Shown here: positions 1 to 64,000 of the stretch, piece after piece | Layout: every line of letters begins with the position of its first letter | How positions within the stretch are numbered: the stretch's first letter is position 1 | Virus record (IMG/VR): IMGVR_UViG_3300030012_002710 | Span: 3,718 to 67,717 of that record | DNA: 64,000 nucleotides | Direction: 5' to 3' (one strand) | From: a virus | Notes under the pieces: generated by a model | The model's database searches: none | What the model was told of the DNA's origin: nothing | What the model saw: the letters and a program-made list of their open reading frames with translations, nothing else | Program-made: the position numbers and the translations under genes

Positions 1-26
1 AAATGGTATAACTATAAAGGATTAAC

Positions 27-314
27 ATGGATAAGAATAACGAATTAGAAATAAAACAAAAGCTTAACAATGATGCATTTGATAAAGCTCAATCGCAAAT
101 GTATAATCTTAAACAAGATATTGTAAGACAAAAAGAAGAAATAAGAATAGGTGGAGATGGTACTATTCCAGTAGAACTATTAAAAACCTGCTTACAGTCA
201 AGTGAAAAGCAATTGGCTATATGGGAATATATCAATGAACTTATATGGCATGATATGGACCATGAACTACCAACACAGAAAACTTGGCATAAATTACAAA
301 CTAAATACGATTAA
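27..314 (+). CDS. hypothetical early protein
   Basis: 95-aa ORF with A-rich upstream region, co-oriented with the early block. Confidence 0.7.
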   Translation: MDKNNELEIKQKLNNDAFDKAQSQMYNLKQDIVRQKEEIRIGGDGTIPVELLKTCLQSSEKQLAIWEYINELIWHDMDHELPTQKTWHKLQTKYD

Positions 315-328
315 CTTACGATAATATA
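296..328 (+). promoter_or_regulatory. putative early promoter motif A (ACAAA[C/T]TAAATAC-N10-GATAATATA), copy 1
   Basis: Same motif and spacing at 296, 5976 and 63785, each just upstream of + strand genes or RNAs. Confidence 0.7.
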
Positions 329-349
329 TATACATATTATTATTATTTA

Positions 350-467
350 GGAAGTGTCTGGAAGACTGTAAGTCAGAAAGATGATATAAACAGATAGAGT
401 AAGACGCTTATGCCCTCTTAATGCGGAAGCTATAAGCGCGTACATTCCAGTTTCATCCACTTCCACC
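350..467 (+). ncRNA. candidate structured non-coding RNA
   Basis: Nested pairings: GGAAGTG(350-356)/CACTTCC(458-464), CTGGAA(358-363)/TTCCAG(445-450), TGTA(367-370)/TACA(441-444), CGCTTAT(405-411)/ATAAGCG(432-438). Lies between promoter motif A and the tRNA. Confidence 0.55.
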
Positions 468-473
468 TTATAT

Positions 474-547
474 TGCGCGGTAGAGCAGATGGTCAGCTCG
501 CGAGTCTCATAAACTCGAGGTCGGTGGTTCGAATCCACCTCGCGCAC
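474..547 (+). tRNA. tRNA-Met (anticodon CAT at 508-510), atypical initiator-like; CCA not encoded
   Basis: Full cloverleaf: acceptor TGCGCGG/TCGCGCA, D stem GAGC/GCTC, anticodon stem CGAGT/ACTCG with loop CTCATAA, T arm GGTGG-TTCGAAT-CCACC. Confidence 0.92.
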
Positions 548-566
548 CTAACTTTAAATTAAATAA

Positions 567-902
567 ATGGATTATATAAATAAATTAGAAAAATATCTAG
601 GCGATAAATATGATTGCTTAGTTAAAATCGGTGAAAATATAAATAACCCCGATTTAGAATTATCTGAGTGGTATACTGCTGATGATTATACAGTATATGT
701 TATGACAAATGATGCTAGAAACATTGATTGGGAAAATGATGTATACTATTATGAACCAAGTTTTGATATTATTATAGATAGAATACATGAAACAGTTGAT
801 GATATGGGTTTTGGTGGTGAAGTTAAAATATATATGGACACTGAACAGTTTTTACCTGAACAGGATACACTTGATTGGTTAGAAGATAAAGATGGCAACT
901 AG
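567..902 (+). CDS. acidic hypothetical protein
   Basis: 111-aa D/E-rich ORF; overlaps next gene. Confidence 0.75.
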   Translation: MDYINKLEKYLGDKYDCLVKIGENINNPDLELSEWYTADDYTVYVMTNDARNIDWENDVYYYEPSFDIIIDRIHETVDDMGFGGEVKIYMDTEQFLPEQDTLDWLEDKDGN

Positions 903-1383
903 AGCACTAATAAGAGTTATACCCAGACAACAAGGTATTGCGTATGACAAAGGGCATATGTATGTAGAAGAGTCTTTAGTAAATATATATCATCATTATG
1001 ATGGTAATCCTGAGCATTTAGGTGTTAAACTAGCTAAATTTTTATTACCTTATAAAATTACAAATGGTGTTTCTAACTTGAATGTTAAAGATTTTACACA
1101 TTTAGCTAATGGCCCAGAATGTTTAGCAGCACAATTAGTTAAACAATTAAAAACTGGTGACATTTGTGACACGGTTGTTGGTAATGTATATTTATATCCA
1201 AGAAACTCTTATAAATATGATGCGGAATATATATATACTTTATATCCTAAAACAGACGAACCTACATACGTAGCTATTTATAAAAACTTTGATGATGAAG
1301 TTATATTTGTAGGTACACCAGATAAATTAATTAAAAAGTATGACAGACAAAGAGATAAACAAATTAGCAGCACGAGTAGCTGA
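892..1383 (+). CDS. conserved phage hypothetical protein (MATR...IYxHYDG.PE motif)
   Basis: 163-aa ORF; the N-terminal TR and HYDG motifs are familiar from phage hypotheticals. Confidence 0.8.
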   Translation: MATRALIRVIPRQQGIAYDKGHMYVEESLVNIYHHYDGNPEHLGVKLAKFLLPYKITNGVSNLNVKDFTHLANGPECLAAQLVKQLKTGDICDTVVGNVYLYPRNSYKYDAEYIYTLYPKTDEPTYVAIYKNFDDEVIFVGTPDKLIKKYDRQRDKQISSTSS

Positions 1384-1585
1384 TCTTGTACTTAAAAAGT
1401 TTGTAGATTATTATGATAATCATGAGTCTTTAGAAGTGTTTAAACCTACTGAAGAAGATGTATTAGATTTTGAAATACAAAGACTTAGCCAGCTATTGTA
1501 CCAATATGAAGAAAAAGAAGAGTATGAAAAAGCTGCAATTGTTAAGAAAAAACTAGAAATATTAAATAAAAGACGTAAAAAATGA
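1340..1585 (+). CDS. UVR (UvrB/C) motif protein
   Basis: C-terminal EEKEEYEKAAIVKKKL matches the UVR coiled-coil motif. Confidence 0.7.
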   Translation: MTDKEINKLAARVADLVLKKFVDYYDNHESLEVFKPTEEDVLDFEIQRLSQLLYQYEEKEEYEKAAIVKKKLEILNKRRKK

Positions 1586-2439
1586 GTGATTTTAATGTAA
1601 TGCTAGCACACCCATACGGCAAAAAAGCGTTTGACAAAGACTCTTTTATTCAGCCAAAACTAGATGGTGTTAGATGCTATATAACCAAAGACGGCGCATT
1701 CAGCCGCAACCACAAAGAGTTTAAAACTGTAGATCACATTAAAGATCTGTTTAAACCTCTATTTGAATTGGCACCCGATATAATACTTGACGGTGAACTC
1801 TACAACCACCAATTTAAAGACAACTTCAATAAAATTATATCCCTTGTGAGAAAACAAAAGCTAACTGATGAAGATAGAGCTGAAGCTAAAAAGTATATAC
1901 AGTTTCATTGGTATGATTTTTACAATCCAAGTGATAAATTTGCAACATACAGAAGAAGACATCAGCTTATTAAACTAAACGTAACAGAGCTGCAATCCAT
2001 ATTTCATAAAATATTAAAATTTCCAATCGTACCAGTTGAAGCATACGAAGTATCCTTACTTGATTCAGCTAAATTATGGCATGATCACTATATTAAAGCT
2101 GGTTATGAAGGTAGTATAATTAGAAACAATAAACCTTATGAACAAAAAAGAAGTTACAACTTACAAAAATTCAAAGATTTCCATGACACAGAAGCGACAA
2201 TTGTTGGCTATGTTGAAGGCAAAGGTAAAAGAAGCGGAACAATTGGCAAGTTCTTGGCTGTTGATAGTAGTGGCATCCATTTCGGCATGCCTGTTATGGA
2301 AGATTATGACACTATGGCAATGATGCTTGTTAATGTCAAAGATTATATTGGCAAAAAAGCTACATTTACATACTTTCAAAAGACGCCTAGAGGATCATAT
2401 AGACATCCTCTATTTAAATCTCTTAGAAATTATGAATAA
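1582..2439 (+). CDS. ATP-dependent DNA ligase
   Basis: QPKLDGVR (motif I, KxDG), ILDGELY, GYEGSIIR, KFK, and a C-terminal OB-fold ending RHPLF. Confidence 0.95.
   Translation: MSDFNVMLAHPYGKKAFDKDSFIQPKLDGVRCYITKDGAFSRNHKEFKTVDHIKDLFKPLFELAPDIILDGELYNHQFKDNFNKIISLVRKQKLTDEDRAEAKKYIQFHWYDFYNPSDKFATYRRRHQLIKLNVTELQSIFHKILKFPIVPVEAYEVSLLDSAKLWHDHYIKAGYEGSIIRNNKPYEQKRSYNLQKFKDFHDTEATIVGYVEGKGKRSGTIGKFLAVDSSGIHFGMPVMEDYDTMAMMLVNVKDYIGKKATFTYFQKTPRGSYRHPLFKSLRNYE
2138..2323 (+). CDS. candidate +1-frame overprinted membrane peptide inside ligase
   Basis: 61-aa ORF with hydrophobic WLLIVVASISACLLW; local shift to C-ending codons in ligase. Confidence 0.35.
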   Translation: MNKKEVTTYKNSKISMTQKRQLLAMLKAKVKEAEQLASSWLLIVVASISACLLWKIMTLWQ

Positions 2440-2698
2440 TCTATCAGATTTAATCGTACCTTTTATGATAGCAATAACTATGGGCTTTAGCGGTTATGCT
2501 GTGGCCCTTATTGCTGATTATATTAGAAAAATAATTATAATACCTTTAATATGTATGTTTGTATTCGATGCAGCTGTATTATTTGGTTATTATTCAATAG
2601 AAACATCCAAGTTACAAATGATGATGGGTGTTATGTTAGGAACGATACTTAAAATAGTATCATTTATATTATATCAAAAATATTTAAGCAATGAGTAG
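2432..2698 (+). CDS. small multi-pass membrane protein
   Basis: ATG at 2432 (MNNLSDLIVPF) overlaps the ligase end; about 3 hydrophobic segments. Confidence 0.7.
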   Translation: MNNLSDLIVPFMIAITMGFSGYAVALIADYIRKIIIIPLICMFVFDAAVLFGYYSIETSKLQMMMGVMLGTILKIVSFILYQKYLSNE

Positions 2699-2798
2699 AA
2701 AATTATTTAATCATATGATAAGTGTTAATTTATTTAACATAAATAATAAACGTAAAAGAAAACAAAATGCTAATAAAAAACAGAAAAAACGGACATAG
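2691..2798 (+). CDS. small basic hypothetical protein (35 aa)
   Basis: Hand-translated MSRKLFNHMISVNLFNINNKRKRKQNANKKQKKRT*; fills the gap and overlaps both neighbours. Confidence 0.45.
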   Translation: MSRKLFNHMISVNLFNINNKRKRKQNANKKQKKRT

Positions 2799-2973
2799 AG
2801 ATTATTTATGGAACTCTATATATGAGTTACGTAAAGATATAACTAATTATGTTTTAAAATGTAAAGCTAAAAATAAACGTATAAAACTACATAAATTAGA
2901 TCACAAAGCAGAATTGATTATAAAGTACTCTGAGAAACTTAAAAAGTTTCAAGAGACACCTACCTTAAGATGA
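2767..2973 (+). CDS. basic hypothetical protein
   Basis: 68-aa ORF in operon context. Confidence 0.6.
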   Translation: MLIKNRKNGHRDYLWNSIYELRKDITNYVLKCKAKNKRIKLHKLDHKAELIIKYSEKLKKFQETPTLR

Positions 2974-3014
2974 CAATAGGTAGTAATATTTAATAGAGTA
3001 ATAGGCTAATGTCA
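2971..3014. promoter_or_regulatory. 44-bp inverted-repeat element (TGACAnTAGGTAGT...GCTAnTGTCA), copy 1
   Basis: Same length and near-identical arms as 63417-63460; overlaps the start codon of the HTH gene. Confidence 0.65.
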
Positions 3015-3617
3015 TACAGGAAAATAGATTATTTAAATAGGAATAGAATTATATACAATAGAGATCCTATAAATGATAAGCCAACAAAAACATTTACCTG
3101 GGGTAAATTTTATGAATACGGAACATACGAGTGCTATGAGTTGTTTAAAAGTAAAGCAAAGATTAATAGTTTTAAATCACTTAAATGGCACTTGTTAGTT
3201 CTAAAATATTTAAACCCAGAGCTTGAAGATAAAGATTTTAATAATCTTGCATATTATATAACAAATAAAAAAAATAATTTTATTACTTTTAATATAAAAC
3301 AAAAGTATTTAATTGACATGTTGGATAACTTAGAAATAGATAGACCTCCAGTTAATAGAAAACGAAAGGTAGTGTTTAATCAACAAACAAAGTTAACAAC
3401 AAAAGAAAAATTACAAATAGTAGGCCAATTAATAGGTAGATCTTCAGTTATAAAACAAGAAGATATTTATCAATGCATGTTAAATTTACATGAGTCAAAT
3501 GAAAAAATAACATGGATTAGAGTTGCAAAACTATTAAACTGTTCTGTAAGAACTATTTATCGTAATTTAAATAAAGAATTAAAAATTGAAAAAATTAATT
3601 TAAATGAAGAAATATAA
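3009..3617 (+). CDS. DNA-binding protein with C-terminal HTH (possible replication initiator or regulator)
   Basis: ITWIRVAKLLNCSVRTIYRNL is a classic helix-turn-helix. Confidence 0.75.
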   Translation: MSYRKIDYLNRNRIIYNRDPINDKPTKTFTWGKFYEYGTYECYELFKSKAKINSFKSLKWHLLVLKYLNPELEDKDFNNLAYYITNKKNNFITFNIKQKYLIDMLDNLEIDRPPVNRKRKVVFNQQTKLTTKEKLQIVGQLIGRSSVIKQEDIYQCMLNLHESNEKITWIRVAKLLNCSVRTIYRNLNKELKIEKINLNEEI

Positions 3618-4356
3618 TATATCTAATTATATTAGATACAAAGAAGATGTAAAAGAATCTCAACCAGTATCAAGCAATGTTATTGAATATAGTAGAAATG
3701 ATTTAATAAATAAGTTTTTACCATTAGTAGAAAATATAGCTAGAAAATTTTCAACTTCACAACAAGCTTCAGGTATATTAGATATAACTGATCTAATACA
3801 AGAAGGATCAATAGGTCTTGTTAAAGCAGTTGATAAATTAGATTATTCAGTCTTATCTGAATCAAAAGATAAAGAAAAAACATTAAAGTCGTTTTTTTTC
3901 AAACGTGTTAAAGGTGCTATACGTAGAGCAATAGATCATAACAGAGGTAATATTAGAATACCTGAACATAAAATGAATGAAATACGTAAAAACCCAAAAG
4001 ACAAAAAAATGGTTGAAATGTTTTTTAATTCTATATTTTTAAGTATAGATAAAAAAACAATGACAGATGATGAAGATATGGTATACCAAATACCTGATCA
4101 ATCTGAACCATACAATATTAATATTCTAAATAGTTATTTAAAAAGTTTAATGAGAAAACATTTAGAAGAAAACGAATATGAAGTTTTAAGACTATCATAT
4201 GGCCTTGATTGTGATAAACATTCTGCTACTCAAATAGCAGATAAAATTAATATCAAAGGACCGAGTGGATATGTAAGAGTTTCTGAGCTTAAAAAGCAAG
4301 CTGTAAGAAAATTAATTGATAATGTAGATCACTCGCAAGTGCTTGATTATCTGTAA
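3604..4356 (+). CDS. phage sigma-70 family RNA polymerase sigma factor
   Basis: LPLVENIARKF, DLIQEGSIGLVKAVDK (region 2), IRIPEH, and a region-4 HTH (EVLRLSYGL...IAD). Confidence 0.92.
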   Translation: MKKYNISNYIRYKEDVKESQPVSSNVIEYSRNDLINKFLPLVENIARKFSTSQQASGILDITDLIQEGSIGLVKAVDKLDYSVLSESKDKEKTLKSFFFKRVKGAIRRAIDHNRGNIRIPEHKMNEIRKNPKDKKMVEMFFNSIFLSIDKKTMTDDEDMVYQIPDQSEPYNINILNSYLKSLMRKHLEENEYEVLRLSYGLDCDKHSATQIADKINIKGPSGYVRVSELKKQAVRKLIDNVDHSQVLDYL

Positions 4357-4365
4357 GATACAGAT

Positions 4366-4395
4366 GTAAATAGCAATTTTAATGTGTAATTATAT
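4366..4395 (+). promoter_or_regulatory. putative middle/late promoter motif B (GTAAA-N15-GTAATTATAT)
   Basis: Intergenic; same 20-bp offset between boxes as the copies at 26440, 50604 and 63360. Confidence 0.5.
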
Positions 4396-4417
4396 ATAAT
4401 ACAAACCCTTTAAACCT

Positions 4418-4933
4418 ATGACACTTAACGATAAGTTAGCAACTATTCAGACTAAGTTTAAATCGAAAAAAAGTAGATTTAATTCATTCGGCAAATATTA
4501 CTTCCGCTCTGCCGAAGACATTCTCGAAGCAACTAAACCCTTTTTATTAGAATTAGGAGTTACAATAACATTAAATGAAAATTTAATTAAAAGTAAACCT
4601 ATGCCTATTATTGAGAGTATAGCTACTATATCTGATGGTAAAAATTCAATTAAAGCAACAGCTTTAGTTGGTGTAGATCTTTTACAAAAAGGTATGCAAA
4701 CACCACAACAGTTTGGTTCTGCTTCAAGTTATGGGAAGAAATACGCACTTGGAAATTTATTTCTAATCGATGATACACAAGACAGTGATGCTGTAAATGA
4801 TCATAACAGAACTATGACACCAGATCAAATAACACAAGCTAAAAAGTTTTTAAAATCTGGCGGTAAACTAGCTGCTATTAAAGCAAAATATAACATAACA
4901 CCTAAATTAGAACAAGAACTTACAACATTGTAA
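4418..4933 (+). CDS. ERF-family single-strand annealing protein
   Basis: FGKYYFRSAEDILEA and QQFGSASSYGKKYALGNLFLIDD are ERF motifs. Confidence 0.88.
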   Translation: MTLNDKLATIQTKFKSKKSRFNSFGKYYFRSAEDILEATKPFLLELGVTITLNENLIKSKPMPIIESIATISDGKNSIKATALVGVDLLQKGMQTPQQFGSASSYGKKYALGNLFLIDDTQDSDAVNDHNRTMTPDQITQAKKFLKSGGKLAAIKAKYNITPKLEQELTTL

Positions 4934-5665
4934 ATGGATAAAGAAGATATTTTAAAAAGGTTAAAAAATGATAATGACTACTACGGTGACTTTGGTAAAA
5001 AGTTTCTTAGTAATTCAGATATTAAAACCTTATTAAAAAATCCTTTAGCACTTGGACAACCAAGTAAACCTTCAGCTGCATTTCTAGTTGGTGGATACTT
5101 ACATACTGCTATACTTGAACCAAATAAATTAAAAAAGTATAAAGTAATAGAATCTACCACTAGAAATACGAAGGCATATAAAGAGATTTCAGATGGCGAA
5201 TTATGCTTACTACAACACGAAGTTGATAAAATAGAATTAATGGTAGATACTATAATGCAAAATAATGTTTGCAAAGATCTCATTAAAAGTAAAAATGTAG
5301 AGTATGAAGTACCAGGTCTGAAAGAAATTGAAGGAGAGATGTGGAAAGGTAAAGCTGATATAATTAATCATGATGAAAGATTAATTGTTGATTTAAAAAC
5401 AACATCAGATATTGATAAATTTAAATATTCAGCAAACCAATATAACTATGACAGTCAAGCATTTATTTATAATCAACTATTTAATTATGAAATGCTATTT
5501 ATTGTTATTGATAAACAAACTCTTCAAATAAAAATTTGTGAATGCTCTGAAGAATTTTACGAAAAGGGTCAACGTAAAGTACAAGAGGCAGTATCACAAT
5601 ATCAATTATTTTTTAAATCAAAAGACTTTGACCCTAAACAATATTTTAAAACAGAAACTTTATAA
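4934..5665 (+). CDS. PD-(D/E)XK exonuclease (RecE/exonuclease VIII-like)
   Basis: LSNSDIK, G..LH..ILEP, KGKAD...IVDLKTT, YDSQAFIY; adjacent to ERF. Confidence 0.85.
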   Translation: MDKEDILKRLKNDNDYYGDFGKKFLSNSDIKTLLKNPLALGQPSKPSAAFLVGGYLHTAILEPNKLKKYKVIESTTRNTKAYKEISDGELCLLQHEVDKIELMVDTIMQNNVCKDLIKSKNVEYEVPGLKEIEGEMWKGKADIINHDERLIVDLKTTSDIDKFKYSANQYNYDSQAFIYNQLFNYEMLFIVIDKQTLQIKICECSEEFYEKGQRKVQEAVSQYQLFFKSKDFDPKQYFKTETL

Positions 5666-5976
5666 TGGCATCAATAATAAAAACAAGTATTAACCTAAAC
5701 AATATTCCTAAAGATAAGATTATTGTTGGAGCTAAAGGCAAATATTTACCTATTAGTTTAACTTTAAATGATGAAGTAGATCAATTTGGTAATAATGGAC
5801 CTGTTATTGTAGAACAAACAAAAGAAGAAAGAGAATCAAAAGTTGATAAAGTTTATTTAGGTAATGCAAAAGTTGTTTGGACTAACGGTATGAATGTTGA
5901 AGCGGCACCTAGAATGGATCAGCCAAAAGCTATGCCTAAAGCTGAACCAGCTCAAGAACCTGATTTACCATTTTAA
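5665..5976 (+). CDS. single-stranded DNA-binding protein (putative)
   Basis: C-terminal DLPF tail; sits in the recombination cluster. Confidence 0.7.
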   Translation: MASIIKTSINLNNIPKDKIIVGAKGKYLPISLTLNDEVDQFGNNGPVIVEQTKEERESKVDKVYLGNAKVVWTNGMNVEAAPRMDQPKAMPKAEPAQEPDLPF

Positions 5977-6008
5977 CAAACTAAATACAAACAGATTTAG
6001 ATAATATA
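5976..6008 (+). promoter_or_regulatory. putative early promoter motif A, copy 2
   Basis: ACAAACTAAATACAA-ACAGATTT-AGATAATATA immediately before primase-helicase. Confidence 0.65.
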
Positions 6009-6011
6009 TAT

Positions 6012-7721
6012 ATGCAAATAACAGAGATCAATGGATTTGTGATTGATAAATTTAATCAACATGGTCTAGAGCAAGGTAAGTCTCAAGGGACATGCCCTTT
6101 ATGCTCACACACTAGACAACCTAAAAATAAAAAGCTTAAATGTGCTTCTTATGATTGGGAACGTGGTCTCGGTACTTGTCACAACTGTAATAAAACATTT
6201 CAATTACATACTTACAAGCGTAAAGGAGACAGTGAAAAAAATTATATTCGTCCAGAATTCAAAAGTCAAAAACCTGTAGGTAGCAAAATAGTTAAATGGT
6301 TTAATGACAGAGGTATATCTCAGTCGACCCTTAATGATTTAAATGTATCTGAGGGTCCTGAGTTTATGCCACAGACAAGTAAGACTGAAAATACAATAAA
6401 GTTCAACTACATGATGGGTGGTGAACTTATAAATATAAAATATAGAGATGGTAGAAAAAACTTTAAATTATATAAAGGCGCAGAAAAAATATTTTATAAT
6501 ATTGATAGTATTATTGGTTATGATGAATGTTATATTGTGGAAGGAGAGATGGATGCTTTATCTTTTCATGAAGTGGGGATCACTAACGTTATATCAGTAC
6601 CTAATGGAGCTACTTTAAACTCTAATAATTTAGATTATTTAGATAACTGTATTGATTATTTTGAAAATAAAAATAAAATAATATTAGCAGTTGATAATGA
6701 TGAAGCAGGCCAAGCACTACAACAAGAATTAATTAGAAGACTAGGTGCAGAAGTTTGTTACATTATAGATTTTAAAGATTGTAAAGATGCTAATGAATAT
6801 TTAATTAAACATGGTAAAGAAGCTTTTTCAAATATTCTCAAACACGCCAAAGCAGTACCTCTTGAAAACGTTACCACTTTTAATGATATTGAAAGTGAAG
6901 TTACAGACTTTGTACAGCATGGTTTTAAACCAGGTTATCAAGCTGGTTTATCCAACTTTGACAAAATTTTTTCAACTTATACAGGACAATTTATTACTGT
7001 TACAGGTATACCTTCTTCTGGTAAGTCTGATTTTGTTGATCAGCTTGTTGTTGGTTATAACATAAATTATAAATGGAAAACAGCTTTTGCATCGCCTGAA
7101 AATGCACCAACCTATTTACATGCACATAAGTTGATGCGTAAAGTTTGGCAAGGTATGCCAACACCAGGTGATATAAATACTAATCAATGGAAAAAAGTAG
7201 CAGAGCATATTAATGATAATTTCTTTTTTATTGATATGGAAAGATATACCCTTGAGTCTGTATTACGTAAAGGTGCAGAGTTAGTTAAACGTAAAGGTAT
7301 TAAATGTCTTGTTATAGATCCTTTTAATAAAATTAGAGATGTAGATTGTAATACTGAAGATGTTAATAAGTATACAATGGAATATCTTACAAAAATAGAA
7401 GTGTTTGCAAAAAAGTTTGATGTGCTAGTTTTTATAGTTGCACATCCAACTAAAATGTATAAAGACAAAGACGGTAAAATTGAAGAACCAAATATGTATA
7501 ATATAAAAGGTGGTGGCGAATGGTATGATGCTTCTTACCATGGTATATTAGTACATAGAGACTACGAAGCTAAAACTGTTAAAGCTAAAGTTTTAAAAGT
7601 TAAGTTTCAAAACTTAGGTGAAAATGGAGCAGAAGCTTATTTTAAATGGGAACCTAAGTCAGGTTGTTTTATACCTCATTTAGATCAACAACAGATTAAT
7701 GATGTAATGCCTTGGGATTAA
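6012..7721 (+). CDS. primase-helicase (T7 gp4/Twinkle-like)
   Basis: Zn finger CPLC...CHNC, TOPRIM EGEMD and DND, Walker A GIPSSGKS, VIDP, VAHP. Confidence 0.95.
   Translation: MQITEINGFVIDKFNQHGLEQGKSQGTCPLCSHTRQPKNKKLKCASYDWERGLGTCHNCNKTFQLHTYKRKGDSEKNYIRPEFKSQKPVGSKIVKWFNDRGISQSTLNDLNVSEGPEFMPQTSKTENTIKFNYMMGGELINIKYRDGRKNFKLYKGAEKIFYNIDSIIGYDECYIVEGEMDALSFHEVGITNVISVPNGATLNSNNLDYLDNCIDYFENKNKIILAVDNDEAGQALQQELIRRLGAEVCYIIDFKDCKDANEYLIKHGKEAFSNILKHAKAVPLENVTTFNDIESEVTDFVQHGFKPGYQAGLSNFDKIFSTYTGQFITVTGIPSSGKSDFVDQLVVGYNINYKWKTAFASPENAPTYLHAHKLMRKVWQGMPTPGDINTNQWKKVAEHINDNFFFIDMERYTLESVLRKGAELVKRKGIKCLVIDPFNKIRDVDCNTEDVNKYTMEYLTKIEVFAKKFDVLVFIVAHPTKMYKDKDGKIEEPNMYNIKGGGEWYDASYHGILVHRDYEAKTVKAKVLKVKFQNLGENGAEAYFKWEPKSGCFIPHLDQQQINDVMPWD
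6811..7065 (+). CDS. candidate +1-frame overprinted membrane protein inside primase-helicase
   Basis: 84 stop-free codons; C-terminal hydrophobic helix; host codons shift to CTC/CTT/GTT/ATT. Confidence 0.4.
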   Translation: MVKKLFQIFSNTPKQYLLKTLPLLMILKVKLQTLYSMVLNQVIKLVYPTLTKFFQLIQDNLLLLQVYLLLVSLILLISLLLVIT

Positions 7722-7722
7722 T

Positions 7723-7995
7723 ATGGTATATAAAAAACGTAAAAAGAATTTATTACCTAGTTATATAGCTGATTCAGATGAAGCTGAATGGTACAAATAC
7801 TGTGTTAACAATGACATACGAATATGTACTATACCAGTTGAAGATGAAACAGGCAAATGGAAAATTGGTGTAAACATAGGGCCATATAAAAAAGGTGAAA
7901 CGCCTTATATATCGCCTCACGTATATGATAAAGACACTCTTTATCCTACTTATTATCAAATGTGTAAATATTATTATGATAAACGTAAAAAATAA
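7723..7995 (+). CDS. hypothetical protein
   Basis: 90-aa ORF starting just after the helicase stop. Confidence 0.75.
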   Translation: MVYKKRKKNLLPSYIADSDEAEWYKYCVNNDIRICTIPVEDETGKWKIGVNIGPYKKGETPYISPHVYDKDTLYPTYYQMCKYYYDKRKK

Positions 7996-8626
7996 TTTTA
8001 ATAACGCTAATCAAGCTTTTAGGTATTTTTATAAAAAAATAAAAATAGATGGTATACCTTATGGTGATACAAAAGCTTTATTTAATGTTGGGTTTTATTT
8101 ACAAAACCCTTTAGATATGGAAATAACCCATCCTGACAGAAAGTGGAACAAAGAATATGCTCAAGCTGAATGGGAGTGGTATTTAACAGAAGATCCACAT
8201 ATTACACAATTAGGTGAAATATATGGTTCTATACCTCCAATATGGGAAAAAATGCAGGACTCAGAAGGTAAATGTAGATCAAACTATGGTCATCAATGGA
8301 GTAGAAATTATCAATTAGATCACGTTGTGGGTATGTTAAAAGAAATTAAAGATACTAGACAAGCTGCAATAAGTATTTATGATGGTAAAGAAATAAGTAC
8401 TTATCGCAAAGATACACCATGTACTTATGCTATACAGTTTAGTATAGTTAAAAATGTATTAAATATGGCTGTTCTGATGCGATCTAATGATCTCTGGTAC
8501 GGCTTTTGCAATGATCAGTATTGTTTTGCACAATTACAAAAATTAGTTGCAGACAGACTGTCTATTGATGTTGGAAATTATTATCATTTTGCACATAATT
8601 TACATTTATATAATAATAAAATTTAA
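7976..8626 (+). CDS. thymidylate synthase family enzyme, dCMP hydroxymethylase/methylase-like
   Basis: AEWEWY, SNYG, PCT (catalytic Cys), MRSNDLWYGFCND, HNLHLY; likely start at ATG 7976. Confidence 0.85.
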   Translation: MINVKNNFNNANQAFRYFYKKIKIDGIPYGDTKALFNVGFYLQNPLDMEITHPDRKWNKEYAQAEWEWYLTEDPHITQLGEIYGSIPPIWEKMQDSEGKCRSNYGHQWSRNYQLDHVVGMLKEIKDTRQAAISIYDGKEISTYRKDTPCTYAIQFSIVKNVLNMAVLMRSNDLWYGFCNDQYCFAQLQKLVADRLSIDVGNYYHFAHNLHLYNNKI

Positions 8627-8636
8627 AAAAAATAAT

Positions 8637-9401
8637 ATGTATTATTTATACCACATACCTGGTAAAAAAATAGGTGTTACCCGTAATCTTAATACAAGAG
8701 TTACCCTTATACAAGGATATAAAAAAGGTGAATATGAAGTACTTGAATCTAGTAATGATATAGATTATATATCTGATAAAGAAATTGAGTATCAAAAAGC
8801 TTTTGGCTATAAAGTTGATAGACAAAAGTATAATAAATTAATAAAATCAAATAAAATGAACGTAAATATTACAGAACAAACAACTACATTTCCTTGCTCA
8901 TTAGAAGATTTACCTAATGAATTAGAACAAGTTGTAGATAGTTTTAAGTGGACGACTTCGCATGGAGAATTTGCTGTTACTAATAAAACAATTAAATGGA
9001 TAATAGCTAATGCTAAAACGTCAATGTATAATAACAATAGAAGTTATATATATAATAAAGCTTATTATGAAGCTTTTTTAAATGAATTACATACACCACA
9101 AAATGGTAATAAGTTTGATCAAATAAGAGCTTGGGCCCAATCAAGAGGTTTATATGATAAAGGGAATACTGAAACACAATATGTAAAATTAATGGAAGAA
9201 GCAGGTGAATTAGCTAAAGCTTTGCTTACAGAAAATCAACCTGAAATTGTAGATGCAATAGGCGATATGGTTGTTGTATTAACTAATCTTGCACATATGA
9301 GACACATTACTATTGAAACTTGTATTAATGAAGCTTTTAGACAGATTGAAAACAGAAAAGGTAAAATGATTAACGGTACATTTGTTAAAGATGAGAATTA
9401 A
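8637..9401 (+). CDS. fusion: GIY-YIG-like N-terminal domain + MazG-like NTP pyrophosphohydrolase
   Basis: YYLYHIPGKKIGVT..L..R at the N-terminus; KLMEEAGELA...DAIGDMVVVL...RKGKM..GTFVK at the C-terminus; likely start at ATG 8637. Confidence 0.85.
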   Translation: MYYLYHIPGKKIGVTRNLNTRVTLIQGYKKGEYEVLESSNDIDYISDKEIEYQKAFGYKVDRQKYNKLIKSNKMNVNITEQTTTFPCSLEDLPNELEQVVDSFKWTTSHGEFAVTNKTIKWIIANAKTSMYNNNRSYIYNKAYYEAFLNELHTPQNGNKFDQIRAWAQSRGLYDKGNTETQYVKLMEEAGELAKALLTENQPEIVDAIGDMVVVLTNLAHMRHITIETCINEAFRQIENRKGKMINGTFVKDEN

Positions 9402-9642
9402 AACAGAAGATAAAATAGTTCAAGCTGTTTTAAGAAAGATGGATGAGCGTAGTCTTGTTGGCCAGAAAAAGTATGGTGCTACCATGATGCAAGAAATTAA
9501 AAACCAAGATAAAGATCTTAATAGGTTTTTAGTAGATGTGCAAGAAGAATTAATGGATGCAATATTGTATATTGAAGCAGCTAAACGATGTTTAAAAGAT
9601 CAAGTAGAAGATGCTGTATTGAAACACGTTTATGAAAAATAA
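9391..9642 (+). CDS. small all-alpha NTP-pyrophosphatase-like protein
   Basis: RS.VG.KKYG.TM and QEELMDAILY motifs. Confidence 0.6.
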   Translation: MRIKTEDKIVQAVLRKMDERSLVGQKKYGATMMQEIKNQDKDLNRFLVDVQEELMDAILYIEAAKRCLKDQVEDAVLKHVYEK

Positions 9643-10081
9643 ATATAAACGTAAAAAAGGTCCTGTACAGTCTAAAAAAATAAGTTATGATGGAATTAAA
9701 TTTTCATCTGGACTGGAAAGGTATATGTATATAGCATTAAAAAAATCTAAAATACCCGCTGTATATGAAGGCCAAACTTATGAAATATTTTCTGGATTTG
9801 ATTTTCCCAATTTTTCTTATGAAAGATGTGGTAATGGAAAAGGAGAGTATAAAAATAGAGGTAATAAAAAAATACTTAATATTAAATATACACCTGATTT
9901 TATAGGCAAAGGTTTTATAATAGAAACTAAAGGTAGAGCTAATGAAAGTTTTCCTTTACGTTGGAAAATGTTTAAAAGATATGTAGTAAACCATTTACCT
10001 GGTGTTACTTTATATAAACCACAAAATCAAAAAGAATGCGACGCAACGGTAAAATTGATATTAGAAAGCAAAAACAATTAG
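9632..10081 (+). CDS. T7 endonuclease I-like Holliday junction resolvase
   Basis: F.SGLE, YE, YTPDF...IIETKG motifs. Confidence 0.85.
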   Translation: MKNKYKRKKGPVQSKKISYDGIKFSSGLERYMYIALKKSKIPAVYEGQTYEIFSGFDFPNFSYERCGNGKGEYKNRGNKKILNIKYTPDFIGKGFIIETKGRANESFPLRWKMFKRYVVNHLPGVTLYKPQNQKECDATVKLILESKNN

Positions 10082-10209
10082 CAAGACAAAAATATGCTGA
10101 GCGTCAAATAGATAAGTGGGTTAAATGGAGGATGCAAGCTAAAGGTTATATACTTTATAAAGATTTAGTAGAAATGCAAAACAATTTTAATATAAAATGT
10201 TATGATTAA
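10036..10209 (+). CDS. hypothetical protein (57 aa)
   Basis: Hand-translated MRRNGKIDIRKQKQLARQKYAERQIDKWVKW...CYD*; fills the gap. Confidence 0.6.
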   Translation: MRRNGKIDIRKQKQLARQKYAERQIDKWVKWRMQAKGYILYKDLVEMQNNFNIKCYD

Positions 10210-10351
10210 TTTTAATAAAAGTTGGGAATTAAGTGTAGGGTTTTATCCAGGTGTATTATTTGGTATAAGATCTTATACAGAAAAAGAATATATACAACAT
10301 GTACTATATCTACCTTTTGTAGATATTTGTTTAGAAATAGATAAAGATTAA
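10202..10351 (+). CDS. hypothetical protein (49 aa)
   Basis: Hand-translated MINFNKSWELSVGFYPGVLFGIRSY...HVLYLPFVDICLEIDKD*; ends just before nrdB. Confidence 0.7.
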   Translation: MINFNKSWELSVGFYPGVLFGIRSYTEKEYIQHVLYLPFVDICLEIDKD

Positions 10352-10352
10352 T

Positions 10353-11321
10353 ATGGGATTATTTGACAAAAGAATACCTTATAAACCTTTTGAATATCCA
10401 GAATATTATACAGAAGGTTGGCTTAAACAAGCACAAGCTTTTTGGTTACACACAGAAATACCTATGTCTAGTGATGTAAAAGATTGGAATGAAAAGCTTA
10501 CACCAAGTGAGAAAAACTTAGTTGGTAATATATTACTTGGATTTGCACAAACAGAATGTGCCGTGTCAGATTACTGGACACAAAAAGTAGTAGGATGGTT
10601 TCCTAAACATGAGATACAGCAAATGGCTATGATGTTTGGATCACAAGAAACTATACACGCTGTTGCTTATTCATATTTAAATGAAACTCTTGGTCTTGAA
10701 AATTTTGAAGCGTTTTTACAAGACGAAGCAACAATGGAACGCTTTGATAATTTAGTTAGTTATGATGGAAATAAACCCACAGGAATTGCAAGAAGCATTG
10801 CTATATTTAGCGCCTTTGCTGAAGGTGTTAGCCTTTATTCTGCCTTTGCTGTTTTATATAGTTTTCAGCTCAGAAATCTGTTAAAAGGTATTGGACAGCA
10901 GATGAAATGGAGTGTGCGTGATGAGTCACTGCACAGTAAGATGGGTTGTGCTTTGTTCCGTCATATGTGTGAAGAAGATAAAACATTATTAAATAATTGT
11001 AAAAAAGATATATTAGATGCAGCAAAAACAATGCTTAAAGCAGAAGAAAAATATATTGACAAAATGTTCGAGCAAGGAGATATTGAAAACCTTAAAGCTT
11101 ACAACCTCAAACAATTTATTAGAAAACGTCTCAACGAAAAAATTGTTGAACTCGGTTACAAAGACGAGCGGGACTACTTTAAATTTGACAAAAAAGGAGC
11201 AGAAGATCTTGACTGGTTCTATCATCTTACCGGGGGCCACACTCATACTGATTTTTTTGCTGTGCGTCCGACTGATTATTCAAAAGCTAACGAAGGTGAA
11301 GACTTTGAAGACATGTGGTAA
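10353..11321 (+). CDS. nrdB: ribonucleotide reductase class I beta subunit
   Basis: ETIH.VAY, FAEGVSLYSAF, RDESLH di-iron ligands; DFF C-terminus. Confidence 0.95.
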   Translation: MGLFDKRIPYKPFEYPEYYTEGWLKQAQAFWLHTEIPMSSDVKDWNEKLTPSEKNLVGNILLGFAQTECAVSDYWTQKVVGWFPKHEIQQMAMMFGSQETIHAVAYSYLNETLGLENFEAFLQDEATMERFDNLVSYDGNKPTGIARSIAIFSAFAEGVSLYSAFAVLYSFQLRNLLKGIGQQMKWSVRDESLHSKMGCALFRHMCEEDKTLLNNCKKDILDAAKTMLKAEEKYIDKMFEQGDIENLKAYNLKQFIRKRLNEKIVELGYKDERDYFKFDKKGAEDLDWFYHLTGGHTHTDFFAVRPTDYSKANEGEDFEDMW

Positions 11322-11328
11322 TGATTAA
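11017..11328 (+). CDS. candidate +1-frame overprinted protein inside nrdB
   Basis: 103 stop-free codons; TM-like IILPGATLILIFLLCVRLII; GC-rich nrdB codons in the same span. Confidence 0.45.
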   Translation: MQQKQCLKQKKNILTKCSSKEILKTLKLTTSNNLLENVSTKKLLNSVTKTSGTTLNLTKKEQKILTGSIILPGATLILIFLLCVRLIIQKLTKVKTLKTCGND

Positions 11329-11584
11329 GAAAAGATTTTTAAGATATTTAGTTAAAAACAGAAGGCTTTCACCTAAAGAAAGACTAGCAAATAGACTTGG
11401 ATATTTAGGTACAGGATTTATAATGATAAGTCCTTATTTATTACCGTATGGAAACATAGGTGCTATAACATATATTATAGGTGGCATTGTATGTACTCCA
11501 CAGGTGTGGGTTGCTAAGCAATGGAATTTAGTTTTTATTAATTTTAATGTAATCATAGGTTACGCAATATATTTATTTAAATGA
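11321..11584 (+). CDS. small membrane protein (about 3 TM, PQ motif)
   Basis: TAATG coupling with nrdB; hydrophobic helices; CTPQVW. Confidence 0.7.
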   Translation: MIKKRFLRYLVKNRRLSPKERLANRLGYLGTGFIMISPYLLPYGNIGAITYIIGGIVCTPQVWVAKQWNLVFINFNVIIGYAIYLFK

Positions 11585-11817
11585 AAGAAAGTACAATATT
11601 AGGAAAATTTAAAAAAGTAGAAAAACAAATGTTAGCAATAACAAATGTTATTAAACGTTTAATTCAAGATATAGGATCAGTAGAATCTATAGCTAATGGT
11701 ACATTAAGTGCTTTAAAAATATCAATGACTGAAAAAGAGTGGGATGCTATAGTTGAAGAATTAAAACAAAAACACCAAGAAGAAAATAAACAAACAGATA
11801 AAAAGTTAGAACTATAA
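11581..11817 (+). CDS. hypothetical coiled-coil protein
   Basis: 78-aa ORF abutting both neighbours. Confidence 0.7.
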   Translation: MKESTILGKFKKVEKQMLAITNVIKRLIQDIGSVESIANGTLSALKISMTEKEWDAIVEELKQKHQEENKQTDKKLEL

Positions 11818-13535
11818 TGTGGAATAACGAATGGGAAAAAGGTGTTGATTATCCTTCATGGGGTAACAATGATATATATAAACAAACTATATCTGGTGGT
11901 TATTTATTTAATGGTGAATCACCCCGTGATGCTTACATGCGAGTTGCTAAAACAGTAGCAAAACGTTTATACAAACCAGAACTTGCAGATAAGTTTTTTA
12001 ATTATATATGGAATGGTTGGCTGTGCTTAGCTTCACCTGTGCTATCTAATACTGGTACAGATAGAGGTCTACCAATAAGTTGTTTTGGAATAGACGTAGC
12101 CGATAGTATAAACGATATAGGTAAGAAAAACCTAGAAATGATGTTACTTGCAAAACACGGTGGGGGTGTAGGTATCGGAGTTAATATGATTCGTCCTGCC
12201 GGAGCTAAAATTACAGGTAATGGAACTTCAGACGGCGTTGTCCCTTTTTGCAAAATATACGACTCAACTATACTCGCGACAAACCAAGGCGCCGTTAGAA
12301 GAGGAGCTGCAAGCGTTAATATCAATATTGAACACAACGATTTTCTCGACTGGCTTGAAATTAGAGAACCTAAAGGAGATGTCAATAGACAATCTCTTAA
12401 CTTGCACCAGTGTGCTGTCGTTGGTGATAAGTTTATGCGAAAACTTGAAGCAGGAGATGCAGAAGCTAGAAAAAAGTGGTCAAGACTTATACAAAAACGT
12501 AAAGCCACTGGAGAACCGTATATCTTATTTAAAGGAAATACAAACAAAGCTAATCCAGCAGCATATAAGAAAAATAGTTTAAAAGTACATATGACAAACA
12601 TATGTAGTGAAATAGTATTACAAACAGATGAATCACATAGCTTTGTGTGTTGTTTATCTAGTTTAAATTTAGCAAAATATGAAGAGTGGAAAAACACTAA
12701 TATTATACATGATGCTATATGGTTCCTTGATGGGGTACTTGAAGAGTTTATACAGAAAGCTAAAGGTAAAATTGGGTTTGAAAACTCAGTAAGATCTGCT
12801 GAAAAAGGTAGGGCTTTAGGTCTTGGTGTATTAGGTTGGCATACATATCTTCAAGAAAAAGGTTTACCTTTTGAAGGATTATTAGCTCAATATGAAACAA
12901 GAAAAATATTTAGTCAAATAAAAATAGAATCTGAAAGAGCATCAATGGCTTTAGCTGAAGTTTATGGTGAGCCATTATGGTGTGTTGGTACAGGTATGCG
13001 TAACACTCATTTAAGAGCAATTGCACCAACAGTTTCTAATAGTAAACTAGCAGGTAATATATCACCTGGTATTGAACCATGGGCTGCAAATGTATTTACA
13101 GAGCAGTCTGCTAAAGGTACATTTATAAGAAAAAATCCTACATTAATTAAATTATTAAGAAAATATAAATTAAATACTAATGAAATATGGGATAAAATAT
13201 TAGAAGATGGTGGATCAATACAAGATATAAAAGAACTTGACAATATAGTTTTCGCTAATGATATACCTGTAAAAGAAGTATTTAAAACATTTAAAGAAAT
13301 AAATCAACTAGAATTAGTTGCACAAGCTGGTTTAAGACAACAATATATAGATCAATCAGTATCTCTTAATCTTGCGTTTCCATCAGAAGCAACACCTAAA
13401 TGGATTAATAAAGTACATTTAGAAGCTTGGAAACAAGGTATTAAAACTTTATATTATATGAGAACTGAATCTGTGTTACGTGGAGATATAGCTGCTAAAG
13501 CTATGGATGATTCTTGTGTAGCTTGTGATGGATAA
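11817..13535 (+). CDS. nrdA: ribonucleotide reductase class I alpha subunit (short, no ATP cone)
   Basis: SPVLSN, SCF, GGGVG, TNICSEI, APTVSNS, DQSVSLN, KTLYY, C-terminal CVACDG. Confidence 0.95.
   Translation: MWNNEWEKGVDYPSWGNNDIYKQTISGGYLFNGESPRDAYMRVAKTVAKRLYKPELADKFFNYIWNGWLCLASPVLSNTGTDRGLPISCFGIDVADSINDIGKKNLEMMLLAKHGGGVGIGVNMIRPAGAKITGNGTSDGVVPFCKIYDSTILATNQGAVRRGAASVNINIEHNDFLDWLEIREPKGDVNRQSLNLHQCAVVGDKFMRKLEAGDAEARKKWSRLIQKRKATGEPYILFKGNTNKANPAAYKKNSLKVHMTNICSEIVLQTDESHSFVCCLSSLNLAKYEEWKNTNIIHDAIWFLDGVLEEFIQKAKGKIGFENSVRSAEKGRALGLGVLGWHTYLQEKGLPFEGLLAQYETRKIFSQIKIESERASMALAEVYGEPLWCVGTGMRNTHLRAIAPTVSNSKLAGNISPGIEPWAANVFTEQSAKGTFIRKNPTLIKLLRKYKLNTNEIWDKILEDGGSIQDIKELDNIVFANDIPVKEVFKTFKEINQLELVAQAGLRQQYIDQSVSLNLAFPSEATPKWINKVHLEAWKQGIKTLYYMRTESVLRGDIAAKAMDDSCVACDG
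12220..12582 (+). CDS. candidate +1-frame overprinted helical protein inside nrdA
   Basis: 120 stop-free codons with a concurrent GC/codon shift in nrdA; coiled-coil-like sequence. Confidence 0.55.
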   Translation: MELQTALSLFAKYTTQLYSRQTKAPLEEELQALISILNTTIFSTGLKLENLKEMSIDNLLTCTSVLSLVISLCENLKQEMQKLEKSGQDLYKNVKPLENRISYLKEIQTKLIQQHIRKIV

Positions 13536-13540
13536 AATAA

Positions 13541-13567
13541 AAAGGGAGACCTTAACGATCTCCCTTT
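13541..13567. terminator. bidirectional intrinsic terminator between convergent blocks
   Basis: AAAGGGAGA-cCTTAACGa-TCTCCCTTT hairpin with A/T tracts on both sides. Confidence 0.8.
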
Positions 13568-13610
13568 ATACAGGAACTTTGGGGTGTGGAAGCCCATTTT
13601 ATCGTGTTCC

Positions 13611-13964
13611 TTAATATGTCCATATTACATCTGGTGATTTAGAAGGATCAGAATCTACATGAATAAAAGTATTACCTACTCCTATACGATTAAATCCTAC
13701 GTCTAATAAACAATTAATTAGATCATATCTATCCCTTGAATTATTACAATGCAAATCAGCTGCATAGCCTGTTAAGTGAGATGAATTAGGTTTACCACCT
13801 ACTTTAGCATTATGAGCTGATGTGCGCATACCACTGTTTATTTTAATAGGTTTATCAAATTTAGATCTTGCTAAATCTAATTTTTCTAGAAAATCTACAT
13901 TCATTAACCTACCACTACCTACCTCATCAGGTGAATCAAACTCAGTTATAGTAAAATATCTCAT
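13611..13964 (-). CDS. endolysin, peptidase M15 family
   Basis: INSGMRT..HN..VGG..NSSH..G.AAD...FIHVD; likely start at 13964 (ATGA overlap). Confidence 0.9.
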   Translation of the reverse strand: MRYFTITEFDSPDEVGSGRLMNVDFLEKLDLARSKFDKPIKINSGMRTSAHNAKVGGKPNSSHLTGYAADLHCNNSRDRYDLINCLLDVGFNRIGVGNTFIHVDSDPSKSPDVIWTY

Positions 13965-14401
13965 TTTTCCCCACATTTTTTACTTGGATCATTAACTTGT
14001 CTCCAGTCTTCTTTTTCAAACCAGTCTCTTAATGTAGCACCTTTTTTTCTAGCACCTTTAACATTAGTGCTTGAAGATCTTTTATATTTACCTGCTGCAC
14101 CAGATTTTTGTTTAGCATTAACAAGTTTTTGTCTTTCTTCTTTACTCATACTTTTTATTTTAGAAGCAGGTAAACAAGTTTTTCTAGTACCACCACCTTT
14201 TTGTTTTTTAGCAGGGCCAGATCCTTTTTTTCTACAACTACCTTTAGAAAATTCAGAAGTACCAGGTACTCTTTCATAACCCGCCCAACACTCAAGTGGT
14301 GATGGTGGTTGAATAAAGCCTAATTTTTTAGGGCCTTTTTCTCCTTCTTCATTGCGTTTAGCCCAAACAGCTTTTCGCTGTGCTGCACTTACAAATCCCA
14401 T
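13961..14401 (-). CDS. basic modular virion-associated hypothetical protein
   Basis: 146 aa; short modules FVSAAQRKAVWA, CWAGYERVPG...KGSC, CLPASK, LRDWF.KEDW. Confidence 0.75.
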   Translation of the reverse strand: MGFVSAAQRKAVWAKRNEEGEKGPKKLGFIQPPSPLECWAGYERVPGTSEFSKGSCRKKGSGPAKKQKGGGTRKTCLPASKIKSMSKEERQKLVNAKQKSGAAGKYKRSSSTNVKGARKKGATLRDWFEKEDWRQVNDPSKKCGEK

Positions 14402-14523
14402 TATTTTTTCTTTTTAGGGTTTAATGATTTTAACATTCTATCTATTCTTACAGCTTGGCTTTTATGCATAGCTGAAGCTTTTTTTAATTCAGCAGATATT
14501 TGTTTTAACTTTTTTGGATCCAT
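14401..14523 (-). CDS. small basic protein (40 aa)
   Basis: Hand-translated MDPKKLKQISAELKKASAMHKSQAVRIDRMLKSLNPKKKK*; TAATG coupling at both ends. Confidence 0.7.
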   Translation of the reverse strand: MDPKKLKQISAELKKASAMHKSQAVRIDRMLKSLNPKKKK

Positions 14524-14666
14524 TAGTCTTTCTTTTTAGATTTACCCATATTACGAGGCCCACCTGCTTTAGTACATCTAACACCCCAACCAGAAGCGTA
14601 TGCACTAGGCCATACTTTAAATTTCTTTTTTGCTGCAGCTTTACACGCTGGACTTATTTTTCCCAT
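14523..14666 (-). CDS. small basic protein (47 aa, K.KFKVWPSAYASG motif)
   Basis: Hand-translated MGKISPACKAAAKKKFKVWPSAYASGWGVRCTKAGGPRNMGKSKKKD*. Confidence 0.75.
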   Translation of the reverse strand: MGKISPACKAAAKKKFKVWPSAYASGWGVRCTKAGGPRNMGKSKKKD

Positions 14667-14668
14667 AA

Positions 14669-14947
14669 TTATTTTTCTTTATTTGAATTACAAAAGTTTC
14701 TTGCAGCTTCAACACTGCCAAATCCCCATTTTTTTAGAGCTCTTGCTTTTCTAGTAGGTTTACCTTTAGCATCTTTCATTGCACCAGCCATACCTGCAAA
14801 TCTACAAGCAAAAGAAACTCTTCTTTTATTTTTACCACTGGTTAATCTTTTACCAAGTGTTTTACCTGTTTGACTCTTATGTTCGCTACGCATTTTTCTA
14901 TTTGATTTTTCATACGCGGCATCTGTTAGTTTTAATGGACTTTTCAT
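14669..14947 (-). CDS. small basic protein (RRxSFxCR motif)
   Basis: RRVSFACRFAGM.G.MKD.KG.PTRKA.ALKKW; likely start at ATG 14947. Confidence 0.75.
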   Translation of the reverse strand: MKSPLKLTDAAYEKSNRKMRSEHKSQTGKTLGKRLTSGKNKRRVSFACRFAGMAGAMKDAKGKPTRKARALKKWGFGSVEAARNFCNSNKEK

Positions 14948-14948
14948 A

Positions 14949-15374
14949 TTATTCGCCTTCACATTTTACTTCTTTACATTTGTTTTCACCACAAGTACAT
15001 TTTTTTTCTTTATTATATACTGTATCAAAAGCATTTGCACCAAGAAGTGTTAATTGATCTATTATATTAGTTTGAACTGTAATTAACATTTTTTCTAGTT
15101 CGTCTTTTTGTTGTACTAAATGTTCTACTTTTGATGTTAATCCTTCATTTGCTTTTTTTAGTTCATTAACTTCATCAGGATTTCTACCAATAACAGTCAT
15201 TATTACAACTGATAAGCTACCTACTATCATACCTATTATAGATACAATAACGTCTTTATTTACGCTAGGTATTTCATTATAAGATAAGAATATTAGTATA
15301 CCTACTACAAGCATAAATATACCTATTGCACCAACGTAATGTCTAATTTCTTTTGCTACTCCGTTTTTTACCAT
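14949..15374 (-). CDS. 2-TM membrane protein with coiled coil (possible holin or other lysis protein)
   Basis: Two N-terminal hydrophobic helices followed by a coiled coil; near the endolysin. Confidence 0.65.
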   Translation of the reverse strand: MVKNGVAKEIRHYVGAIGIFMLVVGILIFLSYNEIPSVNKDVIVSIIGMIVGSLSVVIMTVIGRNPDEVNELKKANEGLTSKVEHLVQQKDELEKMLITVQTNIIDQLTLLGANAFDTVYNKEKKCTCGENKCKEVKCEGE

Positions 15375-15375
15375 C

Positions 15376-18300
15376 TTATTTTTTTCTTGTTTCTACTTTT
15401 TTACTTCTAGATTTTGCTTTTTTTGATCTTGTTTTTGTTGTTTTTCTTCTTTGATTTGGCCCTAATTTTTCTTCTGGTTTAACACCAAGTTCCCAGTCAG
15501 CCCAACCAGCTAACATAGCTATTCTTGCCCATGCTTCATAATCAGAACTACTTGCATTTCTTATATTTTCTATTTTTTTAAAAGCTCTATCAAGAGGTAT
15601 ATTAAATCCTGCTGCTAATAATTGGCCTGCTGCTAAGTAAGCAGGATTATCTAATGAAAAACCTTTTTCCATTATTTCTTTTTTATTCCAATCATAAGTT
15701 CTAAAAGCTGCTTTTACTTTACCAACTTTAGAAGATATAGGTGGTGATATTTGTAGTATTTCTTTTACTACCACATCTTGATATTCAGGTCTTTTTTTAT
15801 CTCCTTCTTGATATAATTTAGTTGCAGTATTTTTTAAAACAGATACAATAGCGCCACCAACACCTAAGCCTCTTAATATACTATCAGCCATAGAGTTTAA
15901 AATACTAATATATTTTTTCTGTTTTTTCTTTTCTTTTTCTTCTAAAGTTTCGTCATCATCACCAAAACCTATAGCAAATAAAGCTTGTTGCATTGCGTTA
16001 AATAATAAGTTTTGAGCAAACCCATAATAAAATATTTTAGATATATTTGTCTTTGCGTCCCCTCGGCCATTCTTAAGATCGCTAGCAGCTTTTTTAATTA
16101 ATCTCGTGTATTGCATTGGAGTGTTAGCAAAAGCCAATATAATACGTCCTAATGGACTAGCTTGTTGTTGACTAATTCTATCAGGCCTACTAGACTGCTG
16201 TGATTCTTCTGCTATTTCTCTAAAATCTAAAAACGCTTCTTTCTCTGCTTCGGCTTTGCTTTTACCTTGTTTTTGTAAAGATTTAATTCTATTTCTATAA
16301 AACGTAGCACCACCTGATGCAATTGCAAAGCTATCTGCTATTTGTGTAGGTAAAAACCCAAGTCTAAGCATTTCACTTATAACACCTCTTACCCCACCTT
16401 TTTTAGCCATATCAGCTATATCATTTTCATTTACATTTAACCTTAAACCGTTTCTTCTGTCTACCAAAAAATCACTGTTCATTAAAGTCATAAAATCTTT
16501 CCAAAATTGTGGTTGATTAGCAAACGCTTTACCTGCAGCAAATATATTATTATCTTTAAAATTAATAAAGTTAACAGCTGATATAGTTTGAAGTACTGCA
16601 GATCTAGTATTAAAAAACATAATGGCACCAATAGAGTTTGTTAACCAGTCAGTTACTCTACCTGTTAATGTATCAGAATTAAATTCTCTGTTTCTACCAG
16701 TTCGCATACGTTTTAATATACCTTCTAACGCTACTCTATAGTTTTTACCATATGCAGCTTCAAGTTTATTTAAATTAGCTCTACTAAATATTTCATCTGC
16801 ATTATATTGCCATTGTTCTAAATACTTAGCTCTTTTGATAGTATTAATACCATCCATTAAATCTGTAGTAATAGTACCAGCAAGCCACCCAAATTTAGGT
16901 GCAGGATATGAATCACCTTTTTGTAATCTTATTAACTCATTAGCAAAAGTTACAAGCTCAGGTTTACTTTCAACAAAGCTTACTAATTCATTTATATCTG
17001 TTTGAGACATACCCTCTGGTCTCATACCCTGTAAATTCCATATATAAACTCTTACAGCTTGTTCTTGAGTATAAGGTTCTCCAGTTATTTTTTTTCTTAA
17101 ATTTTTAGGTACAATTTTTAAATCTTGTTTAAGCTTTTTAAAATCGTTTTGTAATGCTATACGATCTCTTGATATATTATCCATTGCTCTAGCAAATGGA
17201 TCTAATAAATTTTTTTTATACCAAGCCATTTGAGCATCACCAAGTTTACCTTTACCTAAGGTTTTATATAATAAACCCATAAAGTCTTCAGCAGAAGGAG
17301 GTATAAAGAAATTAAACCTACCTTTGCTAGCACCAACAACCTGTGCTTTAACATCTGAGTATACTTTTTCTGCACCTATACCCGTTTTGTTTTCTATTAT
17401 TTTATTAAAGTCGTCGCTTAAATTTTGTGATTTGCTAAATTTAATCTGAGCTTCAGCTTGCTCTAAATCTAATTCAGCCATTCTTTCTAACACCATATCA
17501 TTAGTATAGTCTTGACGTTTACTAAATTTAACAACACTAGGTAGTTTTTCATTATTAAAAGGTGCAGCAAGTTTTTCTGATTTAATGAGATCTTCTTGTA
17601 TTGCACTTATTAAATTTTTATCATAAATAGTTCCTTCAAAACCAAACTCTGATAAAACATATTTTGATGCTTCATTTTTATCATAGAATCTATAATACTT
17701 AGAAGTGTTTGTTTTACCATAAGCATCTATTTCATCAAACTTATTTTTATAACCAAACATACCTTTAAAATCGTTAGCAATAGATGTATCCCATGTGCCT
17801 GAAACAATAGACTTTAAAGACTGTACAGACTGCTGACTACTAGATTTAACATGTTCTAATTTTATTGGTCCATCTGGTTCACCTAAATAAAAACCATCTA
17901 AAGCAACTAAATCTCTTTCACCTTTTACGTTATCACTGTTTAATCTTTTTAATTTTAAAATGTAATCTAATCTGTTTTCAAATTCTTTTTGATTTTTAGA
18001 ATCATATAAATAATCTGTTAATAAAGAATTAAAAGCATTAAAAAAGTTTTTAGCAGATTCTTGATGTTCTCGTAAAGCTGGTAAGTTTTGTTTAGCAATT
18101 TTTATTTTTTCTTCTCTAGTTTTAGCTTCACTTATTTTTTTCTGAACATTTTTAAAACTACTAGCTGGTATTATAGTTTTTACTTTATCAAATAACTTTT
18201 GCGTTTTTTCTGAAACCCATTTAGGTTTAGTATTAGTATCAAGTGCCTTGTAAAACTCTTCTAATTTTCCATCACCAGTACTTCTTCTATGATAACCAAC

Positions 18301-21300
18301 TAACGCACCAGGTATAAAGCTTTTTCTTCTACCTAAAAGTATTTTATCTTCAGTATTTATTGCTTTTGTTATTTCTAAAGCATTTTTTATAAAATTATTT
18401 ACATCTTTAGTATTTTCTAATTTTAATCTTTTTTTACCTATTGTTCTTAAAGATTCAGTTGGTTTTAATTTAAAATTTAATTTATTTTTATCTACTAAAT
18501 TATAATAATTTAAGTTATCTGTTTCTTTTGTAAACTTAGCACCTTCTTTACCAGCTAATACAGCTTCTTCTAATGCAACATCAATAACACCTTCTAAATA
18601 TTCTGTATTATTAATTAATTTAGGGTTTACTCTTATTTCTTCTGCAATAGATTCTACAATAGCATCTTTACCTCTACCATCTGGAATAGCTGATAAAGCA
18701 TCATATATAACATCCTGATTTCTTTTACTAAACATAACAGGGTTTCTACCTTCTCCTATGTTTTCTATAATTCTAGGATCTGTACCTATTTCTTGTAAAT
18801 ATTGTCTTGCAGCTGTATTTGTAGCAGCTCTACCTATAAGCTCTAACATACCTTTTAAAGCTTGTGATGTACTACTTCTTACTTTAAACGTAGGTGATTT
18901 AACATTACCTTCAATACCTAAAGCTTTTTTAAATGATTCAACTGTAATATCTTTTTTCTTTGTAAACTGAAAGTTGTTACCTATTCTTTTACCTTTATTA
19001 TAAAATAGCTTTTGTATATTTCTTGGTACACCTGTTGGTAAACCACCAATAGATACTTTTTTACCAGGTTTATTTTTAGCTTCTACTTCTTTTACTTCTG
19101 TATTATTTTCAGGTAACAAGTTAATTATTGCTCTAGCATTTTTATTTATAAACATTAAAGCTTTTCTAGCTTCTGGTTGTGATAAGTTTGCAGCTGGTGA
19201 AAATATTTTTTTAGCTGGTATACCTACTAAATCAGCTATACCTTGTTCATCTAGTGTTCTTAATGTTTTGTATGTAAGTTCATTAACATTTAATTTTTTA
19301 AGCTCTTTAACTGTTTTTTCTACAAAATTAGTTTTAGCTTTTTCATCAAGACCAAATAATTTTAACGGATTAGTTGTTGGTTTTTTATCCTCTTTAATTG
19401 TTGTAGTTTCAACCTCTGGTGTGGTGTCTGCTATTTGTCTAGACTCAGGAGCGTCGATGCTAGTTGTAAGTGCTTCATCACCAATAAGTTGATCGTAAAA
19501 CTGCTGTCTTTTAGGCACTATGTTAGCATTGACATGTGTAGTAAATGCTGCTTTTGTAGGATCAAACCTATCTATAATACTTTTAAATTGTGATCTAACA
19601 AAACTTAATGCTTCTTCAGGAGCCACAGTACCTCTTCTTACATCATAACCTAATGCGGCTACAGCTACACTTTCATATTGATCTATTAAATCTTTTTCTA
19701 ATTTTTTATCATTACGGTTTTCATTATATTGCTCAGCTAAATTATTTACATTTTGTGTTTCTCTTTTAGATAATGAAACACGTTTTTTAGGAACAACTTT
19801 TGACTTTTGTTCTGGCTTAATTAATTCTCCTTCAGCACCTTCTTTTGCTAAAAGAACTTGAGCTAAAGTAAAATTACCTTTTTCCATGCTTTTATTAAAA
19901 TCTTTTAAAGCATTGTAAACATCTCTACCTTCATTAAATTTAATATTAACACCTAAGTTTTGTAAATTTCTTCTTACAACATCACCTACTTTTGTAGCAA
20001 AGTTTTCTTTGTATTTTATATTACCTGTATTTAAAGCTTCAACAAATAATGTTAAATACTCCTCAGCTTGCATTTCTTCAGTTTTATCTTTATATGATTT
20101 TAATCTTCTTTTAAAAGCAGGGTTTTCAACTTGGCTTGGATCTAATTTATCTAATTCAGATTTTAAAGCATCTCTCATTCTAATAGCAGCTTCAGGATTA
20201 CTTTTTAAAGTTTTATATAATAAAGCATGTAACGTTTCATGGAAAGGTGCTGCAACCGCTTTGTCTGTAGCGGCAAATTCTCTGTTAATTATAATAATTT
20301 GTTCATTGGTTTTAGGATCTTGATATATAAAAGCTTGTTGTTCAGGAGCTTCTTTAGGAATTTCTTTTTCTAAACCTCTTTCTTTAATAAATTTTTCTAC
20401 AGCTTTTGAATCCTCTAAGTCTTGTACTTCTAGTTTATCTATAAATCTTGATACATCTTTAGCTGTTTGAATATTAGAAGCTAGTTTTTCAGCTGTATTT
20501 CTAATATCATATATACCTTGTGACACTGCGTTAATTGCATCTTGATTTTCTTGGAGCATATCATCTCGAGTTTTTTTATCAACGCTTGTGTTTTGTGAAA
20601 TACCTTGTCTTTTTTTATTTAAATCTTGTAAAAGTTTACTACCTTCTTCAATTTGTTTTATTTGAGCAGGTGTTAATGCTGCTATTAACTGATCATTTTC
20701 ATTATAAGTTTCAGTAAGTTTTTTTATAATTTCTTGTTGTGATTTTTCTATTTGATTAATTTGCTCTGTTGTAAGATTTTTTTGATATTTAGAATTTTCT
20801 AATACACCTAACTTTCTAACATAATTTGATATTCTTTCATTTTGAGCTTTAGTTCTCATAGCTCTTTTAACTGTTCTTCCTACAACTGAAACACCTTTAC
20901 CACCTACATAACCTTGTAATAAAGTTTCTATCCCTTCATTAGACTTCATTGTTTCAAAAGCATTTTTACTAGCTTCTTCTAAAGTTAATCCAGTGGCTAA
21001 ATTTCTATTTAGTTCTTCTAAACCAAACTGTGTCCATTCGGTTACTGCATTTGTTGTTCCAGGACCAGGTAAGTTTAATAATGTATATAATGCTCCTTTT
21101 TGTGCTAAAGGTGCACCATTAATATATTTAATAGCACTTTTTAAACCAGCTCTTTCTAATAAAAAACCAGCTGTACCTAAAACAACAGGGGTTAATGTTT
21201 CAGCTTGACCACTTTCTACTAATTGATCTAAAGTAATACCTAAACTTGCAGCTTTTTGATTATTAAATTCTTGTATAGAACTTCCAATCATATCTGTAGC

Positions 21301-22311
21301 TAAACCTACACCGTAAGTACTTGCACTAATAGCAGCTGAAGTACCAAAAGCTGTAAAGGCATTAAAACTAGCAGCTAGTCCACCACCAATATAACTAGCT
21401 TTTCCTTCAGGTAAATCTGTAAAACCAATTGTTTGTCTATTAACTTTATTTCTTTTATCTAAGTCTTTTGAAAATTTTATATAAGTATCTTGCCAATATT
21501 TTCTATAATCTTTACTTTCTTCCCAACCAAAAGTATTAGGTAAAATATCTGTATTACTTAATAAAGCTGCTAAAGTTAATCCAGCCCTATTATCTACAGT
21601 ATTTATTTGATTAAAAGCATTTACTATAGTATTATAAGAACTAGTTAAAGCTGACATATCTTTTCCAGTCTGTTTAGGATCAGTAACAGAAGCCATAGCA
21701 TCTATAATTTTTTCACCTGTTTTACCAAGCACTATTTCACCTAATCCTCCTATGTGTGATAAAGCAATTGTATCATCGTCAGGATCACCTAAAATCATTT
21801 TCATTAATTCATCGGCAAATTTATTTTCTTCGTTTTGAGATATTTCTTTATATTTTTCTCCTGTAACTACTACTTCATCTAAATCTAATGGATCAAAACC
21901 TTCTTGTATTTGTCTTAGTTTTGCACCACCTTCTTCTGTAAAAACAGATCCTGTAGATTCTTGATATTGTTGCATAGACTCACCACCTGTATAAAGAGGA
22001 TTACCTTCATAAGATCTTTGATTTAAATACAAAGGGTTTATTTGTTCTTTTACTTTATTATATTTTTCTACTAATTTATTAAACTCTATTATTCTATTAG
22101 GTGAATCCATGTTATCCATTTCCATATCATCACCTGCTATGTTTTTAATTTCTTGTGTTATGCTAGCTAACTCATCTAATTTATTTACAGGATCTTCAGG
22201 TTCAACAGACAAAGGAGTGGCTTCAGGATAAGTTGATACTAAAGTATTTACTACATCTTTCCTATTATTAGGAATAGTATATGTGTCTTTACCAACTTTG
22301 TATTTAAACAT
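15376..22311 (-). CDS. giant internal virion/ejection polyvalent protein (HExxH peptidase, sigma-like domain)
   Basis: 2311 aa; last of three genes after the tail module; HETLH at 20227-20241; helical C-terminal region; FSK-type linkers. Confidence 0.8.
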   Translation of the reverse strand: MFKYKVGKDTYTIPNNRKDVVNTLVSTYPEATPLSVEPEDPVNKLDELASITQEIKNIAGDDMEMDNMDSPNRIIEFNKLVEKYNKVKEQINPLYLNQRSYEGNPLYTGGESMQQYQESTGSVFTEEGGAKLRQIQEGFDPLDLDEVVVTGEKYKEISQNEENKFADELMKMILGDPDDDTIALSHIGGLGEIVLGKTGEKIIDAMASVTDPKQTGKDMSALTSSYNTIVNAFNQINTVDNRAGLTLAALLSNTDILPNTFGWEESKDYRKYWQDTYIKFSKDLDKRNKVNRQTIGFTDLPEGKASYIGGGLAASFNAFTAFGTSAAISASTYGVGLATDMIGSSIQEFNNQKAASLGITLDQLVESGQAETLTPVVLGTAGFLLERAGLKSAIKYINGAPLAQKGALYTLLNLPGPGTTNAVTEWTQFGLEELNRNLATGLTLEEASKNAFETMKSNEGIETLLQGYVGGKGVSVVGRTVKRAMRTKAQNERISNYVRKLGVLENSKYQKNLTTEQINQIEKSQQEIIKKLTETYNENDQLIAALTPAQIKQIEEGSKLLQDLNKKRQGISQNTSVDKKTRDDMLQENQDAINAVSQGIYDIRNTAEKLASNIQTAKDVSRFIDKLEVQDLEDSKAVEKFIKERGLEKEIPKEAPEQQAFIYQDPKTNEQIIIINREFAATDKAVAAPFHETLHALLYKTLKSNPEAAIRMRDALKSELDKLDPSQVENPAFKRRLKSYKDKTEEMQAEEYLTLFVEALNTGNIKYKENFATKVGDVVRRNLQNLGVNIKFNEGRDVYNALKDFNKSMEKGNFTLAQVLLAKEGAEGELIKPEQKSKVVPKKRVSLSKRETQNVNNLAEQYNENRNDKKLEKDLIDQYESVAVAALGYDVRRGTVAPEEALSFVRSQFKSIIDRFDPTKAAFTTHVNANIVPKRQQFYDQLIGDEALTTSIDAPESRQIADTTPEVETTTIKEDKKPTTNPLKLFGLDEKAKTNFVEKTVKELKKLNVNELTYKTLRTLDEQGIADLVGIPAKKIFSPAANLSQPEARKALMFINKNARAIINLLPENNTEVKEVEAKNKPGKKVSIGGLPTGVPRNIQKLFYNKGKRIGNNFQFTKKKDITVESFKKALGIEGNVKSPTFKVRSSTSQALKGMLELIGRAATNTAARQYLQEIGTDPRIIENIGEGRNPVMFSKRNQDVIYDALSAIPDGRGKDAIVESIAEEIRVNPKLINNTEYLEGVIDVALEEAVLAGKEGAKFTKETDNLNYYNLVDKNKLNFKLKPTESLRTIGKKRLKLENTKDVNNFIKNALEITKAINTEDKILLGRRKSFIPGALVGYHRRSTGDGKLEEFYKALDTNTKPKWVSEKTQKLFDKVKTIIPASSFKNVQKKISEAKTREEKIKIAKQNLPALREHQESAKNFFNAFNSLLTDYLYDSKNQKEFENRLDYILKLKRLNSDNVKGERDLVALDGFYLGEPDGPIKLEHVKSSSQQSVQSLKSIVSGTWDTSIANDFKGMFGYKNKFDEIDAYGKTNTSKYYRFYDKNEASKYVLSEFGFEGTIYDKNLISAIQEDLIKSEKLAAPFNNEKLPSVVKFSKRQDYTNDMVLERMAELDLEQAEAQIKFSKSQNLSDDFNKIIENKTGIGAEKVYSDVKAQVVGASKGRFNFFIPPSAEDFMGLLYKTLGKGKLGDAQMAWYKKNLLDPFARAMDNISRDRIALQNDFKKLKQDLKIVPKNLRKKITGEPYTQEQAVRVYIWNLQGMRPEGMSQTDINELVSFVESKPELVTFANELIRLQKGDSYPAPKFGWLAGTITTDLMDGINTIKRAKYLEQWQYNADEIFSRANLNKLEAAYGKNYRVALEGILKRMRTGRNREFNSDTLTGRVTDWLTNSIGAIMFFNTRSAVLQTISAVNFINFKDNNIFAAGKAFANQPQFWKDFMTLMNSDFLVDRRNGLRLNVNENDIADMAKKGGVRGVISEMLRLGFLPTQIADSFAIASGGATFYRNRIKSLQKQGKSKAEAEKEAFLDFREIAEESQQSSRPDRISQQQASPLGRIILAFANTPMQYTRLIKKAASDLKNGRGDAKTNISKIFYYGFAQNLLFNAMQQALFAIGFGDDDETLEEKEKKKQKKYISILNSMADSILRGLGVGGAIVSVLKNTATKLYQEGDKKRPEYQDVVVKEILQISPPISSKVGKVKAAFRTYDWNKKEIMEKGFSLDNPAYLAAGQLLAAGFNIPLDRAFKKIENIRNASSSDYEAWARIAMLAGWADWELGVKPEEKLGPNQRRKTTKTRSKKAKSRSKKVETRKK

Positions 22312-23837
22312 TATTTGTCTTTAAAATTTAATAATTGATCTGCTGGTTTATCAAATGGTGTTAAACTAATATCCTCTACACCAAGTAAAATATCTGCGCT
22401 TTTACCGTATTGAGTAGAAGAATAATTTTTCATTAAATCTAACCAATCAGATGTTGATGTATCAAAAAGATCTAATTCATTTATTAGTTCTTCACTGTCT
22501 CCTTTGTCTTTCCATAATTTTAATTTATTACCTACAACTTCAACAGAAGCTATTTTGCCTTCTTTTGTAGTTATACCTTTTAAAAAGTCAAACGAATTAG
22601 TATCTTTGTTATAATTATTTATTGCATCTTGAAAAGCATTTTCTACTTTTTTAACCGCTGCGTTAGTTCTTATTTCAGATTTAGTTAATTTGTTGTCATC
22701 AGTGCTTTCTTTTGGAACATTTCTAAGTGAACCTTCTTTATCTGCAACAGTTAACGTAGATTTAAATATTTCTTTTTCATTTGTTATTTCATAGTTAGGT
22801 ATTAAAGTCTTAGCTCTTTTTAAATACATTTCTATCCACTTTACTTTTGATTCTTCATCTAAAACTTTTCCACCACTAGCGGTGTCTACAAACTTTAATT
22901 TAAAATCATTATCTTCACCTGCATTTAATTCCCACGTGGCATTAACAGATGCATAATCTTTATCATCTTCTAAATGAGATTCTGCTGCAGCTTGTAATTG
23001 AGTTAAAATTTTACTAGAAATAGCTGCTGTATTATATGGTGTAACGTCATATTGTCTAGTGCCATCAGCGTTTGTTCTAGTAAAACTTCTAGACCTGTCA
23101 AGCATACTAGCATCAAACTTACCAGTTTCAGTATTATAAATACCAGTTTTATCTATTGCTGCTTGAGCAGAAGCTTTCATATCTATAATTACACCAGGTT
23201 CATATTCTAACATAGCACTAATATTTATATCTTCTTTAATACCAGATACAGTGCCAAATAATTGTTTATCTTTAACATAAATAGAATCTAATTTACCTTC
23301 TATTCCTGATATAGCTCTCATAACCTTATGATACTTTTGCGTTTCTTCTCCACCTACTAAAGCAATACCATTAGGTGTATCTGGTTTTGGTGCATCTCCA
23401 GTAAAACCCATATCTTTAAAATAGTCAACTTTACCTTTTTCTAAAACTGTACCTAAAGTAGCTAACAATGATATTGCACTTTGTTTTTCACTTAATAAAT
23501 TCATCAAGTATTGTTTATCTTCCATAGATCCTGTAGAATACTTTATTTGACTTTGTAGCTTAGAAATATCATCCATAGTACCCATGCCATATTTAAAAAA
23601 TACATCTGAATTTATACCAGCATTAGCCATTCTTTTATTAAGCTCTGTTCTATTATCTAAAGCATTTTTAATAATATCAACATTTCTTTTTTCTTCTGCT
23701 TGAGCTTGTTTTGTTTTTCTTTGTTGAATAGTATTCATGGTATTAATGGTAACTTGTGCAATATTATTTATTGCATTAGCCCACATTTTACCTGATTCTG
23801 TATCTATTACGGTTATTGGATTTTCGTATGCTCCCAT
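22311..23837 (-). CDS. putative internal virion/ejection protein
   Basis: 508 aa; position between the small ejection protein and the giant protein. Confidence 0.65.
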   Translation of the reverse strand: MGAYENPITVIDTESGKMWANAINNIAQVTINTMNTIQQRKTKQAQAEEKRNVDIIKNALDNRTELNKRMANAGINSDVFFKYGMGTMDDISKLQSQIKYSTGSMEDKQYLMNLLSEKQSAISLLATLGTVLEKGKVDYFKDMGFTGDAPKPDTPNGIALVGGEETQKYHKVMRAISGIEGKLDSIYVKDKQLFGTVSGIKEDINISAMLEYEPGVIIDMKASAQAAIDKTGIYNTETGKFDASMLDRSRSFTRTNADGTRQYDVTPYNTAAISSKILTQLQAAAESHLEDDKDYASVNATWELNAGEDNDFKLKFVDTASGGKVLDEESKVKWIEMYLKRAKTLIPNYEITNEKEIFKSTLTVADKEGSLRNVPKESTDDNKLTKSEIRTNAAVKKVENAFQDAINNYNKDTNSFDFLKGITTKEGKIASVEVVGNKLKLWKDKGDSEELINELDLFDTSTSDWLDLMKNYSSTQYGKSADILLGVEDISLTPFDKPADQLLNFKDK

Positions 23838-23851
23838 TTTTATCCTTTTTA

Positions 23852-24583
23852 TTATTGGCTACCCGCTGCACCTACTGCAGCACCAGCCATACTACCAAAA
23901 GCAGAAACACCTGCTGATATAGCAGCTGCTTGGTTTTGCCTTCCAGCTATTTCTGCTTGCTGTTGTCCAGTTATTTGTGCTTGTTTTCTATTTAATTGTT
24001 CTGTTTCTCTTCTTTCTTGTTCACTATAAACAAACTGTTTACCAGAAACTTCTACCTGTTGCATCCTAGCCGCTTCACCCATTAATGCACCTTGAACTCT
24101 TAATGCTTCACTCATTTTAGTTTGTTGCAATTGTTGTTCTCCTTGTAATCTTAGTTTTTCGTTTTGAGCTTCTTGTTGTTCTATATTAGCAGCAACACCT
24201 TGTTTACTTTTAAGTGCAGCTTGAGCAAGTGCTGTAGCACCTCCTGCAGATGCACCGCTAGCTTGTAAAGCATCTAAAGTATTAGCTAAAGCTATATCTG
24301 ATTGTTCCATTTGTATTTCAGCCGCTTTTGTAGCTACCCCTAAGTTCTCGTATGGGTTTGAAATCATACCACTTAAATCAGAAATCATTGAAGATAAGTC
24401 GGTTACTCCTTCATAAGGATTAATAATTTCTTGTCTGTTATTTTCTAAAACTCTTAATTCGCTTTCAAGTCTTCTTTTTTCTCGCGCTGCTCTTCTAGCT
24501 TGTTTAGCTCCTGAAGCCGCACCTATGGCTGCACCACCTAATGTTGCTACACCACCTATTATTGCTGCTGCTACAAATGTCAT
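23852..24583 (-). CDS. putative DNA ejection protein (small, Ala/Gly/Gln-rich)
   Basis: Hydrophobic Gly/Ala N-terminus and Q-rich helices typical of podoviral pilot proteins. Confidence 0.7.
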   Translation of the reverse strand: MTFVAAAIIGGVATLGGAAIGAASGAKQARRAAREKRRLESELRVLENNRQEIINPYEGVTDLSSMISDLSGMISNPYENLGVATKAAEIQMEQSDIALANTLDALQASGASAGGATALAQAALKSKQGVAANIEQQEAQNEKLRLQGEQQLQQTKMSEALRVQGALMGEAARMQQVEVSGKQFVYSEQERRETEQLNRKQAQITGQQQAEIAGRQNQAAAISAGVSAFGSMAGAAVGAAGSQ

Positions 24584-24954
24584 AATTCTACAATTTGTTT
24601 TTCAAGTTTTTTTATATTTTTTGTATTACTAGGGTTTTTATGAACATTTATAAAAATAGATTTTTCATGTGCATAAATAATTCTTTGAGCACCAGGTTTT
24701 GATATAGTATAACAAGGAGCTATATGATCTATTACCTCACCATTTTCTTTTATAGTTACTTTACCTTCTAATAAAAACCAAACATGTAAGTGTTTGTGTT
24801 TTGCGCCTAATACAGCTTGATCTTTTTGCATAACCATTTTTCTTAAATAAACTTGATCTGCAAAATCATGTGTTATAGGTATTTCTTCTACTTCAACAAT
24901 GTTACCATTGTTATGTGCTATTTGTATATTGTTTTCTAATTCAATTAATTCCAT
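24580..24954 (-). CDS. cupin-like protein
   Basis: H.F...VY.R.M......G..HKH.H...LL.G cupin-like motif. Confidence 0.6.
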   Translation of the reverse strand: MELIELENNIQIAHNNGNIVEVEEIPITHDFADQVYLRKMVMQKDQAVLGAKHKHLHVWFLLEGKVTIKENGEVIDHIAPCYTISKPGAQRIIYAHEKSIFINVHKNPSNTKNIKKLEKQIVEL

Positions 24955-26436
24955 TTAATATGCTGATTCTACAAAATCCGATGATACTGCAAATAATTCT
25001 TTCATACCACCTGGATCTGTTAATGTGTCTGTTGATACTTTTACCGTTGCAAAATAACCTTTTATACCTGTCATTTGTTTACCAAATACTACTTCACCTG
25101 GTGCTGCTGTACTATCATTAACTAGATTAGCAACATATTTGTTTTCTTTTCTATCAAAACCAGCATGATTAATAGGTGGTATTAAAGCTGTTGTATTAGC
25201 TGTAATAGGTGTTGTTGTTAAGTTTGCAAACGTATTACCAAAGTTATCATATGATCCTTCATTATAACTTCGTATAAATGCTACACTATCATTAGTGTTT
25301 GTTGTAGCATAATTTTCAAAATCTGTATTAATGCTACCTATACCGGTTGAGTCAGATACAAAGCTATCAACCTCCCAACCATTGCTACCTTCGTAGTTAA
25401 CTGTTTTAAATACTTTAGATACACTTACAGATGGGTTAAATATAAACTCTATAGATGCATCACCTTGTGTACCATAAAACTGACATCTTGGCTGTGTAGA
25501 TATATAATGTTGATATAAACCTCCTGTATCACTAGCACCTGTAGATGATGGCCCTGTTGTATAAAACTTATTTTTTAAACTTAACATCATACCAGGTTTA
25601 TATGTATATAAACTAGTCCACCCTTGTACTTGTTCATCAAAAGATAATGTTTTGTAATCTACATAAGATGTATCTGGTTGTATAGATAATACATATTGTT
25701 TATTATATATATCCCACCCACCAGTTAGTTTACCATTACCCATAGTACCAAATTGATCTCTAAAAAAGTCAATCATACCATAGTTAGATATTTCAGTTAA
25801 ACCATCTTGTGATAATCTCATTACAGCATTTCTATCTTTGTCTGTAAAGTATTTTCTTCTACCATATACAGCAAAGCTTTCAGGGTTTTTACTAATACCA
25901 AAGTTACCTACGTATGCTTGTACTGTACCTATTACCATATTAGATGCTGTAACATTTGGTGTGCCTTCGGCTGTATATATAATATCTTTATCTATAGGTG
26001 CTCTGTTAACTTTCTTTTCTTGAAATATAATTAAGTTAGTATCTTCTGCATATAGTTTTTGTATACTGCCGTTAGCTGGATCTACACTTTTTGTTATATC
26101 TTCACCTATAGGAAATACGTTTGTATCATTTATACCAGTTCTAGCATTAAATATACCAGAGTAAATTAAAGAGTTTATTCTTCTAGATGCTTTAGGATTG
26201 TCTTCTACTAAAAATGCTCTTACACCTTGACCACAATAAGTGTTGTTATAACCACCTCTTATTCTTGATTCTTCTATAGCCCAGTCTCTTTCATTATCTG
26301 GATTAGTTGTTATAGCAGGATATGTACCATCACCTCTAGACCCGTTCCATTCAGCTGGTGCAGGGTTAGTGGTATCATTTAAAGTCTTTCTAAGTATAAA
26401 AGAATTAAAAAATTTTACTTCTAATGTTGCTGCCAT
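24955..26436 (-). CDS. tail stabilisation/nozzle protein, C-terminal part
   Basis: SLIYSG, GSIQKL, FGIS.NPESFA, YFTD, KVFKT..YEG, F..KENKY motifs (P22 gp10-like). Confidence 0.75.
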   Translation of the reverse strand: MAATLEVKFFNSFILRKTLNDTTNPAPAEWNGSRGDGTYPAITTNPDNERDWAIEESRIRGGYNNTYCGQGVRAFLVEDNPKASRRINSLIYSGIFNARTGINDTNVFPIGEDITKSVDPANGSIQKLYAEDTNLIIFQEKKVNRAPIDKDIIYTAEGTPNVTASNMVIGTVQAYVGNFGISKNPESFAVYGRRKYFTDKDRNAVMRLSQDGLTEISNYGMIDFFRDQFGTMGNGKLTGGWDIYNKQYVLSIQPDTSYVDYKTLSFDEQVQGWTSLYTYKPGMMLSLKNKFYTTGPSSTGASDTGGLYQHYISTQPRCQFYGTQGDASIEFIFNPSVSVSKVFKTVNYEGSNGWEVDSFVSDSTGIGSINTDFENYATTNTNDSVAFIRSYNEGSYDNFGNTFANLTTTPITANTTALIPPINHAGFDRKENKYVANLVNDSTAAPGEVVFGKQMTGIKGYFATVKVSTDTLTDPGGMKELFAVSSDFVESAY

Positions 26437-26439
26437 AAT

Positions 26440-26469
26440 TTATTATTGCATATTTCTTTATAATATTAC
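26440..26469 (-). promoter_or_regulatory. putative promoter motif B
   Basis: GTAAT-N15-GCAATAATAA in a short intergenic gap. Confidence 0.4.
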
Positions 26470-26470
26470 C

Positions 26471-29400
26471 TTAAGGACAAGATGTTACACCATTTATATA
26501 CCAGTTTTGTGCTGGAGCGGGTTGAAAATCACTTGAAACATATGTTACACCTGTTAAACGTAGTTCTTTTTCATTTGATATACCATTATCTACTATAGAT
26601 GCTTGTGAACTACCTGGGTTAATACTAATAGATCCTATAGATGAATAACCATTTAATGGGTCTGATGAAAATACAGTTAATTCAGAAACACCTTGTACTA
26701 AAACAGAACCACCAAGTGCTGATGAATCATTTGTTAATCTTGAAAACAAAGCATTTATATTACAAGTTTGAAAAGCTGCACTAAATTTTTGAACAAATAT
26801 AATACCTGTAGATCCTTGTGGAGAAACAGTCATAGTTCCAAATTGATAACTATTTGCTGGTGGTGTAGGTAAATTATTATTACCACCAGTTGTAGGATCT
26901 AGATTAGCTACACAGGGTTGAGCTGTCCTAATAATTTTTTTACCATACTGATCAAACTGTGCTGACCATTTCATATCTTTTGCTGATGTATTACTACCAT
27001 ATTTAAAATTTGGATTTACACCAACACCGCTAAATATAGGTGCTCCATTTCTTGTAGAACTATATTCATTACCCCATTGTACGTTTAAACTACTTTCACC
27101 ATCAGCTGCGCCTCTATATGAAAACCATTTAGTGCCAGATGTACCAGGATCCCAATGTATAGTTAATTGTGGATCTACATAAAACTGTGATATGTATTTA
27201 AATGCCCATTCTCTTGCATAAACTATTTGATCAGGAAACTTTGCCTCTGCTTCTGTTCTTGAATCTGAAGATGAACTTGTTACTCTATAAGCAAATGATG
27301 ACGGTGGTGTTTTTTCTACACCTTGTACAGCTCCATTACCATAACTTGAAGCAAGTTGAACTGGATTATAAAAATCACCAAAACTTAAATATACTCTTTG
27401 ATTTTCTTGTGAATTTAAATAATCAGAGTAAGCACCTGATGGACAATTAAAAGTACTTAATGTAGGTATTTTAGGATTAGTTACAGATACAGAGTTTGTT
27501 GGAGATATATTTGTACCATATGGGTATCTAGTTATAAGTCTGTATTCACCAAATCTATCTGGTGCATCACTTGGTGCTGTTCCTGATGGTTCTCTAAATG
27601 CTTGGTTTCTACCTACTACAAATAATTTTCTACCTATAGTTGTTAACTCTGGATCACTTTGTGTTTCTTTAGATTCCATCCATGATTCAAAACTATCATT
27701 TTTAGATGGAGTAGATCCTGTGCCTTCTTGTGTTATTGCAGAGCTTAATTGATCTTTGACACCTGTATTAGCAAAAGCACTAGGTGGTGTACCAATTGTA
27801 ACAGAACTAGTAGAATTAGGCCTATCATATGTATTAGCATGAGCTCCACCAAACTGTATTGTATTACCTTCTACGTCAGTTGCTGTTTGCCAAGGTGAAT
27901 TTACATCTTGTCTATATTGTAAATAAGCTGGCCATATAACACCAGGTCTATCATTAGGAGCTTGACCATAATTACCAAGTTCAAAATCTACAATAATATA
28001 TGCACTACCACCTGGTGTATCTGTAGTACCCGCTGTAATACCAGCAGGCACAGCACTGCTACCACCTGTAGTTGCACAATCTGTTCTACCATTTAATACT
28101 ACACCACTAGGACTACTAAATAAAGTTGATCCTAAACCTGAATTAGCTTCACCCATAGCAACTTTAGCATTTCTATTAGAGTTAGTCCATGTCCACCCTG
28201 TACAGTTTGTTGCACTAGTAGTTACACTCCAAGGTGATGCTACTGTAGTATTAGACAAACCACTTTTAGGTTCTCTATTAACTGGTGGTAATGTTGATGT
28301 AGTAACTGGATTAGTGCTACCTGTTGTAGCTGCTGCCCAATAAAAACCTGAAGATTCAGGTCCTTGATTTATACATATGTTTTTAATATTATAAAAACTA
28401 TCATTTAATGCAAATGTTTCATACCCTTGGTTACCATTTACAACTGTAATACAGGTACCATCTGCTACACCACCTATTGTTGTATCATTTGTACCTGCGT
28501 CACTTAATGTAACGGTTAAAGTTACTGGTGTGTTTAGTGTAGCTGTAGGGTCTGTTACTACACCTGTTAAAGGATCTATAACTAAAGCCGGTATACCATT
28601 TGCTGGATCTGACGGTGTTTGTGTCATGCTCCAGGTTAAATCTTCTTGGTTTTTACTATTATCTTGACTACCATTTACACCAACAAAAGAGTGTATTAAT
28701 GTAGCTCCAGGTTGAGCAATAATAGGATTAACACATGTTATTATAGGTGCTACGTTAAATAATTTTTCTGATAAAGATATTTTTGTTACTAATCCATTTT
28801 GTGAACCACTGTCATTATTTTGTACATCAAAATTAAATGTAAAAGAATCAATAACAGGTGAATCAGGACTATAATAAAAATAAACACCACTAGCTATGGT
28901 TATTACGTATTTATCAGGTGTACTAACACCATTTCCAGGCGTTCTAGTTAATACAAATTTATTTGTTACATTTTCTCCATTACCATTTATTACTGAAAAA
29001 CCAGATGTTGTATCAATATTACTGTTTATTACAGGAAGCTTAACACCTGAAGCGTCTGATGTGTATGGAAAGAAAGGTAAAGGTGTATATGAACCACTAC
29101 TATATGTTGCGGTTGGTGATGCACCTGGAGTAATATCTTCTGCTAAATTAAATGTCCAAGTATCAGGCGCTAAAGACATGTTTTCATCTGTAGTAAAGTT
29201 TTTAATTACTGCAGAACCTTCTTTAATAGCTGTATTTAATTCAGATACTGTACCAGATGAAGATGTTTCCCAATATATATCTAATCTTGATTCAACTGGT
29301 TCTGTTTCATAAATACTTAAAAACTGAGTTTGATCATCTGTAACATTTGTAGGTGCTTGTGTACCAATAGGATTTGATGGGTTGCTTATAGATATTCTAG

Positions 29401-31882
29401 CTAATGAAGGATTAGATACAGTTTGATAGATAGAACCAAACTTAACACCAGTGGTATTATCAAACATATTGTTTTGATCTGATATAGTAGATACTGTATC
29501 TGATATAGCAATATTAGTAGCTGTGTTTACAGGGTTAAATTGATAATTATATGTAGGTGTAGCATTTGAATGTGGTGCTATTCTACCAAATAACTGTACT
29601 GAGCTTCTAAATTGTTTTTGTTCTGGACCTACCTCAGATAAATCTCTAGGTACTTTGTTTATATTATCATTTAACAATGAAATAAATGAAACTGTATTTA
29701 CTGGATCAGGTGCTGTAGATTGTTGAGCAGCTGTTAGGTTAGGATAAAAATTCATAATGCTTGGTAAATAAACATTATAATATTCTTGCTCTGTTTGTTT
29801 AACAACTATTTTATAACTATACCAACCAAGTGGATTATATTCTGTACTAGTCGGATCTCCATTATATAAACCGGGCCAACCTGTAGTAAGGTTATGAGGT
29901 CTATTTTCATCTATAGGAGTATTAAAAAGTATTTTAATAGAATCACCAGGCCATTGTTGTATTCTATTTTGATTAGCCGTTGTGTTAGAAACTTCATTAT
30001 ATGGAAAATAAACTGTATCACCTAATAAAGTTAAATTATCATTATCTGTTGCTTGTGTATTAACAGATGATAGTATAGTTGTCGATGTTCTACCATATCT
30101 ATCGGATAATACAACACCAACTTGATAATTTCTATTTTGCTTAACAGTGTGCATAGGATATTCTCTTGACACTGTTCTTTCTATCGGTCTTGGTACTGTT
30201 GGATCATCTGCTACAAAGGTTGTATATTTATCAGATACAGCTACATTATAATCTAATGTTTCAGGCGGTGTATGTTTGTTTTGAAAATTACCATATACTA
30301 ACCTATTACTTATTATTTCTTGATTATGAGCTCTAACAGGCGCTTTATCATATACCCTAATTAATTCAGATTCAGGTAAAGTTTTATAAGGTTTATTACC
30401 TTGATAATTATATTCTATTGTTGTAGCAGTGTTAAATCTTTCATAACCAAAGCTACCAGTTCTTGGTATTACGTCTACAACTTGTACAGCTAAAGCATCT
30501 GATTCTTTATATAAAATTTCTATTTCATCGATTTTTAATGAATCAAATAAATTAACAGCTTGTATACCATCATTATTAATATCTAAAGGTAATGGTATTT
30601 GTAAAAATATATTGTTAACTTTGTTTTCCATAAAATCAACAACAGTACTTCTATATGTAGCTTGTTCATCTGTAGTGTTACCTGTTGGTGTTGTTTGACC
30701 TATAAAATAACCATCTTGTTTAGGTATAAATGTTGGCTGCGTAAATGGTGCCATAATTGAATAATTACCATCTTCATATTTAAAACGATAACTAAATCTT
30801 ACAAATTTATCTTCTAAAAAATCAGGATCTCCATTAAATTTAGGATTATAATTTGGATTTGTTGTTAAACCAGGAAAATCTTCGTTATATGTGCCACCAG
30901 GATTCATTGGTGTACTAGCATCCTCCATGCTTGTTACCCAATAACTTGGAGATGTAAGAGCTGTTAATGTGTTTTGGTTAAAATAAATGGTAGTGCCTGC
31001 AGGTATATCTACTGTTGTTGTTGCTAAAGGTGTACCAGCAGATAAATTAGATCTGTCTATTAATGTTATTTGATTACCGTTTGCAAAACTTTGTAAAACA
31101 GTATCAGCTGGTATACCAGGTACTACTACCCCAGCTGAATCTACAGCTGTTATAGTAGCACCAATTAATGTTTTATCTACACCTAATTCTTTGGCTAATC
31201 CTAATCTATTATCAGCTTGTAATAATATTGTGCTACTACCAGTTGTTGTTATTCCATCGGTTAAAGCAGATCCTCCATTTGGTAAAAACGCATTATCTCT
31301 TTTGTGATATAACTGTATAGGTTGAAAAGGCGCATATGTTGCTACAGATATTTGATCTTCTGTTGTATAATAATTAGGAGTAGTAGCTCTATCTATATTA
31401 ATTCTACGAGGTTGATTTCTATCATCTGTCCAAAATAAAATACCTTCTAATAAATTAACAGATAATATAGGAAAGTTTTTAGAAAAATTTAAAAAAGCAC
31501 CTGTAAGTAATAAGTTAGTTTCATTACTTGCAACATTGTGTACATATATATAATTATTTGCAGTAGTAGAATAATTAATTGATTGAAAGTTATAATTTGT
31601 AGAAGATCTTTCATCATAATCAGTTAAAAATATATATATGTTATCATTAACTTCATCTGTATATAAACCGATAGTTGTAAGATCACAATTGCAACCACTT
31701 ATAGTTTTAAAATCTACAACAAGTTTATTACCTAAAACATTTTCTAACGCTCCAACGTCGGCACCTTCTGATTTACTTACTTGTATATTAACTCCTTCAC
31801 GATATTCACCATTTGGTAAAAGCCTGGCATCCAGGTCTTTATTCATTTTGGATTTAATAAAAGCATTTTTTACTTCTGCCAT
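26471..31882 (-). CDS. tail stabilisation protein, N-terminal part, with long Ig-like/variable extension
   Basis: KMNKDLD.RL.PNGEYR.G.NI, LFWTD..NQPR.IN, RFSYRFKY, NRLVYGN, Y.VGVV..D.YGR. Confidence 0.8.
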   Translation of the reverse strand: MAEVKNAFIKSKMNKDLDARLLPNGEYREGVNIQVSKSEGADVGALENVLGNKLVVDFKTISGCNCDLTTIGLYTDEVNDNIYIFLTDYDERSSTNYNFQSINYSTTANNYIYVHNVASNETNLLLTGAFLNFSKNFPILSVNLLEGILFWTDDRNQPRRINIDRATTPNYYTTEDQISVATYAPFQPIQLYHKRDNAFLPNGGSALTDGITTTGSSTILLQADNRLGLAKELGVDKTLIGATITAVDSAGVVVPGIPADTVLQSFANGNQITLIDRSNLSAGTPLATTTVDIPAGTTIYFNQNTLTALTSPSYWVTSMEDASTPMNPGGTYNEDFPGLTTNPNYNPKFNGDPDFLEDKFVRFSYRFKYEDGNYSIMAPFTQPTFIPKQDGYFIGQTTPTGNTTDEQATYRSTVVDFMENKVNNIFLQIPLPLDINNDGIQAVNLFDSLKIDEIEILYKESDALAVQVVDVIPRTGSFGYERFNTATTIEYNYQGNKPYKTLPESELIRVYDKAPVRAHNQEIISNRLVYGNFQNKHTPPETLDYNVAVSDKYTTFVADDPTVPRPIERTVSREYPMHTVKQNRNYQVGVVLSDRYGRTSTTILSSVNTQATDNDNLTLLGDTVYFPYNEVSNTTANQNRIQQWPGDSIKILFNTPIDENRPHNLTTGWPGLYNGDPTSTEYNPLGWYSYKIVVKQTEQEYYNVYLPSIMNFYPNLTAAQQSTAPDPVNTVSFISLLNDNINKVPRDLSEVGPEQKQFRSSVQLFGRIAPHSNATPTYNYQFNPVNTATNIAISDTVSTISDQNNMFDNTTGVKFGSIYQTVSNPSLARISISNPSNPIGTQAPTNVTDDQTQFLSIYETEPVESRLDIYWETSSSGTVSELNTAIKEGSAVIKNFTTDENMSLAPDTWTFNLAEDITPGASPTATYSSGSYTPLPFFPYTSDASGVKLPVINSNIDTTSGFSVINGNGENVTNKFVLTRTPGNGVSTPDKYVITIASGVYFYYSPDSPVIDSFTFNFDVQNNDSGSQNGLVTKISLSEKLFNVAPIITCVNPIIAQPGATLIHSFVGVNGSQDNSKNQEDLTWSMTQTPSDPANGIPALVIDPLTGVVTDPTATLNTPVTLTVTLSDAGTNDTTIGGVADGTCITVVNGNQGYETFALNDSFYNIKNICINQGPESSGFYWAAATTGSTNPVTTSTLPPVNREPKSGLSNTTVASPWSVTTSATNCTGWTWTNSNRNAKVAMGEANSGLGSTLFSSPSGVVLNGRTDCATTGGSSAVPAGITAGTTDTPGGSAYIIVDFELGNYGQAPNDRPGVIWPAYLQYRQDVNSPWQTATDVEGNTIQFGGAHANTYDRPNSTSSVTIGTPPSAFANTGVKDQLSSAITQEGTGSTPSKNDSFESWMESKETQSDPELTTIGRKLFVVGRNQAFREPSGTAPSDAPDRFGEYRLITRYPYGTNISPTNSVSVTNPKIPTLSTFNCPSGAYSDYLNSQENQRVYLSFGDFYNPVQLASSYGNGAVQGVEKTPPSSFAYRVTSSSSDSRTEAEAKFPDQIVYAREWAFKYISQFYVDPQLTIHWDPGTSGTKWFSYRGAADGESSLNVQWGNEYSSTRNGAPIFSGVGVNPNFKYGSNTSAKDMKWSAQFDQYGKKIIRTAQPCVANLDPTTGGNNNLPTPPANSYQFGTMTVSPQGSTGIIFVQKFSAAFQTCNINALFSRLTNDSSALGGSVLVQGVSELTVFSSDPLNGYSSIGSISINPGSSQASIVDNGISNEKELRLTGVTYVSSDFQPAPAQNWYINGVTSCP

Positions 31883-31887
31883 TTAAT

Positions 31888-33111
31888 TTAGAATTTAAGC
31901 CATTTAGATTTACCTCTCATAATCTGAACAAACTCATTAGATTTTAAATTAGATAATCTTATTTTTGCGTTTCTTAGTTTTGCACTTTTTTCTTGTTTAA
32001 GTCTTCTTATTATATATTCAGGTTGATTTATTCTGCTAGCTAAAATAGCATGACTTAAATAAGCATAAACAGCTTCTTCAGCTAACTTAGGTACTCGCAT
32101 ATCTTCTTCATATGCTAAACCATCTGATACATATTCTAATACTATAATTTTATCTTTTAAATCACTAGAAAAAGCAAATGTACCATTACGATCATTAATT
32201 GTAAAAGTACCATTTATTTGTGATGTTTCAGGTTGTAAACCATATCTTTGGCCATAACCATAAAACCAGTTACCATACCAACCATATAATCCATCAGCTA
32301 CAAGTCTACCTGTTATATCATCTCTTATTTCTTGTAATATTTCAGTATTTTGTTCTTTATATCTTTTTTCTGTTATAGATGTACCAGTTAAGTTTTGTCC
32401 TTCGTTGTCTTGTGTTGCTATACCTTGAGCATCTTGTATAGGTTTAGTATAAGGATTAGTAGTTAAAGTTGTTGGATAAATAATATGTGTTATACCTATA
32501 TCATCAACCCATGATAAATTTACATAATTAACATAATCTTGTGGTATTGGCACGTTTAAACTAGGAGGTATAGTTAATTCTTGAGATTTTATACTTCTTA
32601 ATGTATCATAGCTAAACTCTTGTAAAGCTCTTTTAGTGTGAAATATTACATCGGTTCTTTTTACACTAGGTATAAGTTTACCAGCACCTACATATGCGAC
32701 TAAAAAATTATTAACTAAGTCTTGTACTTTAATATATGAATAGCTATTATAATTATGTTGTGTTGTTTTACCAAAAGCATCTCTATCACCATATTCACCA
32801 CCTGTTTCTGTTAACAACTGTACAACAACAAAAGTACCAGCTGCTTGAGCAGGTAATGTAAATACATTATCTAATACAGTATAGGTTGTAGTGTATTCTG
32901 TAAATGTACCAGGGTTACCATTAGCACTAGTATATATTCTAAAATTATTTTTATTATAATTTTCAGATGTAGGATCTGAACTACCAAAAGTAATTTTTGT
33001 ATTAAATGTAGTGGTAAATGTTGTTTGATCTGTTGTAGCAATGAACATTTGAGCACCTGCATAATATTGCGAATTAGACTCAGTAATTAAACCGCCATTT
33101 GGTTGCGCCAT
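31888..33111 (-). CDS. tail tubular/ring (adaptor) protein
   Basis: P.DYVNYV, LEYVSDGL, AKLRNAKIRLS motifs; position after the capsid genes. Confidence 0.7.
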   Translation of the reverse strand: MAQPNGGLITESNSQYYAGAQMFIATTDQTTFTTTFNTKITFGSSDPTSENYNKNNFRIYTSANGNPGTFTEYTTTYTVLDNVFTLPAQAAGTFVVVQLLTETGGEYGDRDAFGKTTQHNYNSYSYIKVQDLVNNFLVAYVGAGKLIPSVKRTDVIFHTKRALQEFSYDTLRSIKSQELTIPPSLNVPIPQDYVNYVNLSWVDDIGITHIIYPTTLTTNPYTKPIQDAQGIATQDNEGQNLTGTSITEKRYKEQNTEILQEIRDDITGRLVADGLYGWYGNWFYGYGQRYGLQPETSQINGTFTINDRNGTFAFSSDLKDKIIVLEYVSDGLAYEEDMRVPKLAEEAVYAYLSHAILASRINQPEYIIRRLKQEKSAKLRNAKIRLSNLKSNEFVQIMRGKSKWLKF

Positions 33112-33114
33112 AAT

Positions 33115-33891
33115 TTATATTTTTTCGTTTTGTTCATTAATAGCAACTTGTTGAGCTGCATCTTGTACTATTTGTGGATCTCTAATTATTACACCTGCAT
33201 ATTTTAATATTTGTAATATAAGGTTTGTTTGCTCTGATATATGTAAATCAAAATCAATAGAACCTGTTGGCATTGTATTAGCATCATAAAGATTTGAATT
33301 ATATAAATATTGTCCTAATGTACCAACAGTAAAGCCCCAAATTGGACTTACAGGTTTTCTAACATATTCTACTTGTATGTCACCAGCTGTAACTATTGTA
33401 TCTGGTTTAACATATAGTTTAAAGTTTTCGAATAAATATATTGGAAAAGTTGTTGAGGGTTTTGTAAGAAGAGATTTGTTTACTTGATAGAACTCTGCTC
33501 TATCAACACGTTGTATTTCAGTTTGGTTTTTATATAAAACCGTACCTAATCTATAAAATATTACCTCTTGGCCATATGCATCTAAACCTGGAAGTGTCCA
33601 GTAAGAAAGTGTTTTACCTGTACTAGATGGTGTAATTGATGTAAAAGCAGCATCACCAAAAGTTTTAAATATAGCTAATTTTTCATCAAGATTTTTAACT
33701 CTATCAGCATAATCAGTATCAGTTTGTGGAACTCTTATTTGCTGATTCATATCTTCAAAATATTTTTCAAATATTTCTAATTGCACTTGAGTTCCTAGAC
33801 TATTAAACTCAGAAGGAGTTATATAACCTCTTTGTTCTTTATTTAATATAAGTAAAACAGTTTGATATACCGTGTTTACGTTTATAGCCAT
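33115..33891 (-). CDS. tail ring/head-tail adaptor protein
   Basis: NKEQRGYITP.EFN, Y.RKP..P.WG, IL.YAG motifs. Confidence 0.7.
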   Translation of the reverse strand: MAINVNTVYQTVLLILNKEQRGYITPSEFNSLGTQVQLEIFEKYFEDMNQQIRVPQTDTDYADRVKNLDEKLAIFKTFGDAAFTSITPSSTGKTLSYWTLPGLDAYGQEVIFYRLGTVLYKNQTEIQRVDRAEFYQVNKSLLTKPSTTFPIYLFENFKLYVKPDTIVTAGDIQVEYVRKPVSPIWGFTVGTLGQYLYNSNLYDANTMPTGSIDFDLHISEQTNLILQILKYAGVIIRDPQIVQDAAQQVAINEQNEKI

Positions 33892-33910
33892 GTGTATTTT
33901 TTATTATAAT

Positions 33911-33933
33911 AAAGGAGGCACTTGGCCTCCCTT
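33911..33933 (-). terminator. intrinsic terminator
   Basis: On the - strand: AAGGGAGGC-CAAGT-GCCTCCTTT followed by T-rich sequence. Confidence 0.7.
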
Positions 33934-33947
33934 ATTAGTATTACATA

Positions 33948-34715
33948 TTAAGAAAGTTTTTTCTCTATAGACTTAAAGATTTCTAATCCTTCATCAGTCT
34001 TAAAGAATTGAGCCATTGCAGAATATGGATGTTCATCAAACGGTACTGTCATTAATTTTTTACCATTTGAAGCCCACATAAATGTTCTTTGATCAGAACT
34101 TAGTTTTATTATTCCAGCTTCTGTAGCTTTTATTGCAAAGTTTCGTAATTGTACATTTTCATCATTTGCTAGATCTAAGAATAGTTTTGCATTTTTCTTA
34201 GCAAATACAAGTAAATCTCTTTTTATTTCCTTAGAACTCATCTCTGATACCTTAGAACCTAATTCTACTCTTAATATTGCTTCAGCTTGATCAATATCTA
34301 TGTTTCTAGCCATATTTAAAGCATCTATTTCAAGTTCTAAATCTAAAAGCTCGTCTTGTGCAATTACAACTTCATCTAATTCTTTATATCTTTTATCTTT
34401 TAATGGATGATATAAAGATAATATTTTTTGTAAAGCTTGATTTTGTTGTTTTACATATAATGATCCATCTCTAAATACTATATGTCCTAAAGTTGCTTCA
34501 CCTTTTTGTTCATCTTTAAACGGAGAGTTTTGATTTGTTGCATATCTTATTTCTCTCTGTTCTTGTGTTTTTTCATCGTACCACAAAAGAGGGTGTCTTG
34601 TTGTGTGTTTAGATGGTATTTTATATGTTAATGGACTATTAGGCCCAGTTAATATATATGTTCTATCTTTTATTTCCCAGCTTGGTGCTGAAATTGTTTT
34701 TTCTTTTTTTGCCAT
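33948..34715 (-). CDS. conserved capsid-associated protein
   Basis: 255-aa ORF directly downstream of the major capsid gene. Confidence 0.7.
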   Translation of the reverse strand: MAKKEKTISAPSWEIKDRTYILTGPNSPLTYKIPSKHTTRHPLLWYDEKTQEQREIRYATNQNSPFKDEQKGEATLGHIVFRDGSLYVKQQNQALQKILSLYHPLKDKRYKELDEVVIAQDELLDLELEIDALNMARNIDIDQAEAILRVELGSKVSEMSSKEIKRDLLVFAKKNAKLFLDLANDENVQLRNFAIKATEAGIIKLSSDQRTFMWASNGKKLMTVPFDEHPYSAMAQFFKTDEGLEIFKSIEKKLS

Positions 34716-34740
34716 GATATAATATAATTAAATAATTAAT

Positions 34741-34778
34741 GTAAAGACAAGGGCACCATTAAGATGCCCTATCTTTAC
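34741..34778 (-). terminator. hairpin/terminator after the capsid gene
   Basis: GTAAAGA..AGGGCA/TGCCCT.TCTTTAC extended inverted repeat. Confidence 0.65.
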
Positions 34779-34786
34779 TAAAAAAA

Positions 34787-36238
34787 TTAAACTCCTTTGA
34801 ATAATACAAAGTTGTTTGCAGCTTGAGTTACTAAACATCTTTCTGATAGGAAGTTGACTTCCATAGCATCAAGATTAGAAGTGTAAGCACCTCCTGCTGA
34901 ACCAGTTAACCAAGACTTCATTCGTCTGTCTTCTGTTTGAGAAGCTCTATATCTGACGTGTAAGAATGGTCTTCTAATATTTGTACCTAAAATTTGATCG
35001 TATACAGTTGATGTACCTGCTGGTATTAAAACTCCTTCAATAGACTGAGTACCATCAATAGCACCTCTTGTAGAAGCGTCATTTAAGTATTTCCAGTCAG
35101 TTTTGTAGAAGTCATATGAACCTCTTCTAAAACCACTAAAACCTAAGTTTAAAGCCATTTCTTCAGAGTTTTCAAATAAACCGTAAGCAGTACCACCACC
35201 TTGACCGATAGATATGTTTGACAACATATTATCAAATTCTAGTGCAGTTGATCTTTGTAAGAACAACATATTTTCTTCAATAGCACCTTGAGTGTCTAAG
35301 TTTTTAAGTATTGCATCAAAGTCATCTAGACCAGAAGCTCCAGAAAAACCTACTTCAACATTACCTCTTGATGAGATAGCAGCAAAAAGACCTTCAGTAC
35401 CTTTAAAACCTGAAGCAGCAGCGTTATTTCCAGCGGCCGCAGCAGCGATCTCACCTTCAACACATACCATTTCTAGGTAATCTTCAAATCTTAATCTTGT
35501 TTCAGATTCAGCTTTTAAGTACCATAAATAACCTGTAGTACCATCTTCAGTAGTTACTTCAACCCAACCAATTTGAGCCATATCAGAACCATTTATTGTA
35601 TAAACATTTCTAATTATAATTGGTGAATTGTTGTACTGTTGAAAAGAAGGTGTAATAGTTACTTGTGGTTGAACAGTATTATTTAAGTTGTTAAGACCAG
35701 CGCCTGCATTAGATGTAGAAGCACCTTTAACAAATTCTGAACCATAAACAAATATTTTTACTGACGTACCTAAGCCACTAAGATCTGTAGTTAAATAAGG
35801 AGCAACAGTCACTGCACCTGTAGTAGTGTTAGATGCTGTTACAACACATTTAGCTTCATTACCAGCATCGTCTAAAACTACAATAGTTTGTCCGGGAGAT
35901 ATTACATTTCTTGTAACACCTGGAGCTGTAGCAGCTGGTACTGTAATTATAGATGGGTTAGCCTGGTCGTTAACACAATTATCATATGCTATATGTAATC
36001 TGTTTTGCTCTGACCAAACAACTTGATCTGAAGTCAGAGGCATTTCAGCACCTACCATACGTAAAAAACCAGAAAGAGTTCTGTTTCCATATCTTTCTAC
36101 TTCTTGTTCGTATATTTCAGGTAGATATTGCTGAGCAAAATCATTATTACCATCTGTAAAAGATAGGTAATTGCTGGCTAATAGCTGCTGATTAGGAGCA
36201 GGAACTATTGAGCCAAACTGTGGAGTTAAAATTCCCAT
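34787..36238 (-). CDS. major capsid protein
   Basis: 483 aa after the scaffold; QQYLPEIYE.EVERYGNR, WSEQ.RLH, LGF.GFRRGSYDF motifs recalled from Bacteroidota phage capsids. Confidence 0.85.
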   Translation of the reverse strand: MGILTPQFGSIVPAPNQQLLASNYLSFTDGNNDFAQQYLPEIYEQEVERYGNRTLSGFLRMVGAEMPLTSDQVVWSEQNRLHIAYDNCVNDQANPSIITVPAATAPGVTRNVISPGQTIVVLDDAGNEAKCVVTASNTTTGAVTVAPYLTTDLSGLGTSVKIFVYGSEFVKGASTSNAGAGLNNLNNTVQPQVTITPSFQQYNNSPIIIRNVYTINGSDMAQIGWVEVTTEDGTTGYLWYLKAESETRLRFEDYLEMVCVEGEIAAAAAGNNAAASGFKGTEGLFAAISSRGNVEVGFSGASGLDDFDAILKNLDTQGAIEENMLFLQRSTALEFDNMLSNISIGQGGGTAYGLFENSEEMALNLGFSGFRRGSYDFYKTDWKYLNDASTRGAIDGTQSIEGVLIPAGTSTVYDQILGTNIRRPFLHVRYRASQTEDRRMKSWLTGSAGGAYTSNLDAMEVNFLSERCLVTQAANNFVLFKGV

Positions 36239-36254
36239 AATTTATTTTCAATTT

Positions 36255-37517
36255 TTAATTAAACGTTCTTTTTTTTATTTTCAATTTTGAAGAATCAAGA
36301 CCACTAACTGCTTTTACTTTTAAACCACCTATAAATACTTCTCCAGATGCTGTTTTACGAGGTTCTGTACTAATATTTTTAGATTTTGCTAATTGTTCTT
36401 TTATTGCATCAGTTTTACCTTGCTCATAAAAGTGATTAGCTATAGTATCAACATTTTGTGCTGCATATAAAGCTTTGTGATAACCAGCTGTGTCTTCAAT
36501 TTCTCCACTTTTGCCTAGAAACTTTCCGACAAAATTAGATAAGTCACTTTGGTTATTTGCAACAGATGAAGGATCTTTTATTCCATATCTAAACTTTTTA
36601 TCTCCTAATTTAAAATCAAAACCTTTGAATTCTGGGTTAAGCATTTGTTTAGTATTAGATACAAATCTTTCATGTCTAGCTTTTTGCTGTTCTCTATCTT
36701 CGTTATAGCGATTAAAAAAGTCTATTGCTTTTTGTTGTTCTTGTGTTACGCCAGGCCTCAACTTGATTTCTGCGTAATAATCTTTTTTAAGACCATCTAA
36801 AAAACTTTTAGCTTTTGCTATTTCTTCCTTGTAAGCGAGTTTTTTCTTTTTAATATCTCGCTCTTCATCGACCTCTTCATCATACTTAAAAGTATCTTCA
36901 ATTATAAAATTAACTTCTTCAGCATTTAAATGAGGTTTTGCTTGCTTGTAATATTCATGTAATAATGCTTCATCATTTACTTTACTATAATCAGCATTAA
37001 GTCTGGCATAATCTTCAATTGATCCACCAGTTTCTTCCATAAATTTTACTAATTTTTCTATGTTTTCAGGTAGCTTTTGTGCTTCTGCTTCCTGTAATAC
37101 TTCTTTTTGTTCCGATGTGGTAGTGGTAGTTTCATTGCTTCCTGCCACTCCTGCCTTGTTAGAATTATCTTCTTCATCTGTAATTTCTTGTAAAGGTGAA
37201 TCAGTTTCTATTTTTTCTTCTGACTCTTTATCTTTAACATCGTCGCTGGACTCTTGTATTTGTTCGTCCACCTTAGGGCTATCTCCGGTTTGTTCGCCCA
37301 CATCCACTTTCTCTGTTTCTCCGATTGAAATGGCATCTTTTTCTTCTTTTTTACTTAAATCTACTTTTGTTACTGTAGGTTTTTGTTTTTCTTGTGACAA
37401 AACTTTAGCTTTTTTAACTTTAAAACTACCTTCTGTTTTAACTTCTTCTACAGGTTTTGCCTCTATTTTTGTTTCTTCTTTTACTTCTTCAACTTTTTTC
37501 GTTTCTTTTTTTGACAT
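36255..37517 (-). CDS. capsid scaffolding protein (acidic)
   Basis: E/K-rich disordered N-terminus; located between portal and capsid. Confidence 0.75.
   Translation of the reverse strand: MSKKETKKVEEVKEETKIEAKPVEEVKTEGSFKVKKAKVLSQEKQKPTVTKVDLSKKEEKDAISIGETEKVDVGEQTGDSPKVDEQIQESSDDVKDKESEEKIETDSPLQEITDEEDNSNKAGVAGSNETTTTTSEQKEVLQEAEAQKLPENIEKLVKFMEETGGSIEDYARLNADYSKVNDEALLHEYYKQAKPHLNAEEVNFIIEDTFKYDEEVDEERDIKKKKLAYKEEIAKAKSFLDGLKKDYYAEIKLRPGVTQEQQKAIDFFNRYNEDREQQKARHERFVSNTKQMLNPEFKGFDFKLGDKKFRYGIKDPSSVANNQSDLSNFVGKFLGKSGEIEDTAGYHKALYAAQNVDTIANHFYEQGKTDAIKEQLAKSKNISTEPRKTASGEVFIGGLKVKAVSGLDSSKLKIKKRTFN
37058..37177 (-). CDS. overprinted +1-frame basic peptide (39 aa) inside scaffold
   Basis: Hand-translated MKKIILTRQEWQEAMKLPLPHRNKKKYYRKQKHKSYLKT*. 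Confidence 0.6.
   Translation of the reverse strand: MKKIILTRQEWQEAMKLPLPHRNKKKYYRKQKHKSYLKT
37208..37336 (-). CDS. overprinted +1-frame basic peptide (42 aa) inside scaffold
   Basis: Hand-translated MPFQSEKQRKWMWANKPEIALRWTNKYKSPATMLKIKSQKKK*; N-terminus resembles that of the free-standing gene 13961-14401. Confidence 0.7.
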   Translation of the reverse strand: MPFQSEKQRKWMWANKPEIALRWTNKYKSPATMLKIKSQKKK

Positions 37518-37545
37518 AATAAAATAATATAAAATTAATAATAAA

Positions 37546-39954
37546 TTATCTTGGGGTAAATTGTTCTAACCCAAAACCATCAAGACTATCGTTATCTGAT
37601 TCAAAATTTTTAGGTAATAAATCATTTTGTCTTTGACTAATAAGTTCACTTTGTTGTGTTCCTTGTATTTTTACTCTTTTATCTTTACGATCTTCGATAG
37701 CTGCTTCTTTTTGTTGTTGTGCTTTAGCTTGTACTTCAGCTAATTGAATATCATAATTAAACTCTTCAGCCATTAATTGTTTTTTAATTAACGCTTCTTG
37801 TTCCATTTTTTGTATTTCAAATTGAGATTTAGCTTGTTCTATTTGTATTTCAGTTTCAGCTAAAGCTTGTTGTTTTTGTACTTCAGCAAGAGCTGCTTTT
37901 TCAGCAGACTCTGCATTAGCTTGAGCTTGAACTTGAATGTTTTCTAATTGTTGTGCTCTATCTTTTTCCTGCTTTTTCTTTTGTCTTAATTTTAAACTTT
38001 GATTAGCAAGTTTACTATTTTTAATTTGTCTTAAATCTATAGCATCTTCTAAACCTATATTTCCAGCTTGCAAAGCTATTTGTATGTTTTGTTCTAATGC
38101 AGCTTTATCTTCTTCTTCTGGTTCGAGTTCTAAATAAATACCAAAATCATGCATACTTAATTTTTGTATTTCTGATAAGGTATTTGTATTAAAAGTATTT
38201 ATACTAGATAATAAACTTTGTCTTGTTAAAGGAAAGTTTAACATATCCGCTACTCTTAAGCTTATATTTTCACAAGTTCTTACAGTTAAATACATTAAAG
38301 ACTGTAGTATATGTCTTGTAGCAGTATTAGAGTTTGCTGCTGCTAATTTTTGTAATCCAACTAAAGCATCTTTTGCTGGTGTTGTTCCATCTCTTGCTTC
38401 ATTTAAACCGGTTACATCACGTATCATTTGTAAATAATATTGATATGTTTGTATCATAGCTGATATTTTACCCATACCATTTGAAGTTTGTAACTCTTGA
38501 ACAGGTACTTTACCTCTATTTATTTCACCATCTTGAGTTAGTGATCTACCAACAATACTACCAGTTTGAAAATACATATTTAATGCCTCGGCTGGATTAT
38601 AATTTGTACCGTTACCTAAATCAACTTCTGCTAAACCATCTACATCTAAATATACACCATCAGGTACCATTCTTGATAACACTTGTTGTAATTTTAAATG
38701 CGTAAGTTGAATCATATCTGCAAAACCTATTGTTTTACTTACAACAGACTCTATTCTACCTTGATACATTCTAGGAGCAGATATAATATAATTCATATTT
38801 ACTTTTGTTGTATCGCCAAAAGGTCTAGTCATATTTTCACTTAATCTCCAATCTAATAAGTTTTTACCTAAACCTAAAACTTTTGCACCTGTATATAAAA
38901 CTTCTATTGATCTACCAACTCTTTCAAAATTATCATTAGGTGGAGGATCAAAAGTATCTGGTTTTTCTAATGTTTTTTCTAAACCTTGATCTGTTTGTTT
39001 TATTTTAAACACTTGATCATGATATGTTTTATATTCAAAATATAAAACTTGAACTTGATCTTTAGTGCTTTGTCCCCACCACGTATTATCAGTGTATGAG
39101 TTTCTACCCGGATATTTTTGTATTTCTTCTAATTCTTTATCACTTAAATAAGGAAACTGTCTTTTAACTTCAGACAAAGACATGTTTTTTACTTCACCTA
39201 CATAATATATATCTTCAAAGTTTGGATCATCAGTATAAGAATATACAATGTTTGCAGGATTTACATAATCAACTGTTACACCTTCTGATAAATTAAAATT
39301 AGTTTTTACACAACCTATTCCTAAAATAGTTAAATCTTGTGCTAATCTTTTTTTAGTTTCATCATATTTATTAAAATCAAGTATATTATTAATAACTTCT
39401 TCTTCAGCTATTTCAACACTTTGTTTATATTTTAATTGTAAATATAATTCTAATTCTTCCGGATCATCTGGTAATGCTTCTGGGTTAGGTGAGTTATAAA
39501 AACTTCTACCAGTTAATTGAGCTAATTGTTGTATAGCCTCTTTATTTTGTATATCTCTTAAAGCATTAAAAGCAAAATTAGTTCTTTCTTGTATAGCAAA
39601 AGGATCTTGAGCATAAGATTTTATTTCATATCCTTTATCTGTCATACCATTAACTACTATATCTACAAATTTAGATAATATAGGAACAGGTTTCCAGTCT
39701 AAATTTAAATAAGATAAATCACCATTAATAGCTAATTCATCTTTGTATTTTTGAACAGGTTGTTCTCCTCTAGCATATAATCTTAATCTGTTAAAATTTT
39801 GAAAATTACTAAGAAATCTATTCTGACCACTACTATTTTTAAACCACTCACCTTCAATAGCTTGTGCTACCTGTAAACCATATTCTCTAGACTTTTTCAC
39901 TTCTTCAGGTACCACCTGATCAGGAAAAGCACTATTATAGTTAATGTTAACCAT
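37546..39954 (-). CDS. portal protein
   Basis: 802 aa directly after terminase; long Q-rich C-terminal barrel helix as in P22-type portals. Confidence 0.85.
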   Translation of the reverse strand: MVNINYNSAFPDQVVPEEVKKSREYGLQVAQAIEGEWFKNSSGQNRFLSNFQNFNRLRLYARGEQPVQKYKDELAINGDLSYLNLDWKPVPILSKFVDIVVNGMTDKGYEIKSYAQDPFAIQERTNFAFNALRDIQNKEAIQQLAQLTGRSFYNSPNPEALPDDPEELELYLQLKYKQSVEIAEEEVINNILDFNKYDETKKRLAQDLTILGIGCVKTNFNLSEGVTVDYVNPANIVYSYTDDPNFEDIYYVGEVKNMSLSEVKRQFPYLSDKELEEIQKYPGRNSYTDNTWWGQSTKDQVQVLYFEYKTYHDQVFKIKQTDQGLEKTLEKPDTFDPPPNDNFERVGRSIEVLYTGAKVLGLGKNLLDWRLSENMTRPFGDTTKVNMNYIISAPRMYQGRIESVVSKTIGFADMIQLTHLKLQQVLSRMVPDGVYLDVDGLAEVDLGNGTNYNPAEALNMYFQTGSIVGRSLTQDGEINRGKVPVQELQTSNGMGKISAMIQTYQYYLQMIRDVTGLNEARDGTTPAKDALVGLQKLAAANSNTATRHILQSLMYLTVRTCENISLRVADMLNFPLTRQSLLSSINTFNTNTLSEIQKLSMHDFGIYLELEPEEEDKAALEQNIQIALQAGNIGLEDAIDLRQIKNSKLANQSLKLRQKKKQEKDRAQQLENIQVQAQANAESAEKAALAEVQKQQALAETEIQIEQAKSQFEIQKMEQEALIKKQLMAEEFNYDIQLAEVQAKAQQQKEAAIEDRKDKRVKIQGTQQSELISQRQNDLLPKNFESDNDSLDGFGLEQFTPR

Positions 39955-42177
39955 CTAATTTAGTATTTTTGAATTTACTCCTTTATTATCATATTTTTTG
40001 AAACCTAAAGGTACAGTTGTTAATTTTCTTTCAGCAACAGGTCTATATCTATTTTTATTACAAGCCATAATAGCAAGACCAGAGCTTATAGAAGCATCAT
40101 GTGATGTTCTATTATTAATGTTAAATTGTGCCCAGTCTTCTAATGTGCGTTGAAAATACATATCACCGTAATTTTCACCATCAAATCCTATAAAATTTTC
40201 TATATAATCTTCTATAGCAGCTGCATGAGCTTGTTTTATATCTTCACTAGAATTAGGTATTCCACCTATCTCTCTTTCTGTTACAGATAATTTATTATAT
40301 ATTTTATCAGGTCTATTCATTGAATAACCTCTATAACCTCTACGTTTTAAATAATATAAAAGTCTAGGTTTGTTATTTTCTGCAAGTATAGGCATACCGT
40401 AAAATACAATTGCCATTAAAACATCTTCAAAAAATATTTCTGCAGTTTGTGGTCTAGCTATATACTCTAAAAAAAATGTATTAGGCGGAACATCCGCCAT
40501 TGTAAACTTAGTTAAACCATGTAAAGATCCTTTAGATCCTCTACCGTCAACAGTTCCTGATATATCATATGGATCACAACCAAAAGCACCACAGTCTTCA
40601 TTAGCTGGATATTTTATACCATTTTTAACTATATATCTATTTTGTAAATTAATAGGTGGTGTCCATGAAATAAAAAATCTACCACTGTTATTAGGAACAA
40701 ATATAACTCTAGTATCTTTAATCCCACTTTCCCATTGAAAATTACCTTGTGTAATTGCTGTAGAGTGTTTTAAATCTTCATTATAATCTATTTGTTCATA
40801 AATTTTTGCAAGATTAAATAAAGATTCTTTAGCTTCATCTCTAAAAGCATGTTTTTCTGTTCTTGGAAATTGTCTATATAATTCGTTTAAACCGTCTTGA
40901 TCATCTTTTAAACCTTCAACTTCGTTTTCCCAGTGTGATATAACCCCGATCTCAATTGTTGTTCCATCGATGCTTTTAACTGGTTTTTCTGGTGTGTCGA
41001 ATACAGGAAAGCCATAAGTATCGATGTATCCTTCGTAGTTCCATTCCATAGGTATGAACAAAGAATATAATCCTGAACCAGTCTGTCCGTTGCGGTTTCT
41101 TTTTGTAACGTCTGAAGCATCATATAGTTTTTTAAAATTAGCACCACCTTTATCTAAAGCATTAGAGGTAGAACCCATCATACATTTACCTACAATCCTA
41201 CTTCCAAGTCTTAACGTTGTCTTCGTGACCCTCCAGTTGTTGAGGATGTTGTCCGGTCTCTCCCATTTACCCGACTCATCATGGGCGAGTAACCTGAGTT
41301 TCTCCCCGTCGTAGGAGTTGTCACCGGTATTCTTCCAGTCAATGGTAGTATCGAGCCCGATGAGTTCCTCGGGGGTGTCGTTCTGCTCGATCTTACGGCG
41401 GGTGAACTTCGATGCCGGTACCCTGTATGCCAACTCAGTCTTTGGCCTGTCCATACCGTCCTGAATTGGTTTGAAAAAAAACGGGTAGTTGACCGATATG
41501 GGTACCACTTTATCTGTGAACATCTTCTTTGCATCTGCACCAGTCTTGGATAAAATGCCATACCTGGAGTCAGCGGAAATTGTAGCTTGATGAACGAGTT
41601 CTGAGGATGCCATGAAGCTAAAGCCAGACCGTCTATTCTTGAGGTAACACATTCCATAGGATCTATGATCCAACTTACACGCTTCCCAGAATATAAAGAA
41701 TAAGCGGTTTGATTCTCTGAACTGCGCAGAGCCAACGTCAATTTTTGTCCACTGCAAGTACATATAATGAGAGCCAGTAATGTAAGTAGGAATACCTTTG
41801 TTATAGAAGCTAAAGCCTTGTTCCCTTCTTTTAAACTCTTCATCAATATAATCATACCATTTATTTTTAAAATCAAGCGATGTTTGATTCCAATCAAAAA
41901 CAGTTTTTAATTTAGTTAATTGTTTTGGATAATCAAAAACCTCCCAATATTGCTCTTGTTTTTTATTAGATCTTTTATACGTTTTTTCTAGTAAAGGTAA
42001 AGCTATTTTTAAACCTTGTATTTCATATATTTCACCAATTTTACCAGTTTTACTTATAATAATAACATCATATTCTTTATTATAACCTGGTTCCCATTTA
42101 TTATATCTATTATTTCTAGCTATAATTTTTGGTTTTATATGATTATCTAAAACTTTATATAATGTTTGTTTATACAT
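39955..42177 (-). CDS. terL: terminase large subunit
   Basis: Walker A-like LKNRRSGFS, Walker B LAHDESGK, GST coupling motif, nuclease GCDPYD, ENNK and HD motifs. Confidence 0.92.
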   Translation of the reverse strand: MYKQTLYKVLDNHIKPKIIARNNRYNKWEPGYNKEYDVIIISKTGKIGEIYEIQGLKIALPLLEKTYKRSNKKQEQYWEVFDYPKQLTKLKTVFDWNQTSLDFKNKWYDYIDEEFKRREQGFSFYNKGIPTYITGSHYMYLQWTKIDVGSAQFRESNRLFFIFWEACKLDHRSYGMCYLKNRRSGFSFMASSELVHQATISADSRYGILSKTGADAKKMFTDKVVPISVNYPFFFKPIQDGMDRPKTELAYRVPASKFTRRKIEQNDTPEELIGLDTTIDWKNTGDNSYDGEKLRLLAHDESGKWERPDNILNNWRVTKTTLRLGSRIVGKCMMGSTSNALDKGGANFKKLYDASDVTKRNRNGQTGSGLYSLFIPMEWNYEGYIDTYGFPVFDTPEKPVKSIDGTTIEIGVISHWENEVEGLKDDQDGLNELYRQFPRTEKHAFRDEAKESLFNLAKIYEQIDYNEDLKHSTAITQGNFQWESGIKDTRVIFVPNNSGRFFISWTPPINLQNRYIVKNGIKYPANEDCGAFGCDPYDISGTVDGRGSKGSLHGLTKFTMADVPPNTFFLEYIARPQTAEIFFEDVLMAIVFYGMPILAENNKPRLLYYLKRRGYRGYSMNRPDKIYNKLSVTEREIGGIPNSSEDIKQAHAAAIEDYIENFIGFDGENYGDMYFQRTLEDWAQFNINNRTSHDASISSGLAIMACNKNRYRPVAERKLTTVPLGFKKYDNKGVNSKILN
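40908..41123 (-). CDS. candidate second +1-frame overprinted protein inside terL (71 aa from ATG 41123)
   Basis: Stop-free +1 frame coinciding with a second GC-elevated patch of terL. Confidence 0.4.
   Translation of the reverse strand: MMLQTLQKETATDRLVQDYILCSYLWNGTTKDTSILMAFLYSTHQKNQLKASMEQQLRSGLYHTGKTKLKV
41211..41843 (-). CDS. overprinted +1-frame putative lipoprotein inside terL
   Basis: 228-codon open frame (41211-41897); signal-like KVFLLTLLALIICTC; R/S/T/P-rich tail; about 55% GC counted over 41281-41400 vs 22-27% in sampled flanking terL. Confidence 0.7.
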   Translation of the reverse strand: MKSLKEGNKALASITKVFLLTLLALIICTCSGQKLTLALRSSENQTAYSLYSGKRVSWIIDPMECVTSRIDGLALASWHPQNSFIKLQFPLTPGMAFYPRLVQMQRRCSQIKWYPYRSTTRFFSNQFRTVWTGQRLSWHTGYRHRSSPAVRSSRTTPPRNSSGSILPLTGRIPVTTPTTGRNSGYSPMMSRVNGRDRTTSSTTGGSRRQR

Positions 42178-42449
42178 TATCTTGATCTACCTTCTGCAAA
42201 ACCTCCAAACGTTGAAGCTTTACTATTTTTATTTGTAGAGTTAATCATATTTTCTTCTTCTTCTATTCTAGTTAATATTTCAAAGGCATCAAATATAGCT
42301 AACTTTTTAGTAGCAGCAGCATTTTTTAATCTATCAGCTGATACATCATCTTCTGAATCTACTATTTTTTCTTTAGCTACTTTTATTAATTCTTCAACCG
42401 CTTTTTGCCCAGCTTGGATTATACGCAGCTTTGTTTTTTTTGTTTCCAT
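42177..42449 (-). CDS. helical protein, possible terminase small subunit
   Basis: 90 aa, coupled to the terL start. Confidence 0.55.
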   Translation of the reverse strand: METKKTKLRIIQAGQKAVEELIKVAKEKIVDSEDDVSADRLKNAAATKKLAIFDAFEILTRIEEEENMINSTNKNSKASTFGGFAEGRSR

Positions 42450-42996
42450 ATTTAACTAAAATATCATTTGATTCCATACAATATAAAAGTTCATTATTAA
42501 TAATAAACTCAAATTCACGTTGACTTTTAAACCCTACTAAGTCTCCTACGTTTATTTTAAACGTTTCTAATGTATTATTACCATATTTTAGTATTCCAGT
42601 ATTCTTTAATAATTTTTGATTACTAGAAGTGTTATTTTCTAAAACAGGTTTTACAAAACAATATTCAGCTTGAGTACGCCAACCATTGTTATAATACATG
42701 TAAATTTGTGATGGGTGAGCAAAATAAAGATTATCTTTAAAATATTTTGTACTGTTTACAGACTTACCTTTCATATTATAGTATCTTCTAAATAAATTAT
42801 GATGTACTATAACGTGATCTCCTTTTTTAATTTTTGTTTTGTATTCTAGTGGAACACTTACAACTTCAGCTTCTCTGTTTACAAATTTATGACTTGATAT
42901 GCTAGAATTAACAATTAGTTCACAACCTTCTATATTAATTTTATTTTTATATCTTTCACCTACAGGTTTAATTATAAATTGATATAAACTATTCAT
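42394..42996 (-). CDS. tandem GroES-like (co-chaperonin fold) protein
   Basis: Two repeats: FIIKP...VVSV...IKKGDHV and FVKP...VGDLVGF...EF.I..E.LY.M.SNDIL. Confidence 0.55.
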   Translation of the reverse strand: MNSLYQFIIKPVGERYKNKINIEGCELIVNSSISSHKFVNREAEVVSVPLEYKTKIKKGDHVIVHHNLFRRYYNMKGKSVNSTKYFKDNLYFAHPSQIYMYYNNGWRTQAEYCFVKPVLENNTSSNQKLLKNTGILKYGNNTLETFKINVGDLVGFKSQREFEFIINNELLYCMESNDILVKYGNKKNKAAYNPSWAKSG

Positions 42997-43226
42997 TAAT
43001 ATTCTAAATCATATTCTACAGATATTGCCATTTGTGAATTAAATTTTTTCCAAGGCAATACCTCACCATCTTTTTTAATAAAAATATTATAAGCATCTTT
43101 TTCCTCATCACACAATATATGTGATATAGTATGACCACCATACACTTGCTGCCCAACAGCATAATGCATGGCATCATTTTTATAATCAGATCCAATACTG
43201 ATTTTTCTTATAATTTTACTACTCAC
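42996..43226 (-). CDS. conserved hypothetical protein
   Basis: 76 aa; IRKISIG.DYK..AMHY.VGQ. Confidence 0.75.
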   Translation of the reverse strand: MSSKIIRKISIGSDYKNDAMHYAVGQQVYGGHTISHILCDEEKDAYNIFIKKDGEVLPWKKFNSQMAISVEYDLEY

Positions 43227-43482
43227 TTTTTTTAGGTTCTTCTATTAATGTATAACTACCATCTTCAAGACTAATATTTATACCACCATACTGTTTTTCC
43301 AACTCTTTTTTAAAATCTTCAGCATCTTGTACAATGCCAGCATATTTATGTAATAAACCGTGTTTTTGTGTTTCAAGAAAACCTATATCTTTTAAAGATT
43401 GAGCTATATCTTCTTGTTGTTGCTTAATAGTATTTAATTGTTCAGCTGTGATTTTACCAGCCACTTTTTCTTTTTTTGTCAT
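43219..43482 (-). CDS. coiled-coil hypothetical protein
   Basis: 87 aa; L...YG...I.L.DG.Y C-terminus. Confidence 0.75.
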   Translation of the reverse strand: MTKKEKVAGKITAEQLNTIKQQQEDIAQSLKDIGFLETQKHGLLHKYAGIVQDAEDFKKELEKQYGGINISLEDGSYTLIEEPKKSE

Positions 43483-43506
43483 TTGATTTAATTTAATTAT
43501 AGTTTT

Positions 43507-44118
43507 TTAAAATAATGCTAATATATCTGTAGCAGTTGTTTCAGTGTCACTTGTTAAGTTAAACACTCTTTTAACAGCTATTGGTAAAAAGCTGTTTGCT
43601 GTAATACCTTTAATTATTATAGGTTGTTCATCACTAGCTAATGTTAATTTTATATTACCAGCTCCACCTACGTATAGTGATGGCATTTTAGTTACAAAAG
43701 TACCGCTTGGTCTTTCTAAATCACCACCAGCTAATGTTGCTGTTAAAGCGCCTGTTAATCCTGTTACACCAAAAGCTAGTTCTAATGAAGCTAAACTAAA
43801 CTCTATTGTTTGTGCAGCAACACCTACATTAGGGCCTTGATTTTGTACGGTAACACTAGCTACAGCACCCGCTCCATCTGAAGCTACTAAAAATGTAGCA
43901 CCTAAACCAACACCTCTTGGTGTGGCAATAGTGGTTAATGTAGCAGCACCAGGATATGTACCTCCAGTAGCATAAACAATTGCACTACTACTAGCAGGTA
44001 AACCAGCTATAGTATTTGTAGACAAGTTGCTTAGCCCAGCGGCTTTTAACGTTTTTGATTCTTGCAACTCTATTGCACTAGTTGAAAAATCACTTAAATT
44101 TTTTTGATAGTATCCCAT
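43507..44118 (-). CDS. structural protein with head spike-base-like C-terminal domain
   Basis: LYVGGAGNIK...SFLPIAVKRV...TTATDILAL resembles GTA spike base (Rcc01079-type) proteins. Confidence 0.6.
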   Translation of the reverse strand: MGYYQKNLSDFSTSAIELQESKTLKAAGLSNLSTNTIAGLPASSSAIVYATGGTYPGAATLTTIATPRGVGLGATFLVASDGAGAVASVTVQNQGPNVGVAAQTIEFSLASLELAFGVTGLTGALTATLAGGDLERPSGTFVTKMPSLYVGGAGNIKLTLASDEQPIIIKGITANSFLPIAVKRVFNLTSDTETTATDILALF

Positions 44119-44119
44119 T

Positions 44120-44500
44120 TTACTTTACTTTGTCTTTTATTTTTTCATATGTTCTTAAACCTCCTAAACCAAGCATACCTAATAATACAGTCATTAAGTG
44201 TTCCATTTGTAACGGAGGTGGTACATCTGCAGCTTTTGTTATCCATATAAATAAATCTCTAATAACAAAATTATATGCTAATGCAAAACCACATATCCAA
44301 CCTACAAAAGGTCGCCACCCCGCAACGAACAAAGTTCTATGCGAGGCTTCAACCATATTAATTTTTGTTTGTAATTCAATAAGTTTTTCTGGATCTAATT
44401 CTTTGCCTTTTATTGCTTCTCTTATTTCCCAAGCTAAGCCACCAGCAACTGATTTTCTTCCGTCACCGCCTTTTAAAAGACCTAAAATTAATTTCCACAT
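44120..44500 (-). CDS. holin (3TM, GTA-holin-like)
   Basis: FVAGWRPFVGWICG..LAY and LLGMLGLGGLRT.EK motifs. Confidence 0.85.
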   Translation of the reverse strand: MWKLILGLLKGGDGRKSVAGGLAWEIREAIKGKELDPEKLIELQTKINMVEASHRTLFVAGWRPFVGWICGFALAYNFVIRDLFIWITKAADVPPPLQMEHLMTVLLGMLGLGGLRTYEKIKDKVK

Positions 44501-44504
44501 TTAT

Positions 44505-44957
44505 TTAATCTTTTTTACTAAAATAATTTTGAATTCTTGAATTTCTATTTGCAGCAGCTCTTCCCATTGCTTGACTTGTTGGATCTTCATTTTTAAAAGC
44601 ACGGCTAACTGTGTTTTTAAATTTTGTTAGTGCACCTTTATATTTATCAGGATTTACAAGATCTCTAAATTTTTGTTTAGTAGATTCTGGTAATTTAATA
44701 AATTGTGCTGGTCCGTCATGTTCCATATGAGGCCCATATCCATGTTTACCTGGTCCTTTTGGTTTTCCATATTCAGCCATACCTGGATGATGTTTACCTG
44801 GTCCTTTATGCATACCATGTTTTTTAGGTCCCATTGATCCATATTCACCAGGACCTTTACCACTAGCTCTATTGTCTATTGGCATTTCTGATAGTAAGTT
44901 TCTTGCATGCTTAGACATCCATGAACCTCCTTTTACTAGTTTACTTCCTTTTCCCAT
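44505..44957 (-). CDS. basic Gly/His/Met-rich repeat protein
   Basis: Likely start at ATG 44957 (MGKGSK); repeated GPxxH units. Confidence 0.7.
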   Translation of the reverse strand: MGKGSKLVKGGSWMSKHARNLLSEMPIDNRASGKGPGEYGSMGPKKHGMHKGPGKHHPGMAEYGKPKGPGKHGYGPHMEHDGPAQFIKLPESTKQKFRDLVNPDKYKGALTKFKNTVSRAFKNEDPTSQAMGRAAANRNSRIQNYFSKKD

Positions 44958-45264
44958 TTTTTTTATTATTTGCTGGTTTTTCCCAAGGCAAATTAGAGTT
45001 ACCCTCATCAAATGTACTACGCGGATATGTTTTACCTTTGTAATATACATTTTCTGCATCATAATCAAGCACACCACTTTTTAATTGTTGTATATGTACT
45101 TCTTCATGTCTTATAACATCTTTTCTTTGCTCTGGATCTGTTATGTTTTTATTAATTAATATGTTTCCGTTTTTATCAGCTCTACCTAACACACCTTCTT
45201 CTAATTCTACCTCATGTACAGGTGTACCCATAACATAAGGTGGATTTGTTAATTTAAAAGCCAT
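44941..45264 (-). CDS. small HExxH zinc metallopeptidase-like protein
   Basis: VIRHEEVHIQQ followed by LPWEK.A. Confidence 0.75.
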   Translation of the reverse strand: MAFKLTNPPYVMGTPVHEVELEEGVLGRADKNGNILINKNITDPEQRKDVIRHEEVHIQQLKSGVLDYDAENVYYKGKTYPRSTFDEGNSNLPWEKPANNKKNGKRK

Positions 45265-45265
45265 A

Positions 45266-45475
45266 TTAGTTTTTTATAGGTGTTTCTATCACATACTTTG
45301 CATTAGGAAATATATAATCATATCCTGGATACATTATTTTTGTATAACCCCTATCATCTGTACCAGATACTTTAAATTTTACTCCTTTCATTGTTATATT
45401 ACCACCATTAATTATATTATGTGATTTATTAACATCAGGGCTATTATGTTTGTATCCTTTTTTAGATGTTTTCAT
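45266..45475 (-). CDS. conserved small protein
   Basis: GY..NSPD, ITMKGV, M.PG.DY.FP...V.E.P motifs. Confidence 0.7.
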   Translation of the reverse strand: MKTSKKGYKHNSPDVNKSHNIINGGNITMKGVKFKVSGTDDRGYTKIMYPGYDYIFPNAKYVIETPIKN

Positions 45476-45630
45476 TTAGTTGAGTATGGAAACATTTTGT
45501 TTAAAATATCTCTACGTTTTCCGCATCCACAAGGAATATTAAGACCCTCGGAGACTTTGTCAACGACAGTCTTAATACCTGTTTTAGTGGTAAACTTTTC
45601 TATTGAATCGCCTAGTCCTCGTGATTGCAT
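45472..45630 (-). CDS. small protein (52 aa, GLGD...CGC..R motif)
   Basis: Hand-translated MQSRGLGDSIEKFTTKTGIK...PCGCGKRRDILNKMFPYSTK*; ATGA coupling. Confidence 0.75.
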   Translation of the reverse strand: MQSRGLGDSIEKFTTKTGIKTVVDKVSEGLNIPCGCGKRRDILNKMFPYSTK

Positions 45631-45635
45631 AATTA

Positions 45636-45980
45636 TTAAGCTATAGCTATATCGTTTACATACATCTGTAGCGGTGTACCTGCATCATCTTTTGGTAAAA
45701 ATACTTTAGATTTTACACCACCTGGATTTGCAGTTAAAGCGTCATTAATAGCTTTTGCACCTTTATTACTTGTAAGTGTAGGGTTTACAGCTGAGGTTTT
45801 ACTAGTACTTAGTGTTACTGTAATAAAGTCAGCAGCTGTACTACCACCATTTACTGTAATAAGAACAGTTTGATCAGCAGTTTGAGTAACAGTTGTAACT
45901 AAATCAGCATTTATTAAATGTTTTCCATTTTCAAAGTCATTAGAGTTACCAACAACTTCTAGTTCTATAAATTTTGCCAT
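45636..45980 (-). CDS. putative structural protein
   Basis: 114 aa, T/A/V-rich; ALTANPGG. Confidence 0.7.
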   Translation of the reverse strand: MAKFIELEVVGNSNDFENGKHLINADLVTTVTQTADQTVLITVNGGSTAADFITVTLSTSKTSAVNPTLTSNKGAKAINDALTANPGGVKSKVFLPKDDAGTPLQMYVNDIAIA

Positions 45981-46044
45981 TTTTAATATTTATGTTTGTG
46001 TTAATGTTTGTGTTTTGGTTAGATTTATACAGTTCTATCTGTTT

Positions 46045-46278
46045 TTAATGATGTTTTTTATCATACTTCATATCACCAGCAAGTTTAGAAATATGCTTTT
46101 CATCAGCTGTCATATCTATATTACTATGATTATGTTTAGCATCATAGTCTATATCTCTTTTTAAATATGATATATGTGCTGCATCATCTCTTTCAGCAGC
46201 ATGTACATTATGTTTTGTTACGGGAGTATGAGAATGTCTAGCATTACCAGTATAATGTCCAAAATGTCCTTTTTCCAT
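46045..46278 (-). CDS. His-rich small protein with internal repeat
   Basis: D.AHISYLKRDIDYDAKH / DEKHISKLAGDMKYDKKH. Confidence 0.7.
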   Translation of the reverse strand: MEKGHFGHYTGNARHSHTPVTKHNVHAAERDDAAHISYLKRDIDYDAKHNHSNIDMTADEKHISKLAGDMKYDKKHH

Positions 46279-46281
46279 AAT

Positions 46282-46437
46282 TTATTTTTTATTGTCTTTT
46301 AACTTTAACCATTTAGATACAGTATACCCTATAGTTACTAATAAAAGAATTATTTTAAGTGAAATCTCTATATGTGTCATTGATACAGCAAGAGCTATAC
46401 CATTTATGGCTAATAACTTAATATCTGAAACAGCCAT
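46282..46437 (-). CDS. small membrane protein (51 aa, holin-like)
   Basis: Hand-translated MAVSDIKLLAINGIALAVSMTHIEISLKIILLLVTIGYTVSKWLKLKDNKK*. Confidence 0.7.
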   Translation of the reverse strand: MAVSDIKLLAINGIALAVSMTHIEISLKIILLLVTIGYTVSKWLKLKDNKK

Positions 46438-46438
46438 T

Positions 46439-46654
46439 TTAACCTTGTACTAATTTGGTTATAGGAAATTTAACTTGGTATGCATTTGGTCCACATGGAT
46501 ATTTTGATACTTCCATACCAGTAATACCAGAGCTAGAACCCACACCGTGCATTCTACCTTCTTGATTTAATGGACCATCCCATATATGAGATTCTCCTAC
46601 TATACCTACTTTTTTATTTTTACTTGCTTTGTTGTAACCTGGATCGTGTTTCAT
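46439..46654 (-). CDS. small hypothetical protein
   Basis: Likely start at ATG 46654 (MKHDPGY); WDGPL...G.G.SSG..GMEV. Confidence 0.65.
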   Translation of the reverse strand: MKHDPGYNKASKNKKVGIVGESHIWDGPLNQEGRMHGVGSSSGITGMEVSKYPCGPNAYQVKFPITKLVQG

Positions 46655-46658
46655 TTTT

Positions 46659-46871
46659 TTATTTTTTATTTTTGCATCCAAAATTTTTTGCGTAGTTAGC
46701 CATTTTTCTGACACTATCGCTGTATTTACCGTCTTTAGCTTTCATAACAGCAGAAGCTGCACTACAGGCATCTTTAAATCCATTTTTTTTAGCCCAAGCT
46801 GTAAACTTACCTTGATTTTTTTCTTTTATTTCAGGAAAACCTTTTTGTAATAATGGTGATGTGCTTCTCAT
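46659..46871 (-). CDS. small basic protein
   Basis: IK.KN.GKFTAWAK...KMANYAKN. Confidence 0.7.
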   Translation of the reverse strand: MRSTSPLLQKGFPEIKEKNQGKFTAWAKKNGFKDACSAASAVMKAKDGKYSDSVRKMANYAKNFGCKNKK

Positions 46872-46889
46872 TTATTTATTACTTTAAAT

Positions 46890-48005
46890 TTACATTTTTC
46901 TAACTTTCCCATCATTTTTCTTTCTTCTTTTTCGCATTTTTTCCATAGTTTCTTTGTTGCGCTTTTTATGTTCTTCTTGGTCTCTTTGTTTCATTTTTTC
47001 ACGCGTCTCTTTTCTTATCTGCTCCCTTATTTTTTCTCTTTCTTCGTTTCTTCTTTCTTCACGGGATTTTGTTTTAAATTTTGGTTCAGGTTTTTTACTT
47101 TTTTCATTGGGATTTGGAACTTGATATTGTGCAGGACCTTTTCCTTCTTTAAGGTTTTTTTGATGAGTTTTACTTCTAGGATCACTTGCTTTTCTTCTAG
47201 GATATTTATCATTTAAATTTGCATCTTTATGATAATCATCTGGATTTCTTCCATATTTATTGTCTGGTGTTGGTTTTACTTGATTAACTTGTGCAGGACC
47301 TTTTCCTTTTTGTTTATCTCTAGAGTCTATTATTGCTTTTCTTTTTTCACCTCTAGTCATTTTACCTTCACGAGCTTTTTTACGTATTTCTTTTCTTTCT
47401 TGTCTACCTTCTTGTCTTTTTGCTCTTTTTTCTAATCTTAAAGTTTTATCTCTTTTTTGTTGAGTTTTACTTTTTGTTTTACTTACTCTACCTTTAGCTG
47501 CTGTTTCTTTTGAAGTTGTTTCTTTTCTAGCATCAGCTGCTTTTTGTTTTGTTTTTTCTAATCTTTTTTGGCTTTTTGTTTTAGGTTTTTTTGTAACATT
47601 TGATTTAATTTCAGAAACAAAATCACTACCTGGTGCCATTCCAGCTTGTGCAGGACCAATAGAACCTTTTTTAGCCATACCTTGCATATGATTTACAGCC
47701 ATTCTAGGATCATACGCTTGGTTTAGTATTTGAGCATTTGTAGATACGTCCATACCCATTGGTTGTCTTGGTTGTTGTCTTACCATATTAGACATGTTAT
47801 TTACAGATCTATTTGGTTTTAATACACTTTGTGAACCTGGTTGACTTTGTAATAATCCAGCAATACCACCAGCATTATTTAATCTTTTTAAAAATCTAGC
47901 AGAAGCAGGCCCTTGTGAATCGTTTATTGCATTATATTTAGCTTGTTCCCAGCTATCAATCTTACCGTTTTTATTTATATCTTTAACTTTATATTTTTTT
48001 CCCAT
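46890..48005 (-). CDS. highly basic low-complexity protein with repeated GPA(Q) motifs
   Basis: 371 aa, K/R-rich; EF-hand-like DINKNGKIDSWE at the N-terminus; GPAS, GPAQ x3. Confidence 0.7.
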   Translation of the reverse strand: MGKKYKVKDINKNGKIDSWEQAKYNAINDSQGPASARFLKRLNNAGGIAGLLQSQPGSQSVLKPNRSVNNMSNMVRQQPRQPMGMDVSTNAQILNQAYDPRMAVNHMQGMAKKGSIGPAQAGMAPGSDFVSEIKSNVTKKPKTKSQKRLEKTKQKAADARKETTSKETAAKGRVSKTKSKTQQKRDKTLRLEKRAKRQEGRQERKEIRKKAREGKMTRGEKRKAIIDSRDKQKGKGPAQVNQVKPTPDNKYGRNPDDYHKDANLNDKYPRRKASDPRSKTHQKNLKEGKGPAQYQVPNPNEKSKKPEPKFKTKSREERRNEEREKIREQIRKETREKMKQRDQEEHKKRNKETMEKMRKRRKKNDGKVRKM

Positions 48006-48007
48006 AA

Positions 48008-48454
48008 TTATCTTGTTTTATCTCTATTGAGATTTTTTATTGCTGTTATTAACACTTTATCTGTATATGTTTTAGCTTTCATTATTGAATTACGTTTTTT
48101 ACTTACAGGTATATCTTCTTCACCTAGCATAATACGGTACATACGTGCTATTAGTTGTTTACACTTAAAAGAAACTTTATAGATATTATACTTTTGAGTT
48201 GTTCTATTTCGTTGCCTCCATGTTACAATCCAATTGTTTTTTACCAATTTGTTCCAGCGTCTGTTGTCCCAACTGTAAGCATACGTACCGATCTTAAAAT
48301 CCTGTTTAGTAAATAAATCCATACAGTCAAAGTATATTAATAACTCTAGATCTGCATCATTAAGATCATTGTTTCTACAAGCCCACTTTCTTATTAATCT
48401 GTAGTGTTTTAACAAGTTTAAATCTCGTACGTCACCAGATTTTAAACGTTTCAT
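48008..48454 (-). CDS. conserved hypothetical protein (possible winged helix)
   Basis: 148 aa coupled to groES; L..ADLELLIY. Confidence 0.7.
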   Translation of the reverse strand: MKRLKSGDVRDLNLLKHYRLIRKWACRNNDLNDADLELLIYFDCMDLFTKQDFKIGTYAYSWDNRRWNKLVKNNWIVTWRQRNRTTQKYNIYKVSFKCKQLIARMYRIMLGEEDIPVSKKRNSIMKAKTYTDKVLITAIKNLNRDKTR

Positions 48455-48711
48455 AAAACAACAACAACATCTTGTAATTTAATTACAATAAATTTTTCTT
48501 TTTCAAATTCAATACCGTGCCCTGCATGACGATCATAAAATATATTATCATCTTTTTTTATAGTTGTTATATCATCACTAACTGATACAACTTTAGCTTT
48601 TCTGTATCTTATATCTTCCCTATCTTTTTCTATTATAAGTAAACCACCTTTTGTTTTATCAGTTTTTACTTTTTCAGGAATTATTATTATATTATTACCT
48701 ACTGCCTTCAT
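48451..48711 (-). CDS. groES: co-chaperonin GroES
   Basis: KT.GGLLI mobile loop, KVVSV, I.YD..AG..I...KF.VI...DVV. Confidence 0.88.
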   Translation of the reverse strand: MKAVGNNIIIIPEKVKTDKTKGGLLIIEKDREDIRYRKAKVVSVSDDITTIKKDDNIFYDRHAGHGIEFEKEKFIVIKLQDVVVVL

Positions 48712-50248
48712 TAATTCTTAAATTATTAATTACACAATCAGTTGATAATATTGTTGTAGCTACAGATGCAGCATTAACAAGAGCACTTTTTGTAACAAGT
48801 AAAGGATCAATAATACCTGCTTTAATCATATTTACAGTTTTACCTGTAACAACATTTAATCCTTCACCTTTATTTTTAACTAAGCTTTCTGTATAATCTA
48901 TACCTGCATTATCTAAAATAACTTTAAATGGATATGTTATAGCATTTAATAATACCAGTTCAGCTTCGTTTTTTGTTTTAATATGTTGTGATGCGTTTAA
49001 AAGCGCTATACCACCACCAGGTACAATACCTTCTTTAATAGCAGCTTTTGTTGCACATATAGCATCTTCTATTCTATCAGATTTTTCTTTTAATTCTATA
49101 TCTGAATTTGCACCTACTTTTACTATTGCTATTTTAGCTGATAATCTAGCTAATCTTTTTTCAAGCCTTATAACATGTGCAGGTGAGGGTAAACTTGCTA
49201 AATCTTTTTTTACTTTATTTATAAGTGATAATACTTCATCACTTGGATCACCAACTTGTATTATGGTATCTTTTTCATCTGTTGTAGATTTTAAACAACT
49301 ACCTAAAAATTCTGGTTGTATTAAATCCATATCATCACCTAAGTCTTCATTAATGACAGTAGCTCCTGTAAGCAAAGCTAAATCATCTAATGTTTCACGT
49401 TTATTAACACCATATGTTGGTGCATTTACAATATTTACTTTAATATTACCTTTTGTTTTATTCATGGCAAGTGTAGCCATTACTGGTGCTTCTACATCTG
49501 CTATTATAAGTAAAGGTATGTTTTTCTTTATAACGTGTTCTAATACAGACTGTATTTGTCTTATATTTTCAACTGGTGATTCTATAATTAAAACAGCAGG
49601 TTTTTCAAGTTCTGCAGTTTTCTTTTCTTTATTTGTAATAAAATGTGGATTAGTTAATCCTTTATTATATTGAACACCATCAACTAGCTCTACATCTGTT
49701 TCTGGCATTGATGAATGTTCCATCATCACTACACCTGTTTGACCTACAGCTCTAAAAGCATCACCTATAATTTTTCCAAGCTCAGGATCATTATTTGTAG
49801 ATATACTAGCTATTTGATCAATCATATCACCTTTTACAGGTATAGATATATCTTCTAAATATTTAAGTACTTTTTTAACTGCTTTATTAATGTTTTCTTT
49901 TAATTGTCTAGAATTTACATTAACATTTTTTGCTAAACTTATTATAGCATGAGCAAGTACAGTTGCGGTAGTAGTACCATCACCAGCTTCATTTACTGTT
50001 TTTCGTGCTGCTTCTTTTAATAAAGTAGCACCCATATTTTCTACAGGATCTAATAAAACTATTGAATTTGCTACAGTAACACCATCTTTTGTAATCATTG
50101 GTTTACCTTGATCATCTTCAAGTAATACACATTTACCGCTAGCTCCTAAAGTAGAGCTAACGGCTTGTGTGAGTTTATCAATTCCTTTAAATACTTGATT
50201 TTGAGCATTTTTGCCAAAATTAAGATTTTTGACTATTAAGTCTGACAT
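48695..50248 (-). CDS. groEL: chaperonin GroEL
   Basis: TKDGVTVA, AGDGTTTATVLA, EGIVPGGG, GIIDP motifs; no GGM tail. Confidence 0.95.
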   Translation of the reverse strand: MSDLIVKNLNFGKNAQNQVFKGIDKLTQAVSSTLGASGKCVLLEDDQGKPMITKDGVTVANSIVLLDPVENMGATLLKEAARKTVNEAGDGTTTATVLAHAIISLAKNVNVNSRQLKENINKAVKKVLKYLEDISIPVKGDMIDQIASISTNNDPELGKIIGDAFRAVGQTGVVMMEHSSMPETDVELVDGVQYNKGLTNPHFITNKEKKTAELEKPAVLIIESPVENIRQIQSVLEHVIKKNIPLLIIADVEAPVMATLAMNKTKGNIKVNIVNAPTYGVNKRETLDDLALLTGATVINEDLGDDMDLIQPEFLGSCLKSTTDEKDTIIQVGDPSDEVLSLINKVKKDLASLPSPAHVIRLEKRLARLSAKIAIVKVGANSDIELKEKSDRIEDAICATKAAIKEGIVPGGGIALLNASQHIKTKNEAELVLLNAITYPFKVILDNAGIDYTESLVKNKGEGLNVVTGKTVNMIKAGIIDPLLVTKSALVNAASVATTILSTDCVINNLRINEGSR

Positions 50249-50275
50249 ATTAAATTAAATTTGATTAGATTAAAA

Positions 50276-50563
50276 CTATTTAAAGGTCTTAACGACTTTA
50301 GGTCCGTTTAAGAATTCAATTTTTTTCTCGTAATGCTGAACTGAAGCATTAACAGCTTCTTCAGCACCTTCGAGTGTTTCTCTACGGGTTACATCGATCC
50401 ATTGCTCTGCTTCTGGATCTTGGTATTCAGTTTGATAAAAACCGTTAGGTAATTGGGTTATTCGCCAGTTTTTCTTTTCAGCGACATGTTTCCAAAGGGT
50501 TTTTGTTTTTTCTGAAACTTGTGGTTGACTACTCCACGAACTAGTCTGGTAATATAGTGTCAT
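50276..50563 (-). CDS. conserved hypothetical protein
   Basis: 95 aa; WRITQLPNGFYQTEY, DVTRRET. Confidence 0.75.
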   Translation of the reverse strand: MTLYYQTSSWSSQPQVSEKTKTLWKHVAEKKNWRITQLPNGFYQTEYQDPEAEQWIDVTRRETLEGAEEAVNASVQHYEKKIEFLNGPKVVKTFK

Positions 50564-50603
50564 AAGGTTTGGGTTTTAATTGTTTGACATTTGGTTATAA
50601 AAT

Positions 50604-50633
50604 ATATAGTTACTTGTTTTTCTTTGTTTTTAA
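50604..50633 (-). promoter_or_regulatory. putative promoter motif B
   Basis: TTAAA-N15-GTAACTATAT in the intergenic gap upstream of the chaperonin block. Confidence 0.45.
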
Positions 50634-50642
50634 GTGGAAAAA

Positions 50643-52505
50643 TTATGTTATACCATATTTACCTTTTTGATCATCATATTTAGTATCTAATTCACTTGTT
50701 GTAAATATTTTATCATAAGCTCTTATTTCTCCTAAATAACCATAACCCCCATATACACCACCACCATCACTCATTAAATTAATATCAGTATCTGTTGTAT
50801 ATTGTGGTGAAACAGTGGTTGTGCTTGTAACATTATAATTTGTTTTTCCAGGTTGATAACGGTTTATACTCCATTGGTTATTTGGAAAATCATAACCAAT
50901 AACATACATAAACCAATCAGAAGTAGTAACACTTGCAACATAACCAGAGTTAAAATCTGCATTTCTTGATGTATCATAAACAAAATTATTGAAACCTTGC
51001 GTGCTTGGTCTATAATATCTAACAGCGGCTTGTGCTGTACTAGTACCAGTTGTATTTCCATATAAAATAGTATTTAAACCAGAAGTACCTGAGGCAATAG
51101 AGCTCATTCTTATCCAAAACAAAAATGTTAATACGTTTCCTGATTTTAAACTTAATGCTCCTCCATGTGTGGCGCTTGGTATTTGAAAATAATCAGCTCT
51201 ACTTGATAAATCTAAATAAGTTGCGCCATTTACACTTCCGGTAGAAGGAACAGTAGTAACTATTGTTGCATCATAATTATTAGCACTTAAATCAAACCAA
51301 GTTGAACCACTTCCAGTCCAAGATAAAGAACTATTAGCATCTAACCATAATATTTGATTTGCTTCTAACTTTGGTGGTTGACCAGGTATATATTCATCTG
51401 CTATTTGTTTCCACGTAGTCCCATTATAAAACTCTACAAGCTTATCTGTTGTGTTATATCTAAATTCACCTGTTGAAGGTTGTGGTGCAGAACTAGTTGT
51501 AAATTGTATAATTCCACTTGTACCCGCTGTAAATGTTGTAATTTTAGTATTTGCTACAGACGTAGAATCTGTGGTGAATGTTAACACACTAGTTGTTTCT
51601 ACTATAGTGTATTCATCAGAATATCGTAATATTACAACTCCAGATCCTCCAGATCCTGAACTTCCACCTATAGTTTGATTAGGATGTGCTCCACCTCCTC
51701 CACCTGTATTTGCAGTTCCATCTTGAGCATTACCAGTTCCTTCACTTTTGCCTCTACCATTTCCTCCTCCATCGGAACCTGTTCCAGCTGAACCACTTGA
51801 AAGATTACTTGAACCACCACCACCTCCAGCGCGTAAAACAGGTGATCCAGTTATAGATGATGATAAACCACTACCACCATTTGTTCCAACACCTAAAGTA
51901 CTTACAGCAAGGGATGCGCTTCCAGCTCCTCCACCACCAACACCACCTTCTTGATTAACAGTTGCACCTAAAGCATTACCGTCTCCTGCATTAAACCCTT
52001 GTGTGGGTGTTACTGCAGTTCCTCCAGTATAAAAATTACCAGCATAATTAGAAGCTCCACCACCTGAACCTCCATCTCCAGGTGCTTGTGCGGAAAGACC
52101 ACCGCCACCGCCACCTCCACCAGTAGAGGTAATTTGATCAAATATTGAGTCATCTCCATCAGCACCATGATTAGCTGAAGCACCAGTTACTCCAGATCCA
52201 CCTTCTCCAACAGTTACATTATATGAAGTGTTTGTAGATAACGAAAGAGTTGTTTCTACAGGTTGTAAACCACCGCTAATATTTCCAGATCCAAATGATG
52301 TTCTATAACCTCCAGCTCCACCACCACCGGCTCCTCTGTTACCACCTCCGCCTCCACCACCAGCAATTACTAAAAAATCAACACTAAAATTTCCTGGTCT
52401 TTCTGCTGTTGTTCCTTTAGGTAATATTACACCTTCTGTATTTTCTGAAGTTAAAGTTTCTCCTGGTAAATCAATTAAAACTGGTGTTGTTATTTTTGTT
52501 GACAT
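50643..52505 (-). CDS. glycine-rich fibre protein with C-terminal LamG/ConA-like domain
   Basis: VDFLVIAGGGGGG...GSGVVILRY; LWLDAN...WFDLS...IRAYD. Confidence 0.75.
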   Translation of the reverse strand: MSTKITTPVLIDLPGETLTSENTEGVILPKGTTAERPGNFSVDFLVIAGGGGGGGNRGAGGGGAGGYRTSFGSGNISGGLQPVETTLSLSTNTSYNVTVGEGGSGVTGASANHGADGDDSIFDQITSTGGGGGGGGLSAQAPGDGGSGGGASNYAGNFYTGGTAVTPTQGFNAGDGNALGATVNQEGGVGGGGAGSASLAVSTLGVGTNGGSGLSSSITGSPVLRAGGGGGSSNLSSGSAGTGSDGGGNGRGKSEGTGNAQDGTANTGGGGGAHPNQTIGGSSGSGGSGVVILRYSDEYTIVETTSVLTFTTDSTSVANTKITTFTAGTSGIIQFTTSSAPQPSTGEFRYNTTDKLVEFYNGTTWKQIADEYIPGQPPKLEANQILWLDANSSLSWTGSGSTWFDLSANNYDATIVTTVPSTGSVNGATYLDLSSRADYFQIPSATHGGALSLKSGNVLTFLFWIRMSSIASGTSGLNTILYGNTTGTSTAQAAVRYYRPSTQGFNNFVYDTSRNADFNSGYVASVTTSDWFMYVIGYDFPNNQWSINRYQPGKTNYNVTSTTTVSPQYTTDTDINLMSDGGGVYGGYGYLGEIRAYDKIFTTSELDTKYDDQKGKYGIT

Positions 52506-52507
52506 AT

Positions 52508-54268
52508 TTATAAATTAGTAAAGTCTTTATATCCTGTTGCAGTATAATGTTCCATTTGCCCTAATGTAGTATTACATCTTAACATACCTATTTCAGCACC
52601 TGGTTCAGCATCTGCTTTTTGAAAAGTTATATTACCTGAACCCTCTTTAAATACAATAGTATCTGTCGTTCCGTTTGTAAACTTAGTTTGATATGCGACT
52701 TCATTATATAGATCTGTAACTTGATCTGAAGATAAAGTTGTATTAAAATATCTAAGTTGATCTATAGCTCCATTCCAAAAATATGATCCACCTTGATATG
52801 ATCCTATTCTTACATCGCCAGTATTAGTATTTACAGCAGAGCCAAAAGTGTTTGAATCTGCTACAGCTCCATTTAAATACAATATACAACCAGTTCCTGC
52901 AGAATCAACAGTTAATACAACGTGATACCACGTATTAAGAGTAATTGATGAAGTAGTAAGTTGTGAATATGAAGGATTATATAATGTAAAATATAAAATA
53001 GAACCATTTGTCCATACTCCATAAGATTCAGGACTACCTTTTTGAAACAACCAAGCATTACCTGAATTATTAGAGTTAATCCACAAACTTATGCTTTGAG
53101 ATGCTGTTAAATCAAAATTAGAATTATCTGGTAAAAATATATTAGAACTTGATCCATTAAGTTGTGCTGCATTTCCATATTTACCAGCTGCATATGTTAT
53201 ATTACTACTTGATACACCATTGTAATTTCCACAAGTGTCATTTATATTATCATTAAATTGATATAAAGCTTGACATCCAGCTCCTGTAGGATAATTGCAC
53301 GTTGATGTAGTCATTGTAGTTATAGGAGCTACTAATGTTCCATCAACTGTAACACTATTAACTACAGTATTATCATATTTTAATATTACTACACCAGAAC
53401 CGCCATCACCACCAGTAGAATCTGAACTACCTGTAACGCCGCCTCCGCCGCCACCTCCCGAATTTTCCAAAGCACTTGTTCCTCTTACACCTGCTGTTTG
53501 GCTACCGGTTCCACCTCCTCCGGATCCTCCAGTTCCACCTATAACATTACCACCAGTACCAATTGCGCTTCCTGAATCATCTCCGCCTCCGCCTCCGCCG
53601 CCTCCGGCAAAAAATACACTTGTTCCACCTACTATTTCACCAACACTAGCATCAGTTGCGTTAGAAACACTTATAAAAGATGTCATATTAGTGCCGCTTC
53701 CACCATTACCACTTTGATTAGCTGAACTACTATTACCTACGCCATTTGTGTCTGATAAAGGGTTACCTGACCCACCACCTCCGCCTGTAGCCCATTTATA
53801 TGATGTATTACTATTACCTCCATTATTGCCTTGCCCAGTAATACCTGATCCTCCAACATAAGCTGTTGAATTACTAAAAACACCAGCTCCTGCACCTGAA
53901 CCACCTGGTCTACCATCTCCTCTTCTTTGTCCAGATCCACCACCTACCGCTCTTAATCCTGCAAAACCAGAATCAAGACCATTAGGTTGATTATTTGTTA
54001 ATGTTGTATCTGCTGTAGCACCTTCACCAACTGTTAATACAACAGAGCTTCCTGATGCAACAGATGTTGTACCTGTTAAAAGACCACCAGCACCGCCACC
54101 GCCTGATCCACTTCCTGAAGCAGTACCACCACCACCTACAATAAGATAATCTATATCAAATGATGAGGTTGGTTGCTGTGCTGTAGTACCTGCACAACCT
54201 TTTAATGCATTTGTAGAACCTGATTGGTTTAAATCGATAAGATCATTTATTACTTTTATTATTGCCAT
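52508..54268 (-). CDS. glycine-rich fibre protein with internal LamG domain
   Basis: IDYLIVGGGG; NTWYHVVLT...LYLNG...G.IDQLR.FN..LS. Confidence 0.75.
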   Translation of the reverse strand: MAIIKVINDLIDLNQSGSTNALKGCAGTTAQQPTSSFDIDYLIVGGGGTASGSGSGGGGAGGLLTGTTSVASGSSVVLTVGEGATADTTLTNNQPNGLDSGFAGLRAVGGGSGQRRGDGRPGGSGAGAGVFSNSTAYVGGSGITGQGNNGGNSNTSYKWATGGGGGSGNPLSDTNGVGNSSSANQSGNGGSGTNMTSFISVSNATDASVGEIVGGTSVFFAGGGGGGGGDDSGSAIGTGGNVIGGTGGSGGGGTGSQTAGVRGTSALENSGGGGGGGVTGSSDSTGGDGGSGVVILKYDNTVVNSVTVDGTLVAPITTMTTSTCNYPTGAGCQALYQFNDNINDTCGNYNGVSSSNITYAAGKYGNAAQLNGSSSNIFLPDNSNFDLTASQSISLWINSNNSGNAWLFQKGSPESYGVWTNGSILYFTLYNPSYSQLTTSSITLNTWYHVVLTVDSAGTGCILYLNGAVADSNTFGSAVNTNTGDVRIGSYQGGSYFWNGAIDQLRYFNTTLSSDQVTDLYNEVAYQTKFTNGTTDTIVFKEGSGNITFQKADAEPGAEIGMLRCNTTLGQMEHYTATGYKDFTNL

Positions 54269-54274
54269 ATTTTA

Positions 54275-56356
54275 TTATTCTGAAAATGCCATAAATAAAT
54301 ATTGATTACCTGCATCATTATAACCTGAGTCTGTGGTTACAATTTCAAAGCCATAGTCTAAAAAATTTACTGCAGATAAAGTATCTTCAGTACTAGTAGT
54401 GTTTGGGTATAATATTTTATTTCTAGGATTAGTTGTAGATCTTTTATTATCTAATATATACCAATATTTTGTTGTACTTACATTTCTTACAAGTAACCAT
54501 GCTGGTTTAAATCCTGTATATATTTGGTTACCACTAGTTGTATCAGTTCCTATATAATAACCTATTTGAGAATACCCTGGAATTGAAGCAAAACAATATG
54601 CTATATAATTTGTAGAACTATTATTATAATCACTAAAAGTACCATTTATACCAAAAGTAGTACTTGTTATATTAGTCCAAGGAGGATCTGAAGGATAATC
54701 AGCCGGTGGAGCATCACTATTAAGATACATATAATAATCAGTACCTGTTGTTGAACTGTATGTAATCCAATTACCTGTAGTATTAAGGGATTTTATAAAT
54801 ATAAGTTCTGGTGTTACTCCTAATCCATGTGGTACTGTGCTTGCTGTACTTGTACCTTGATACTTTATTATACTAAAACCAGTTTCTGTATTAACTGAAG
54901 ATCCAGTTGGTGTTATAGTTCCTGCTGTAAGACCTGCTGCAGCTGCTGATGCATAACCTGTTCCATTTTTATTAAAAGTGTTTGAATTACCACCTGCTTT
55001 CCATGACCAACCTACATAATCACCTCTACCAGAATAATTAACTAAACCAACTGTATCACTACCTAATGTAAAACCAGTAGCATTAAAAGAAGTTAGTGTA
55101 GTGTTATTATTTGCCTCTGCATTAGTAGAATTAGGTTGTATGTATTCACCTGCTCCTCTAACTGAATCAAATGATATATGTGGTTCACAGCATTTTTGAT
55201 AATCTTTAATCCATACAAAATCTGGTTGAAAACCTGTTACAATATTATGTGGTGCCGCTTGATAACTCCATAAATTAGTTGTAAAATTATTAGATGGAAT
55301 AATACCTACATCTTGACCTGTTTGTTGTAATGCTCTCCAACCTGTAGTACCAGTGTAAACTTCCATTTTACCAGTAGTAGTATTTTCTCTTAAAGTACCT
55401 TCAACTGGTGATGCTCCTCCAGTAAATACAATAGTACCTGTGCCAGCTGTAATTTTAATATATTTTTCATCTGTACCAATATTAGTCTCTGTACCTGCGG
55501 CACCGCCAGTACCTGCGGTATATGTAGCTGTATGACTATCACTATATCTTAAAATAATAATACCATCACTACCATTACCTCCTACGCCATCTTGACCACC
55601 ACCACCTCCACCACTACCAGTGTTAGTAACTCCATTTGTTCCAGGGTTTTTATGTTTTCCACCATTACCACCAATACTGCTTCCTCCAGCTCCATTAGAT
55701 GTTCCTGGATCCCAAGAACCACCACCACCACCGCCAGCATAGAAACTATTTGCTCCATCTATATTATTTTGTACTCCATCACCTCCATTTCCTGGACTAT
55801 TATAAACTCCTGTAGCTCCAGTGGAACCAGCTCCACCGCCTCCACCACCAGTCCAATCGAGACTACCACTATAACCACCTCCTCCAGCATTACCTTCAGA
55901 ACCTGTTCCTGCAGCGCCGCCACTAGCACCGGATTTTCCACCGCCACCTCCGCCAGAACCACCTATTTTAGCAACACCTATAGTATTATATCCACCACCA
56001 CCTCCACCAGTTGCGGTAATTGTAGTTAATCCACCACCAGAAATAAATGAGTTGTCTCCACTAGTACCTGCTCCTGCAGTTGCTGGACTTCCACTTGAAC
56101 TACCATTTCCACCATCACCTACAGTTACAGTGTAAGTAGTACCTAAAGCTAATGTTACAGTGCTAGCTAAATAACCTCCGGCACCACCACCTCCTCCAGA
56201 TCCATCAGCACCATAACCACCACCTCCGCCGCCAGCTACAACTAAATATTCTACTGAAACAGAACCTGGTCTTTGAGCTGTAGTACCTGTTGGTATTTCA
56301 AGGGCAGTTGTGTCTGCACTTAAATCTATATTATCTGTTATTATTTTAGTGGCCAT
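54275..56356 (-). CDS. glycine-rich fibre protein with C-terminal beta-rich domain
   Basis: VEYLVVAGGGGG; GFQPDFVWIK, GFSII.Y.G, HGLG..P, GFKPAWL. Confidence 0.75.
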   Translation of the reverse strand: MATKIITDNIDLSADTTALEIPTGTTAQRPGSVSVEYLVVAGGGGGGYGADGSGGGGGAGGYLASTVTLALGTTYTVTVGDGGNGSSSGSPATAGAGTSGDNSFISGGGLTTITATGGGGGGYNTIGVAKIGGSGGGGGGKSGASGGAAGTGSEGNAGGGGYSGSLDWTGGGGGGAGSTGATGVYNSPGNGGDGVQNNIDGANSFYAGGGGGGSWDPGTSNGAGGSSIGGNGGKHKNPGTNGVTNTGSGGGGGGQDGVGGNGSDGIIILRYSDSHTATYTAGTGGAAGTETNIGTDEKYIKITAGTGTIVFTGGASPVEGTLRENTTTGKMEVYTGTTGWRALQQTGQDVGIIPSNNFTTNLWSYQAAPHNIVTGFQPDFVWIKDYQKCCEPHISFDSVRGAGEYIQPNSTNAEANNNTTLTSFNATGFTLGSDTVGLVNYSGRGDYVGWSWKAGGNSNTFNKNGTGYASAAAAGLTAGTITPTGSSVNTETGFSIIKYQGTSTASTVPHGLGVTPELIFIKSLNTTGNWITYSSTTGTDYYMYLNSDAPPADYPSDPPWTNITSTTFGINGTFSDYNNSSTNYIAYCFASIPGYSQIGYYIGTDTTSGNQIYTGFKPAWLLVRNVSTTKYWYILDNKRSTTNPRNKILYPNTTSTEDTLSAVNFLDYGFEIVTTDSGYNDAGNQYLFMAFSE

Positions 56357-56362
56357 TAATTA

Positions 56363-58972
56363 TTAGTAAGAAGTTACAAATTCTACTTTTGTTCCAGCTG
56401 GTACACCTGTTTGTAAAGTAACAGTAGTACCTGATACACTTGCAATAGCACTTTTGTTTTGATATACACCAGAAACAAATACGTTTACATAATTTATATC
56501 TGTAGGAGCTTGACTTAAACCAGTAAATACTGTTTGATTAGCTGAGGCTGTCATTTCATCTTTTACTATACTACCACCACCAGCTGCAGCCCACTGACCA
56601 TCACCTCTTAAAAAGTTAGAAGTATTACCTGTTGCATCTGGTACGTGTCCTACTTTTCCTTCTCCATCAAAAGCGTTAGAAACTATTGTAACTGTTTTAC
56701 TAGATTCAGTAACTGATATTGCATCATTAGCACCTGTTGATGTGCCAGATGTACCTGTTGTAAATGTTACAGTATTTCCGTTACTTACATCACTATTATT
56801 ACTACCATCAGATACAATCCATTTTTCATAACTTATAGGTGCATCGATCCAATCAACACCAGCACCACCACCGCCAAGTGAAGATAATAATTGACCAGCT
56901 GAACCTGTACCTCCATTTACATCAATTAAATCAGCATCAAGTTCTAAATCACCAGTAATTTTACCAGCACTACTTATTGTTACTAAACTACCTGTATCTT
57001 CAACATTAGAATCAGCTATAGCACTTCCACTGCTCCACTTAGCAACTTTGTTTGCAGTACCACTACCTGTTACAGTACCTGTACCTGCACCAATATAAGT
57101 TTTAATTGTTGATAATGTAATTTCTTTAACAGCATTACCTGCAGTAGAATCGTTTATTAATAACTTATCATTATCTACAGCAGAACTTAATAAACTAGGT
57201 GCTGCAAGTACTATGTTATTTGCTGTTGTATAATCAGGGGATATTGTGCCTGTGCCTGTTATAGGACCACCTGTTAATCCATTACCTGTTGATACTTGTG
57301 TAACACCTGCACCAGTTGCTGTAGCATAAATATTACCACCCATACCAGCACCATGTATATAACATGTATAATACAATGTAGGCGAACCTTGTTGTAATGT
57401 TACCCTTAATCTTCTAGTTGTAGCTGCATTAAAGTTAGTTGTATTAACCCAATCAGATTCTGCTGTTACAACATTATCTAATAAATAAACTACACCTGTA
57501 TTATAAACAGTTGTACTTGGAGAGGTTGTACTTATTACAAGTGGATGATTATTATTAGTAGCATCATCTTGATTTATAAAAAATGTAGTACCTCTAGCAA
57601 GATACATATCTTCTTGAGAATTACCATCAACAACAAAAACACCACCTCCAACAGTTATGTTAATACTATTTAAAGTTGTTGAAGTTATAAAACCATCAGT
57701 TGTAGCAGCAAACATTTGATTGTCAAAACTTGCTACACCTTTAGTTGTACCAGCATCGGTTGCACCAGCTGTTGCAGGTACTACATTAGATTCAACAGTT
57801 GTCCAATCATTAACTGTAGAAGCACCTACACTAGCAGCTGTTTTACATATTACCTGATCACCAACTCCTAATGGTACACTACCATAAAAATCGCCTGCTG
57901 TTGTAACTACATATAAATCACCTACTGCAATTGCAACTCTTGATGCACCTGTTGTTAAATTACCACCACTATCTATTGCACCTGTACCTGCATTAAATCC
58001 ACCTTTAAACTCTACAGATCCAATAAGTGCATTATCAATAGCTGTTTGTACTTGGTCACCAGTTACAAGATTTGTGTTGCTTGCACCTACACCACCTGTT
58101 GTAACAGCTGTTATTTCTGGTGTTGTAGTGTTATTTACTATACTAATTGTATTTGGATCAGTAGATGAAACATTTGTAACACTACCTTGTGTATTTGCAC
58201 TAATTTCTACTTCTGTAGGACTAATTACACTTATATTAATATTGCTACCTTGTTTTATCTTAACTTGTGAATCATCACCTGTACTTGTTGATGTTAAATT
58301 TAAATTAGCATCACTACCACTTGTGGCTACACTTAAATCATATTTATCAGCTACTGTTGTTAAGTCTAACCATTCAACTGGAGTGCCTGCACCTTTTGAT
58401 TGTAACACATATCCACTAGTACCTGTACTACCATTAGCACTAAGCGTACCAGTCATGGTTATATTAGCTGTAGATACAGTACCTGCTAAAAAAGCATCTT
58501 TCCATCTAGCAGTACTTGTAACACCTAAGTCTTTAGTATTATCACCAGATGGTGCAAAAGTTTTATCAGAAGTTATCGTTGTACCACCACCTGTTTCTGT
58601 TAATGATGAATTACCAAGCGCTGATGTTGTAGACCATATTGGTATTTTGTATTGAGTACCTGATATACCACCTAGTTTATCATTAAATGTATTCCAGTCT
58701 GCAGAACTTAAATAACCATCTGTTACGTTATCTGCTTGTGGTATTGATACTGTACCTGTATTTGTTATTGTACCACCAGTAAGTGGTGTATTAAAAGTAA
58801 TAGACTGTACCCCAACACCGCCTAAGGTTTTAATATAATCAGTTATTGTTTGTAATGAGTAACTTCTTGTTACGTTACTTTGTTTACCATCAACAGTTAC
58901 AGTAGAAGTACCAATAAGTAAATCTGTTGGCTGTGGGTTAGTTTCTTTGGGGTAGCTATAAATTATTGCCAT
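56363..58972 (-). CDS. tail/head fibre protein (MAIIYSY paralogue 3)
   Basis: Fibre motifs GYLSSADWNTFN.K, GLTGGPIT.TGTI, FLRGDGQW. Confidence 0.75.
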   Translation of the reverse strand: MAIIYSYPKETNPQPTDLLIGTSTVTVDGKQSNVTRSYSLQTITDYIKTLGGVGVQSITFNTPLTGGTITNTGTVSIPQADNVTDGYLSSADWNTFNDKLGGISGTQYKIPIWSTTSALGNSSLTETGGGTTITSDKTFAPSGDNTKDLGVTSTARWKDAFLAGTVSTANITMTGTLSANGSTGTSGYVLQSKGAGTPVEWLDLTTVADKYDLSVATSGSDANLNLTSTSTGDDSQVKIKQGSNINISVISPTEVEISANTQGSVTNVSSTDPNTISIVNNTTTPEITAVTTGGVGASNTNLVTGDQVQTAIDNALIGSVEFKGGFNAGTGAIDSGGNLTTGASRVAIAVGDLYVVTTAGDFYGSVPLGVGDQVICKTAASVGASTVNDWTTVESNVVPATAGATDAGTTKGVASFDNQMFAATTDGFITSTTLNSINITVGGGVFVVDGNSQEDMYLARGTTFFINQDDATNNNHPLVISTTSPSTTVYNTGVVYLLDNVVTAESDWVNTTNFNAATTRRLRVTLQQGSPTLYYTCYIHGAGMGGNIYATATGAGVTQVSTGNGLTGGPITGTGTISPDYTTANNIVLAAPSLLSSAVDNDKLLINDSTAGNAVKEITLSTIKTYIGAGTGTVTGSGTANKVAKWSSGSAIADSNVEDTGSLVTISSAGKITGDLELDADLIDVNGGTGSAGQLLSSLGGGGAGVDWIDAPISYEKWIVSDGSNNSDVSNGNTVTFTTGTSGTSTGANDAISVTESSKTVTIVSNAFDGEGKVGHVPDATGNTSNFLRGDGQWAAAGGGSIVKDEMTASANQTVFTGLSQAPTDINYVNVFVSGVYQNKSAIASVSGTTVTLQTGVPAGTKVEFVTSY

Positions 58973-58986
58973 TGTTTATTATTATT

Positions 58987-60540
58987 TTATGTTAATGCTA
59001 AAGTACCTGTTATAGTAGTTACTACTGTTTGAGATCCATTTAATGTACCACTAGCATTAGTGATAGTTGGACCTGATGTAAAATTATAATTTGCATTTGC
59101 AGTGCATGTAGTTGTAAAGCCATAAGCGTGTGAAGTACCAGTTGTTGAACTTGTACTGCCTGTTATATCTCCACCTAAAGTAAATCCTGAACCATCACCA
59201 CCTGGGCCTTGTATATCAGTTATAACTAATAATGTAGCTGTAATTGCAAATGTAGGATCAGGGGCTATAACACCAGCTAGTGTTTGATTAGCATTACCAC
59301 CTGGGTTTGTTATTTGACCTGTTACTGTTAAACCTGTTACTGGTGTAGAAAAATAATACCCAACATCTGGTGTTGCTATAGTTTTGAACGTAAACTCTTC
59401 ACCTTCACAACCTTCATATGTTGCACCATTTGTGTCACCAGATAAAGTATAGTTAGAGCCACCTGTTATACTATTTGTAGTATTAAGTGTCATAGTTTGT
59501 GGTGTACATTTATTAGCATCAAGTATTGCTATATATAATGTATTAGGATCTGGAGTACCAATAGCTGCATATTCTGTATCAGTTAAAGTTACTATTTTAT
59601 TTACCTTAGCTGTTGTATTATATGTATCAGTATTATTTTTAATTGTATTAGCATCACCAGTATCTATATATTGTTGTACTAAAGGCAATGCGCTTGCTGG
59701 TATTGTAGCGAATGTAGAAGACTTAACATTGCCTGACGATAGCTGATTAAATGCTATATAATCATTTGATGTAGGTACTGTAGCAGGTGTTGCACCTGAG
59801 TTTTTACCTACTAATATATAATTGTTTGAACCATCATATTCTACACCCAGTGTTGGGTTAGAAGTTAAAGTGCCTGAGTCTAATTGTAAACCATTACCAG
59901 GTATAGCACTTTGTACTGTACCTGGGTTATTTAGGGCATTTATTACAACATTTCCTACACCACTTGGCGGTGATAAAGAAATATTTGTTCCAGCTACTAT
60001 TGATGTTACACCGTCATTTGTAATAGTTACATCTCCTGTAGCTTGATCCACACTTATTCCTGTACCTTCAATTAGACTCGATACAGCACTTGTTGGTGAA
60101 GGTATAGTTACAGTAACATCATTACTTGATCCTACTGTTGCAGTTACACCGGCACCTGTAAAATTAATACCTTCTACCGCTGTTGTTATACTAGCACCTT
60201 CATCTAAAACAGCAATATTTGGTGATCCTGTACTTGTAGCTGGCGCCCAAGTATTATCACCTCTTAAAAAAGTTGTACTTGATGGTGTACCTGTTGCGGA
60301 CAGTGATGCTGTTAAAGTACCACTGTTTGTAATAGGACCACCAGTTATATTTATAAAAGTTGAGTTAGCAGTTGCTACATTTGTAACTGTACCTGTACCT
60401 GAGTTAGCGGTAACAAGTGAAGCTAAACTTGCTATTGTATAAGTTTTTGTAGGATTGCTATCATTTTTTATAGAAGTACCGAGTAATAAGTCTGACGTTG
60501 TCGGTGTTGCTTCTACTGGATAACTATATATTATTGCCAT
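58987..60540 (-). CDS. fibre protein (MAIIYSY paralogue 2)
   Basis: GGPIT..GTLTASLSA.GTPS..TFLRGD.TW; VTLT..EY....D.NTLY. Confidence 0.75.
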   Translation of the reverse strand: MAIIYSYPVEATPTTSDLLLGTSIKNDSNPTKTYTIASLASLVTANSGTGTVTNVATANSTFINITGGPITNSGTLTASLSATGTPSSTTFLRGDNTWAPATSTGSPNIAVLDEGASITTAVEGINFTGAGVTATVGSSNDVTVTIPSPTSAVSSLIEGTGISVDQATGDVTITNDGVTSIVAGTNISLSPPSGVGNVVINALNNPGTVQSAIPGNGLQLDSGTLTSNPTLGVEYDGSNNYILVGKNSGATPATVPTSNDYIAFNQLSSGNVKSSTFATIPASALPLVQQYIDTGDANTIKNNTDTYNTTAKVNKIVTLTDTEYAAIGTPDPNTLYIAILDANKCTPQTMTLNTTNSITGGSNYTLSGDTNGATYEGCEGEEFTFKTIATPDVGYYFSTPVTGLTVTGQITNPGGNANQTLAGVIAPDPTFAITATLLVITDIQGPGGDGSGFTLGGDITGSTSSTTGTSHAYGFTTTCTANANYNFTSGPTITNASGTLNGSQTVVTTITGTLALT

Positions 60541-60542
60541 TT

Positions 60543-63218
60543 TTATTCGTTAATTGTTATTACTATATTATCACCTTGACTTAAACCTGTAATGTTTACA
60601 CCTGAACTTTGTATTACAGTAGATCCTGGCGTCCAAGTTCTATCATATATACCACCTGCTACAGTTCCACCATTTAATGTTGTTGTAAAACTACCTGAAT
60701 ATTGAGGTACATTAGGTGGACAACCCCAACCAGAGCATCCATATCCAGATGGATAACAAGCAGGTAAAGATGAAGTACTACACCATTGTGCGCCTGATCT
60801 TGTAACTGAAGCACTTATTGAACCTCCATTAAATACTGGTACTGTTGTTATATCATTATAAGAAACACCAGATGATGTACATGTTGCTGTAGTAGAACCT
60901 CCATTATAAGAAAATACTACAGTATAAGTTACATTAGAGCTTAAGCTTGGACTTACACTAATATTAACTGTTTTTCTAGCAACTGCTCCTGCTGTTACAG
61001 ACCAATCTGAAGTAAAAGGTGAACCAACTGAACTACTTTCTGTACCTACTAGCGGTTTACCATTTGTATTATTAAAATTAACTGGTGTTGAAAAATAAAA
61101 AGCATTATCACTTAATGTTACTGTAGGTCCTGTACCAGGTGGAATTGTATATTGTGAATTAACAGCAACTTGTCCACTACCTGCGGTAGGTGTAGGTGAA
61201 AATGTTAAAGTAGCACCAACACTGTTTGTTATACCATAATTAGGACTACTACCAGCATAATTCATATTAACCTCATAATTTGGTGCTGGTGGATTATATG
61301 CTATTGTACCTTGCGCGTATACGGTTTCTGTAGCATTACCACCTGAAGGAGAAATGCTACCACTTACTGAACTAACAGGACTAGATCCTCCTGGATCAGA
61401 ACTAAAAGATATTGATCCACTATAATACGTACCACCTATAGAACCAGTTAAATTATTCCAACCATATGAATCACTTGCTGCTAATATTTGAGGTATTGAT
61501 TCATTATAACCAATTGGTGCTGTAGATGTAGCACTAAATGAAAGATTTGCACCTGATAATGTTCCGCCTCCTGTAAAAACTAAATTTGATGTATTAAAAT
61601 TTAATGTAGCTGTATATAGTGGTTGTGATAAACTTCCTGTTACAGTAACATTCCAAGTCATTGTAGATTGATTCAATGCTGTTCCAGATAAACCAGGAGT
61701 AAAAGTTGGACCAGAAGAAAATTGATAACCATTTATTGCAGTTAATTGTGTATTAAAAGAAAATTGAGTTCCTTGTTGAACTGTTTTTATAGCTCCACTT
61801 GCATCAGTACCTGGTGTAACTTGCCAATTACCCGAAGGAGTTGTATTATCTATTAAATTTAATGTTACATCACAATTACTAATTGGTGGTGGATCTAATA
61901 CAGCAGTTATAGTTTGTGTTTCAGTTGCATTACCAGATATTGTACCAGTTGTTATATTACCACTAGGCCCTGATACTAATGTATACCCATTTATAGCAGT
62001 TATTGTAGTTCTAAATGTATAGTTTATACCAGCAACACCTGTTATAGAGCTTGCTGTTACAAAACCACTACCATCGTCTACTTCTGTTAATATACTATAT
62101 GCACTAGCTGGAGCAACACTACCTGATGATAGTGTTACATTTGTCCAACCAGAATATACTAAATTAACTGTGTATGTTGTACCTGGTCCTAAAATTAAAT
62201 ATAATGTGTTATTGTCACAGTTTACGCCAGGACATATAGAATTATATTCAGCTAGTGTTAATGTAACTACTTGTGTATTTTTCCATACATTTGTATATGT
62301 ATCGATATTTTTTATCTTACCATCATCAGCAGTATCTACTGTCGATGTAATAGATGTTAATGCTGTGTTTGGTATAGAATTAAATTTTGCCGTTTTTACT
62401 ACACCTGTAGTTAATTGATTAAACGGTATAAAATCATTTTCAGCTGATGTATCTGTCCAATTGTCTTCTTGACCTTCATCTGGTTGAGATCTTATATAAT
62501 TATCAAGACCTGCATAGTCTACATCAACAATTGCATTTGTAGTTGTGTTTGTTACATCTAAACCAAAACCTTCATTTACTGCTATTAATGTACCGGCATT
62601 AGCTCTTGTTGATACTGTAACATCACCTTTAGTAGAAGATAATGTTACACTATTACCTGCTGTTAGTTGCGTAACACCAGCATTAGTTACTGTAACATCA
62701 CCTGTAGATGGGTTTGTTGTAGTAGTACCTGTTGCTGTAATTCCAACACCATTTACAACTGAATCAACAGAAGATAATAATCCTGGAATATCTATTGTTA
62801 CATTGTTATTTGTTGCAGACGCTGTTACACCAGTTCCTACAAAATTCCAACTTTCTGTATCAGTTGTTATAGTATTACCAAAACCGTTATAAGCGGTTGA
62901 TATATCAGTGGGCGTGGGACCAGGTTGTGACCAAGTCCCATCCCCTCTTAGGTAGGTGAGTGTCGAGGGAGTGCCACTGGCAGACAGACTCGCTGTTAGG
63001 GTACCCGTTGTGGTGATCGGTCCGCCTGCTATTGTAATAAAATCTGAATCAGCAGTAGATATAGAGGTTACTGTGCCAATACCAAGTGCAGCTAGTATGG
63101 TATTTACTATCTCACTTACCTTGAAGTTCCTTGTTACATTCTCTGTACTCAAGTCCGATGCTATTAAATAGTCGGTGAGCTTCAGGGTACCTGACGAGTA
63201 ACTCTTAATTATTGCCAT
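60543..63218 (-). CDS. fibre protein (MAIIKSY paralogue 1) with Ig-like repeats
   Basis: N-terminal half collinear with 58987-60540. Confidence 0.75.
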   Translation of the reverse strand: MAIIKSYSSGTLKLTDYLIASDLSTENVTRNFKVSEIVNTILAALGIGTVTSISTADSDFITIAGGPITTTGTLTASLSASGTPSTLTYLRGDGTWSQPGPTPTDISTAYNGFGNTITTDTESWNFVGTGVTASATNNNVTIDIPGLLSSVDSVVNGVGITATGTTTTNPSTGDVTVTNAGVTQLTAGNSVTLSSTKGDVTVSTRANAGTLIAVNEGFGLDVTNTTTNAIVDVDYAGLDNYIRSQPDEGQEDNWTDTSAENDFIPFNQLTTGVVKTAKFNSIPNTALTSITSTVDTADDGKIKNIDTYTNVWKNTQVVTLTLAEYNSICPGVNCDNNTLYLILGPGTTYTVNLVYSGWTNVTLSSGSVAPASAYSILTEVDDGSGFVTASSITGVAGINYTFRTTITAINGYTLVSGPSGNITTGTISGNATETQTITAVLDPPPISNCDVTLNLIDNTTPSGNWQVTPGTDASGAIKTVQQGTQFSFNTQLTAINGYQFSSGPTFTPGLSGTALNQSTMTWNVTVTGSLSQPLYTATLNFNTSNLVFTGGGTLSGANLSFSATSTAPIGYNESIPQILAASDSYGWNNLTGSIGGTYYSGSISFSSDPGGSSPVSSVSGSISPSGGNATETVYAQGTIAYNPPAPNYEVNMNYAGSSPNYGITNSVGATLTFSPTPTAGSGQVAVNSQYTIPPGTGPTVTLSDNAFYFSTPVNFNNTNGKPLVGTESSSVGSPFTSDWSVTAGAVARKTVNISVSPSLSSNVTYTVVFSYNGGSTTATCTSSGVSYNDITTVPVFNGGSISASVTRSGAQWCSTSSLPACYPSGYGCSGWGCPPNVPQYSGSFTTTLNGGTVAGGIYDRTWTPGSTVIQSSGVNITGLSQGDNIVITINE

Positions 63219-63223
63219 TTATG

Positions 63224-63331
63224 CTAAACTATGCGCTTATCGCCTAAATATATTTCTGAAATTTGCGTTGTCCCTACATAATAGACCACTCCGGTCATAT
63301 TTGTGGCACCTAAATGTATACCTGCTGCCAT
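63224..63331 (-). CDS. small beta-rich protein (35 aa), first gene of the late block
   Basis: Hand-translated MAAGIHLGATNMTGVVYYVGTTQISEIYLGDKRIV*; three xx[HY][LV]G units. Confidence 0.6.
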   Translation of the reverse strand: MAAGIHLGATNMTGVVYYVGTTQISEIYLGDKRIV

Positions 63332-63359
63332 ATTATTTTTACTTTAAAGTGTATACTTA

Positions 63360-63389
63360 ATATACTTACAGAAAAACACCTTTTTTTAC
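63360..63389 (-). promoter_or_regulatory. putative promoter motif B heading the late operon
   Basis: GTAAA-N15-GTAAGTATAT about 30 bp upstream of the first late gene. Confidence 0.5.
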
Positions 63390-63416
63390 GCAAAATGCAT
63401 GATATTTACACTTATG

Positions 63417-63460
63417 TGACACTAGGTAGTTACTTATAGGATCTTTATTAGCTATTGTCA
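63417..63460. promoter_or_regulatory. 44-bp inverted-repeat element, copy 2
   Basis: TGACACTAGGTAGT...GCTATTGTCA; 13/14 and 9/10 identity to the arms at 2971-3014. Confidence 0.65.
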
Positions 63461-63565
63461 TTAAAAATTGGTTGCAAATATAGGAGTATTGTGTTACCCC
63501 TATGTTATTGATTATCAATTTGTTATACAAAACAGTTTTTATTACCCCCACCACCCCCTTTTTCA

Positions 63566-63727
63566 TGACATTTTGTCAAAACTTTTTGACTTTTTGTCAT
63601 ATATTGTACAAATCTTTTAGTTTTTTTCTATAAAATATACTAATTTATCTATACTATAAAATCTATACAATTATATTTAGTATTATGACAACTTGACATA
63701 TAATATTATGTTAATGACAATGTGTCA
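63566..63727. repeat. cluster of TGACA-N3-TGTCA palindromic boxes
   Basis: Boxes at 63566, 63587 (TGACT variant), 63686 (TGACA-N3-TGACA variant) and 63715. Confidence 0.65.
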
Positions 63728-63784
63728 TAGTGGTATACATTCAATATAAAACTATTATATAAATAATTTTACACCTTTTTATTT

Positions 63785-63817
63785 ACAAATTAAATACAAC
63801 ATCATTCGGATAATATA
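63785..63817 (+). promoter_or_regulatory. putative early promoter motif A, copy 3
   Basis: ACAAATTAAATACAA-CATCATTC-GGATAATATA upstream of ATG 63831. Confidence 0.7.
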
Positions 63818-63830
63818 ATAAAATTAAAAC

Positions 63831-64000
63831 ATGAAAAAATTATATTCAAAACATTATCAAACAAAAATATTAAATATTAAAAAATTAAAAATTAATAATA
63901 AAAAATATATTGGATTTAAATTAAACGATTTATTTTTAATTAAAAATTCAAACGAAATTATCGAATTTAATTATAAAGGTTTTTCGTTTATAAATATAAA
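63831..64000 (+). CDS. early hypothetical protein (truncated by window end)
   Basis: MKKLYSKHYQTKILNIKKLKINNKKYIGFKL... is open to the window edge. Confidence 0.55.
   Translation, partial: MKKLYSKHYQTKILNIKKLKINNKKYIGFKLNDLFLIKNSNEIIEFNYKGFSFINI

Follow-up and report, generated by a model that had tools for sequence, protein, structure and literature searches.

The 64,000-nucleotide stretch analysed here (the window), part of a complete marine-phage record of 67.7 kb and ~30% GC, raises the question of whether a second layer of protein-coding genes lies in the +1 frame of its core genes, or whether the open frames seen there have other causes. A first-pass annotation had proposed ten such nested ORFs in six host genes, and all ten were found where it had placed them (Table 1), each with a length divisible by three and an offset of +1 to its host. 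Five of the six host identities hold, by Pfam matches for the ligase, primase-helicase, nrdB, and nrdA and by phrog_6681 for terL, while the label 'scaffold' corresponds to no Pfam or PHROGs family. Because the phrog_6681 match forms a single stretch, the terL host frame is continuous through both of the ORFs nested within it.

Table 1. Host genes, nested +1 ORFs and a segment of terL-a in the window, with the degree of support reached for each ORF
Feature	Coordinates	Strand	Description	Support
Ligase nested ORF	2138..2323	+	61 aa	not supported
Primase-helicase (host)	6012..7721	+	Pfam Toprim_2 E 1.4e-16, DnaB_C E 2.5e-9	
Primase-helicase 42-aa ORF	6151..6279	+	42 aa	weak, not beyond chance
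Primase-helicase 84-aa ORF	6811..7065	+	84 aa, very hydrophobic C-terminus	moderate
nrdB (host)	10353..11321	+	ribonucleotide reductase small subunit; Pfam Ribonuc_red_sm E 7.3e-56	
nrdB-a	10762..10884	+	40 aa in window; shortened form of a ~66-aa conserved ORF	moderate
nrdB-b	11017..11328	+	103 aa in window; core conserved over the final ~62 codons (from 11134)	strong (core)
nrdA (host)	11817..13535	+	ribonucleotide reductase large subunit; Pfam Ribonuc_red_lgC E 8.4e-94, Ribonuc_red_lgN	
nrdA ORF	12220..12582	+	120 aa	strong
'Scaffold' (host)	36255..37517	-	420 aa, between portal and major capsid genes	
scaffold-a	37058..37177	-	39 aa	not supported
scaffold-b	37208..37336	-	42 aa, basic, MPFQSEKQ start	strong
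terL (host)	39955..42177	-	large terminase, 740 aa; phrog_6681, residues 26-737, E 1.4e-164	
terL-b	40908..41123	-	71 aa	moderate
terL-a	41211..41897	-	228 aa from TTG 41897; 214 aa from conserved ATG 41855	strong
terL-a hydrophobic segment	41763..41813	-	helix-forming; residues 15-31 of the 214-aa form	

Open +1 frames in the window

Synonymous codons were shuffled in all 59 ORF-defined genes of the window as a null for the length of +1 open runs. Long runs are more frequent than this null allows, with 16 of at least 60 codons observed against 6.9 expected, 3 of at least 100 against 0.18, and 2 of at least 120 against 0.05. The proposed excess length is borne out by this measure for terL (231 codons), nrdA (130), and nrdB (100), all other runs falling within the null. 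Since ~39 runs of at least 40 codons and 1.4 of at least 80 are expected per window by chance, the small ORFs are individually non-significant from the window alone. The same abundance would suit the view that the ten ORFs are, without exception, open by chance, as happens in any AT-rich genome, a view that the runs of at least 100 codons argue against. The codon shift and rise in GC that had been claimed for these regions are real, host GC3 in the open runs being 0.15-0.53 compared with a window median of 0.10 (taken over 928 forty-codon windows).

Host codon choice among homologues

Between 56 and 80 metagenomic homologues were compared for each host gene. Their mean pairwise synonymous codon difference is 0.43-0.46 and the sequences are therefore well diverged; they are also mutually related, so that the counts across them given below are not independent events. 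Codon usage in this set shows that selection keeps the +1 frames open by dictating the synonymous codons of the host: Leu, Ile, and Val codons ending in TA are excluded only before purine-initial codons, and codons ending in TG only before A. Within the supported spans host NTA codons are avoided solely before purines, with purine-followed columns turning over among the non-NTA synonyms and pyrimidine-followed columns dominated by NTA; outside the spans, in the same genes, NTA fractions are 0.31-0.66 before purines and 0.56-0.72 before pyrimidines.

An open run of at least 140 codons lies at the terL-a position in 60 of 81 terL sequences, and 38 of these 60 have their ATG at host codon 107. 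NTA is used in this span at 2/538 sites before a purine and at 368/639 before a pyrimidine, whereas the 20 homologues without the ORF show no avoidance (102/185 before a purine). Within-span synonymous shuffles that preserve local usage still expect 1.9-9.1 stops, with P(0) at or below 0.0095 in 58 of the 60. Host GC3 rises from ~0.1 to 0.4-0.77 exactly where the ORF lies (0.43-0.77 over codons 121-330 in the window), and at codons 296-320 it is 0.64 in sequences whose ORF extends over them (n=26), 0.26 in those whose ORF stops short of them (n=34), and 0.22 in those with no ORF (n=20). Only host codons with T in second position are able to make +1 stops, yet each of the four second-base classes shows raised GC3 (0.35-0.54 vs 0.08-0.26). 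The second ORF, terL-b, begins with an ATG at host codons 351-355 in 59 of 81 sequences and reaches at least 40 aa in 70; its codons 380-415 carry 0.04 stops against 2.67 expected among 51 closer relatives, codons 360-380 holding zero stop opportunities.

The nrdA ORF has a fixed position, with its ATG at host codon 134 in 75 of 81 sequences, its open run stopping at codon 254 in 74, and a length of at least 40 aa in 78 (median 120 aa). NTA occurs at 17/1080 sites before a purine and at 354/601 before a pyrimidine; at the purine-followed, 'unsafe' columns codons alternate between GTT and GTC, CTT and CTC, or ATT and ATC and are almost never NTA. Bacterial nrdA genes carry 7-9 +1 stops in this span and lack NTA avoidance in six cases out of six. 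A 231-aa antisense ORF, also present in nrdA, was rejected, being open in 0/80 homologues.

For nrdB-b it is the core that is conserved, with 59 of 76 homologues having their ATG at host codon 260 and 75 ending at codon 321. NTA is found at 10/527 sites before a purine and 33/114 before a pyrimidine over codons 260-322. The full span, codons 221-325, is stop-free in just 4 of 76, and the N-terminal extension upstream of the core appears nearly window-specific. Homologues of nrdB-a (n=76) start at host codon 117 (44) or 109 (19) and reach at least 40 aa in 70; the window copy cannot start before codon 136. Here NTA stands at 15/419 before purines vs 103/167 before pyrimidines (codons 120-160). 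A similar bias, 48/559 vs 136/253, is seen over codons 285-340 of the primase-helicase, where the 84-aa ORF (n=81) has its ATG at host codon 266 (38) or 294 (20); codons 300-340 are stop-free in 94-95% of sequences and the entire span in just 46 of 81. The 'scaffold' host has 80 homologues at 53-77% identity, and scaffold-b starts at host codon 60 in 75 of 81 sequences and is stop-free in 72, with NTA at 21/312 before purines and 86/188 before pyrimidines.

Three ORFs do not behave in this way. The ligase ORF is stop-free in 5 of 57 sequences, with 2.86 stops observed vs 3.56 expected and NTA before purines at 0.39, like the 0.42 in the rest of the gene. The scaffold-a frame is stop-free in 17 of 81 (1.86 stops observed vs 1.62 expected) and at least 40 aa long in 9 of 81, and the 42-aa primase-helicase ORF is stop-free in 39 of 81 (0.72 vs 1.32). 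On these comparisons all three appear to be open frames not beyond chance. A scan of 25 window genes in the five alternative frames gave eight conserved stop-depleted patches, all in the +1 frame of terL, nrdA, nrdB, 'scaffold', and primase-helicase, and two more in the codon-aligned antisense frame; none was found in the +2 or the other two antisense frames. Conservation over 76-81 divergent homologues, exclusively in the +1 frame, refutes chance for the seven supported ORFs, and as an account of all ten it retains next to no probability.

The same data bear on the possibility that local codon usage leaves the frames open as a mere by-product, in that GC3-rich or 'optimal' patches remove A-ending codons and hence +1 stops. 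The patches themselves could come from a GC-richer donor by recombination, from optimised codons at conserved residues or from clusters of rare codons. GC3 and +1 stop number are negatively correlated, both among terL homologues (r = -0.83) and across window bins (r = -0.20), and the spans coincide with the best-conserved regions of conserved enzymes. Moreover, the two antisense patches coincide with those of terL and nrdB, and terL sequences with and without the ORF are not monophyletic groups when the tree is built from the rest of the gene, which fits recombination. However, NTA before pyrimidines is normal inside the spans (0.46-0.62; 0.29 in nrdB-b) and missing only where it would create a stop, terL stops persist in shuffles that keep local usage, and the +2 frame shows no depletion of stops. 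Homologues lack a GC3 island in the nrdA span (22-36% vs 20-30% elsewhere), yet carry 0.1 stops there against ~6 expected. The within-span shuffle and the NTA context already refute a by-product origin in large part, and we consider it very improbable.

Proposed translation and predicted nested products

We propose that the nested ORFs would be read from the mRNA of the host gene, with ribosomes starting at the internal +1 ATG. The conserved ATGs fall on host codons TAT, AAT, and GAT, which the genome favours anyway, and no internal promoter motif separating ORF-bearing terL genes from the others was found. Programmed +1 ribosomal frameshifting would instead fuse the N-terminus of TerL or NrdA to an alternative C-terminus, and many terL homologues are indeed open for 6-50 codons before the first ATG (run starts 56-101, ATG 107). 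Against this, most homologues have a +1 stop only a few codons before the conserved ATG: the nrdA run opens at codon 132 in 43 of 81 (ATG 134), the nrdB run at 256 (ATG 260), and the 'scaffold' run at 52-59 (ATG 60). Furthermore, nine terL homologues have their last stop at codon 110-112, past the usual ATG, and use the next one, and the free-standing relatives of scaffold-b begin at the same Met. Frameshifting is therefore, in our judgement, highly unlikely, and internal initiation is the route we prefer.

Internal initiation in terL would yield a single-pass membrane-anchored protein with a basic disordered tail of 110-190 residues. In the window its Kyte-Doolittle maximum over 17 residues reaches 2.40 (mean 2.38 over 60 homologues), and the AlphaFold model has a helix at residues 13-36 with the remainder below pLDDT 50, the model being almost wholly of low confidence (overall pLDDT 40.8). 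As a result of the rise in host GC3 the product is rich in S, T, P, R, and G; together with A these make up 43% of it, compared with 15.5% in the clade without the ORF. Codon usage in terL shows third positions pushed to G/C, which moves the +1 product from its hydrophobic default to a basic S/T/P/R/G-rich tail. Database proteins matching terL-a at E 0.01 or better number 97, mostly ~214 aa long, and judging from the conserved ATG they probably represent the same nested ORF. For the nrdA ORF AlphaFold predicts a four-helix protein (pLDDT 71, pTM 0.65), for which a fold search gave nothing at E 0.001 or better, and the nrdB and primase-helicase ORFs are predicted to give small hydrophobic peptides, that of nrdB-b combining a hydrophobic segment and a basic tail. 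Such hydrophobic segments are weak evidence of function, because an AT-rich gene translated in its +1 frame is expected to yield them by default. The nested products had no significant Pfam matches, terL-a, the nrdA ORF, and nrdB-b had none in PHROGs, and neither the terL nor the nrdA ORF was found in cultured relatives by tblastn against 50,697 phage records.

The product of scaffold-b is predicted to be a basic protein of the phrog_1375 family. The phrog_1375 profile matches 16 of 32 scaffold-b members (best E 4.3e-5), hhalign aligns them with the free-standing gp48 of the Streptomyces phage FlowerPower (probability 97.3%, E 1.9e-11, 32 columns), and free-standing copies also occur in P-RSP2 and C75C1. 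On this evidence scaffold-b belongs to a family of small proteins that unrelated phages encode as free-standing genes, so that a de novo origin by overprinting is doubtful here; the N-terminal ~140 residues of the host, which are E/K-rich, gap-rich, and variable, may be the younger layer.

By comparative estimates scaffold-b is also the sole nested ORF with detectable purifying selection at the amino-acid level, its dNN/dNS being 0.33 against a null median of 0.66 (0/500 resamples as low). Such selection was not detected on the +1 amino acids of terL-a (0.90 vs 0.71-0.72 in controls), the nrdA ORF (0.82 vs null 0.81) or the 84-aa primase-helicase ORF (1.10, above null). The suppressed synonymous variation that had been predicted is likewise not seen in the terL-a tail (O/E 1.17-1.31 times expectation) or the nrdA ORF (0.84-1.02); terL-b has the lowest O/E in the terL gene (0.63-0.75). 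The exclusion of stops alongside an almost unconstrained +1 amino-acid sequence, and the resemblance of several products to default +1 translations, hydrophobic or K/N-rich, would fit selection on the act of translation itself, for instance cis modulation of host expression or mRNA stability, with the peptide irrelevant. However, ribosome transit needs no recoding of third positions, and in terL these are recoded in all codon classes, changing the +1 composition. The sequence-level selection and free-standing homologues of scaffold-b, and the fixed start and stop of the nrdA ORF with its moderately confident helical model, also weigh against this explanation, which we regard as unlikely.

Relation to known nested genes

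phiX174 E, inside D, and MS2 L are +1 overprinted genes in essential genes that encode single-gene lysis proteins, each with a lone transmembrane segment and a basic region of poor conservation. The ORFs described here share the +1 arrangement in essential genes and, by prediction, the transmembrane segment with a basic region, and have no sequence similarity to E or L; unlike those tiny ssDNA and ssRNA phages under strong genome-size pressure, the present phage has a 67.7-kb dsDNA genome. In lambda Rz/Rz1-type embedded spanins a small gene lies wholly inside another on the same strand in the +1 frame, and its product has a hydrophobic start, then a Cys and a proline-rich stretch. All of these features recur in terL-a; however, its host is terL rather than an i-spanin and there is no lysis-cassette context. 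Lipoproteins had been among the nested products proposed, a label that is not supported here, as the Cys after the hydrophobic segment of terL-a is preceded by L-I-T/I, which differs from the usual lipobox, and, by our reading of the host codons, appears forced by a conserved Met-Tyr pair. Mature o-spanins are ~40-60 aa, whereas terL-a has 214 aa and a strongly basic tail. Embedded two-component spanins, including lambda Rz/Rz1, are the subject of PMC6139136 and PMC5295617.

Like phrog_1375 and FlowerPower gp48, scaffold-b has an N-terminal MPF/YKSxKQ motif and a downstream W; gp48 is a free-standing 72-aa protein whose gene adjoins that of a holin, and the C75C1 and P-RSP2 copies (35-47 aa) lie in gaps between annotated genes, whereas scaffold-b is nested in its host's variable N-terminal region. 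In bacteria, E. coli GndA (PMC11230408) is reported as a same-strand nested small ORF of <50 aa. It is likewise an out-of-frame small ORF within a conserved enzyme gene that annotation overlooked; the present case differs in comprising several ORFs of up to 214 aa, known from comparison of metagenomic-phage sequences.

The dual-coding idea stands, on conservation, NTA/NTG context and ORF-less clades, for terL, nrdA, nrdB, and 'scaffold', and probably for the primase-helicase; it falls for the ligase, scaffold-a, and the 42-aa primase-helicase ORF, so that a conserved +1 frame in homologues supports seven of the ten ORFs and rejects three. At least four, namely terL-a, the nrdA ORF, scaffold-b, and the nrdB-b core, would be real nested protein-coding genes, and the 84-aa primase-helicase ORF, nrdB-a, and terL-b probably are as well; taken as a whole, with three chance frames, we consider this reading likely to be correct. 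The nested terL gene may be accessory in function, with repeated losses, and we might guess, loosely, that its product acts at the membrane late in infection. Because three candidates fail, the 'about 10' hidden genes first proposed are nearer four to seven in this genome. The phage thus probably encodes at least four to seven additional proteins that escape standard gene finders.

Nested frames in the window and the chance expectation

The virus record comprises 67,717 bases, of which the window covers 3718-67717, and is rated complete by CheckV; GC ranges from 26 to 38% over the window, and the median GC3 of its genes is 0.10. Because the nearest cultured relatives of its terL DNA, matching parts of the gene only and at only 60-80% identity, are Flavobacterium, Tenacibaculum and Maribacter phages, the host would appear to be of Flavobacteriia type. 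Pfam confirmed the identities of ligase, primase-helicase, nrdB and nrdA, while PHROGs confirmed terL as full-length and the portal and a capsid-like protein were also confirmed; the gene labelled "scaffold" matched no family in either Pfam or PHROGs. All ten nested ORFs described in the first-pass annotation are present, on the strand of their host and offset by +1, with nrdB-b extending 7 nt beyond the nrdB stop and the other nine lying within their hosts.

Nested ORFs, their hosts and other features discussed (window coordinates)
Feature	Host gene	Coordinates	Strand	Length
terL-a	terL (39955-42177)	41211-41897	-	228 aa; 214 aa from conserved ATG
terL-b	terL	40908-41123	-	71 aa
scaffold-b	"scaffold" (36255-37517)	37208-37336	-	42 aa
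scaffold-a	"scaffold"	37058-37177	-	39 aa
nrdA ORF	nrdA	12220-12582	+	120 aa
second nrdA ORF, position (codons 287-418)	nrdA	12678-13073		
nrdB-b	nrdB	11017-11328 (core from 11134)	+	
nrdB-a	nrdB	10762-10884	+	40 aa
primase-helicase ORF, longer	primase-helicase	6811-7065	+	84 aa
primase-helicase ORF, shorter	primase-helicase	6151-6279	+	42 aa
ligase ORF	ligase	2138-2323	+	61 aa
antisense ORF	nrdA	12002-12697	-	231 aa
508-aa gene		22311-23837		508 aa
693-aa gene		54275-56356		693 aa

Our null was obtained by shuffling synonymous codons inside each of the 59 ORF-defined genes of the window. Open +1 runs of at least 60, 100 and 120 codons number 16, 3 and 2, compared with 6.9, 0.18 and 0.05 under the null, and within the window alone only terL (231 codons), nrdA (130) and nrdB (100) exceed it. 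The null itself yields about 39 +1 runs of at least 40 codons per window. The codon-shuffle check proposed at first pass therefore upholds an excess of long +1 runs in these three genes, with the shorter ORFs not outstanding in the window alone.

A survey of all five alternative frames in the 25 window genes with at least 11 homologues returned eight conserved stop-depleted patches, all in the +1 frame and confined to scaffold, terL, nrdB, nrdA and primase-helicase. The codon-aligned antisense frame holds another two patches, each coinciding with a +1 patch; the +2 frame and the remaining antisense frames gave none, nor did the other 20 scanned genes, which include the portal, the capsid and an 1803-aa gene. 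About 30 of the 59 ORF-defined genes, among them a 2311-aa gene and the 50-64 kb block, lie outside this survey. The longest alternative-frame ORF of the window is antisense to nrdA; this 231-aa frame is stop-free in none of 80 homologues (median five stops) and serves as a chance control. A pattern scan of IMG/VR found no relatives of the 693-aa or the 508-aa gene, which look like variable, probably host-interaction genes. GC is higher, at 0.35-0.385, over window positions 50000-64000.

A programmed +1 frameshift, by which ribosomes reading the host gene would enter the nested frame, is unlikely to judge from the stop positions: in most homologues a +1 stop sits one to eight codons upstream of the conserved ATG.

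The open frame within terL

The strongest case for a maintained second frame is terL-a. Among 80 IMG/VR homologues at 74-90% amino-acid identity plus the window (n=81), a +1 run of 140-266 codons occupies the same place in 60, with 9-17 stops in 20 and a single intermediate. When synonymous codons were permuted inside the open span only, a procedure that keeps local codon usage, 2000 shuffles gave an expectation of 1.9-9.1 stops, and zero stops arose in at most 0.95% of shuffles for 58 of the 60 sequences (5.5% and 7.9% for the remaining two). Codon choice follows the same pattern. Host codons ending in TA (NTA) create a +1 stop when a purine follows, as do those ending in TG (NTG) before A. 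In the ORF-bearing sequences, Leu, Ile and Val codons ending in TA make up 2/538 before a purine versus 368/639 before a pyrimidine, and TG-ending codons 0/181 before A versus 140/552 otherwise. No such dependence is seen in the rest of terL (NTA 0.66 before purine, 0.65 before pyrimidine), and the 20 ORF-less homologues use NTA over the same span at 102/185 before purines and 151/205 before pyrimidines. Individual alignment columns tell the same story, with turnover among CTT/CTC/TTG, GTT/GTC or ATT/ATC and avoidance of NTA where a purine follows, and dominance of NTA where a pyrimidine follows. RNA structure is an improbable cause, as the frame-specific nature of the stop avoidance counts against it.

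Of the GC3 islands in the window, that of the terL span is the most extreme (0.43-0.77 over codons 121-330, 0.00-0.20 elsewhere in the gene), bearing out for this gene the earlier claim that hosts shift their codons and gain GC over the nested spans; nrdA homologues carry no GC3 island at the corresponding span. Over terL-a, GC3 is raised whichever base stands second in the codon (T 0.39, C 0.45, A 0.54 and G 0.35, with controls at 0.08-0.26); since +1 stops can arise from T-second codons only, stop avoidance alone cannot account for this. Relative to a virtual translation of the ORF-less clade, S+T+P+G+R+A in the +1 product rises from 15.5% to 43% with terL-a, and L+I+V+F+M falls from about 41% to about 23.5%. 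Judged from these compositions, selection appears to act on the composition of the +1 product only. Moreover, the elevation ends with the frame: over terL codons 296-320, GC3 is 0.64 under the ORF (n=26), 0.26 in sequences whose ORF has ended by codon 293 (n=34) and 0.22 in those lacking it (n=20), and the 34 homologues with a short ORF show a GC3 of 0.41 within the ORF versus 0.24 beyond it (Wilcoxon p = 4e-7). A recent GC-rich recombination patch as the sole cause was considered and rejected.

On a quick tree with SH-aLRT support, built from terL outside the ORF span, absence of terL-a is scattered and needs eight changes, at least three of them forced by well-supported branches. Sister pairs that differ in terL-a state retain host amino-acid identities of 0.83-0.94 over the span, and their synonymous codons are 1.4-2.2 times more different there than outside it; as the proteins are alike while the synonymous codons differ, the recoding of terL is synonymous. 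Either repeated loss or recombination is a possible source of this scattered presence. The synonymous difference in these sister pairs is 0.46-0.66 in the span and 0.27-0.42 in the rest of terL. Furthermore, the suppressed synonymous variation predicted for the hosts was not seen among homologues: over the terL-a tail (41211-41700), host synonymous divergence exceeds that of the rest of terL (O/E 1.17-1.31), and between the window and the homologue L001 it is 0.44 over the tail compared with 0.29 elsewhere. This elevation may reflect the greater codon entropy available at GC3 near 0.5, or it may reflect diversifying selection on the +1 protein.

The ATG of terL-a falls at host codon 107 in 38 of the 60 sequences, most of the others having another ATG upstream of the hydrophobic segment. 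The predicted product opens with a short, basic N-terminal stretch, continues through a hydrophobic segment (17-residue hydropathy averaging 2.38) and closes with a tail of 82-189 residues (a single one falls outside 110-190), whose mean net charge is +14 and of which 51% is S/T/P/G/R/Q/N. AlphaFold places a helix at residues 13-36 and gives pLDDT below 50 elsewhere (overall 40.8). The 97 database proteins that match terL-a, mostly of about 214 aa and unnamed, would be terL-a itself as called by other pipelines. An identity as a lipoprotein, as suggested at first pass, or as an embedded o-spanin of the Rz1 type was rejected, as the host is terL rather than an i-spanin and, set against the usual lipobox consensus, the Cys is preceded by L-I-T or L-I-I in homologues. 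Any likeness of terL-a, with its predicted membrane-anchored basic tail, to Rz1 or to the small overprinted lysis proteins of phiX174 and MS2 is one of layout only. The motif TAnnTTTG upstream of the start, which we take to be a promoter motif, is equally present in ORF-bearing and ORF-lacking sequences, and the promoter search does not distinguish them.

Nested frames in the other host genes

The nrdA ORF was followed through 81 sequences at 82-92% identity. Its ATG lies at host codon 134 in 75 of them, 74 have the end of the run at codon 254, and in 78 the ORF spans at least 40 aa (median 120 aa). Codons 140-240 contain about 0.1 +1 stops per sequence, where the codon usage of the individual gene would predict about 6, and NTA stands at 17/1080 before purines versus 354/601 before pyrimidines. 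All six bacterial nrdA controls (about 43% identity, GC3 0.25-0.47) have 7-9 +1 stops in the span. The other 42 "genome" matches to nrdA share 57-89% identity with it (mostly 80-89%). They come from short contigs in MAGs that bear the labels Aliivibrio, Nitrosomonadales, Thiothrix, Nitrospirae and others (L377-L409, L414, L416-L421, L423, L424), and probably represent phage sequence binned with bacteria by mistake. AlphaFold models the ORF product as four main helices and a one-turn helix (pLDDT 71, pTM 0.65), for which a fold search of PDB and BFVD returned generic helical bundles only and nothing at E <=0.001. Most relatives carry a second nrdA +1 ORF over host codons 287-418 (median 131 aa, at least 40 aa in 76/81), with a hydrophobic C-terminus, an ATG at codon 287 in 55/81 and NTA at 21/350 before purines versus 299/556 before pyrimidines over codons 340-400; in the window it is broken, leaving an open run of 19 codons.

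For nrdB-b the homologues share a 62-aa ORF, beginning with an ATG at codon 260 in 59/76 and ending at codon 321 in 75/76. The window lacks this ATG and uses one upstream, over a stretch where just 4/76 sequences are free of stops. At nrdB-a most homologues have a 66-aa ORF, of which the window's copy is a shortened form. Within the longer primase-helicase ORF a hydrophobic core is conserved, codons 300-340 being stop-free in 94-95% of sequences and NTA standing at 48/559 before purines versus 136/253 before pyrimidines; start and end vary, and the whole span is open in only 46/81. Among closer relatives (n=51), terL-b has 0.04 stops compared with 2.67 expected; it lies in the lowest synonymous O/E of terL (0.63-0.75), and part of it offers no stop opportunities at all. 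The sequence upstream of the starts is A-rich for nrdB (62%) and scaffold (61%), a feature absent for nrdA.

Within the scaffold gene, scaffold-b has its ATG at host codon 60 in 75/81 sequences and an open 42-codon frame in 72/81. The host protein over it is variable, E/K-rich and heavily gapped, its single conserved island coinciding with the start of the +1 peptide, and the peptides align as a family of their own with in-frame indels. Half of the 32 members match the phrog_1375 profile at E <=0.01 (best 4.3e-5; window copy 0.0054), and hhalign pairs the family from Met1 with the free-standing 72-aa gp48 of Streptomyces phage FlowerPower (probability 97.3%, E 1.9e-11). Free-standing copies of 35-47 aa also lie between annotated genes in C75C1 and P-RSP2; in FlowerPower (region L426:1271-1913) the copy stands between genes annotated "peptidase" and "holin". 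For scaffold-b the OLGenie-like dNN/dNS is 0.33, below the median of 0.66 for the within-gene null, and 0/500 resamples fell as low. Taken on this comparative evidence scaffold-b is to be regarded as a genuine gene, and the host frame of the stretch may be the younger layer. The setting in FlowerPower hints at a possible lysis-related context for the family.

Three ORFs failed in homologues: the ligase ORF (open in 5/57; 2.86 stops observed, 3.56 expected), scaffold-a (17/81; 1.86 observed, 1.62 expected) and the shorter primase-helicase ORF (39/81; 0.72 observed, 1.32 expected). The homologue comparison thus sustains part of the original list: terL-a, the nrdA ORF, scaffold-b and the nrdB-b core are kept open beyond host constraints and codon usage, as in part are the longer primase-helicase ORF, nrdB-a and terL-b.

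Selection, novelty and meaning

Purifying selection on the +1 amino-acid sequence was not detected for nrdA, nrdB, primase-helicase or terL-a with the OLGenie-like dNN/dNS, an index that is informative for scaffold-b alone. Ratios of 0.6-0.8 are seen in control regions too, and both dSN and dSS are saturated, and the tests are accordingly of low power. Either the +1 proteins must tolerate much change or the tests are underpowered at this divergence. None of the ten nested products scored above the curated Pfam cut-offs, and PHROGs returned nothing for terL-a, the nrdA ORF or nrdB-b. A tblastn search of 50,697 phage records gave zero matches to terL-a and the nrdA ORF, and turned up no cultured member.

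Nested +1 genes in phages are of a known kind. Within the portion of the literature that our search reached, we found no published description of nested ORFs in phage terL, nrdA or nrdB, or of several together in the core genes of a large dsDNA phage, and these particular ones look undescribed there. We can propose, tentatively and as a joint claim that is rather unlikely to hold as a whole, that a widespread uncultured phage lineage would encode at least six proteins in the +1 frames of terL, nrdA (two in most relatives), nrdB (two), primase-helicase and a capsid-assembly gene, with terL-a, as a 214-aa membrane protein, recoding host GC3 from about 10% to 50-77%, and with three or more losses of terL-a, each followed by relaxation of the codons. 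In this model terL-a would be conditionally useful, for example in host takeover, superinfection exclusion or anti-defence, and the raised synonymous divergence of its host gene over the ORF would possibly be a product of diversifying selection on the hidden protein; strong selection on terL-a combined with repeated loss would suit such a function.

Because gene finders forbid long same-strand overlaps, these proteins are missing from phage annotations and most protein families. If they are real, avoidance of NTA and NTG only before purines and A, respectively, together with local GC3 islands, would detect such genes in metagenomes without expression data, and unusual codon usage within terL, a widely used marker for phylogeny, may be the trace of a second gene and not of transfer or recombination. 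The recurrent disappearance of the terL ORF, with host codons relaxing afterwards, would serve as a natural experiment in what dual coding costs, and a 67.7-kb dsDNA phage that is not short of space would still be evolving genes inside its most conserved genes.

Follow-up and report, generated by a model that had tools for sequence, protein, structure and literature searches.

A small basic protein gene very probably embedded, out of frame, in the acidic linker of a phage gene in scaffold position

Can the disordered, acidic part of a phage gene lying in scaffold position carry, on the same strand and in another reading frame, a second gene of its own? The question is raised by a locus of a marine phage in the window, the whole stretch of 64,000 nucleotides that was analysed (positions 3,718 to 67,717 of IMG/VR virus record IMGVR_UViG_3300030012_002710), for which a preliminary description had proposed a 42-residue basic peptide in the +1 frame of the acidic region. 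Besides spanins, we know of almost no embedded out-of-frame genes in tailed phages. Judging from the comparisons set out below, positions 37208-37336 (minus strand) very probably represent a real, selected, embedded coding gene, and the features first needed for the argument are the following:

37208..37336, minus strand: putative nested +1-frame gene (42 amino acids plus stop) for a basic peptide with three predicted helices, of the 'MPFKSxKQ' small phage protein family
36255..37517, minus strand: host gene (420 amino acids) between portal and major capsid gene, its product predicted to be disordered and acidic towards the N-terminus and to have a helical domain at the C-terminus
37077..37517, minus strand: part of the host gene coding for predicted-disordered residues 1-147, of which the nested ORF overlaps residues 61-104
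37546..39954, minus strand: portal gene (802 amino acids), the next gene upstream of the host gene; matches phrog_6547 (portal protein, E=2.1e-141)
34787..36238, minus strand: likely major capsid protein gene (483 amino acids) directly downstream of the host gene, phrog_13704

The host gene is called a scaffold by its position and by the predicted elongated, helical shape of its product, not by family match, as it has no significant Pfam or PHROG family, scaffold families included. Its downstream neighbour matches phrog_13704 ('virion structural protein', category head and packaging, E=1.4e-87), and a capsid protein is the likely product in view of the gene's position. In the AF2 model of the host protein, pLDDT is below 50 at residues 1-106 and 114-147, and the stretch 151-380 is helical and includes two long helices (219-253 and 259-292). 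The gene has at least 596 relatives in IMG/VR, and its C-domain is 32% identical to an Elemovirus protein annotated 'structural protein'.

Within this gene, the nested ORF is present as the preliminary description had it: it starts with ATG, lies entirely inside ORF 36255..37517 on the same strand, stands in frame +1 (offset of 181 nt from host ATG to nested ATG), and its product in the window's ORF list is MPFQSEKQRKWMWANKPEIALRWTNKYKSPATMLKIKSQKKK. The peptide has a net charge of +10 and a pI of 10.6, as against -11 and 4.1 for the overlapped host residues 61-104, and its AF2 model (mean pLDDT 76.6) places helices at residues 6-15, 17-27, and 30-40. Such an ORF is nothing unusual by itself: the 45 gene-like ORFs of the window (57,333 nt) contain 19 same-strand, alternative-frame ATG ORFs of at least 42 amino acids, so presence alone is not beyond chance, and what exceeds chance in the nested ORF is its homology and its conservation.

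Homology is the first of these. The preliminary description had taken the peptide's motif for that of a recurrent small stand-alone phage protein, which both tblastn and profile searches support, and had named a lack of stand-alone homologues as what would speak against it; such homologues were found. In tblastn, small ORFs in 12 phage records begin with a match to the first 23-24 residues, among them the annotated gp48 of Streptomyces phage FlowerPower (YP_009838084.1) and an ORF in C75C1 (67% over 24 aa, E=8e-4), and a search with the family member P0003 led to the annotated 39-residue URG13095.1 of phage 023Pt_psg01; P0002 matches the window peptide with 81% identity (E=5.3e-7), and tblastn with a subtype-T3 peptide (L022) gave no match in the phage collection. 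A profile built from 25 nested peptides retrieved 3423 cluster representatives at E<=1e-3, mostly of 40-100 amino acids with the motif at residue 1 (the match begins there in 134 of 150 among the matches listed); the window ORF scores E=1.1e-19, being itself part of the profile. Across 40 aligned sequences, the first row being the window peptide, M1, P2, F3, S5, Q8, and P17 never change and at least 90% have W23, and the window peptide accordingly shows the family signature of M-P-F-x-S-x-x-Q from Met1, a proline near 17, and a tryptophan near 23. The free-standing members, namely FlowerPower gp48, URG13095.1, and the unannotated ORFs in C75C1, P-RSP2, and S-CBS2, share MPF/Y-K-S-x-K-Q-R, the proline near 17, the tryptophan near 23, and a basic tail, and they fall in the size range of the window peptide, from which they differ in not being embedded. 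The motif also forms the N-terminus of nine long proteins in structural modules. The SP[AL] motif that had been noted as shared with other small basic late proteins survives in part, P30 and L34 being invariant in a 16-sequence alignment of subtype T1, and is no family-wide feature.

Where the free-standing copies lie bears on what the product might do. At the 27 loci examined, they mostly occupy portal, terminase, or capsid neighbourhoods, after the portal and before the capsid genes, with portal families (10 member-matches) and large-terminase families upstream and 'GroES' phrog_3188 (6), major head families (6), protease, and scaffold downstream. T4 gp67 and gp68 are small prohead-core proteins encoded between the portal and the protease/scaffold genes, and the SPP1 gp7-type proteins are portal-associated minor head proteins; like the free-standing family members, both are coded directly after the portal, which is a positional analogy only, and T4 gp67 is acidic. 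The most likely function, one that we put forward tentatively, would be that of a small basic head-assembly or head-internal protein acting with the scaffold or core, with the strictly N-terminal helix-turn-helix motif as its proposed working part. The preliminary description had gone further in suggesting that scaffold segment and peptide are charge-complementary capsid components; the opposite charges are what was computed, and the pairing itself is an idea. A complex prediction for the portal (802 aa, 34-row alignment) with the peptide (40-row alignment) gave a score of 0.00 and a mark of 0.32, was run without controls, and is silent on binding.

It is unlikely, yet deserves weight, that the gene is real and its product works outside head assembly, as a cationic membrane-active lysis accessory or as an Arg/Lys-rich RNA- or DNA-binding late regulator. 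The peptide is Trp-rich, amphipathic, and strongly basic, and its first helix presumably resembles arginine-rich antiterminator motifs. The homologues in seven Streptomyces phage records sit at the end of the structural module (the annotation having been read for FlowerPower, where the copy lies between a small 'peptidase' and a holin, outside the head module), and that of the cyanopodovirus P-RSP2 is found among small early/middle ORFs. These placements are nevertheless exceptions to the portal, terminase, and capsid surroundings of most free-standing copies and of the long forms, and the spread of the family over phages of Gram-positive, cyanobacterial, and Bacteroidota hosts disfavours an envelope-specific role. 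Since the peptide contains no Cys, lipobox, or hydrophobic segment, and its host gene stands between portal and capsid genes, it does not qualify as a spanin of the o-spanin (Rz1-like) kind, and the same composition tells against this alternative.

How the peptide would be produced is suggested by the sequence around its start codon:

37337..37361, minus strand: A-rich stretch just upstream of the nested ATG, a likely translation initiation region by its upstream-context score

The A-rich upstream region of the preliminary description is borne out by 75% A over positions -20 to -1 (25 nt upstream were inspected), with A at -3, -6, -12, and -13 as read from the sequence string. The PWM score of this upstream context, 6.05, outranks 87% of the 45 gene starts in the window and, among 1211 internal ATGs, falls within the top 0.2%; the nested ATG is invariant in 67 distinct segments, and codons -4 to -2 show low entropy in 67 distinct loci. 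PMC6847099 counts A at -3 among the positive determinants in Bacteroidetes. The same stretch encodes the scaffold segment ...DLSKKEEK in frame 0, and the A-rich leader could just mirror this Lys/Glu-rich coding sequence. We infer that the peptide would arise by independent internal initiation at the invariant ATG, on the late head-module mRNA, from an A-rich leader that lacks a Shine-Dalgarno sequence, a type used in Bacteroidota.

Production of the peptide mainly as part of a fusion, by ribosomal frameshifting or transcriptional slippage on A-runs that would join it to the scaffold N-terminus or to the C-domain, seems to us very improbable. A-rich runs do flank the ORF on both sides, but no canonical slippery heptamer was seen by eye in the window sequence, and the +1 frame is closed shortly upstream of the nested ATG, after 6 codons in the window and 0-34 in most loci. 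The IMG/VR contig L058 and the predicted proteins P0004 and P0014 read the peptide directly into scaffold-frame sequence, and in other phages long proteins begin with the motif; P0004 and P0014, however, have extra off-frame residues at their ends, suggestive of indel errors, and in 70 of the 80 loci the nested ORF ends at its own stop. The invariance of the ATG, and a family motif that always runs from Met1, free-standing copies included, likewise speak for initiation at the nested start.

The second line of evidence, conservation, was drawn from the best 80 of at least 596 relatives of the host gene. A +1 ATG ORF of at least 30 amino acids starting MP(F) lies at the same place in 70 of these 80 homologues, plus the window, and an independent family query placed all 40 of the 40 nested copies found in scaffold homologues. 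The MPF ORF is absent from 9 of the 80 and, being missing from their scaffold gene, is in these relatives either dispensable or encoded elsewhere; for L039, whose scaffold gene is without the ORF, no copy was found elsewhere in its 40-kb, 62%-complete contig, nor in two shorter fragments, all of these records being incomplete. Since an ungapped phase analysis across pooled subtypes was blurred by indels between subtypes, it was replaced by codon alignments within each of four subtypes (29, 13, 12, and 7 distinct genes). Within a 20-codon span placed at the nested start, the third position of the scaffold codon (the second of the peptide codon) has entropies of 0.26, 0.20, 0.15, and 0.25, whereas the lowest position-3 values elsewhere in the host gene are 0.77, 0.64, 0.50, and 0.53 in the same order; among about 300 outside windows, none is as low as the nested start in any subtype. 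Variation clusters at the wobble positions of the peptide, and the scaffold wobble is frozen there. The check proposed beforehand, namely whether the segment is more conserved in the +1 frame than in frame 0 among scaffold homologues, therefore came out in favour of the +1 frame in this codon-phase test.

Frame 0 bears its own marks of constraint. It is free of stops in all 58 distinct peptides, for which synonymous recoding gives a probability of an open scaffold frame of 0.001 at the median and 0.01 at most, and the third frame is stop-free in none of the 58. T occurs at the peptide wobble position at a frequency of 0.051, against 0.380 in ordinary codons, an avoidance equivalent to the requirement for keeping frame 0 open. 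The linker between two conserved host motifs has 21 different lengths among the loci, all in frame, and the N-terminal 60 residues share one frame with the C-domain in 80 of 81 sequences. On this comparative evidence purifying selection acts on both reading frames, and together with the complete containment of the small ORF in a larger same-strand ORF of another frame, this is the configuration of an embedded gene pair. That an acidic scaffold segment and a basic peptide from a recurrent family of stand-alone phage proteins are coded by one and the same DNA, as had been proposed, is thereby supported, by homologues as well as by conservation.

These observations leave only a slight chance that the overlap is an annotation artefact of three genes, a small upstream ORF, a free-standing peptide gene, and a shorter scaffold. 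Elsewhere, free-standing copies do stand between portal and scaffold/capsid genes, often after an ORF of about 92 amino acids, and in L058 frame 0 stops after 77 codons while the peptide frame continues into the scaffold domain; the open frame 0, the avoidance of T, the in-frame length changes, and the co-framed N-terminus and C-domain are, however, what a continuous scaffold gene would display. Just as slight is the chance that the ORF is untranslated and its +1 pattern a by-product of scaffold-protein or nucleic-acid constraint (RNA structure, a packaging or regulatory site), for although the window contains many alternative-frame ORFs of such length, GAA/GAT-rich acidic coding automatically yields stop-poor, Lys-rich +1 frames, and RNA-library coverage cannot resolve frames, the constraint is periodic in peptide-frame codons, the peptide has thousands of homologues among free-standing small proteins, ATG and open frame are retained in 58 distinct sequences of very different subtypes, and a strong host-protein constraint is disfavoured in a segment that is predicted to be disordered and varies in length. 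The RNA-library contigs in question come from two runs, span the nested ORF (X1 record 7, 37030-37384; X5 record 12, 37152-37336), and are blind to strand, ends, frame, and the distinction of RNA from carried-over DNA; the X5 contig carries three differences, two of them peptide-silent and scaffold-changing and one the reverse, which are too few to count.

An embedded, selected gene pair is thus the reading with which we proceed. The nesting site is a disordered acidic linker, in which the host frame tolerates peptide-dictated sequence, stops excepted. The peptide gene would be the older partner, derived from a family normally free between portal and scaffold/capsid genes, and in this phage group the scaffold reading frame would have come to extend across it. 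A descent of the first 60 scaffold residues from the ORF of about 92 amino acids that stands before many free-standing copies was considered and set aside. The peptide-coding linker also appears to be exchanged among close relatives, and may now be a cassette moved by recombination: the subtype of the peptide is incongruent with the tree of the scaffold C-domain (a quick IQ-TREE run, midpoint root), and the difference between loci L038 and L028 is essentially confined to the linker. A second nesting host is found in Elemovirus isolates, whose scaffold homologue has no nested ORF and in which the peptide is nested in the +1 frame of a gene for a giant structural (virion) protein of 3694 amino acids; nesting in the giant gene was seen in 68 Flavobacterium phage records, and +1 nesting in the giant gene also in MW202828.1.

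Taken together, these findings may point to a mobile dual-coding cassette, a wider reading that we hold with reserve and rate somewhat below an even balance, in which an ancient small head-module gene rides out of frame in the disordered acidic linkers of different virion genes, is swapped by homologous recombination at conserved flanks, and became embedded by capture into the host frame. Were this so, it would be hosted by the scaffold gene in the present clade and by the gene of the giant internal virion protein in Elemovirus-like phages, the peptide type would be uncoupled from the phylogeny of the host gene, and the engulfment of a pre-existing gene would run opposite to classical de novo overprinting. 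The opposite charges would then follow from the genetic code, GAA/GAT being read as AAG/ATG, and might serve an interaction of the peptide with scaffold or with DNA in the procapsid.

The pair appears to have a genuine Rz1-in-Rz-like architecture. According to PMC6139136, embedded spanins of the lambda Rz/Rz1 type share with it a small gene wholly within a larger one, on the same strand and in the +1 frame, in a tailed phage; there, too, the shared DNA codes for a flexible linker in the larger protein, other phages have the two genes in non-embedded form, and the small gene is routinely missed by gene callers. The proteins are unrelated, and they serve lysis in the one case and, as proposed, head morphogenesis in the other; unlike Rz1, the present peptide has no Cys and hence no lipoprotein signal, it belongs to a very large and mostly free-standing family, and it is also embedded in a second, unrelated host gene as well as fused as an N-terminal domain. 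In phiX174, an ssDNA microvirus, the lysis gene E lies within gene D for the external scaffolding protein, again a small out-of-frame gene inside a scaffolding-protein gene, and E is regarded as a de novo overprint coding for a membrane protein that blocks MraY. The present embedded gene, by contrast, belongs to an old, widespread family, its host frame seems the younger, and it has no sequence relation to E.

The locus would accordingly be a second, widespread case of embedded genes in tailed phages besides spanins, situated in the head-assembly module, and its computational support, with independent subtypes, both frames tested, and free-standing as well as fused homologues, is unusually strong. 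It brings to light several thousand clusters of small phage proteins forming a family with neither name nor Pfam entry, the embedded members of which are skipped by gene callers, and it offers a natural system for the study of engulfment versus overprinting and of disordered linkers as room for overlap. Cultivable isolates exist (Elemovirus on Flavobacterium sp. BAL314), and the nested start codon can be altered without changing the scaffold protein, its middle base being the wobble base of a host Asp codon (GAT GCC), which makes a direct test possible.

Literature searches, with the supplementary files of the Elemovirus and Cellulophaga phage papers (possibly holding virion proteomics) outside their scope, returned no description of the gene or the arrangement, and Pfam yielded no family for the peptide or for sets of 25 and 40 relatives. 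A link to DUF3008 (PF11450), which came solely from a feature score of 0.83 in the Atlas to a cluster with DUF3008 in 15% of its members, was rejected, as 25 and 40 family members gave no match to it at E<=10; the Atlas otherwise returned unnamed viral clusters only. Sequence matches in the PDB were set aside as artefactual, produced by adding up weak repeats in designed propellers, and Foldseek found no structural neighbour there (4 matches, all at E>=6.9). The peptide does match phrog_1375, whose function is not annotated, weakly by hmmscan (E=0.0054, 18.1 bits, residues 3-29), and other family members match it at 4.2e-5 to 2.6e-3. The preliminary description had also compared the start of the peptide with that of another gene of the window:

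13961..14401, minus strand: free-standing basic protein (146 amino acids), the first 22 residues of which loosely resemble the family motif

This protein has no Pfam or PHROG family and is not among the profile matches at E<=1 on the window's own genome; its kinship with the peptide is only suggestive, hhalign giving a probability of 18.8% with 41% identity over 22 columns.

The window belongs to a complete 67.7-kb virus genome record with its late genes on the minus strand, ordered large terminase, portal, 420-aa gene and 483-aa head protein gene, and the short basic ORF that the preliminary description had placed inside an acidic scaffold region is found there exactly as reported:

39955-42177, minus strand: large terminase gene, upstream of portal in the late gene order
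37546-39954, minus strand: portal gene (phrog_6547, E=2e-141)
36255-37517, minus strand: 420-aa gene in the scaffold position, between the portal and 483-aa head protein genes
37208-37336, minus strand: nested ORF, ATG start, 42 aa, from the ORF list
34787-36238, minus strand: 483-aa head protein gene (phrog_13704)

The nested ATG lies 181 nt downstream of the scaffold ATG, which places the ORF in frame +1; the net charge of the predicted peptide is +10 and that of the overlapped scaffold residues 61-104 is -11. Pfam and PHROG scans assign the 420-aa gene to no family, and the C-terminal 270 residues of its product share 32% identity with the "structural protein" encoded at the equivalent place in Elemovirus phages of Flavobacterium, with further matches in Cellulophaga, Tenacibaculum and Maribacter phages. 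The protein is predicted to be disordered over residues 1-147 and then to form a helical domain with two long helices, and it is because of gene position and this predicted shape that we call it a putative scaffold, and the disordered acidic segment overlapped by the nested ORF its linker.

The existence of the nested ORF is by itself no more than chance, as 19 same-strand alternative-frame ATG ORFs of at least 42 aa occur within the 45 gene-like ORFs of the window, the 15 longest of the 19 all being in frame +1. By a wide margin the longest alternative-frame ORF of the window, 214 aa from ATG (228 aa from TTG), sits at 41211-41855 (minus strand) inside the large terminase gene (39955-42177), in frame +1. 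On the plus strand, a 120-aa +1-frame ATG ORF (12220-12582) lies within a 572-aa gene (11817-13535), which is also overlapped by a 231-aa antisense ORF (12002-12697).

The peptide has homologues, many of them stand-alone proteins. A word-indexed search returned one close relative, a predicted 42-aa protein (P0002) with 81% identity over the peptide's first 27 residues, and tblastn against 50,697 phage records matched 12, each aligned to peptide residues 1-23/24; in the three inspected (C75C1, P-RSP2 and FlowerPower) the match starts at the Met of a small ORF, unannotated in the first two and annotated as gp48 in FlowerPower. A HMMER profile built from 25 nested peptides and searched against 1.84 billion cluster representatives matched 3423 proteins at E<=1e-3 (23 at E<=1e-10); of the 150 listed, 134 match from their first residue by manual count, with lengths of 42 to 475 aa, and a second database gave 325 matches of 20-97 aa, none with a Pfam domain or a name other than "hypothetical protein". 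The small phage protein motif named in the preliminary description is thus real, and it defines a large unnamed family, here the MPF family, with MPF..S..Q at Met1. In some long proteins (P0138; L121:6001-7830) the motif at the N-terminus is joined to a DUF6321 domain (PF19846, E=2.9e-22) at the C-terminus, an architecture connecting two families of unknown function. The likeness proposed for the window's free-standing gene at 13961-14401 (minus strand) holds loosely for the first ~22 residues and fails for the rest of the 146-aa protein, which is very basic, contains Cys residues, belongs to no family in Pfam and PHROG scans, and has a gene that closes the late operon, following one of 2311 aa.

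The neighbourhood of the non-nested copies was examined at 27 IMG/VR loci, 24 classed as free-standing and 3 as lying inside an opposite-strand ORF (three free-standing loci, L107, L141 and one more, being outside the set), with up to three neighbours per side scanned against PHROGs and seven minus-strand ORFs excluded. The 66 upstream ORFs gave 10 member-matches to portal families and ~13 to large-terminase families; the 54 downstream ORFs gave matches to "GroES" phrog_3188 (6) and to major head families (6), as well as to a protease and a scaffold. Phage 023Pt_psg01 has an annotated 39-aa homologue between portal and head protein genes, and in S-CBS2 the homologue is flanked by the genes for the major head and decoration proteins. 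The motif also forms the N-terminus of nine long proteins (139-926 aa), which are located after large portal or virion-structural ORFs, one of them preceding the same GroES/head pair. Exceptions are the FlowerPower-type Streptomyces phages, in which the family gene adjoins a holin, and P-RSP2, in which it sits among small ORFs. The free-standing gene therefore usually occupies the slot between portal and scaffold, the same slot as the embedded copy of the window. At six IMG/VR loci with a free-standing copy (L105, L114, L115, L117, L118, L123) a ~90-93-aa ORF overlaps the portal gene end and stops exactly at the peptide start codon; phrog_2524, of unknown function, was matched by five upstream-set members, which the scan does not assign to particular ORFs.

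Scaffold relatives number at least 596 in IMG/VR, and in 70 of the best 80, as in the window, the first 600 nt of the gene contain a +1-frame ATG ORF of at least 30 aa starting "MP". The nested peptides divide into markedly different subtypes (T1, to which the window belongs, T1b, T2, T3 and T4), all of which keep the MPF..S..Q start. The MPF ORF is missing from nine of the 80 loci, five of which (L039, L041, L046, L055, L060) instead carry, also in frame +1 of the linker, a different ORF of 42-43 aa that starts ML(S)K(R)KN...; this could be a much diverged or decaying peptide. At L058 (2995-4180, on the same contig as L102) frame 0 ends after 77 codons and the peptide frame reads into the scaffold C-domain as a 347-aa "MPF-scaffold" fusion, which may be genuine or may stem from an assembly error of one base; two predicted proteins (P0004, P0014) show a similar read-through with ends off frame. 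A second, independent retrieval, queried with 22 mostly free-standing family members, gave 40 nested copies among the best 80 of 404 confirmed family loci, every one in a scaffold homologue with a C-domain 42-82% identical to that of the window.

Conservation of the two frames was compared in codon alignments of whole scaffold genes, by column entropy at each codon position within each subtype. Over the whole gene, position 3 is the most variable (~1.0 bit); over the first 20-25 nested codons, scaffold position 3, which is the second codon position of the peptide, is the least variable, and scaffold position 1, the peptide wobble position, the most.

Entropy at scaffold codon position 3, by peptide subtype
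T1: 29 distinct genes; nested window 0.26; lowest window elsewhere 0.77
T2: 13 distinct genes; nested window 0.20; lowest window elsewhere 0.64
T3: 12 distinct genes; nested window 0.15; lowest window elsewhere 0.50
T1b: 7 distinct genes; nested window 0.25; lowest window elsewhere 0.53

Across the four sets, none of ~300 outside windows is as low as the nested one, a comparison among related sequences that yields no formal probability and whose weight rests on its repetition in four subtypes; in each, the +1 frame is the more conserved at the nested start. Synonymous recoding of 58 distinct nested peptides, 2000 times each and with the codon usage of the scaffold genes, left the scaffold frame stop-free with a median probability of 0.001 (maximum 0.01); among the natural, mutually related sequences it is stop-free in 58/58, and the third frame in 0/58. 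T occupies the peptide wobble position at a frequency of 0.051 versus 0.380 in ordinary codons; a T there, in front of a codon for Lys, Glu, Asn, Asp or Arg, would create a scaffold-frame stop (TAA, TAG or TGA). Between two conserved motifs of the scaffold, the linker comes in 21 different lengths, every one in frame. Together, these patterns in mutually related sequences show that both the peptide frame and the scaffold frame are maintained.

The nested ATG is invariant across 67 distinct segments, and the three codons preceding it are A-rich and nearly invariant. With a position weight matrix from the window's 45 gene starts, applied to the 25 nt upstream of ATGs, it scores 6.05, which exceeds 87% of the true starts and ranks within the top 0.2% when compared with 1211 internal ATGs. 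A is found at -3, -6, -12 and -13. The host phylum, judging from cultured relatives, is probably Bacteroidetes, a phylum without Shine-Dalgarno use in which A at -3 acts as a positive determinant (PMC6847099). Alternatively, the richness in A may be a by-product of Lys/Glu coding.

On the scaffold C-domain tree (a quick maximum-likelihood search, midpoint-rooted only), the subtypes are scattered, with 23 label changes versus a minimum of 8; the window (T1) is nearest to a T2 locus (L009, 84% identity), and the MPF-less loci fall within the T3 clade. The scaffold genes of L038 (no ORF) and L028 (T3) are almost identical save for a replaced ~45-residue linker (codons ~38-85) bounded by "...VDLSKKE" and "PIQEVTEEE", a clean example of cassette exchange; with the scatter of subtypes, it shows that the peptide-coding linker is swapped as one unit.

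The peptide is also nested in another host gene. In Elemovirus the scaffold homologue, shorter at 340 aa, holds no nested ORF; the genome nevertheless encodes the peptide (profile search, E=4e-13) as a 42-aa ORF in frame +1 of an 11-kb giant "structural protein" gene, itself uninterrupted over its whole length, and a freshwater podovirus record (MW202828.1) has a similar arrangement:

L085:1501-1629 (NC_055853.1 52379-52504): Elemovirus nested peptide, +1 frame of the 3694-aa giant gene, unannotated
L171:1501-1632: MW202828.1 nested peptide, +1 frame at codon 865 of a 3860-aa gene, unannotated

The Elemovirus-type peptide recurs in 68 Flavobacterium phage records, and among the 60 listed the match falls within the annotated giant gene, apart from one record in which a counterpart takes that gene's place; peptides of this subtype are also nested in scaffold genes (L026, L040, L067).

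With a 40-row alignment, AlphaFold2 predicts three short helices (6-15, 17-27 and 30-40), the first 20 residues having pLDDT 85-92; sequence and structure searches gave no neighbour of known function. We tentatively favour, at somewhat less than even confidence, a small head-assembly or head-internal protein working with the scaffold or core, because the family is syntenic with portal and capsid genes, because its strictly N-terminal motif also heads long proteins encoded in the scaffold slot, because the two genes in which it is embedded probably specify procapsid-internal products, and because it is distributed across phages of unrelated hosts. A lysis accessory protein or a nucleic-acid-binding regulator would be the rival roles.

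Our literature search, with supplementary files outside its scope, found no description of the nested gene or its arrangement. The window pair resembles gene E inside the scaffold gene D of phiX174. It also resembles the embedded Rz/Rz1 spanin pair (PMC6139136) in its +1 frame, in that the host protein reads the shared DNA as a flexible linker, and in the occurrence of the embedded gene in other arrangements in other phages. Unlike Rz1, the window peptide has no lipobox and its gene lies in a different module, which rules out a spanin. Unlike both precedents, the embedded gene belongs to an old, widespread family, is embedded in two different host genes and is swapped as a cassette, features that suggest capture by the host frame rather than de novo overprinting.

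Follow-up and report, generated by a model that had tools for sequence, protein, structure and literature searches.

Classical nested genes of phages are gene E of phiX174, which lies inside the scaffold gene D, and gene Rz1 of lambda, which lies inside Rz. Mycobacteriophage L5 gp78, a small protein representative of the PF26884 family, is described in PMC5035744, with reference to Rybniker 2008, as toxic to M. smegmatis and E. coli, and its toxicity in both these bacteria implies a conserved target. As summarized in a review, ArfA and BrfA use the KH dipeptide to bind a pocket in the ribosomal channel of mRNA entry, and ArfA recruits RF2 via its conserved N-terminal region. Neither the protein family nor the gene arrangement described below appears in the titles and abstracts found by literature searches on ArfA, ribosome rescue and phage, on ArfT, ArfA and BrfA, or on overlapping genes and scaffolding. 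The word "phage" is absent from the main text of Burroughs and Aravind 2019, the supplement of which might list related families, and the searched literature does not mention DUF7230.

The small gene analyzed here, designated B, comes from an uncultivated marine phage represented by a window of 64,000 nucleotides (the whole stretch of DNA that was analyzed); no close cultured relative of this phage was found in the phage collection. Gene B is nested in a gene that occupies the scaffold position between the genes of portal and major capsid proteins. The relevant features are as follows.

34787..36238, minus strand: gene of the major capsid / virion structural protein (context; phrog_13704, E = 1.4e-87)
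36255..37517, minus strand: host gene, scaffold-position ORF in frame 0, 420 aa, flanked by portal and major capsid genes
37058..37177, minus strand: embedded gene B, from ATG (37175-37177) to TAG (37058-37060), 39 aa, very basic
37076..37120, minus strand: conserved basic tail of B, residues 20-34, PHRNKKKYYRKQKHK
37136..37156, minus strand: short N-terminal helix of B, residues 8-14 (RQEWQEA), predicted by AlphaFold2
37208..37336, minus strand: sister embedded ORF A, 42 aa, N-terminus MPFQSEKQRKWMWANKPE, in the +1 frame like B
37546..39954, minus strand: portal gene (context; phrog_6547, E = 2.1e-141)

The ATG-to-TAG translation of B is exactly MKKIILTRQEWQEAMKLPLPHRNKKKYYRKQKHKSYLKT, and its start at offset 340 of the 1263-nt host ORF places it in the +1 frame. 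ORF A is upstream of B, with 30 nt between its stop and the ATG of B. The reading of ORFs thus confirms all that the earlier note had described here, namely, a peptide with the H.NKKKY.RK.KHK tail, in the +1 frame, 30 nt past a preceding hidden ORF. Residues 1 to about 140 of the host ORF product are acidic and of low complexity, and those from about 140 to 420 form a conserved domain. ORF A, which matches phrog_1375 marginally (E = 0.0054), is found in 70 of 80 related loci. A scan of the region 36000-38000 for promoters and terminators revealed fewer promoter-like sites than in shuffled sequences and zero terminators.

Results of our analysis indicate, with a probability of about 0.9, that the acidic, disordered N-terminal part of the scaffold-position gene contains in its +1 frame a genuine protein-coding gene, B. 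The reality of this gene rests on the substitution pattern and on the homology to independently encoded proteins, and not on the open frame alone. In the substitution set of clade 1 (15 sequences, 14 unique), the variation at codon positions 1, 2, and 3 of B is 25, 18, and 39, respectively, which makes the third position of the scaffold frame the least variable one. When counted per codon column, the variation at scaffold positions 1/2/3 is 0.97/0.62/0.45 over B vs. 0.59/0.42/1.31 in the conserved domain. All 12 windows of the lowest third-position share in this clade (0.14-0.17; median 0.525) are located inside scaffold codons 108-149, almost all of them inside B (scaffold codons 113-153). 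The pattern is replicated in clade 2 (51 unique genes), where B, corresponding to codons 71-111, lies beneath the eight lowest third-position windows (0.25-0.26; median 0.50), all eight of them inside codons 65-111. Pairwise differences between the 15 sequences of clade 1 include 1143 that leave B unchanged and alter the scaffold protein vs. 449 that alter B and leave the scaffold protein unchanged. Conservation of the +1 frame in scaffold homologues, on which the earlier note had made its reading depend, is seen as a collapse of third-position variation over B in two separate clades.

The openness of the +1 frame is by itself unremarkable. The probability that this frame is open and contains an ATG, calculated exactly on condition of the scaffold amino acids and the codon usage of the gene, is 0.08-0.77 per locus and is not significant, because E, K, Q, and T codons seldom yield +1 stops. 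All alternative-frame ORFs of at least 25 aa in the 82 scaffold genes listed are in the +1 frame. The reverse probability, that frame 0 is open given the B peptide, is only 0.0008-0.015 per locus (codon counts with pseudocounts), and the scaffold frame is open in 82 of 82 loci of one set as well as in the set fetched with the database protein P0114. Thus, the scaffold frame over B is also kept open by selection, and both frames, that of B and that of the scaffold, are maintained by selection.

One could suppose that B is untranslated and that constraint on a segment rich in E, K, and Q, acting on the scaffold frame or on the RNA, has kept its frame conserved as a side effect. The probabilities of a +1 open frame that reach 0.77 are in line with such a supposition, as is the recurrence of other +1 "ORFs" (MNSKVLISK...) merely from the conservation of the scaffold frame, and a broken copy (L005) keeps a B-like tail reading. 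However, the scaffold third positions are least variable exactly over B in the two clades, so selection on the scaffold frame cannot be the cause. Moreover, arginine codons swap (CGG/AGG/CGC) while scaffold residues change, and B is homologous over its full length to independently encoded proteins (E = 1e-17 to 1e-9). We therefore regard the lack of translation as very improbable.

For a genuine gene B, the probable start of translation is its own conserved ATG, reached by predicted internal initiation; where ORF A exists, re-initiation at B, 24-36 nt past the stop of A, is another possibility. Stops in the +1 frame are present downstream of B in 15 of 15 sequences, and in 10 of them also directly upstream of its ATG. 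A programmed +1 frameshift from the scaffold frame would offer another route to the tail of B and would fuse the acidic N-terminus with the basic tail. It is suggested by three proteins, P0114, P0121, and P0131, in which a scaffold-like acidic N-terminus is in frame with the B tail, but loci L175-L177, 96% identical to P0114, have a 418-aa scaffold ORF and a separate 40-aa +1 ORF with its own ATG. With this ordinary arrangement in the DNA of L175-L177, the reading of the three proteins as fusions was dropped, and these chimeras are most simply explained as gene calls with a frameshift. At its start, B (ATG and N-terminal residues) agrees with the N-termini of stand-alone homologues, and this, together with the +1 stops that closely precede the ATG in 10 of 15 loci, leaves a frameshift origin of the tail with hardly any probability.

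A different proposal is that A and B act in cis, i.e., that their translation inside the scaffold mRNA tunes scaffold synthesis via ribosome traffic or coupling, and that the peptides matter little. Head assembly is known to be controlled via the ratio of scaffold to capsid, which is in favor of this proposal, and A and B form in related loci a tandem in the same frame, spaced by 24-36 nt, within the first (5') third of the scaffold gene. Against it, the amino acid sequence of B is under purifying selection, stand-alone homologues share this sequence with no scaffold gene beneath, and one whole clade has B without ORF A. Taken together, these data make a purely cis-acting role of B improbable.

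A profile search for homologues of the 39-mer, suggested in the earlier note, identified 84 proteins of 27-70 aa (E down to 5e-17), including stand-alone small phage proteins similar to B over the full length; other searches yielded 51 cluster representatives and at least 337 viral loci. The statement of the earlier note that the KKKY.RK.KHK tail ends many small basic phage proteins was thus correct. None of the 84 matches is named anything but "hypothetical". Intact embedded B was found in 14 of 80 loci of the set fetched by scaffold similarity, in 72-75 of 88 loci fetched with the peptide, and in 77 of 80 loci fetched with P0114, the three sets overlapping in part. Of 133 unique scaffold genes that were compared, about one half do not have it, and in L005/L152, L029, and L088 it is decayed with the scaffold frame intact. 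The decay or lack of B in many scaffold genes indicates that it is dispensable. Thirteen stand-alone copies are free of any overlapping ORF, and stand-alone copies adjoin genes of DNA ligase, SSB, helicase, and HNH proteins. As such homologues sit in non-structural modules of other phages, the birth of B de novo, implied by the term "overprinted" in the earlier note, is doubtful. Among 185,579 species genomes, the family was represented in only nine loci, all on short MAG contigs. A tblastn search of GenBank phages with B and one stand-alone member gave no match, but the low-complexity filter masks the tail, so this result does not speak for a lack of homologues there; a search of NCBIfam with 19 proteins gave zero matches.

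In the B peptide, a predicted short helix near the N-terminus is followed by a P.PH turn and the lysine-rich tail NKKKY.RK.KHK. AlphaFold2 predicts helices at residues 8-14 (mean pLDDT 78.6) and 24-38. Tryptophan W11 is invariant in 13 of 13 embedded copies. In the alignment of 38 family members, tail residues K25, R29, K32, and H33 are invariant, and at least 90% of the sequences share N23, K24, K26, Y27, K30, and K34.

Judged by profile comparison, B (39 aa) belongs to a family of small basic phage proteins, of which PF26884 (L5 gp78-like) is a part. The hhalign comparison of the B-family alignment with a PF26884-like set (17 proteins labelled PF26884, L5 gp78, and Hammer gp87) gave 97.6% with E = 4.8e-12 over 40 columns. 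This link is of the profile-profile type; the copy of Pfam that was used returned zero families even for L5 gp78, and among the 84 homologues of B only P0084 carries a precomputed PF26884 label. Proteins of both groups are phage-borne, small (40-55 aa), and built of a helix followed by (T/Q)PH(R/K)N(K/R)K and a basic tail, and many PF26884-labelled proteins share with B the tail PHKNKKKY.RK.KHK. Their N-terminal halves differ (LT..EW..A(L/M)K in B vs. PEQLRARLELRRSNAA in PF26884), and the tail end of L5 gp78, KRPGKGNRNNWKK, is unlike that of B. L5 gp78 is encoded by a free-standing early gene of the right arm, whereas the host gene of B is a late structural one.

The DUF7230 model (PF23876; 42 positions) also represents a small basic protein. 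In the B family, 8 of 13 embedded members and 15 of 18 that stand alone match it over positions about 12 to 38, with scores of 12-20 bits (16-20 bits for the best ones) that are below the 27-bit gathering cut-off. E. coli ArfA reaches this model at a sub-threshold level too (E = 0.11). A search of the phage genome with the model gave no match at E <= 10. The nearest neighbors of B in a protein atlas include clusters of PF26884, ArfA, and DUF7230 (scores 0.90-0.92).

The resemblance of B to the ribosome-rescue factor ArfA, pointed out in the earlier note, holds at the level of the motif and lacks statistical support. ArfA was the only Protein Data Bank sequence reached by the B-family profile, with E = 3.2 and the alignment NKK(gkg)sY.RK.KH. 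The hhalign comparison of the B family with ArfA gave 3.0-3.7%, which is not significant, as compared with 24% (E = 8e-4) for the PF26884-like set. The ArfA model PF03889 matched neither B nor the 13 embedded copies at E <= 1 or 10, and it had no match anywhere in the phage genome at E <= 10. The basic tail Y.RK.KH with the KH dipeptide, about seven fixed residues, is present in B. In E. coli ArfA the tail motif is KNKKGKGSYMRKGKHGN; in these two small proteins, the pattern KNKK...Y.RK.KH.N of ArfA corresponds to RNKKKY.RK.KHK of B, with a three-residue GKG insert in ArfA, and the KH dipeptide shared with ArfA is invariant in the B family. The N-terminal half of ArfA, nearly invariant among ArfA proteins, has no counterpart in B and could not be aligned to it in any comparison. 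ArfA is a chromosomal gene of Proteobacteria, whereas B is phage-borne, and B has an ordinary stop codon, unlike ArfA. The motif common to B and ArfA is short and lysine-rich and could be convergent or due to chance.

Binding of B to the ribosome or a nucleic acid, as suggested in the earlier note, is putative. Our preferred, tentative proposal, which we consider quite possible and yet short of probable, is that B is a putative ribosome ligand that binds the mRNA channel and modulates host translation. Its tail would occupy the mRNA entry channel of host 30S subunits when this channel is vacant, like the KH-containing tails of ArfA and BrfA, and B bound there could block mRNA loading or act on stalled ribosomes. 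The nesting in a late structural gene would couple the synthesis of B to head assembly. This mechanism draws weak support from the PDB match to ArfA, the sub-threshold matches of both B and E. coli ArfA to DUF7230, the neighbors of B in the protein atlas, the comparison of the PF26884-like set with ArfA, and the toxicity of L5 gp78 in two bacteria. The insignificance of the ArfA similarity, the lack of a counterpart to the ArfA N-terminal region, and the dispensability of B speak against it. Expression from a late structural module is unexpected for a host-takeover factor; the stand-alone relatives of B and L5 gp78 are encoded in non-structural or early regions.

The product of B may instead be a generic nucleic-acid-binding or charge-neutralizing peptide that is not a ribosome ligand, for example, an internal head peptide that condenses DNA, is produced along with the scaffold, and is packaged together with the genome, or a chaperone of DNA or RNA. 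The location of B in the head-morphogenesis module, between portal and capsid genes, its extremely basic composition, the prediction of its tail as a simple, amphipathic-looking helix, and the insignificance of the ArfA similarity all fit this view. We find it somewhat unlikely, though, as the stand-alone homologues reside in DNA-metabolism or accessory modules and not in head modules, the relative L5 gp78 is an early right-arm gene product, and K, R, K, and H of the tail are invariant by position, with N and Y nearly so, in 38 diverse members. Such position-specific conservation suggests a specific pocket.

The channel-ligand proposal can be extended to a broader reading, which as a whole we think unlikely. 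B, the stand-alone KKKY.RK.KHK peptides, L5 gp78-like proteins, and DUF7230 would form a widespread, unrecognized class of ArfA-like phage proteins, and members of this putative class would plug the mRNA entry channel of the ribosome, with host translation being taken over or rescued. In the marine lineage B has long been retained within the scaffold gene; made together with the head, it might be packaged, delivered with DNA, and act at the very start of the next infection. As a corollary, the acidic disordered linker would have grown over pre-existing small genes, which would be a "reverse" overprinting and not a birth in place.

Gene B lies within an annotatable 420-aa ORF and is missed by gene callers. 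It provides one of the clearer examples of dual coding that has long been maintained in a structural gene of a tailed dsDNA phage. The family of small proteins was already known, as an uncharacterized one, and what is new is its nesting in a scaffold-position gene. Our results link an abundant group of uncultivated marine phages with the L5 gp78 family, for which growth inhibition of two distant bacteria has been reported. Should the ArfA-like tail dock in the mRNA channel, B would represent a new type of viral translation modulator and would provide a testable mechanism for gp78 toxicity. Whatever the function of B, its locus is a clean natural data set on the sharing of frames between an acidic disordered linker and a lysine-rich peptide.

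In its layout, B resembles phiX174 E and lambda Rz1, as each of the three is a small gene fully contained in a larger gene of the same strand and read in its +1 frame; as in the case of B, the host of phiX174 E is a scaffolding gene. The products of E and Rz1 are membrane or lysis proteins of restricted distribution and are thought to have been born in place, whereas B encodes a soluble, basic product, the free-standing homologues of which occur in unrelated genomic contexts.

The source record (IMG/VR, 67,717 bp, CheckV completeness 100%) is covered for the most part by the window, and the G+C content is 31.8%. The head module in which the embedded ORFs A and B lie comprises the following features:

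39955-42177, minus strand: terminase large subunit (phrog_6681)
37546-39954, minus strand: portal protein (phrog_6547, E = 2e-141)
36255-37517, minus strand: scaffold-position ORF of 420 aa, no family match, named from position
37208-37336, minus strand: ORF A, 42 aa, MPFQSEKQRKWMWANKPEIALRW..., in the same +1 frame as B, stop 30 nt before B
37058-37177, minus strand: ORF B, 39 aa, frame +1 relative to the 420-aa ORF, at offset 340
34787-36238, minus strand: major capsid / virion structural protein (phrog_13704)

ORF B is exactly the 39-mer that had been read from the sequence in the earlier note, including the 30-nt gap to the preceding hidden ORF of the same frame. The name 'scaffold-position' for the 420-aa ORF refers to where it lies; in Flavobacterium Elemovirus phages a homologue, 32% identical over residues 140-404, bears no annotation beyond 'structural protein'. 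Homologues of this gene in two fetched contigs, L001 (2776-3795; Elemovirus) and L002 (2779-3852; 'Podoviridae sp. ctfjg026'), are annotated as 'structural protein' or 'hypothetical protein' and have an acidic N-terminal extension with neither A nor B. The window also contains a single tRNA-Met (CAT) gene (474-548, plus strand), and a search of it for tmRNA found none.

An open +1 frame over B is expected by chance. Given the scaffold protein and the codon usage of the gene, the exact probability that 39 codons starting with ATG are open in +1 is 0.08-0.77 per locus, and all alternative-frame ORFs of at least 25 aa in 82 listed scaffold genes are in the +1 frame. Openness was therefore set aside as an argument for B. 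That B is an untranslated by-product is a lesser alternative. In the first locus set (80 viral contigs, each bearing a scaffold homologue of 50-75% identity), 14 contigs have an intact 39-aa B whose ATG and stop positions coincide, two (L005 and L029) have a decayed one, and the other 64 have none. In 15 intact sequences (14 unique; variation counted as alleles minus 1), codon positions 1/2/3 of B show variation of 25/18/39, so the third scaffold position, which is position 2 of B, is the least variable. The variation per codon column at scaffold positions 1/2/3 is 0.97/0.62/0.45 over B vs. 0.59/0.42/1.31 in the conserved scaffold domain. A scan of the full gene in sliding 30-codon windows gave the smallest third-position shares (0.14-0.17 vs. 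a median of 0.525) for 12 windows that all lie in scaffold codons 108-149, nearly all inside B (codons 113-153). Pairwise differences that leave the B peptide unchanged but alter the scaffold protein number 1143, vs. 449 of the reverse kind; another 46 change neither product and 876 change both. Arg codons of B alternate between CGG, AGG and CGC at sites where the scaffold residues differ, and +1-frame stops occur immediately before the B ATG in 10 of the 15 sequences and immediately after the B stop in all of them. The substitution result was replicated in a second, separately fetched clade (L175-L254; 58 complete genes, 51 unique), where the eight lowest windows (0.25-0.26 vs. a median of 0.50) are all over B.

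The scaffold frame over B encodes an acidic, low-complexity, poorly conserved linker. The probability that this frame is open, given the B peptide and codon usage, is 0.0008-0.015 per locus; it is open in 82/82 loci of one listing and in 77/78 motif-bearing loci of another, and C-ending codons for Asn, Tyr and His of B occur precisely where T would produce a scaffold-frame stop. Both frames are therefore maintained, which is true dual coding, and as a predicted gene B is solidly supported by the comparative evidence. Decayed copies of B in an intact scaffold frame were observed in L005/L152 (2899-3009), L029 (1517-1624) and L088. That of L005 lacks the ATG and has an internal stop, while that of L029 has three stops; on the scaffold-domain tree L029 is the nearest neighbour (support 100) of L105, which holds the intact-B contig of L021. 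Thus, B is dispensable and can be lost in some lineages. Another +1 ORF, MNSKVLISKL..., recurs at an offset of about 820-850 nt in many scaffold genes (e.g., L030 3836-3931), where it lies across the conserved EFKGFDFK stretch of the scaffold domain. No dip in third-position variation was found over it (share 0.43-0.47 at codons 267-304), and this ORF appears to be a by-product of the scaffold frame being conserved.

The KKKY.RK.KHK tail, ascribed in the earlier note to many small basic phage proteins, does recur in them. A search of 5.8 billion proteins with a profile of 13 embedded copies (90 candidates scored) yielded 84 homologues of 27-70 aa, with E down to 5e-17, and the same kind of profile without a length limit matched 51 cluster representatives at E <= 1e-3 among 1.84 billion; none of the 51 is a fusion of the B family to a large protein, the longest match being 111 aa. 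The family core is LT..EW..A(L/M)K.P.PH(R/K)NKKKY.RK.KHK, with K25, R29, K32 and H33 invariant in a 38-member alignment. A relative is encoded at no fewer than 337 viral loci. At the 88 loci L084-L171, the gene is nested in another frame of a same-strand ORF of 331-441 aa in 72 cases and free-standing in 13, and the three copies that the search motif did not match are intact variants in scaffold-bearing loci. In 77 of a further 80 loci, an intact 40-aa copy lies in +1 within a scaffold-frame ORF that is 150 codons or longer (some 400-420 aa in those inspected); these copies represent 52 distinct peptides and are not accompanied by ORF A. B-bearing genes occupy several deep clades of a FastTree phylogeny of 133 unique scaffold domains, on which the presence or absence of B takes at least 8 changes vs. 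a shuffled mean of 44, with sampling biased towards B.

An action of B through cis-regulation of scaffold synthesis is a lesser alternative; free-standing copies adjoin genes of DNA ligase, SSB, helicase, HNH endonuclease, carbamoyltransferase and deoxyribonucleotidase, and no portal, scaffold or capsid gene was found among 25 neighbours scanned. Only nine B-family loci were found in prokaryotes (one genome for each of 185,579 species), all on MAG contigs of 2-63 kb and five of them nested in scaffold-like ORFs; the family is therefore phage-borne. Free-standing gene calls (database proteins P0001-P0017, P0039 and P0063-P0074) often run into recurring strings, ...SHNYSSYIYHV at the C-terminus and ...SLSYIYHMMKK at the N-terminus, which suggests a candidate conserved non-coding DNA element, e.g., a promoter or terminator, flanking these genes. 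Proteins P0114, P0121, P0131 and P0088, which resemble a scaffold N-terminus joined to a B tail, might speak for a frameshift fusion of the two, a further lesser alternative; loci that share 96% identity with P0114 show the usual nesting, so the four proteins probably stem from frameshifted gene calls.

ORF A, too, is probably a genuine nested gene. An MPF-starting +1 ORF of this type is present in 70/80 related scaffold genes, in the subtypes MPFKSEKQRRWMWANKPE, MPFKHKRQMIAMLLSKN and MPFKSKQQMKYLFATNP, and A matches phrog_1375 marginally (E = 0.0054). The ATG of B is conserved and its N-terminal residues match those of free-standing homologues; B would be translated via internal initiation. 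In the sequence block inspected, nothing like a Shine-Dalgarno sequence precedes B, which argues neither way, because its lack is usual in Bacteroidota-type initiation. Where A is present, re-initiation after its stop may occur, since the ATG of B follows within 24-36 nt; in the second clade B is present without A and would therefore also have to start on its own.

Nested genes are known in phages, and overprinting usually means birth in place. Birth of B in the scaffold gene, with later escape, would be favoured by the presence of the acidic N-terminal extension in Elemovirus scaffolds without A and B, and by the fact that an E-rich frame automatically reads K-rich in +1. However, in known overlaps a disordered, variable and narrower pattern marks the younger frame, and here it is the overlapping scaffold segment that is disordered and variable, while the nested peptide is more widely distributed and more strongly constrained. 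No description of this nested arrangement and its breadth was found in the literature searched.

AlphaFold2 (38-row alignment) predicts helices at residues 8-14 and 24-38 of B (mean pLDDT 78.6, pTM 0.31), which fits a short head with a basic helical tail. DUF7230 is touched by 8/13 embedded and 15/18 free-standing members at 12-20 bits, all B-family scores being below its 27-bit cut-off. A weak match of the profile search, P0084, has the precomputed label PF26884 (Phage_L5_Gp78 in the protein atlas), an existing, uncharacterised family. The label is carried by 42 of 44 relatives of P0084, most of which end in PHKNKKKY.RK.KHK, the tail of B. Mycobacteriophage L5 gp78 (NC_001335) and B have the centre ...AA.PHRN(R/K)K... 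in common and differ in their endings. Comparison by hhalign of the B family with a PF26884-like set (17 labelled proteins, L5 gp78 and Hammer gp87) gave 97.6% probability (E = 4.8e-12, 40 columns); this profile-profile match places B in the gp78-like superfamily as a divergent member. PMC5035744, citing Rybniker et al. 2008, reports toxicity of L5 gp77 and gp78 in M. smegmatis as well as in E. coli, which suggests a conserved target.

E. coli ArfA, as read from the genome, contains KNKKGKGSYMRKGKHGN, and B has RNKKKYYRKQKHK; NKK and Y.RK.KH are common to both, given a three-residue gap. ArfA was the sole match of the B-family profile at E <= 10 among 177,635 distinct PDB sequences (E = 3.2). 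The hhalign probability of the B family is 3.0% against ArfA alone and 3.7% against 13 ArfA sequences, that of the PF26884-like set against ArfA is 24% (E = 8e-4), and PF03889 matched neither B, nor the 13 copies, nor anything in the whole phage genome. ArfA itself touches DUF7230 (E = 0.11). The nearest neighbours in the protein atlas include clusters part-labelled PF26884 (15%), ArfA (23%) and DUF7230 (12% of members), scoring 0.90-0.92, a level at which chance matches are not rare. The weak profile scores and the lack of a PF03889 match thus place B outside the ArfA family, and what stands of the likeness drawn in the earlier note is the short tail motif. By eye, the ending of L5 gp78, ..KRPGKGNRNNWKK, resembles the ArfA stretch just past KH, ..KGKHGNRGNWEASGKK (fetched loci L174 2552-2689 and L172 13432-13650, both minus strand), and the other PF26884 tail type resembles the E. 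coli ArfA stretch just ahead of KH. No paper in the literature searched was found to connect the marine KKKY.RK.KHK peptides with gp78 and with the tail of ArfA.

The review PMC8012679 places the C-terminus of ArfA in the mRNA entry channel and describes the KH motif, which binds a pocket of this channel, as the only outstanding similarity of ArfA and BrfA. The ArfA-like motif is still meaningful; KH is also invariant in the B family. We give a probability of about 0.4 to the reading that the tail of B docks in the ribosomal mRNA entry channel and alters host translation; its main rival, a generic nucleic-acid-binding or packaged head peptide, is somewhat less likely. The function of B is testable. 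If B does act on the ribosome, blocking would be somewhat more likely than rescue, because gp78 is reported to be toxic and B has no ArfA-like N-terminus.
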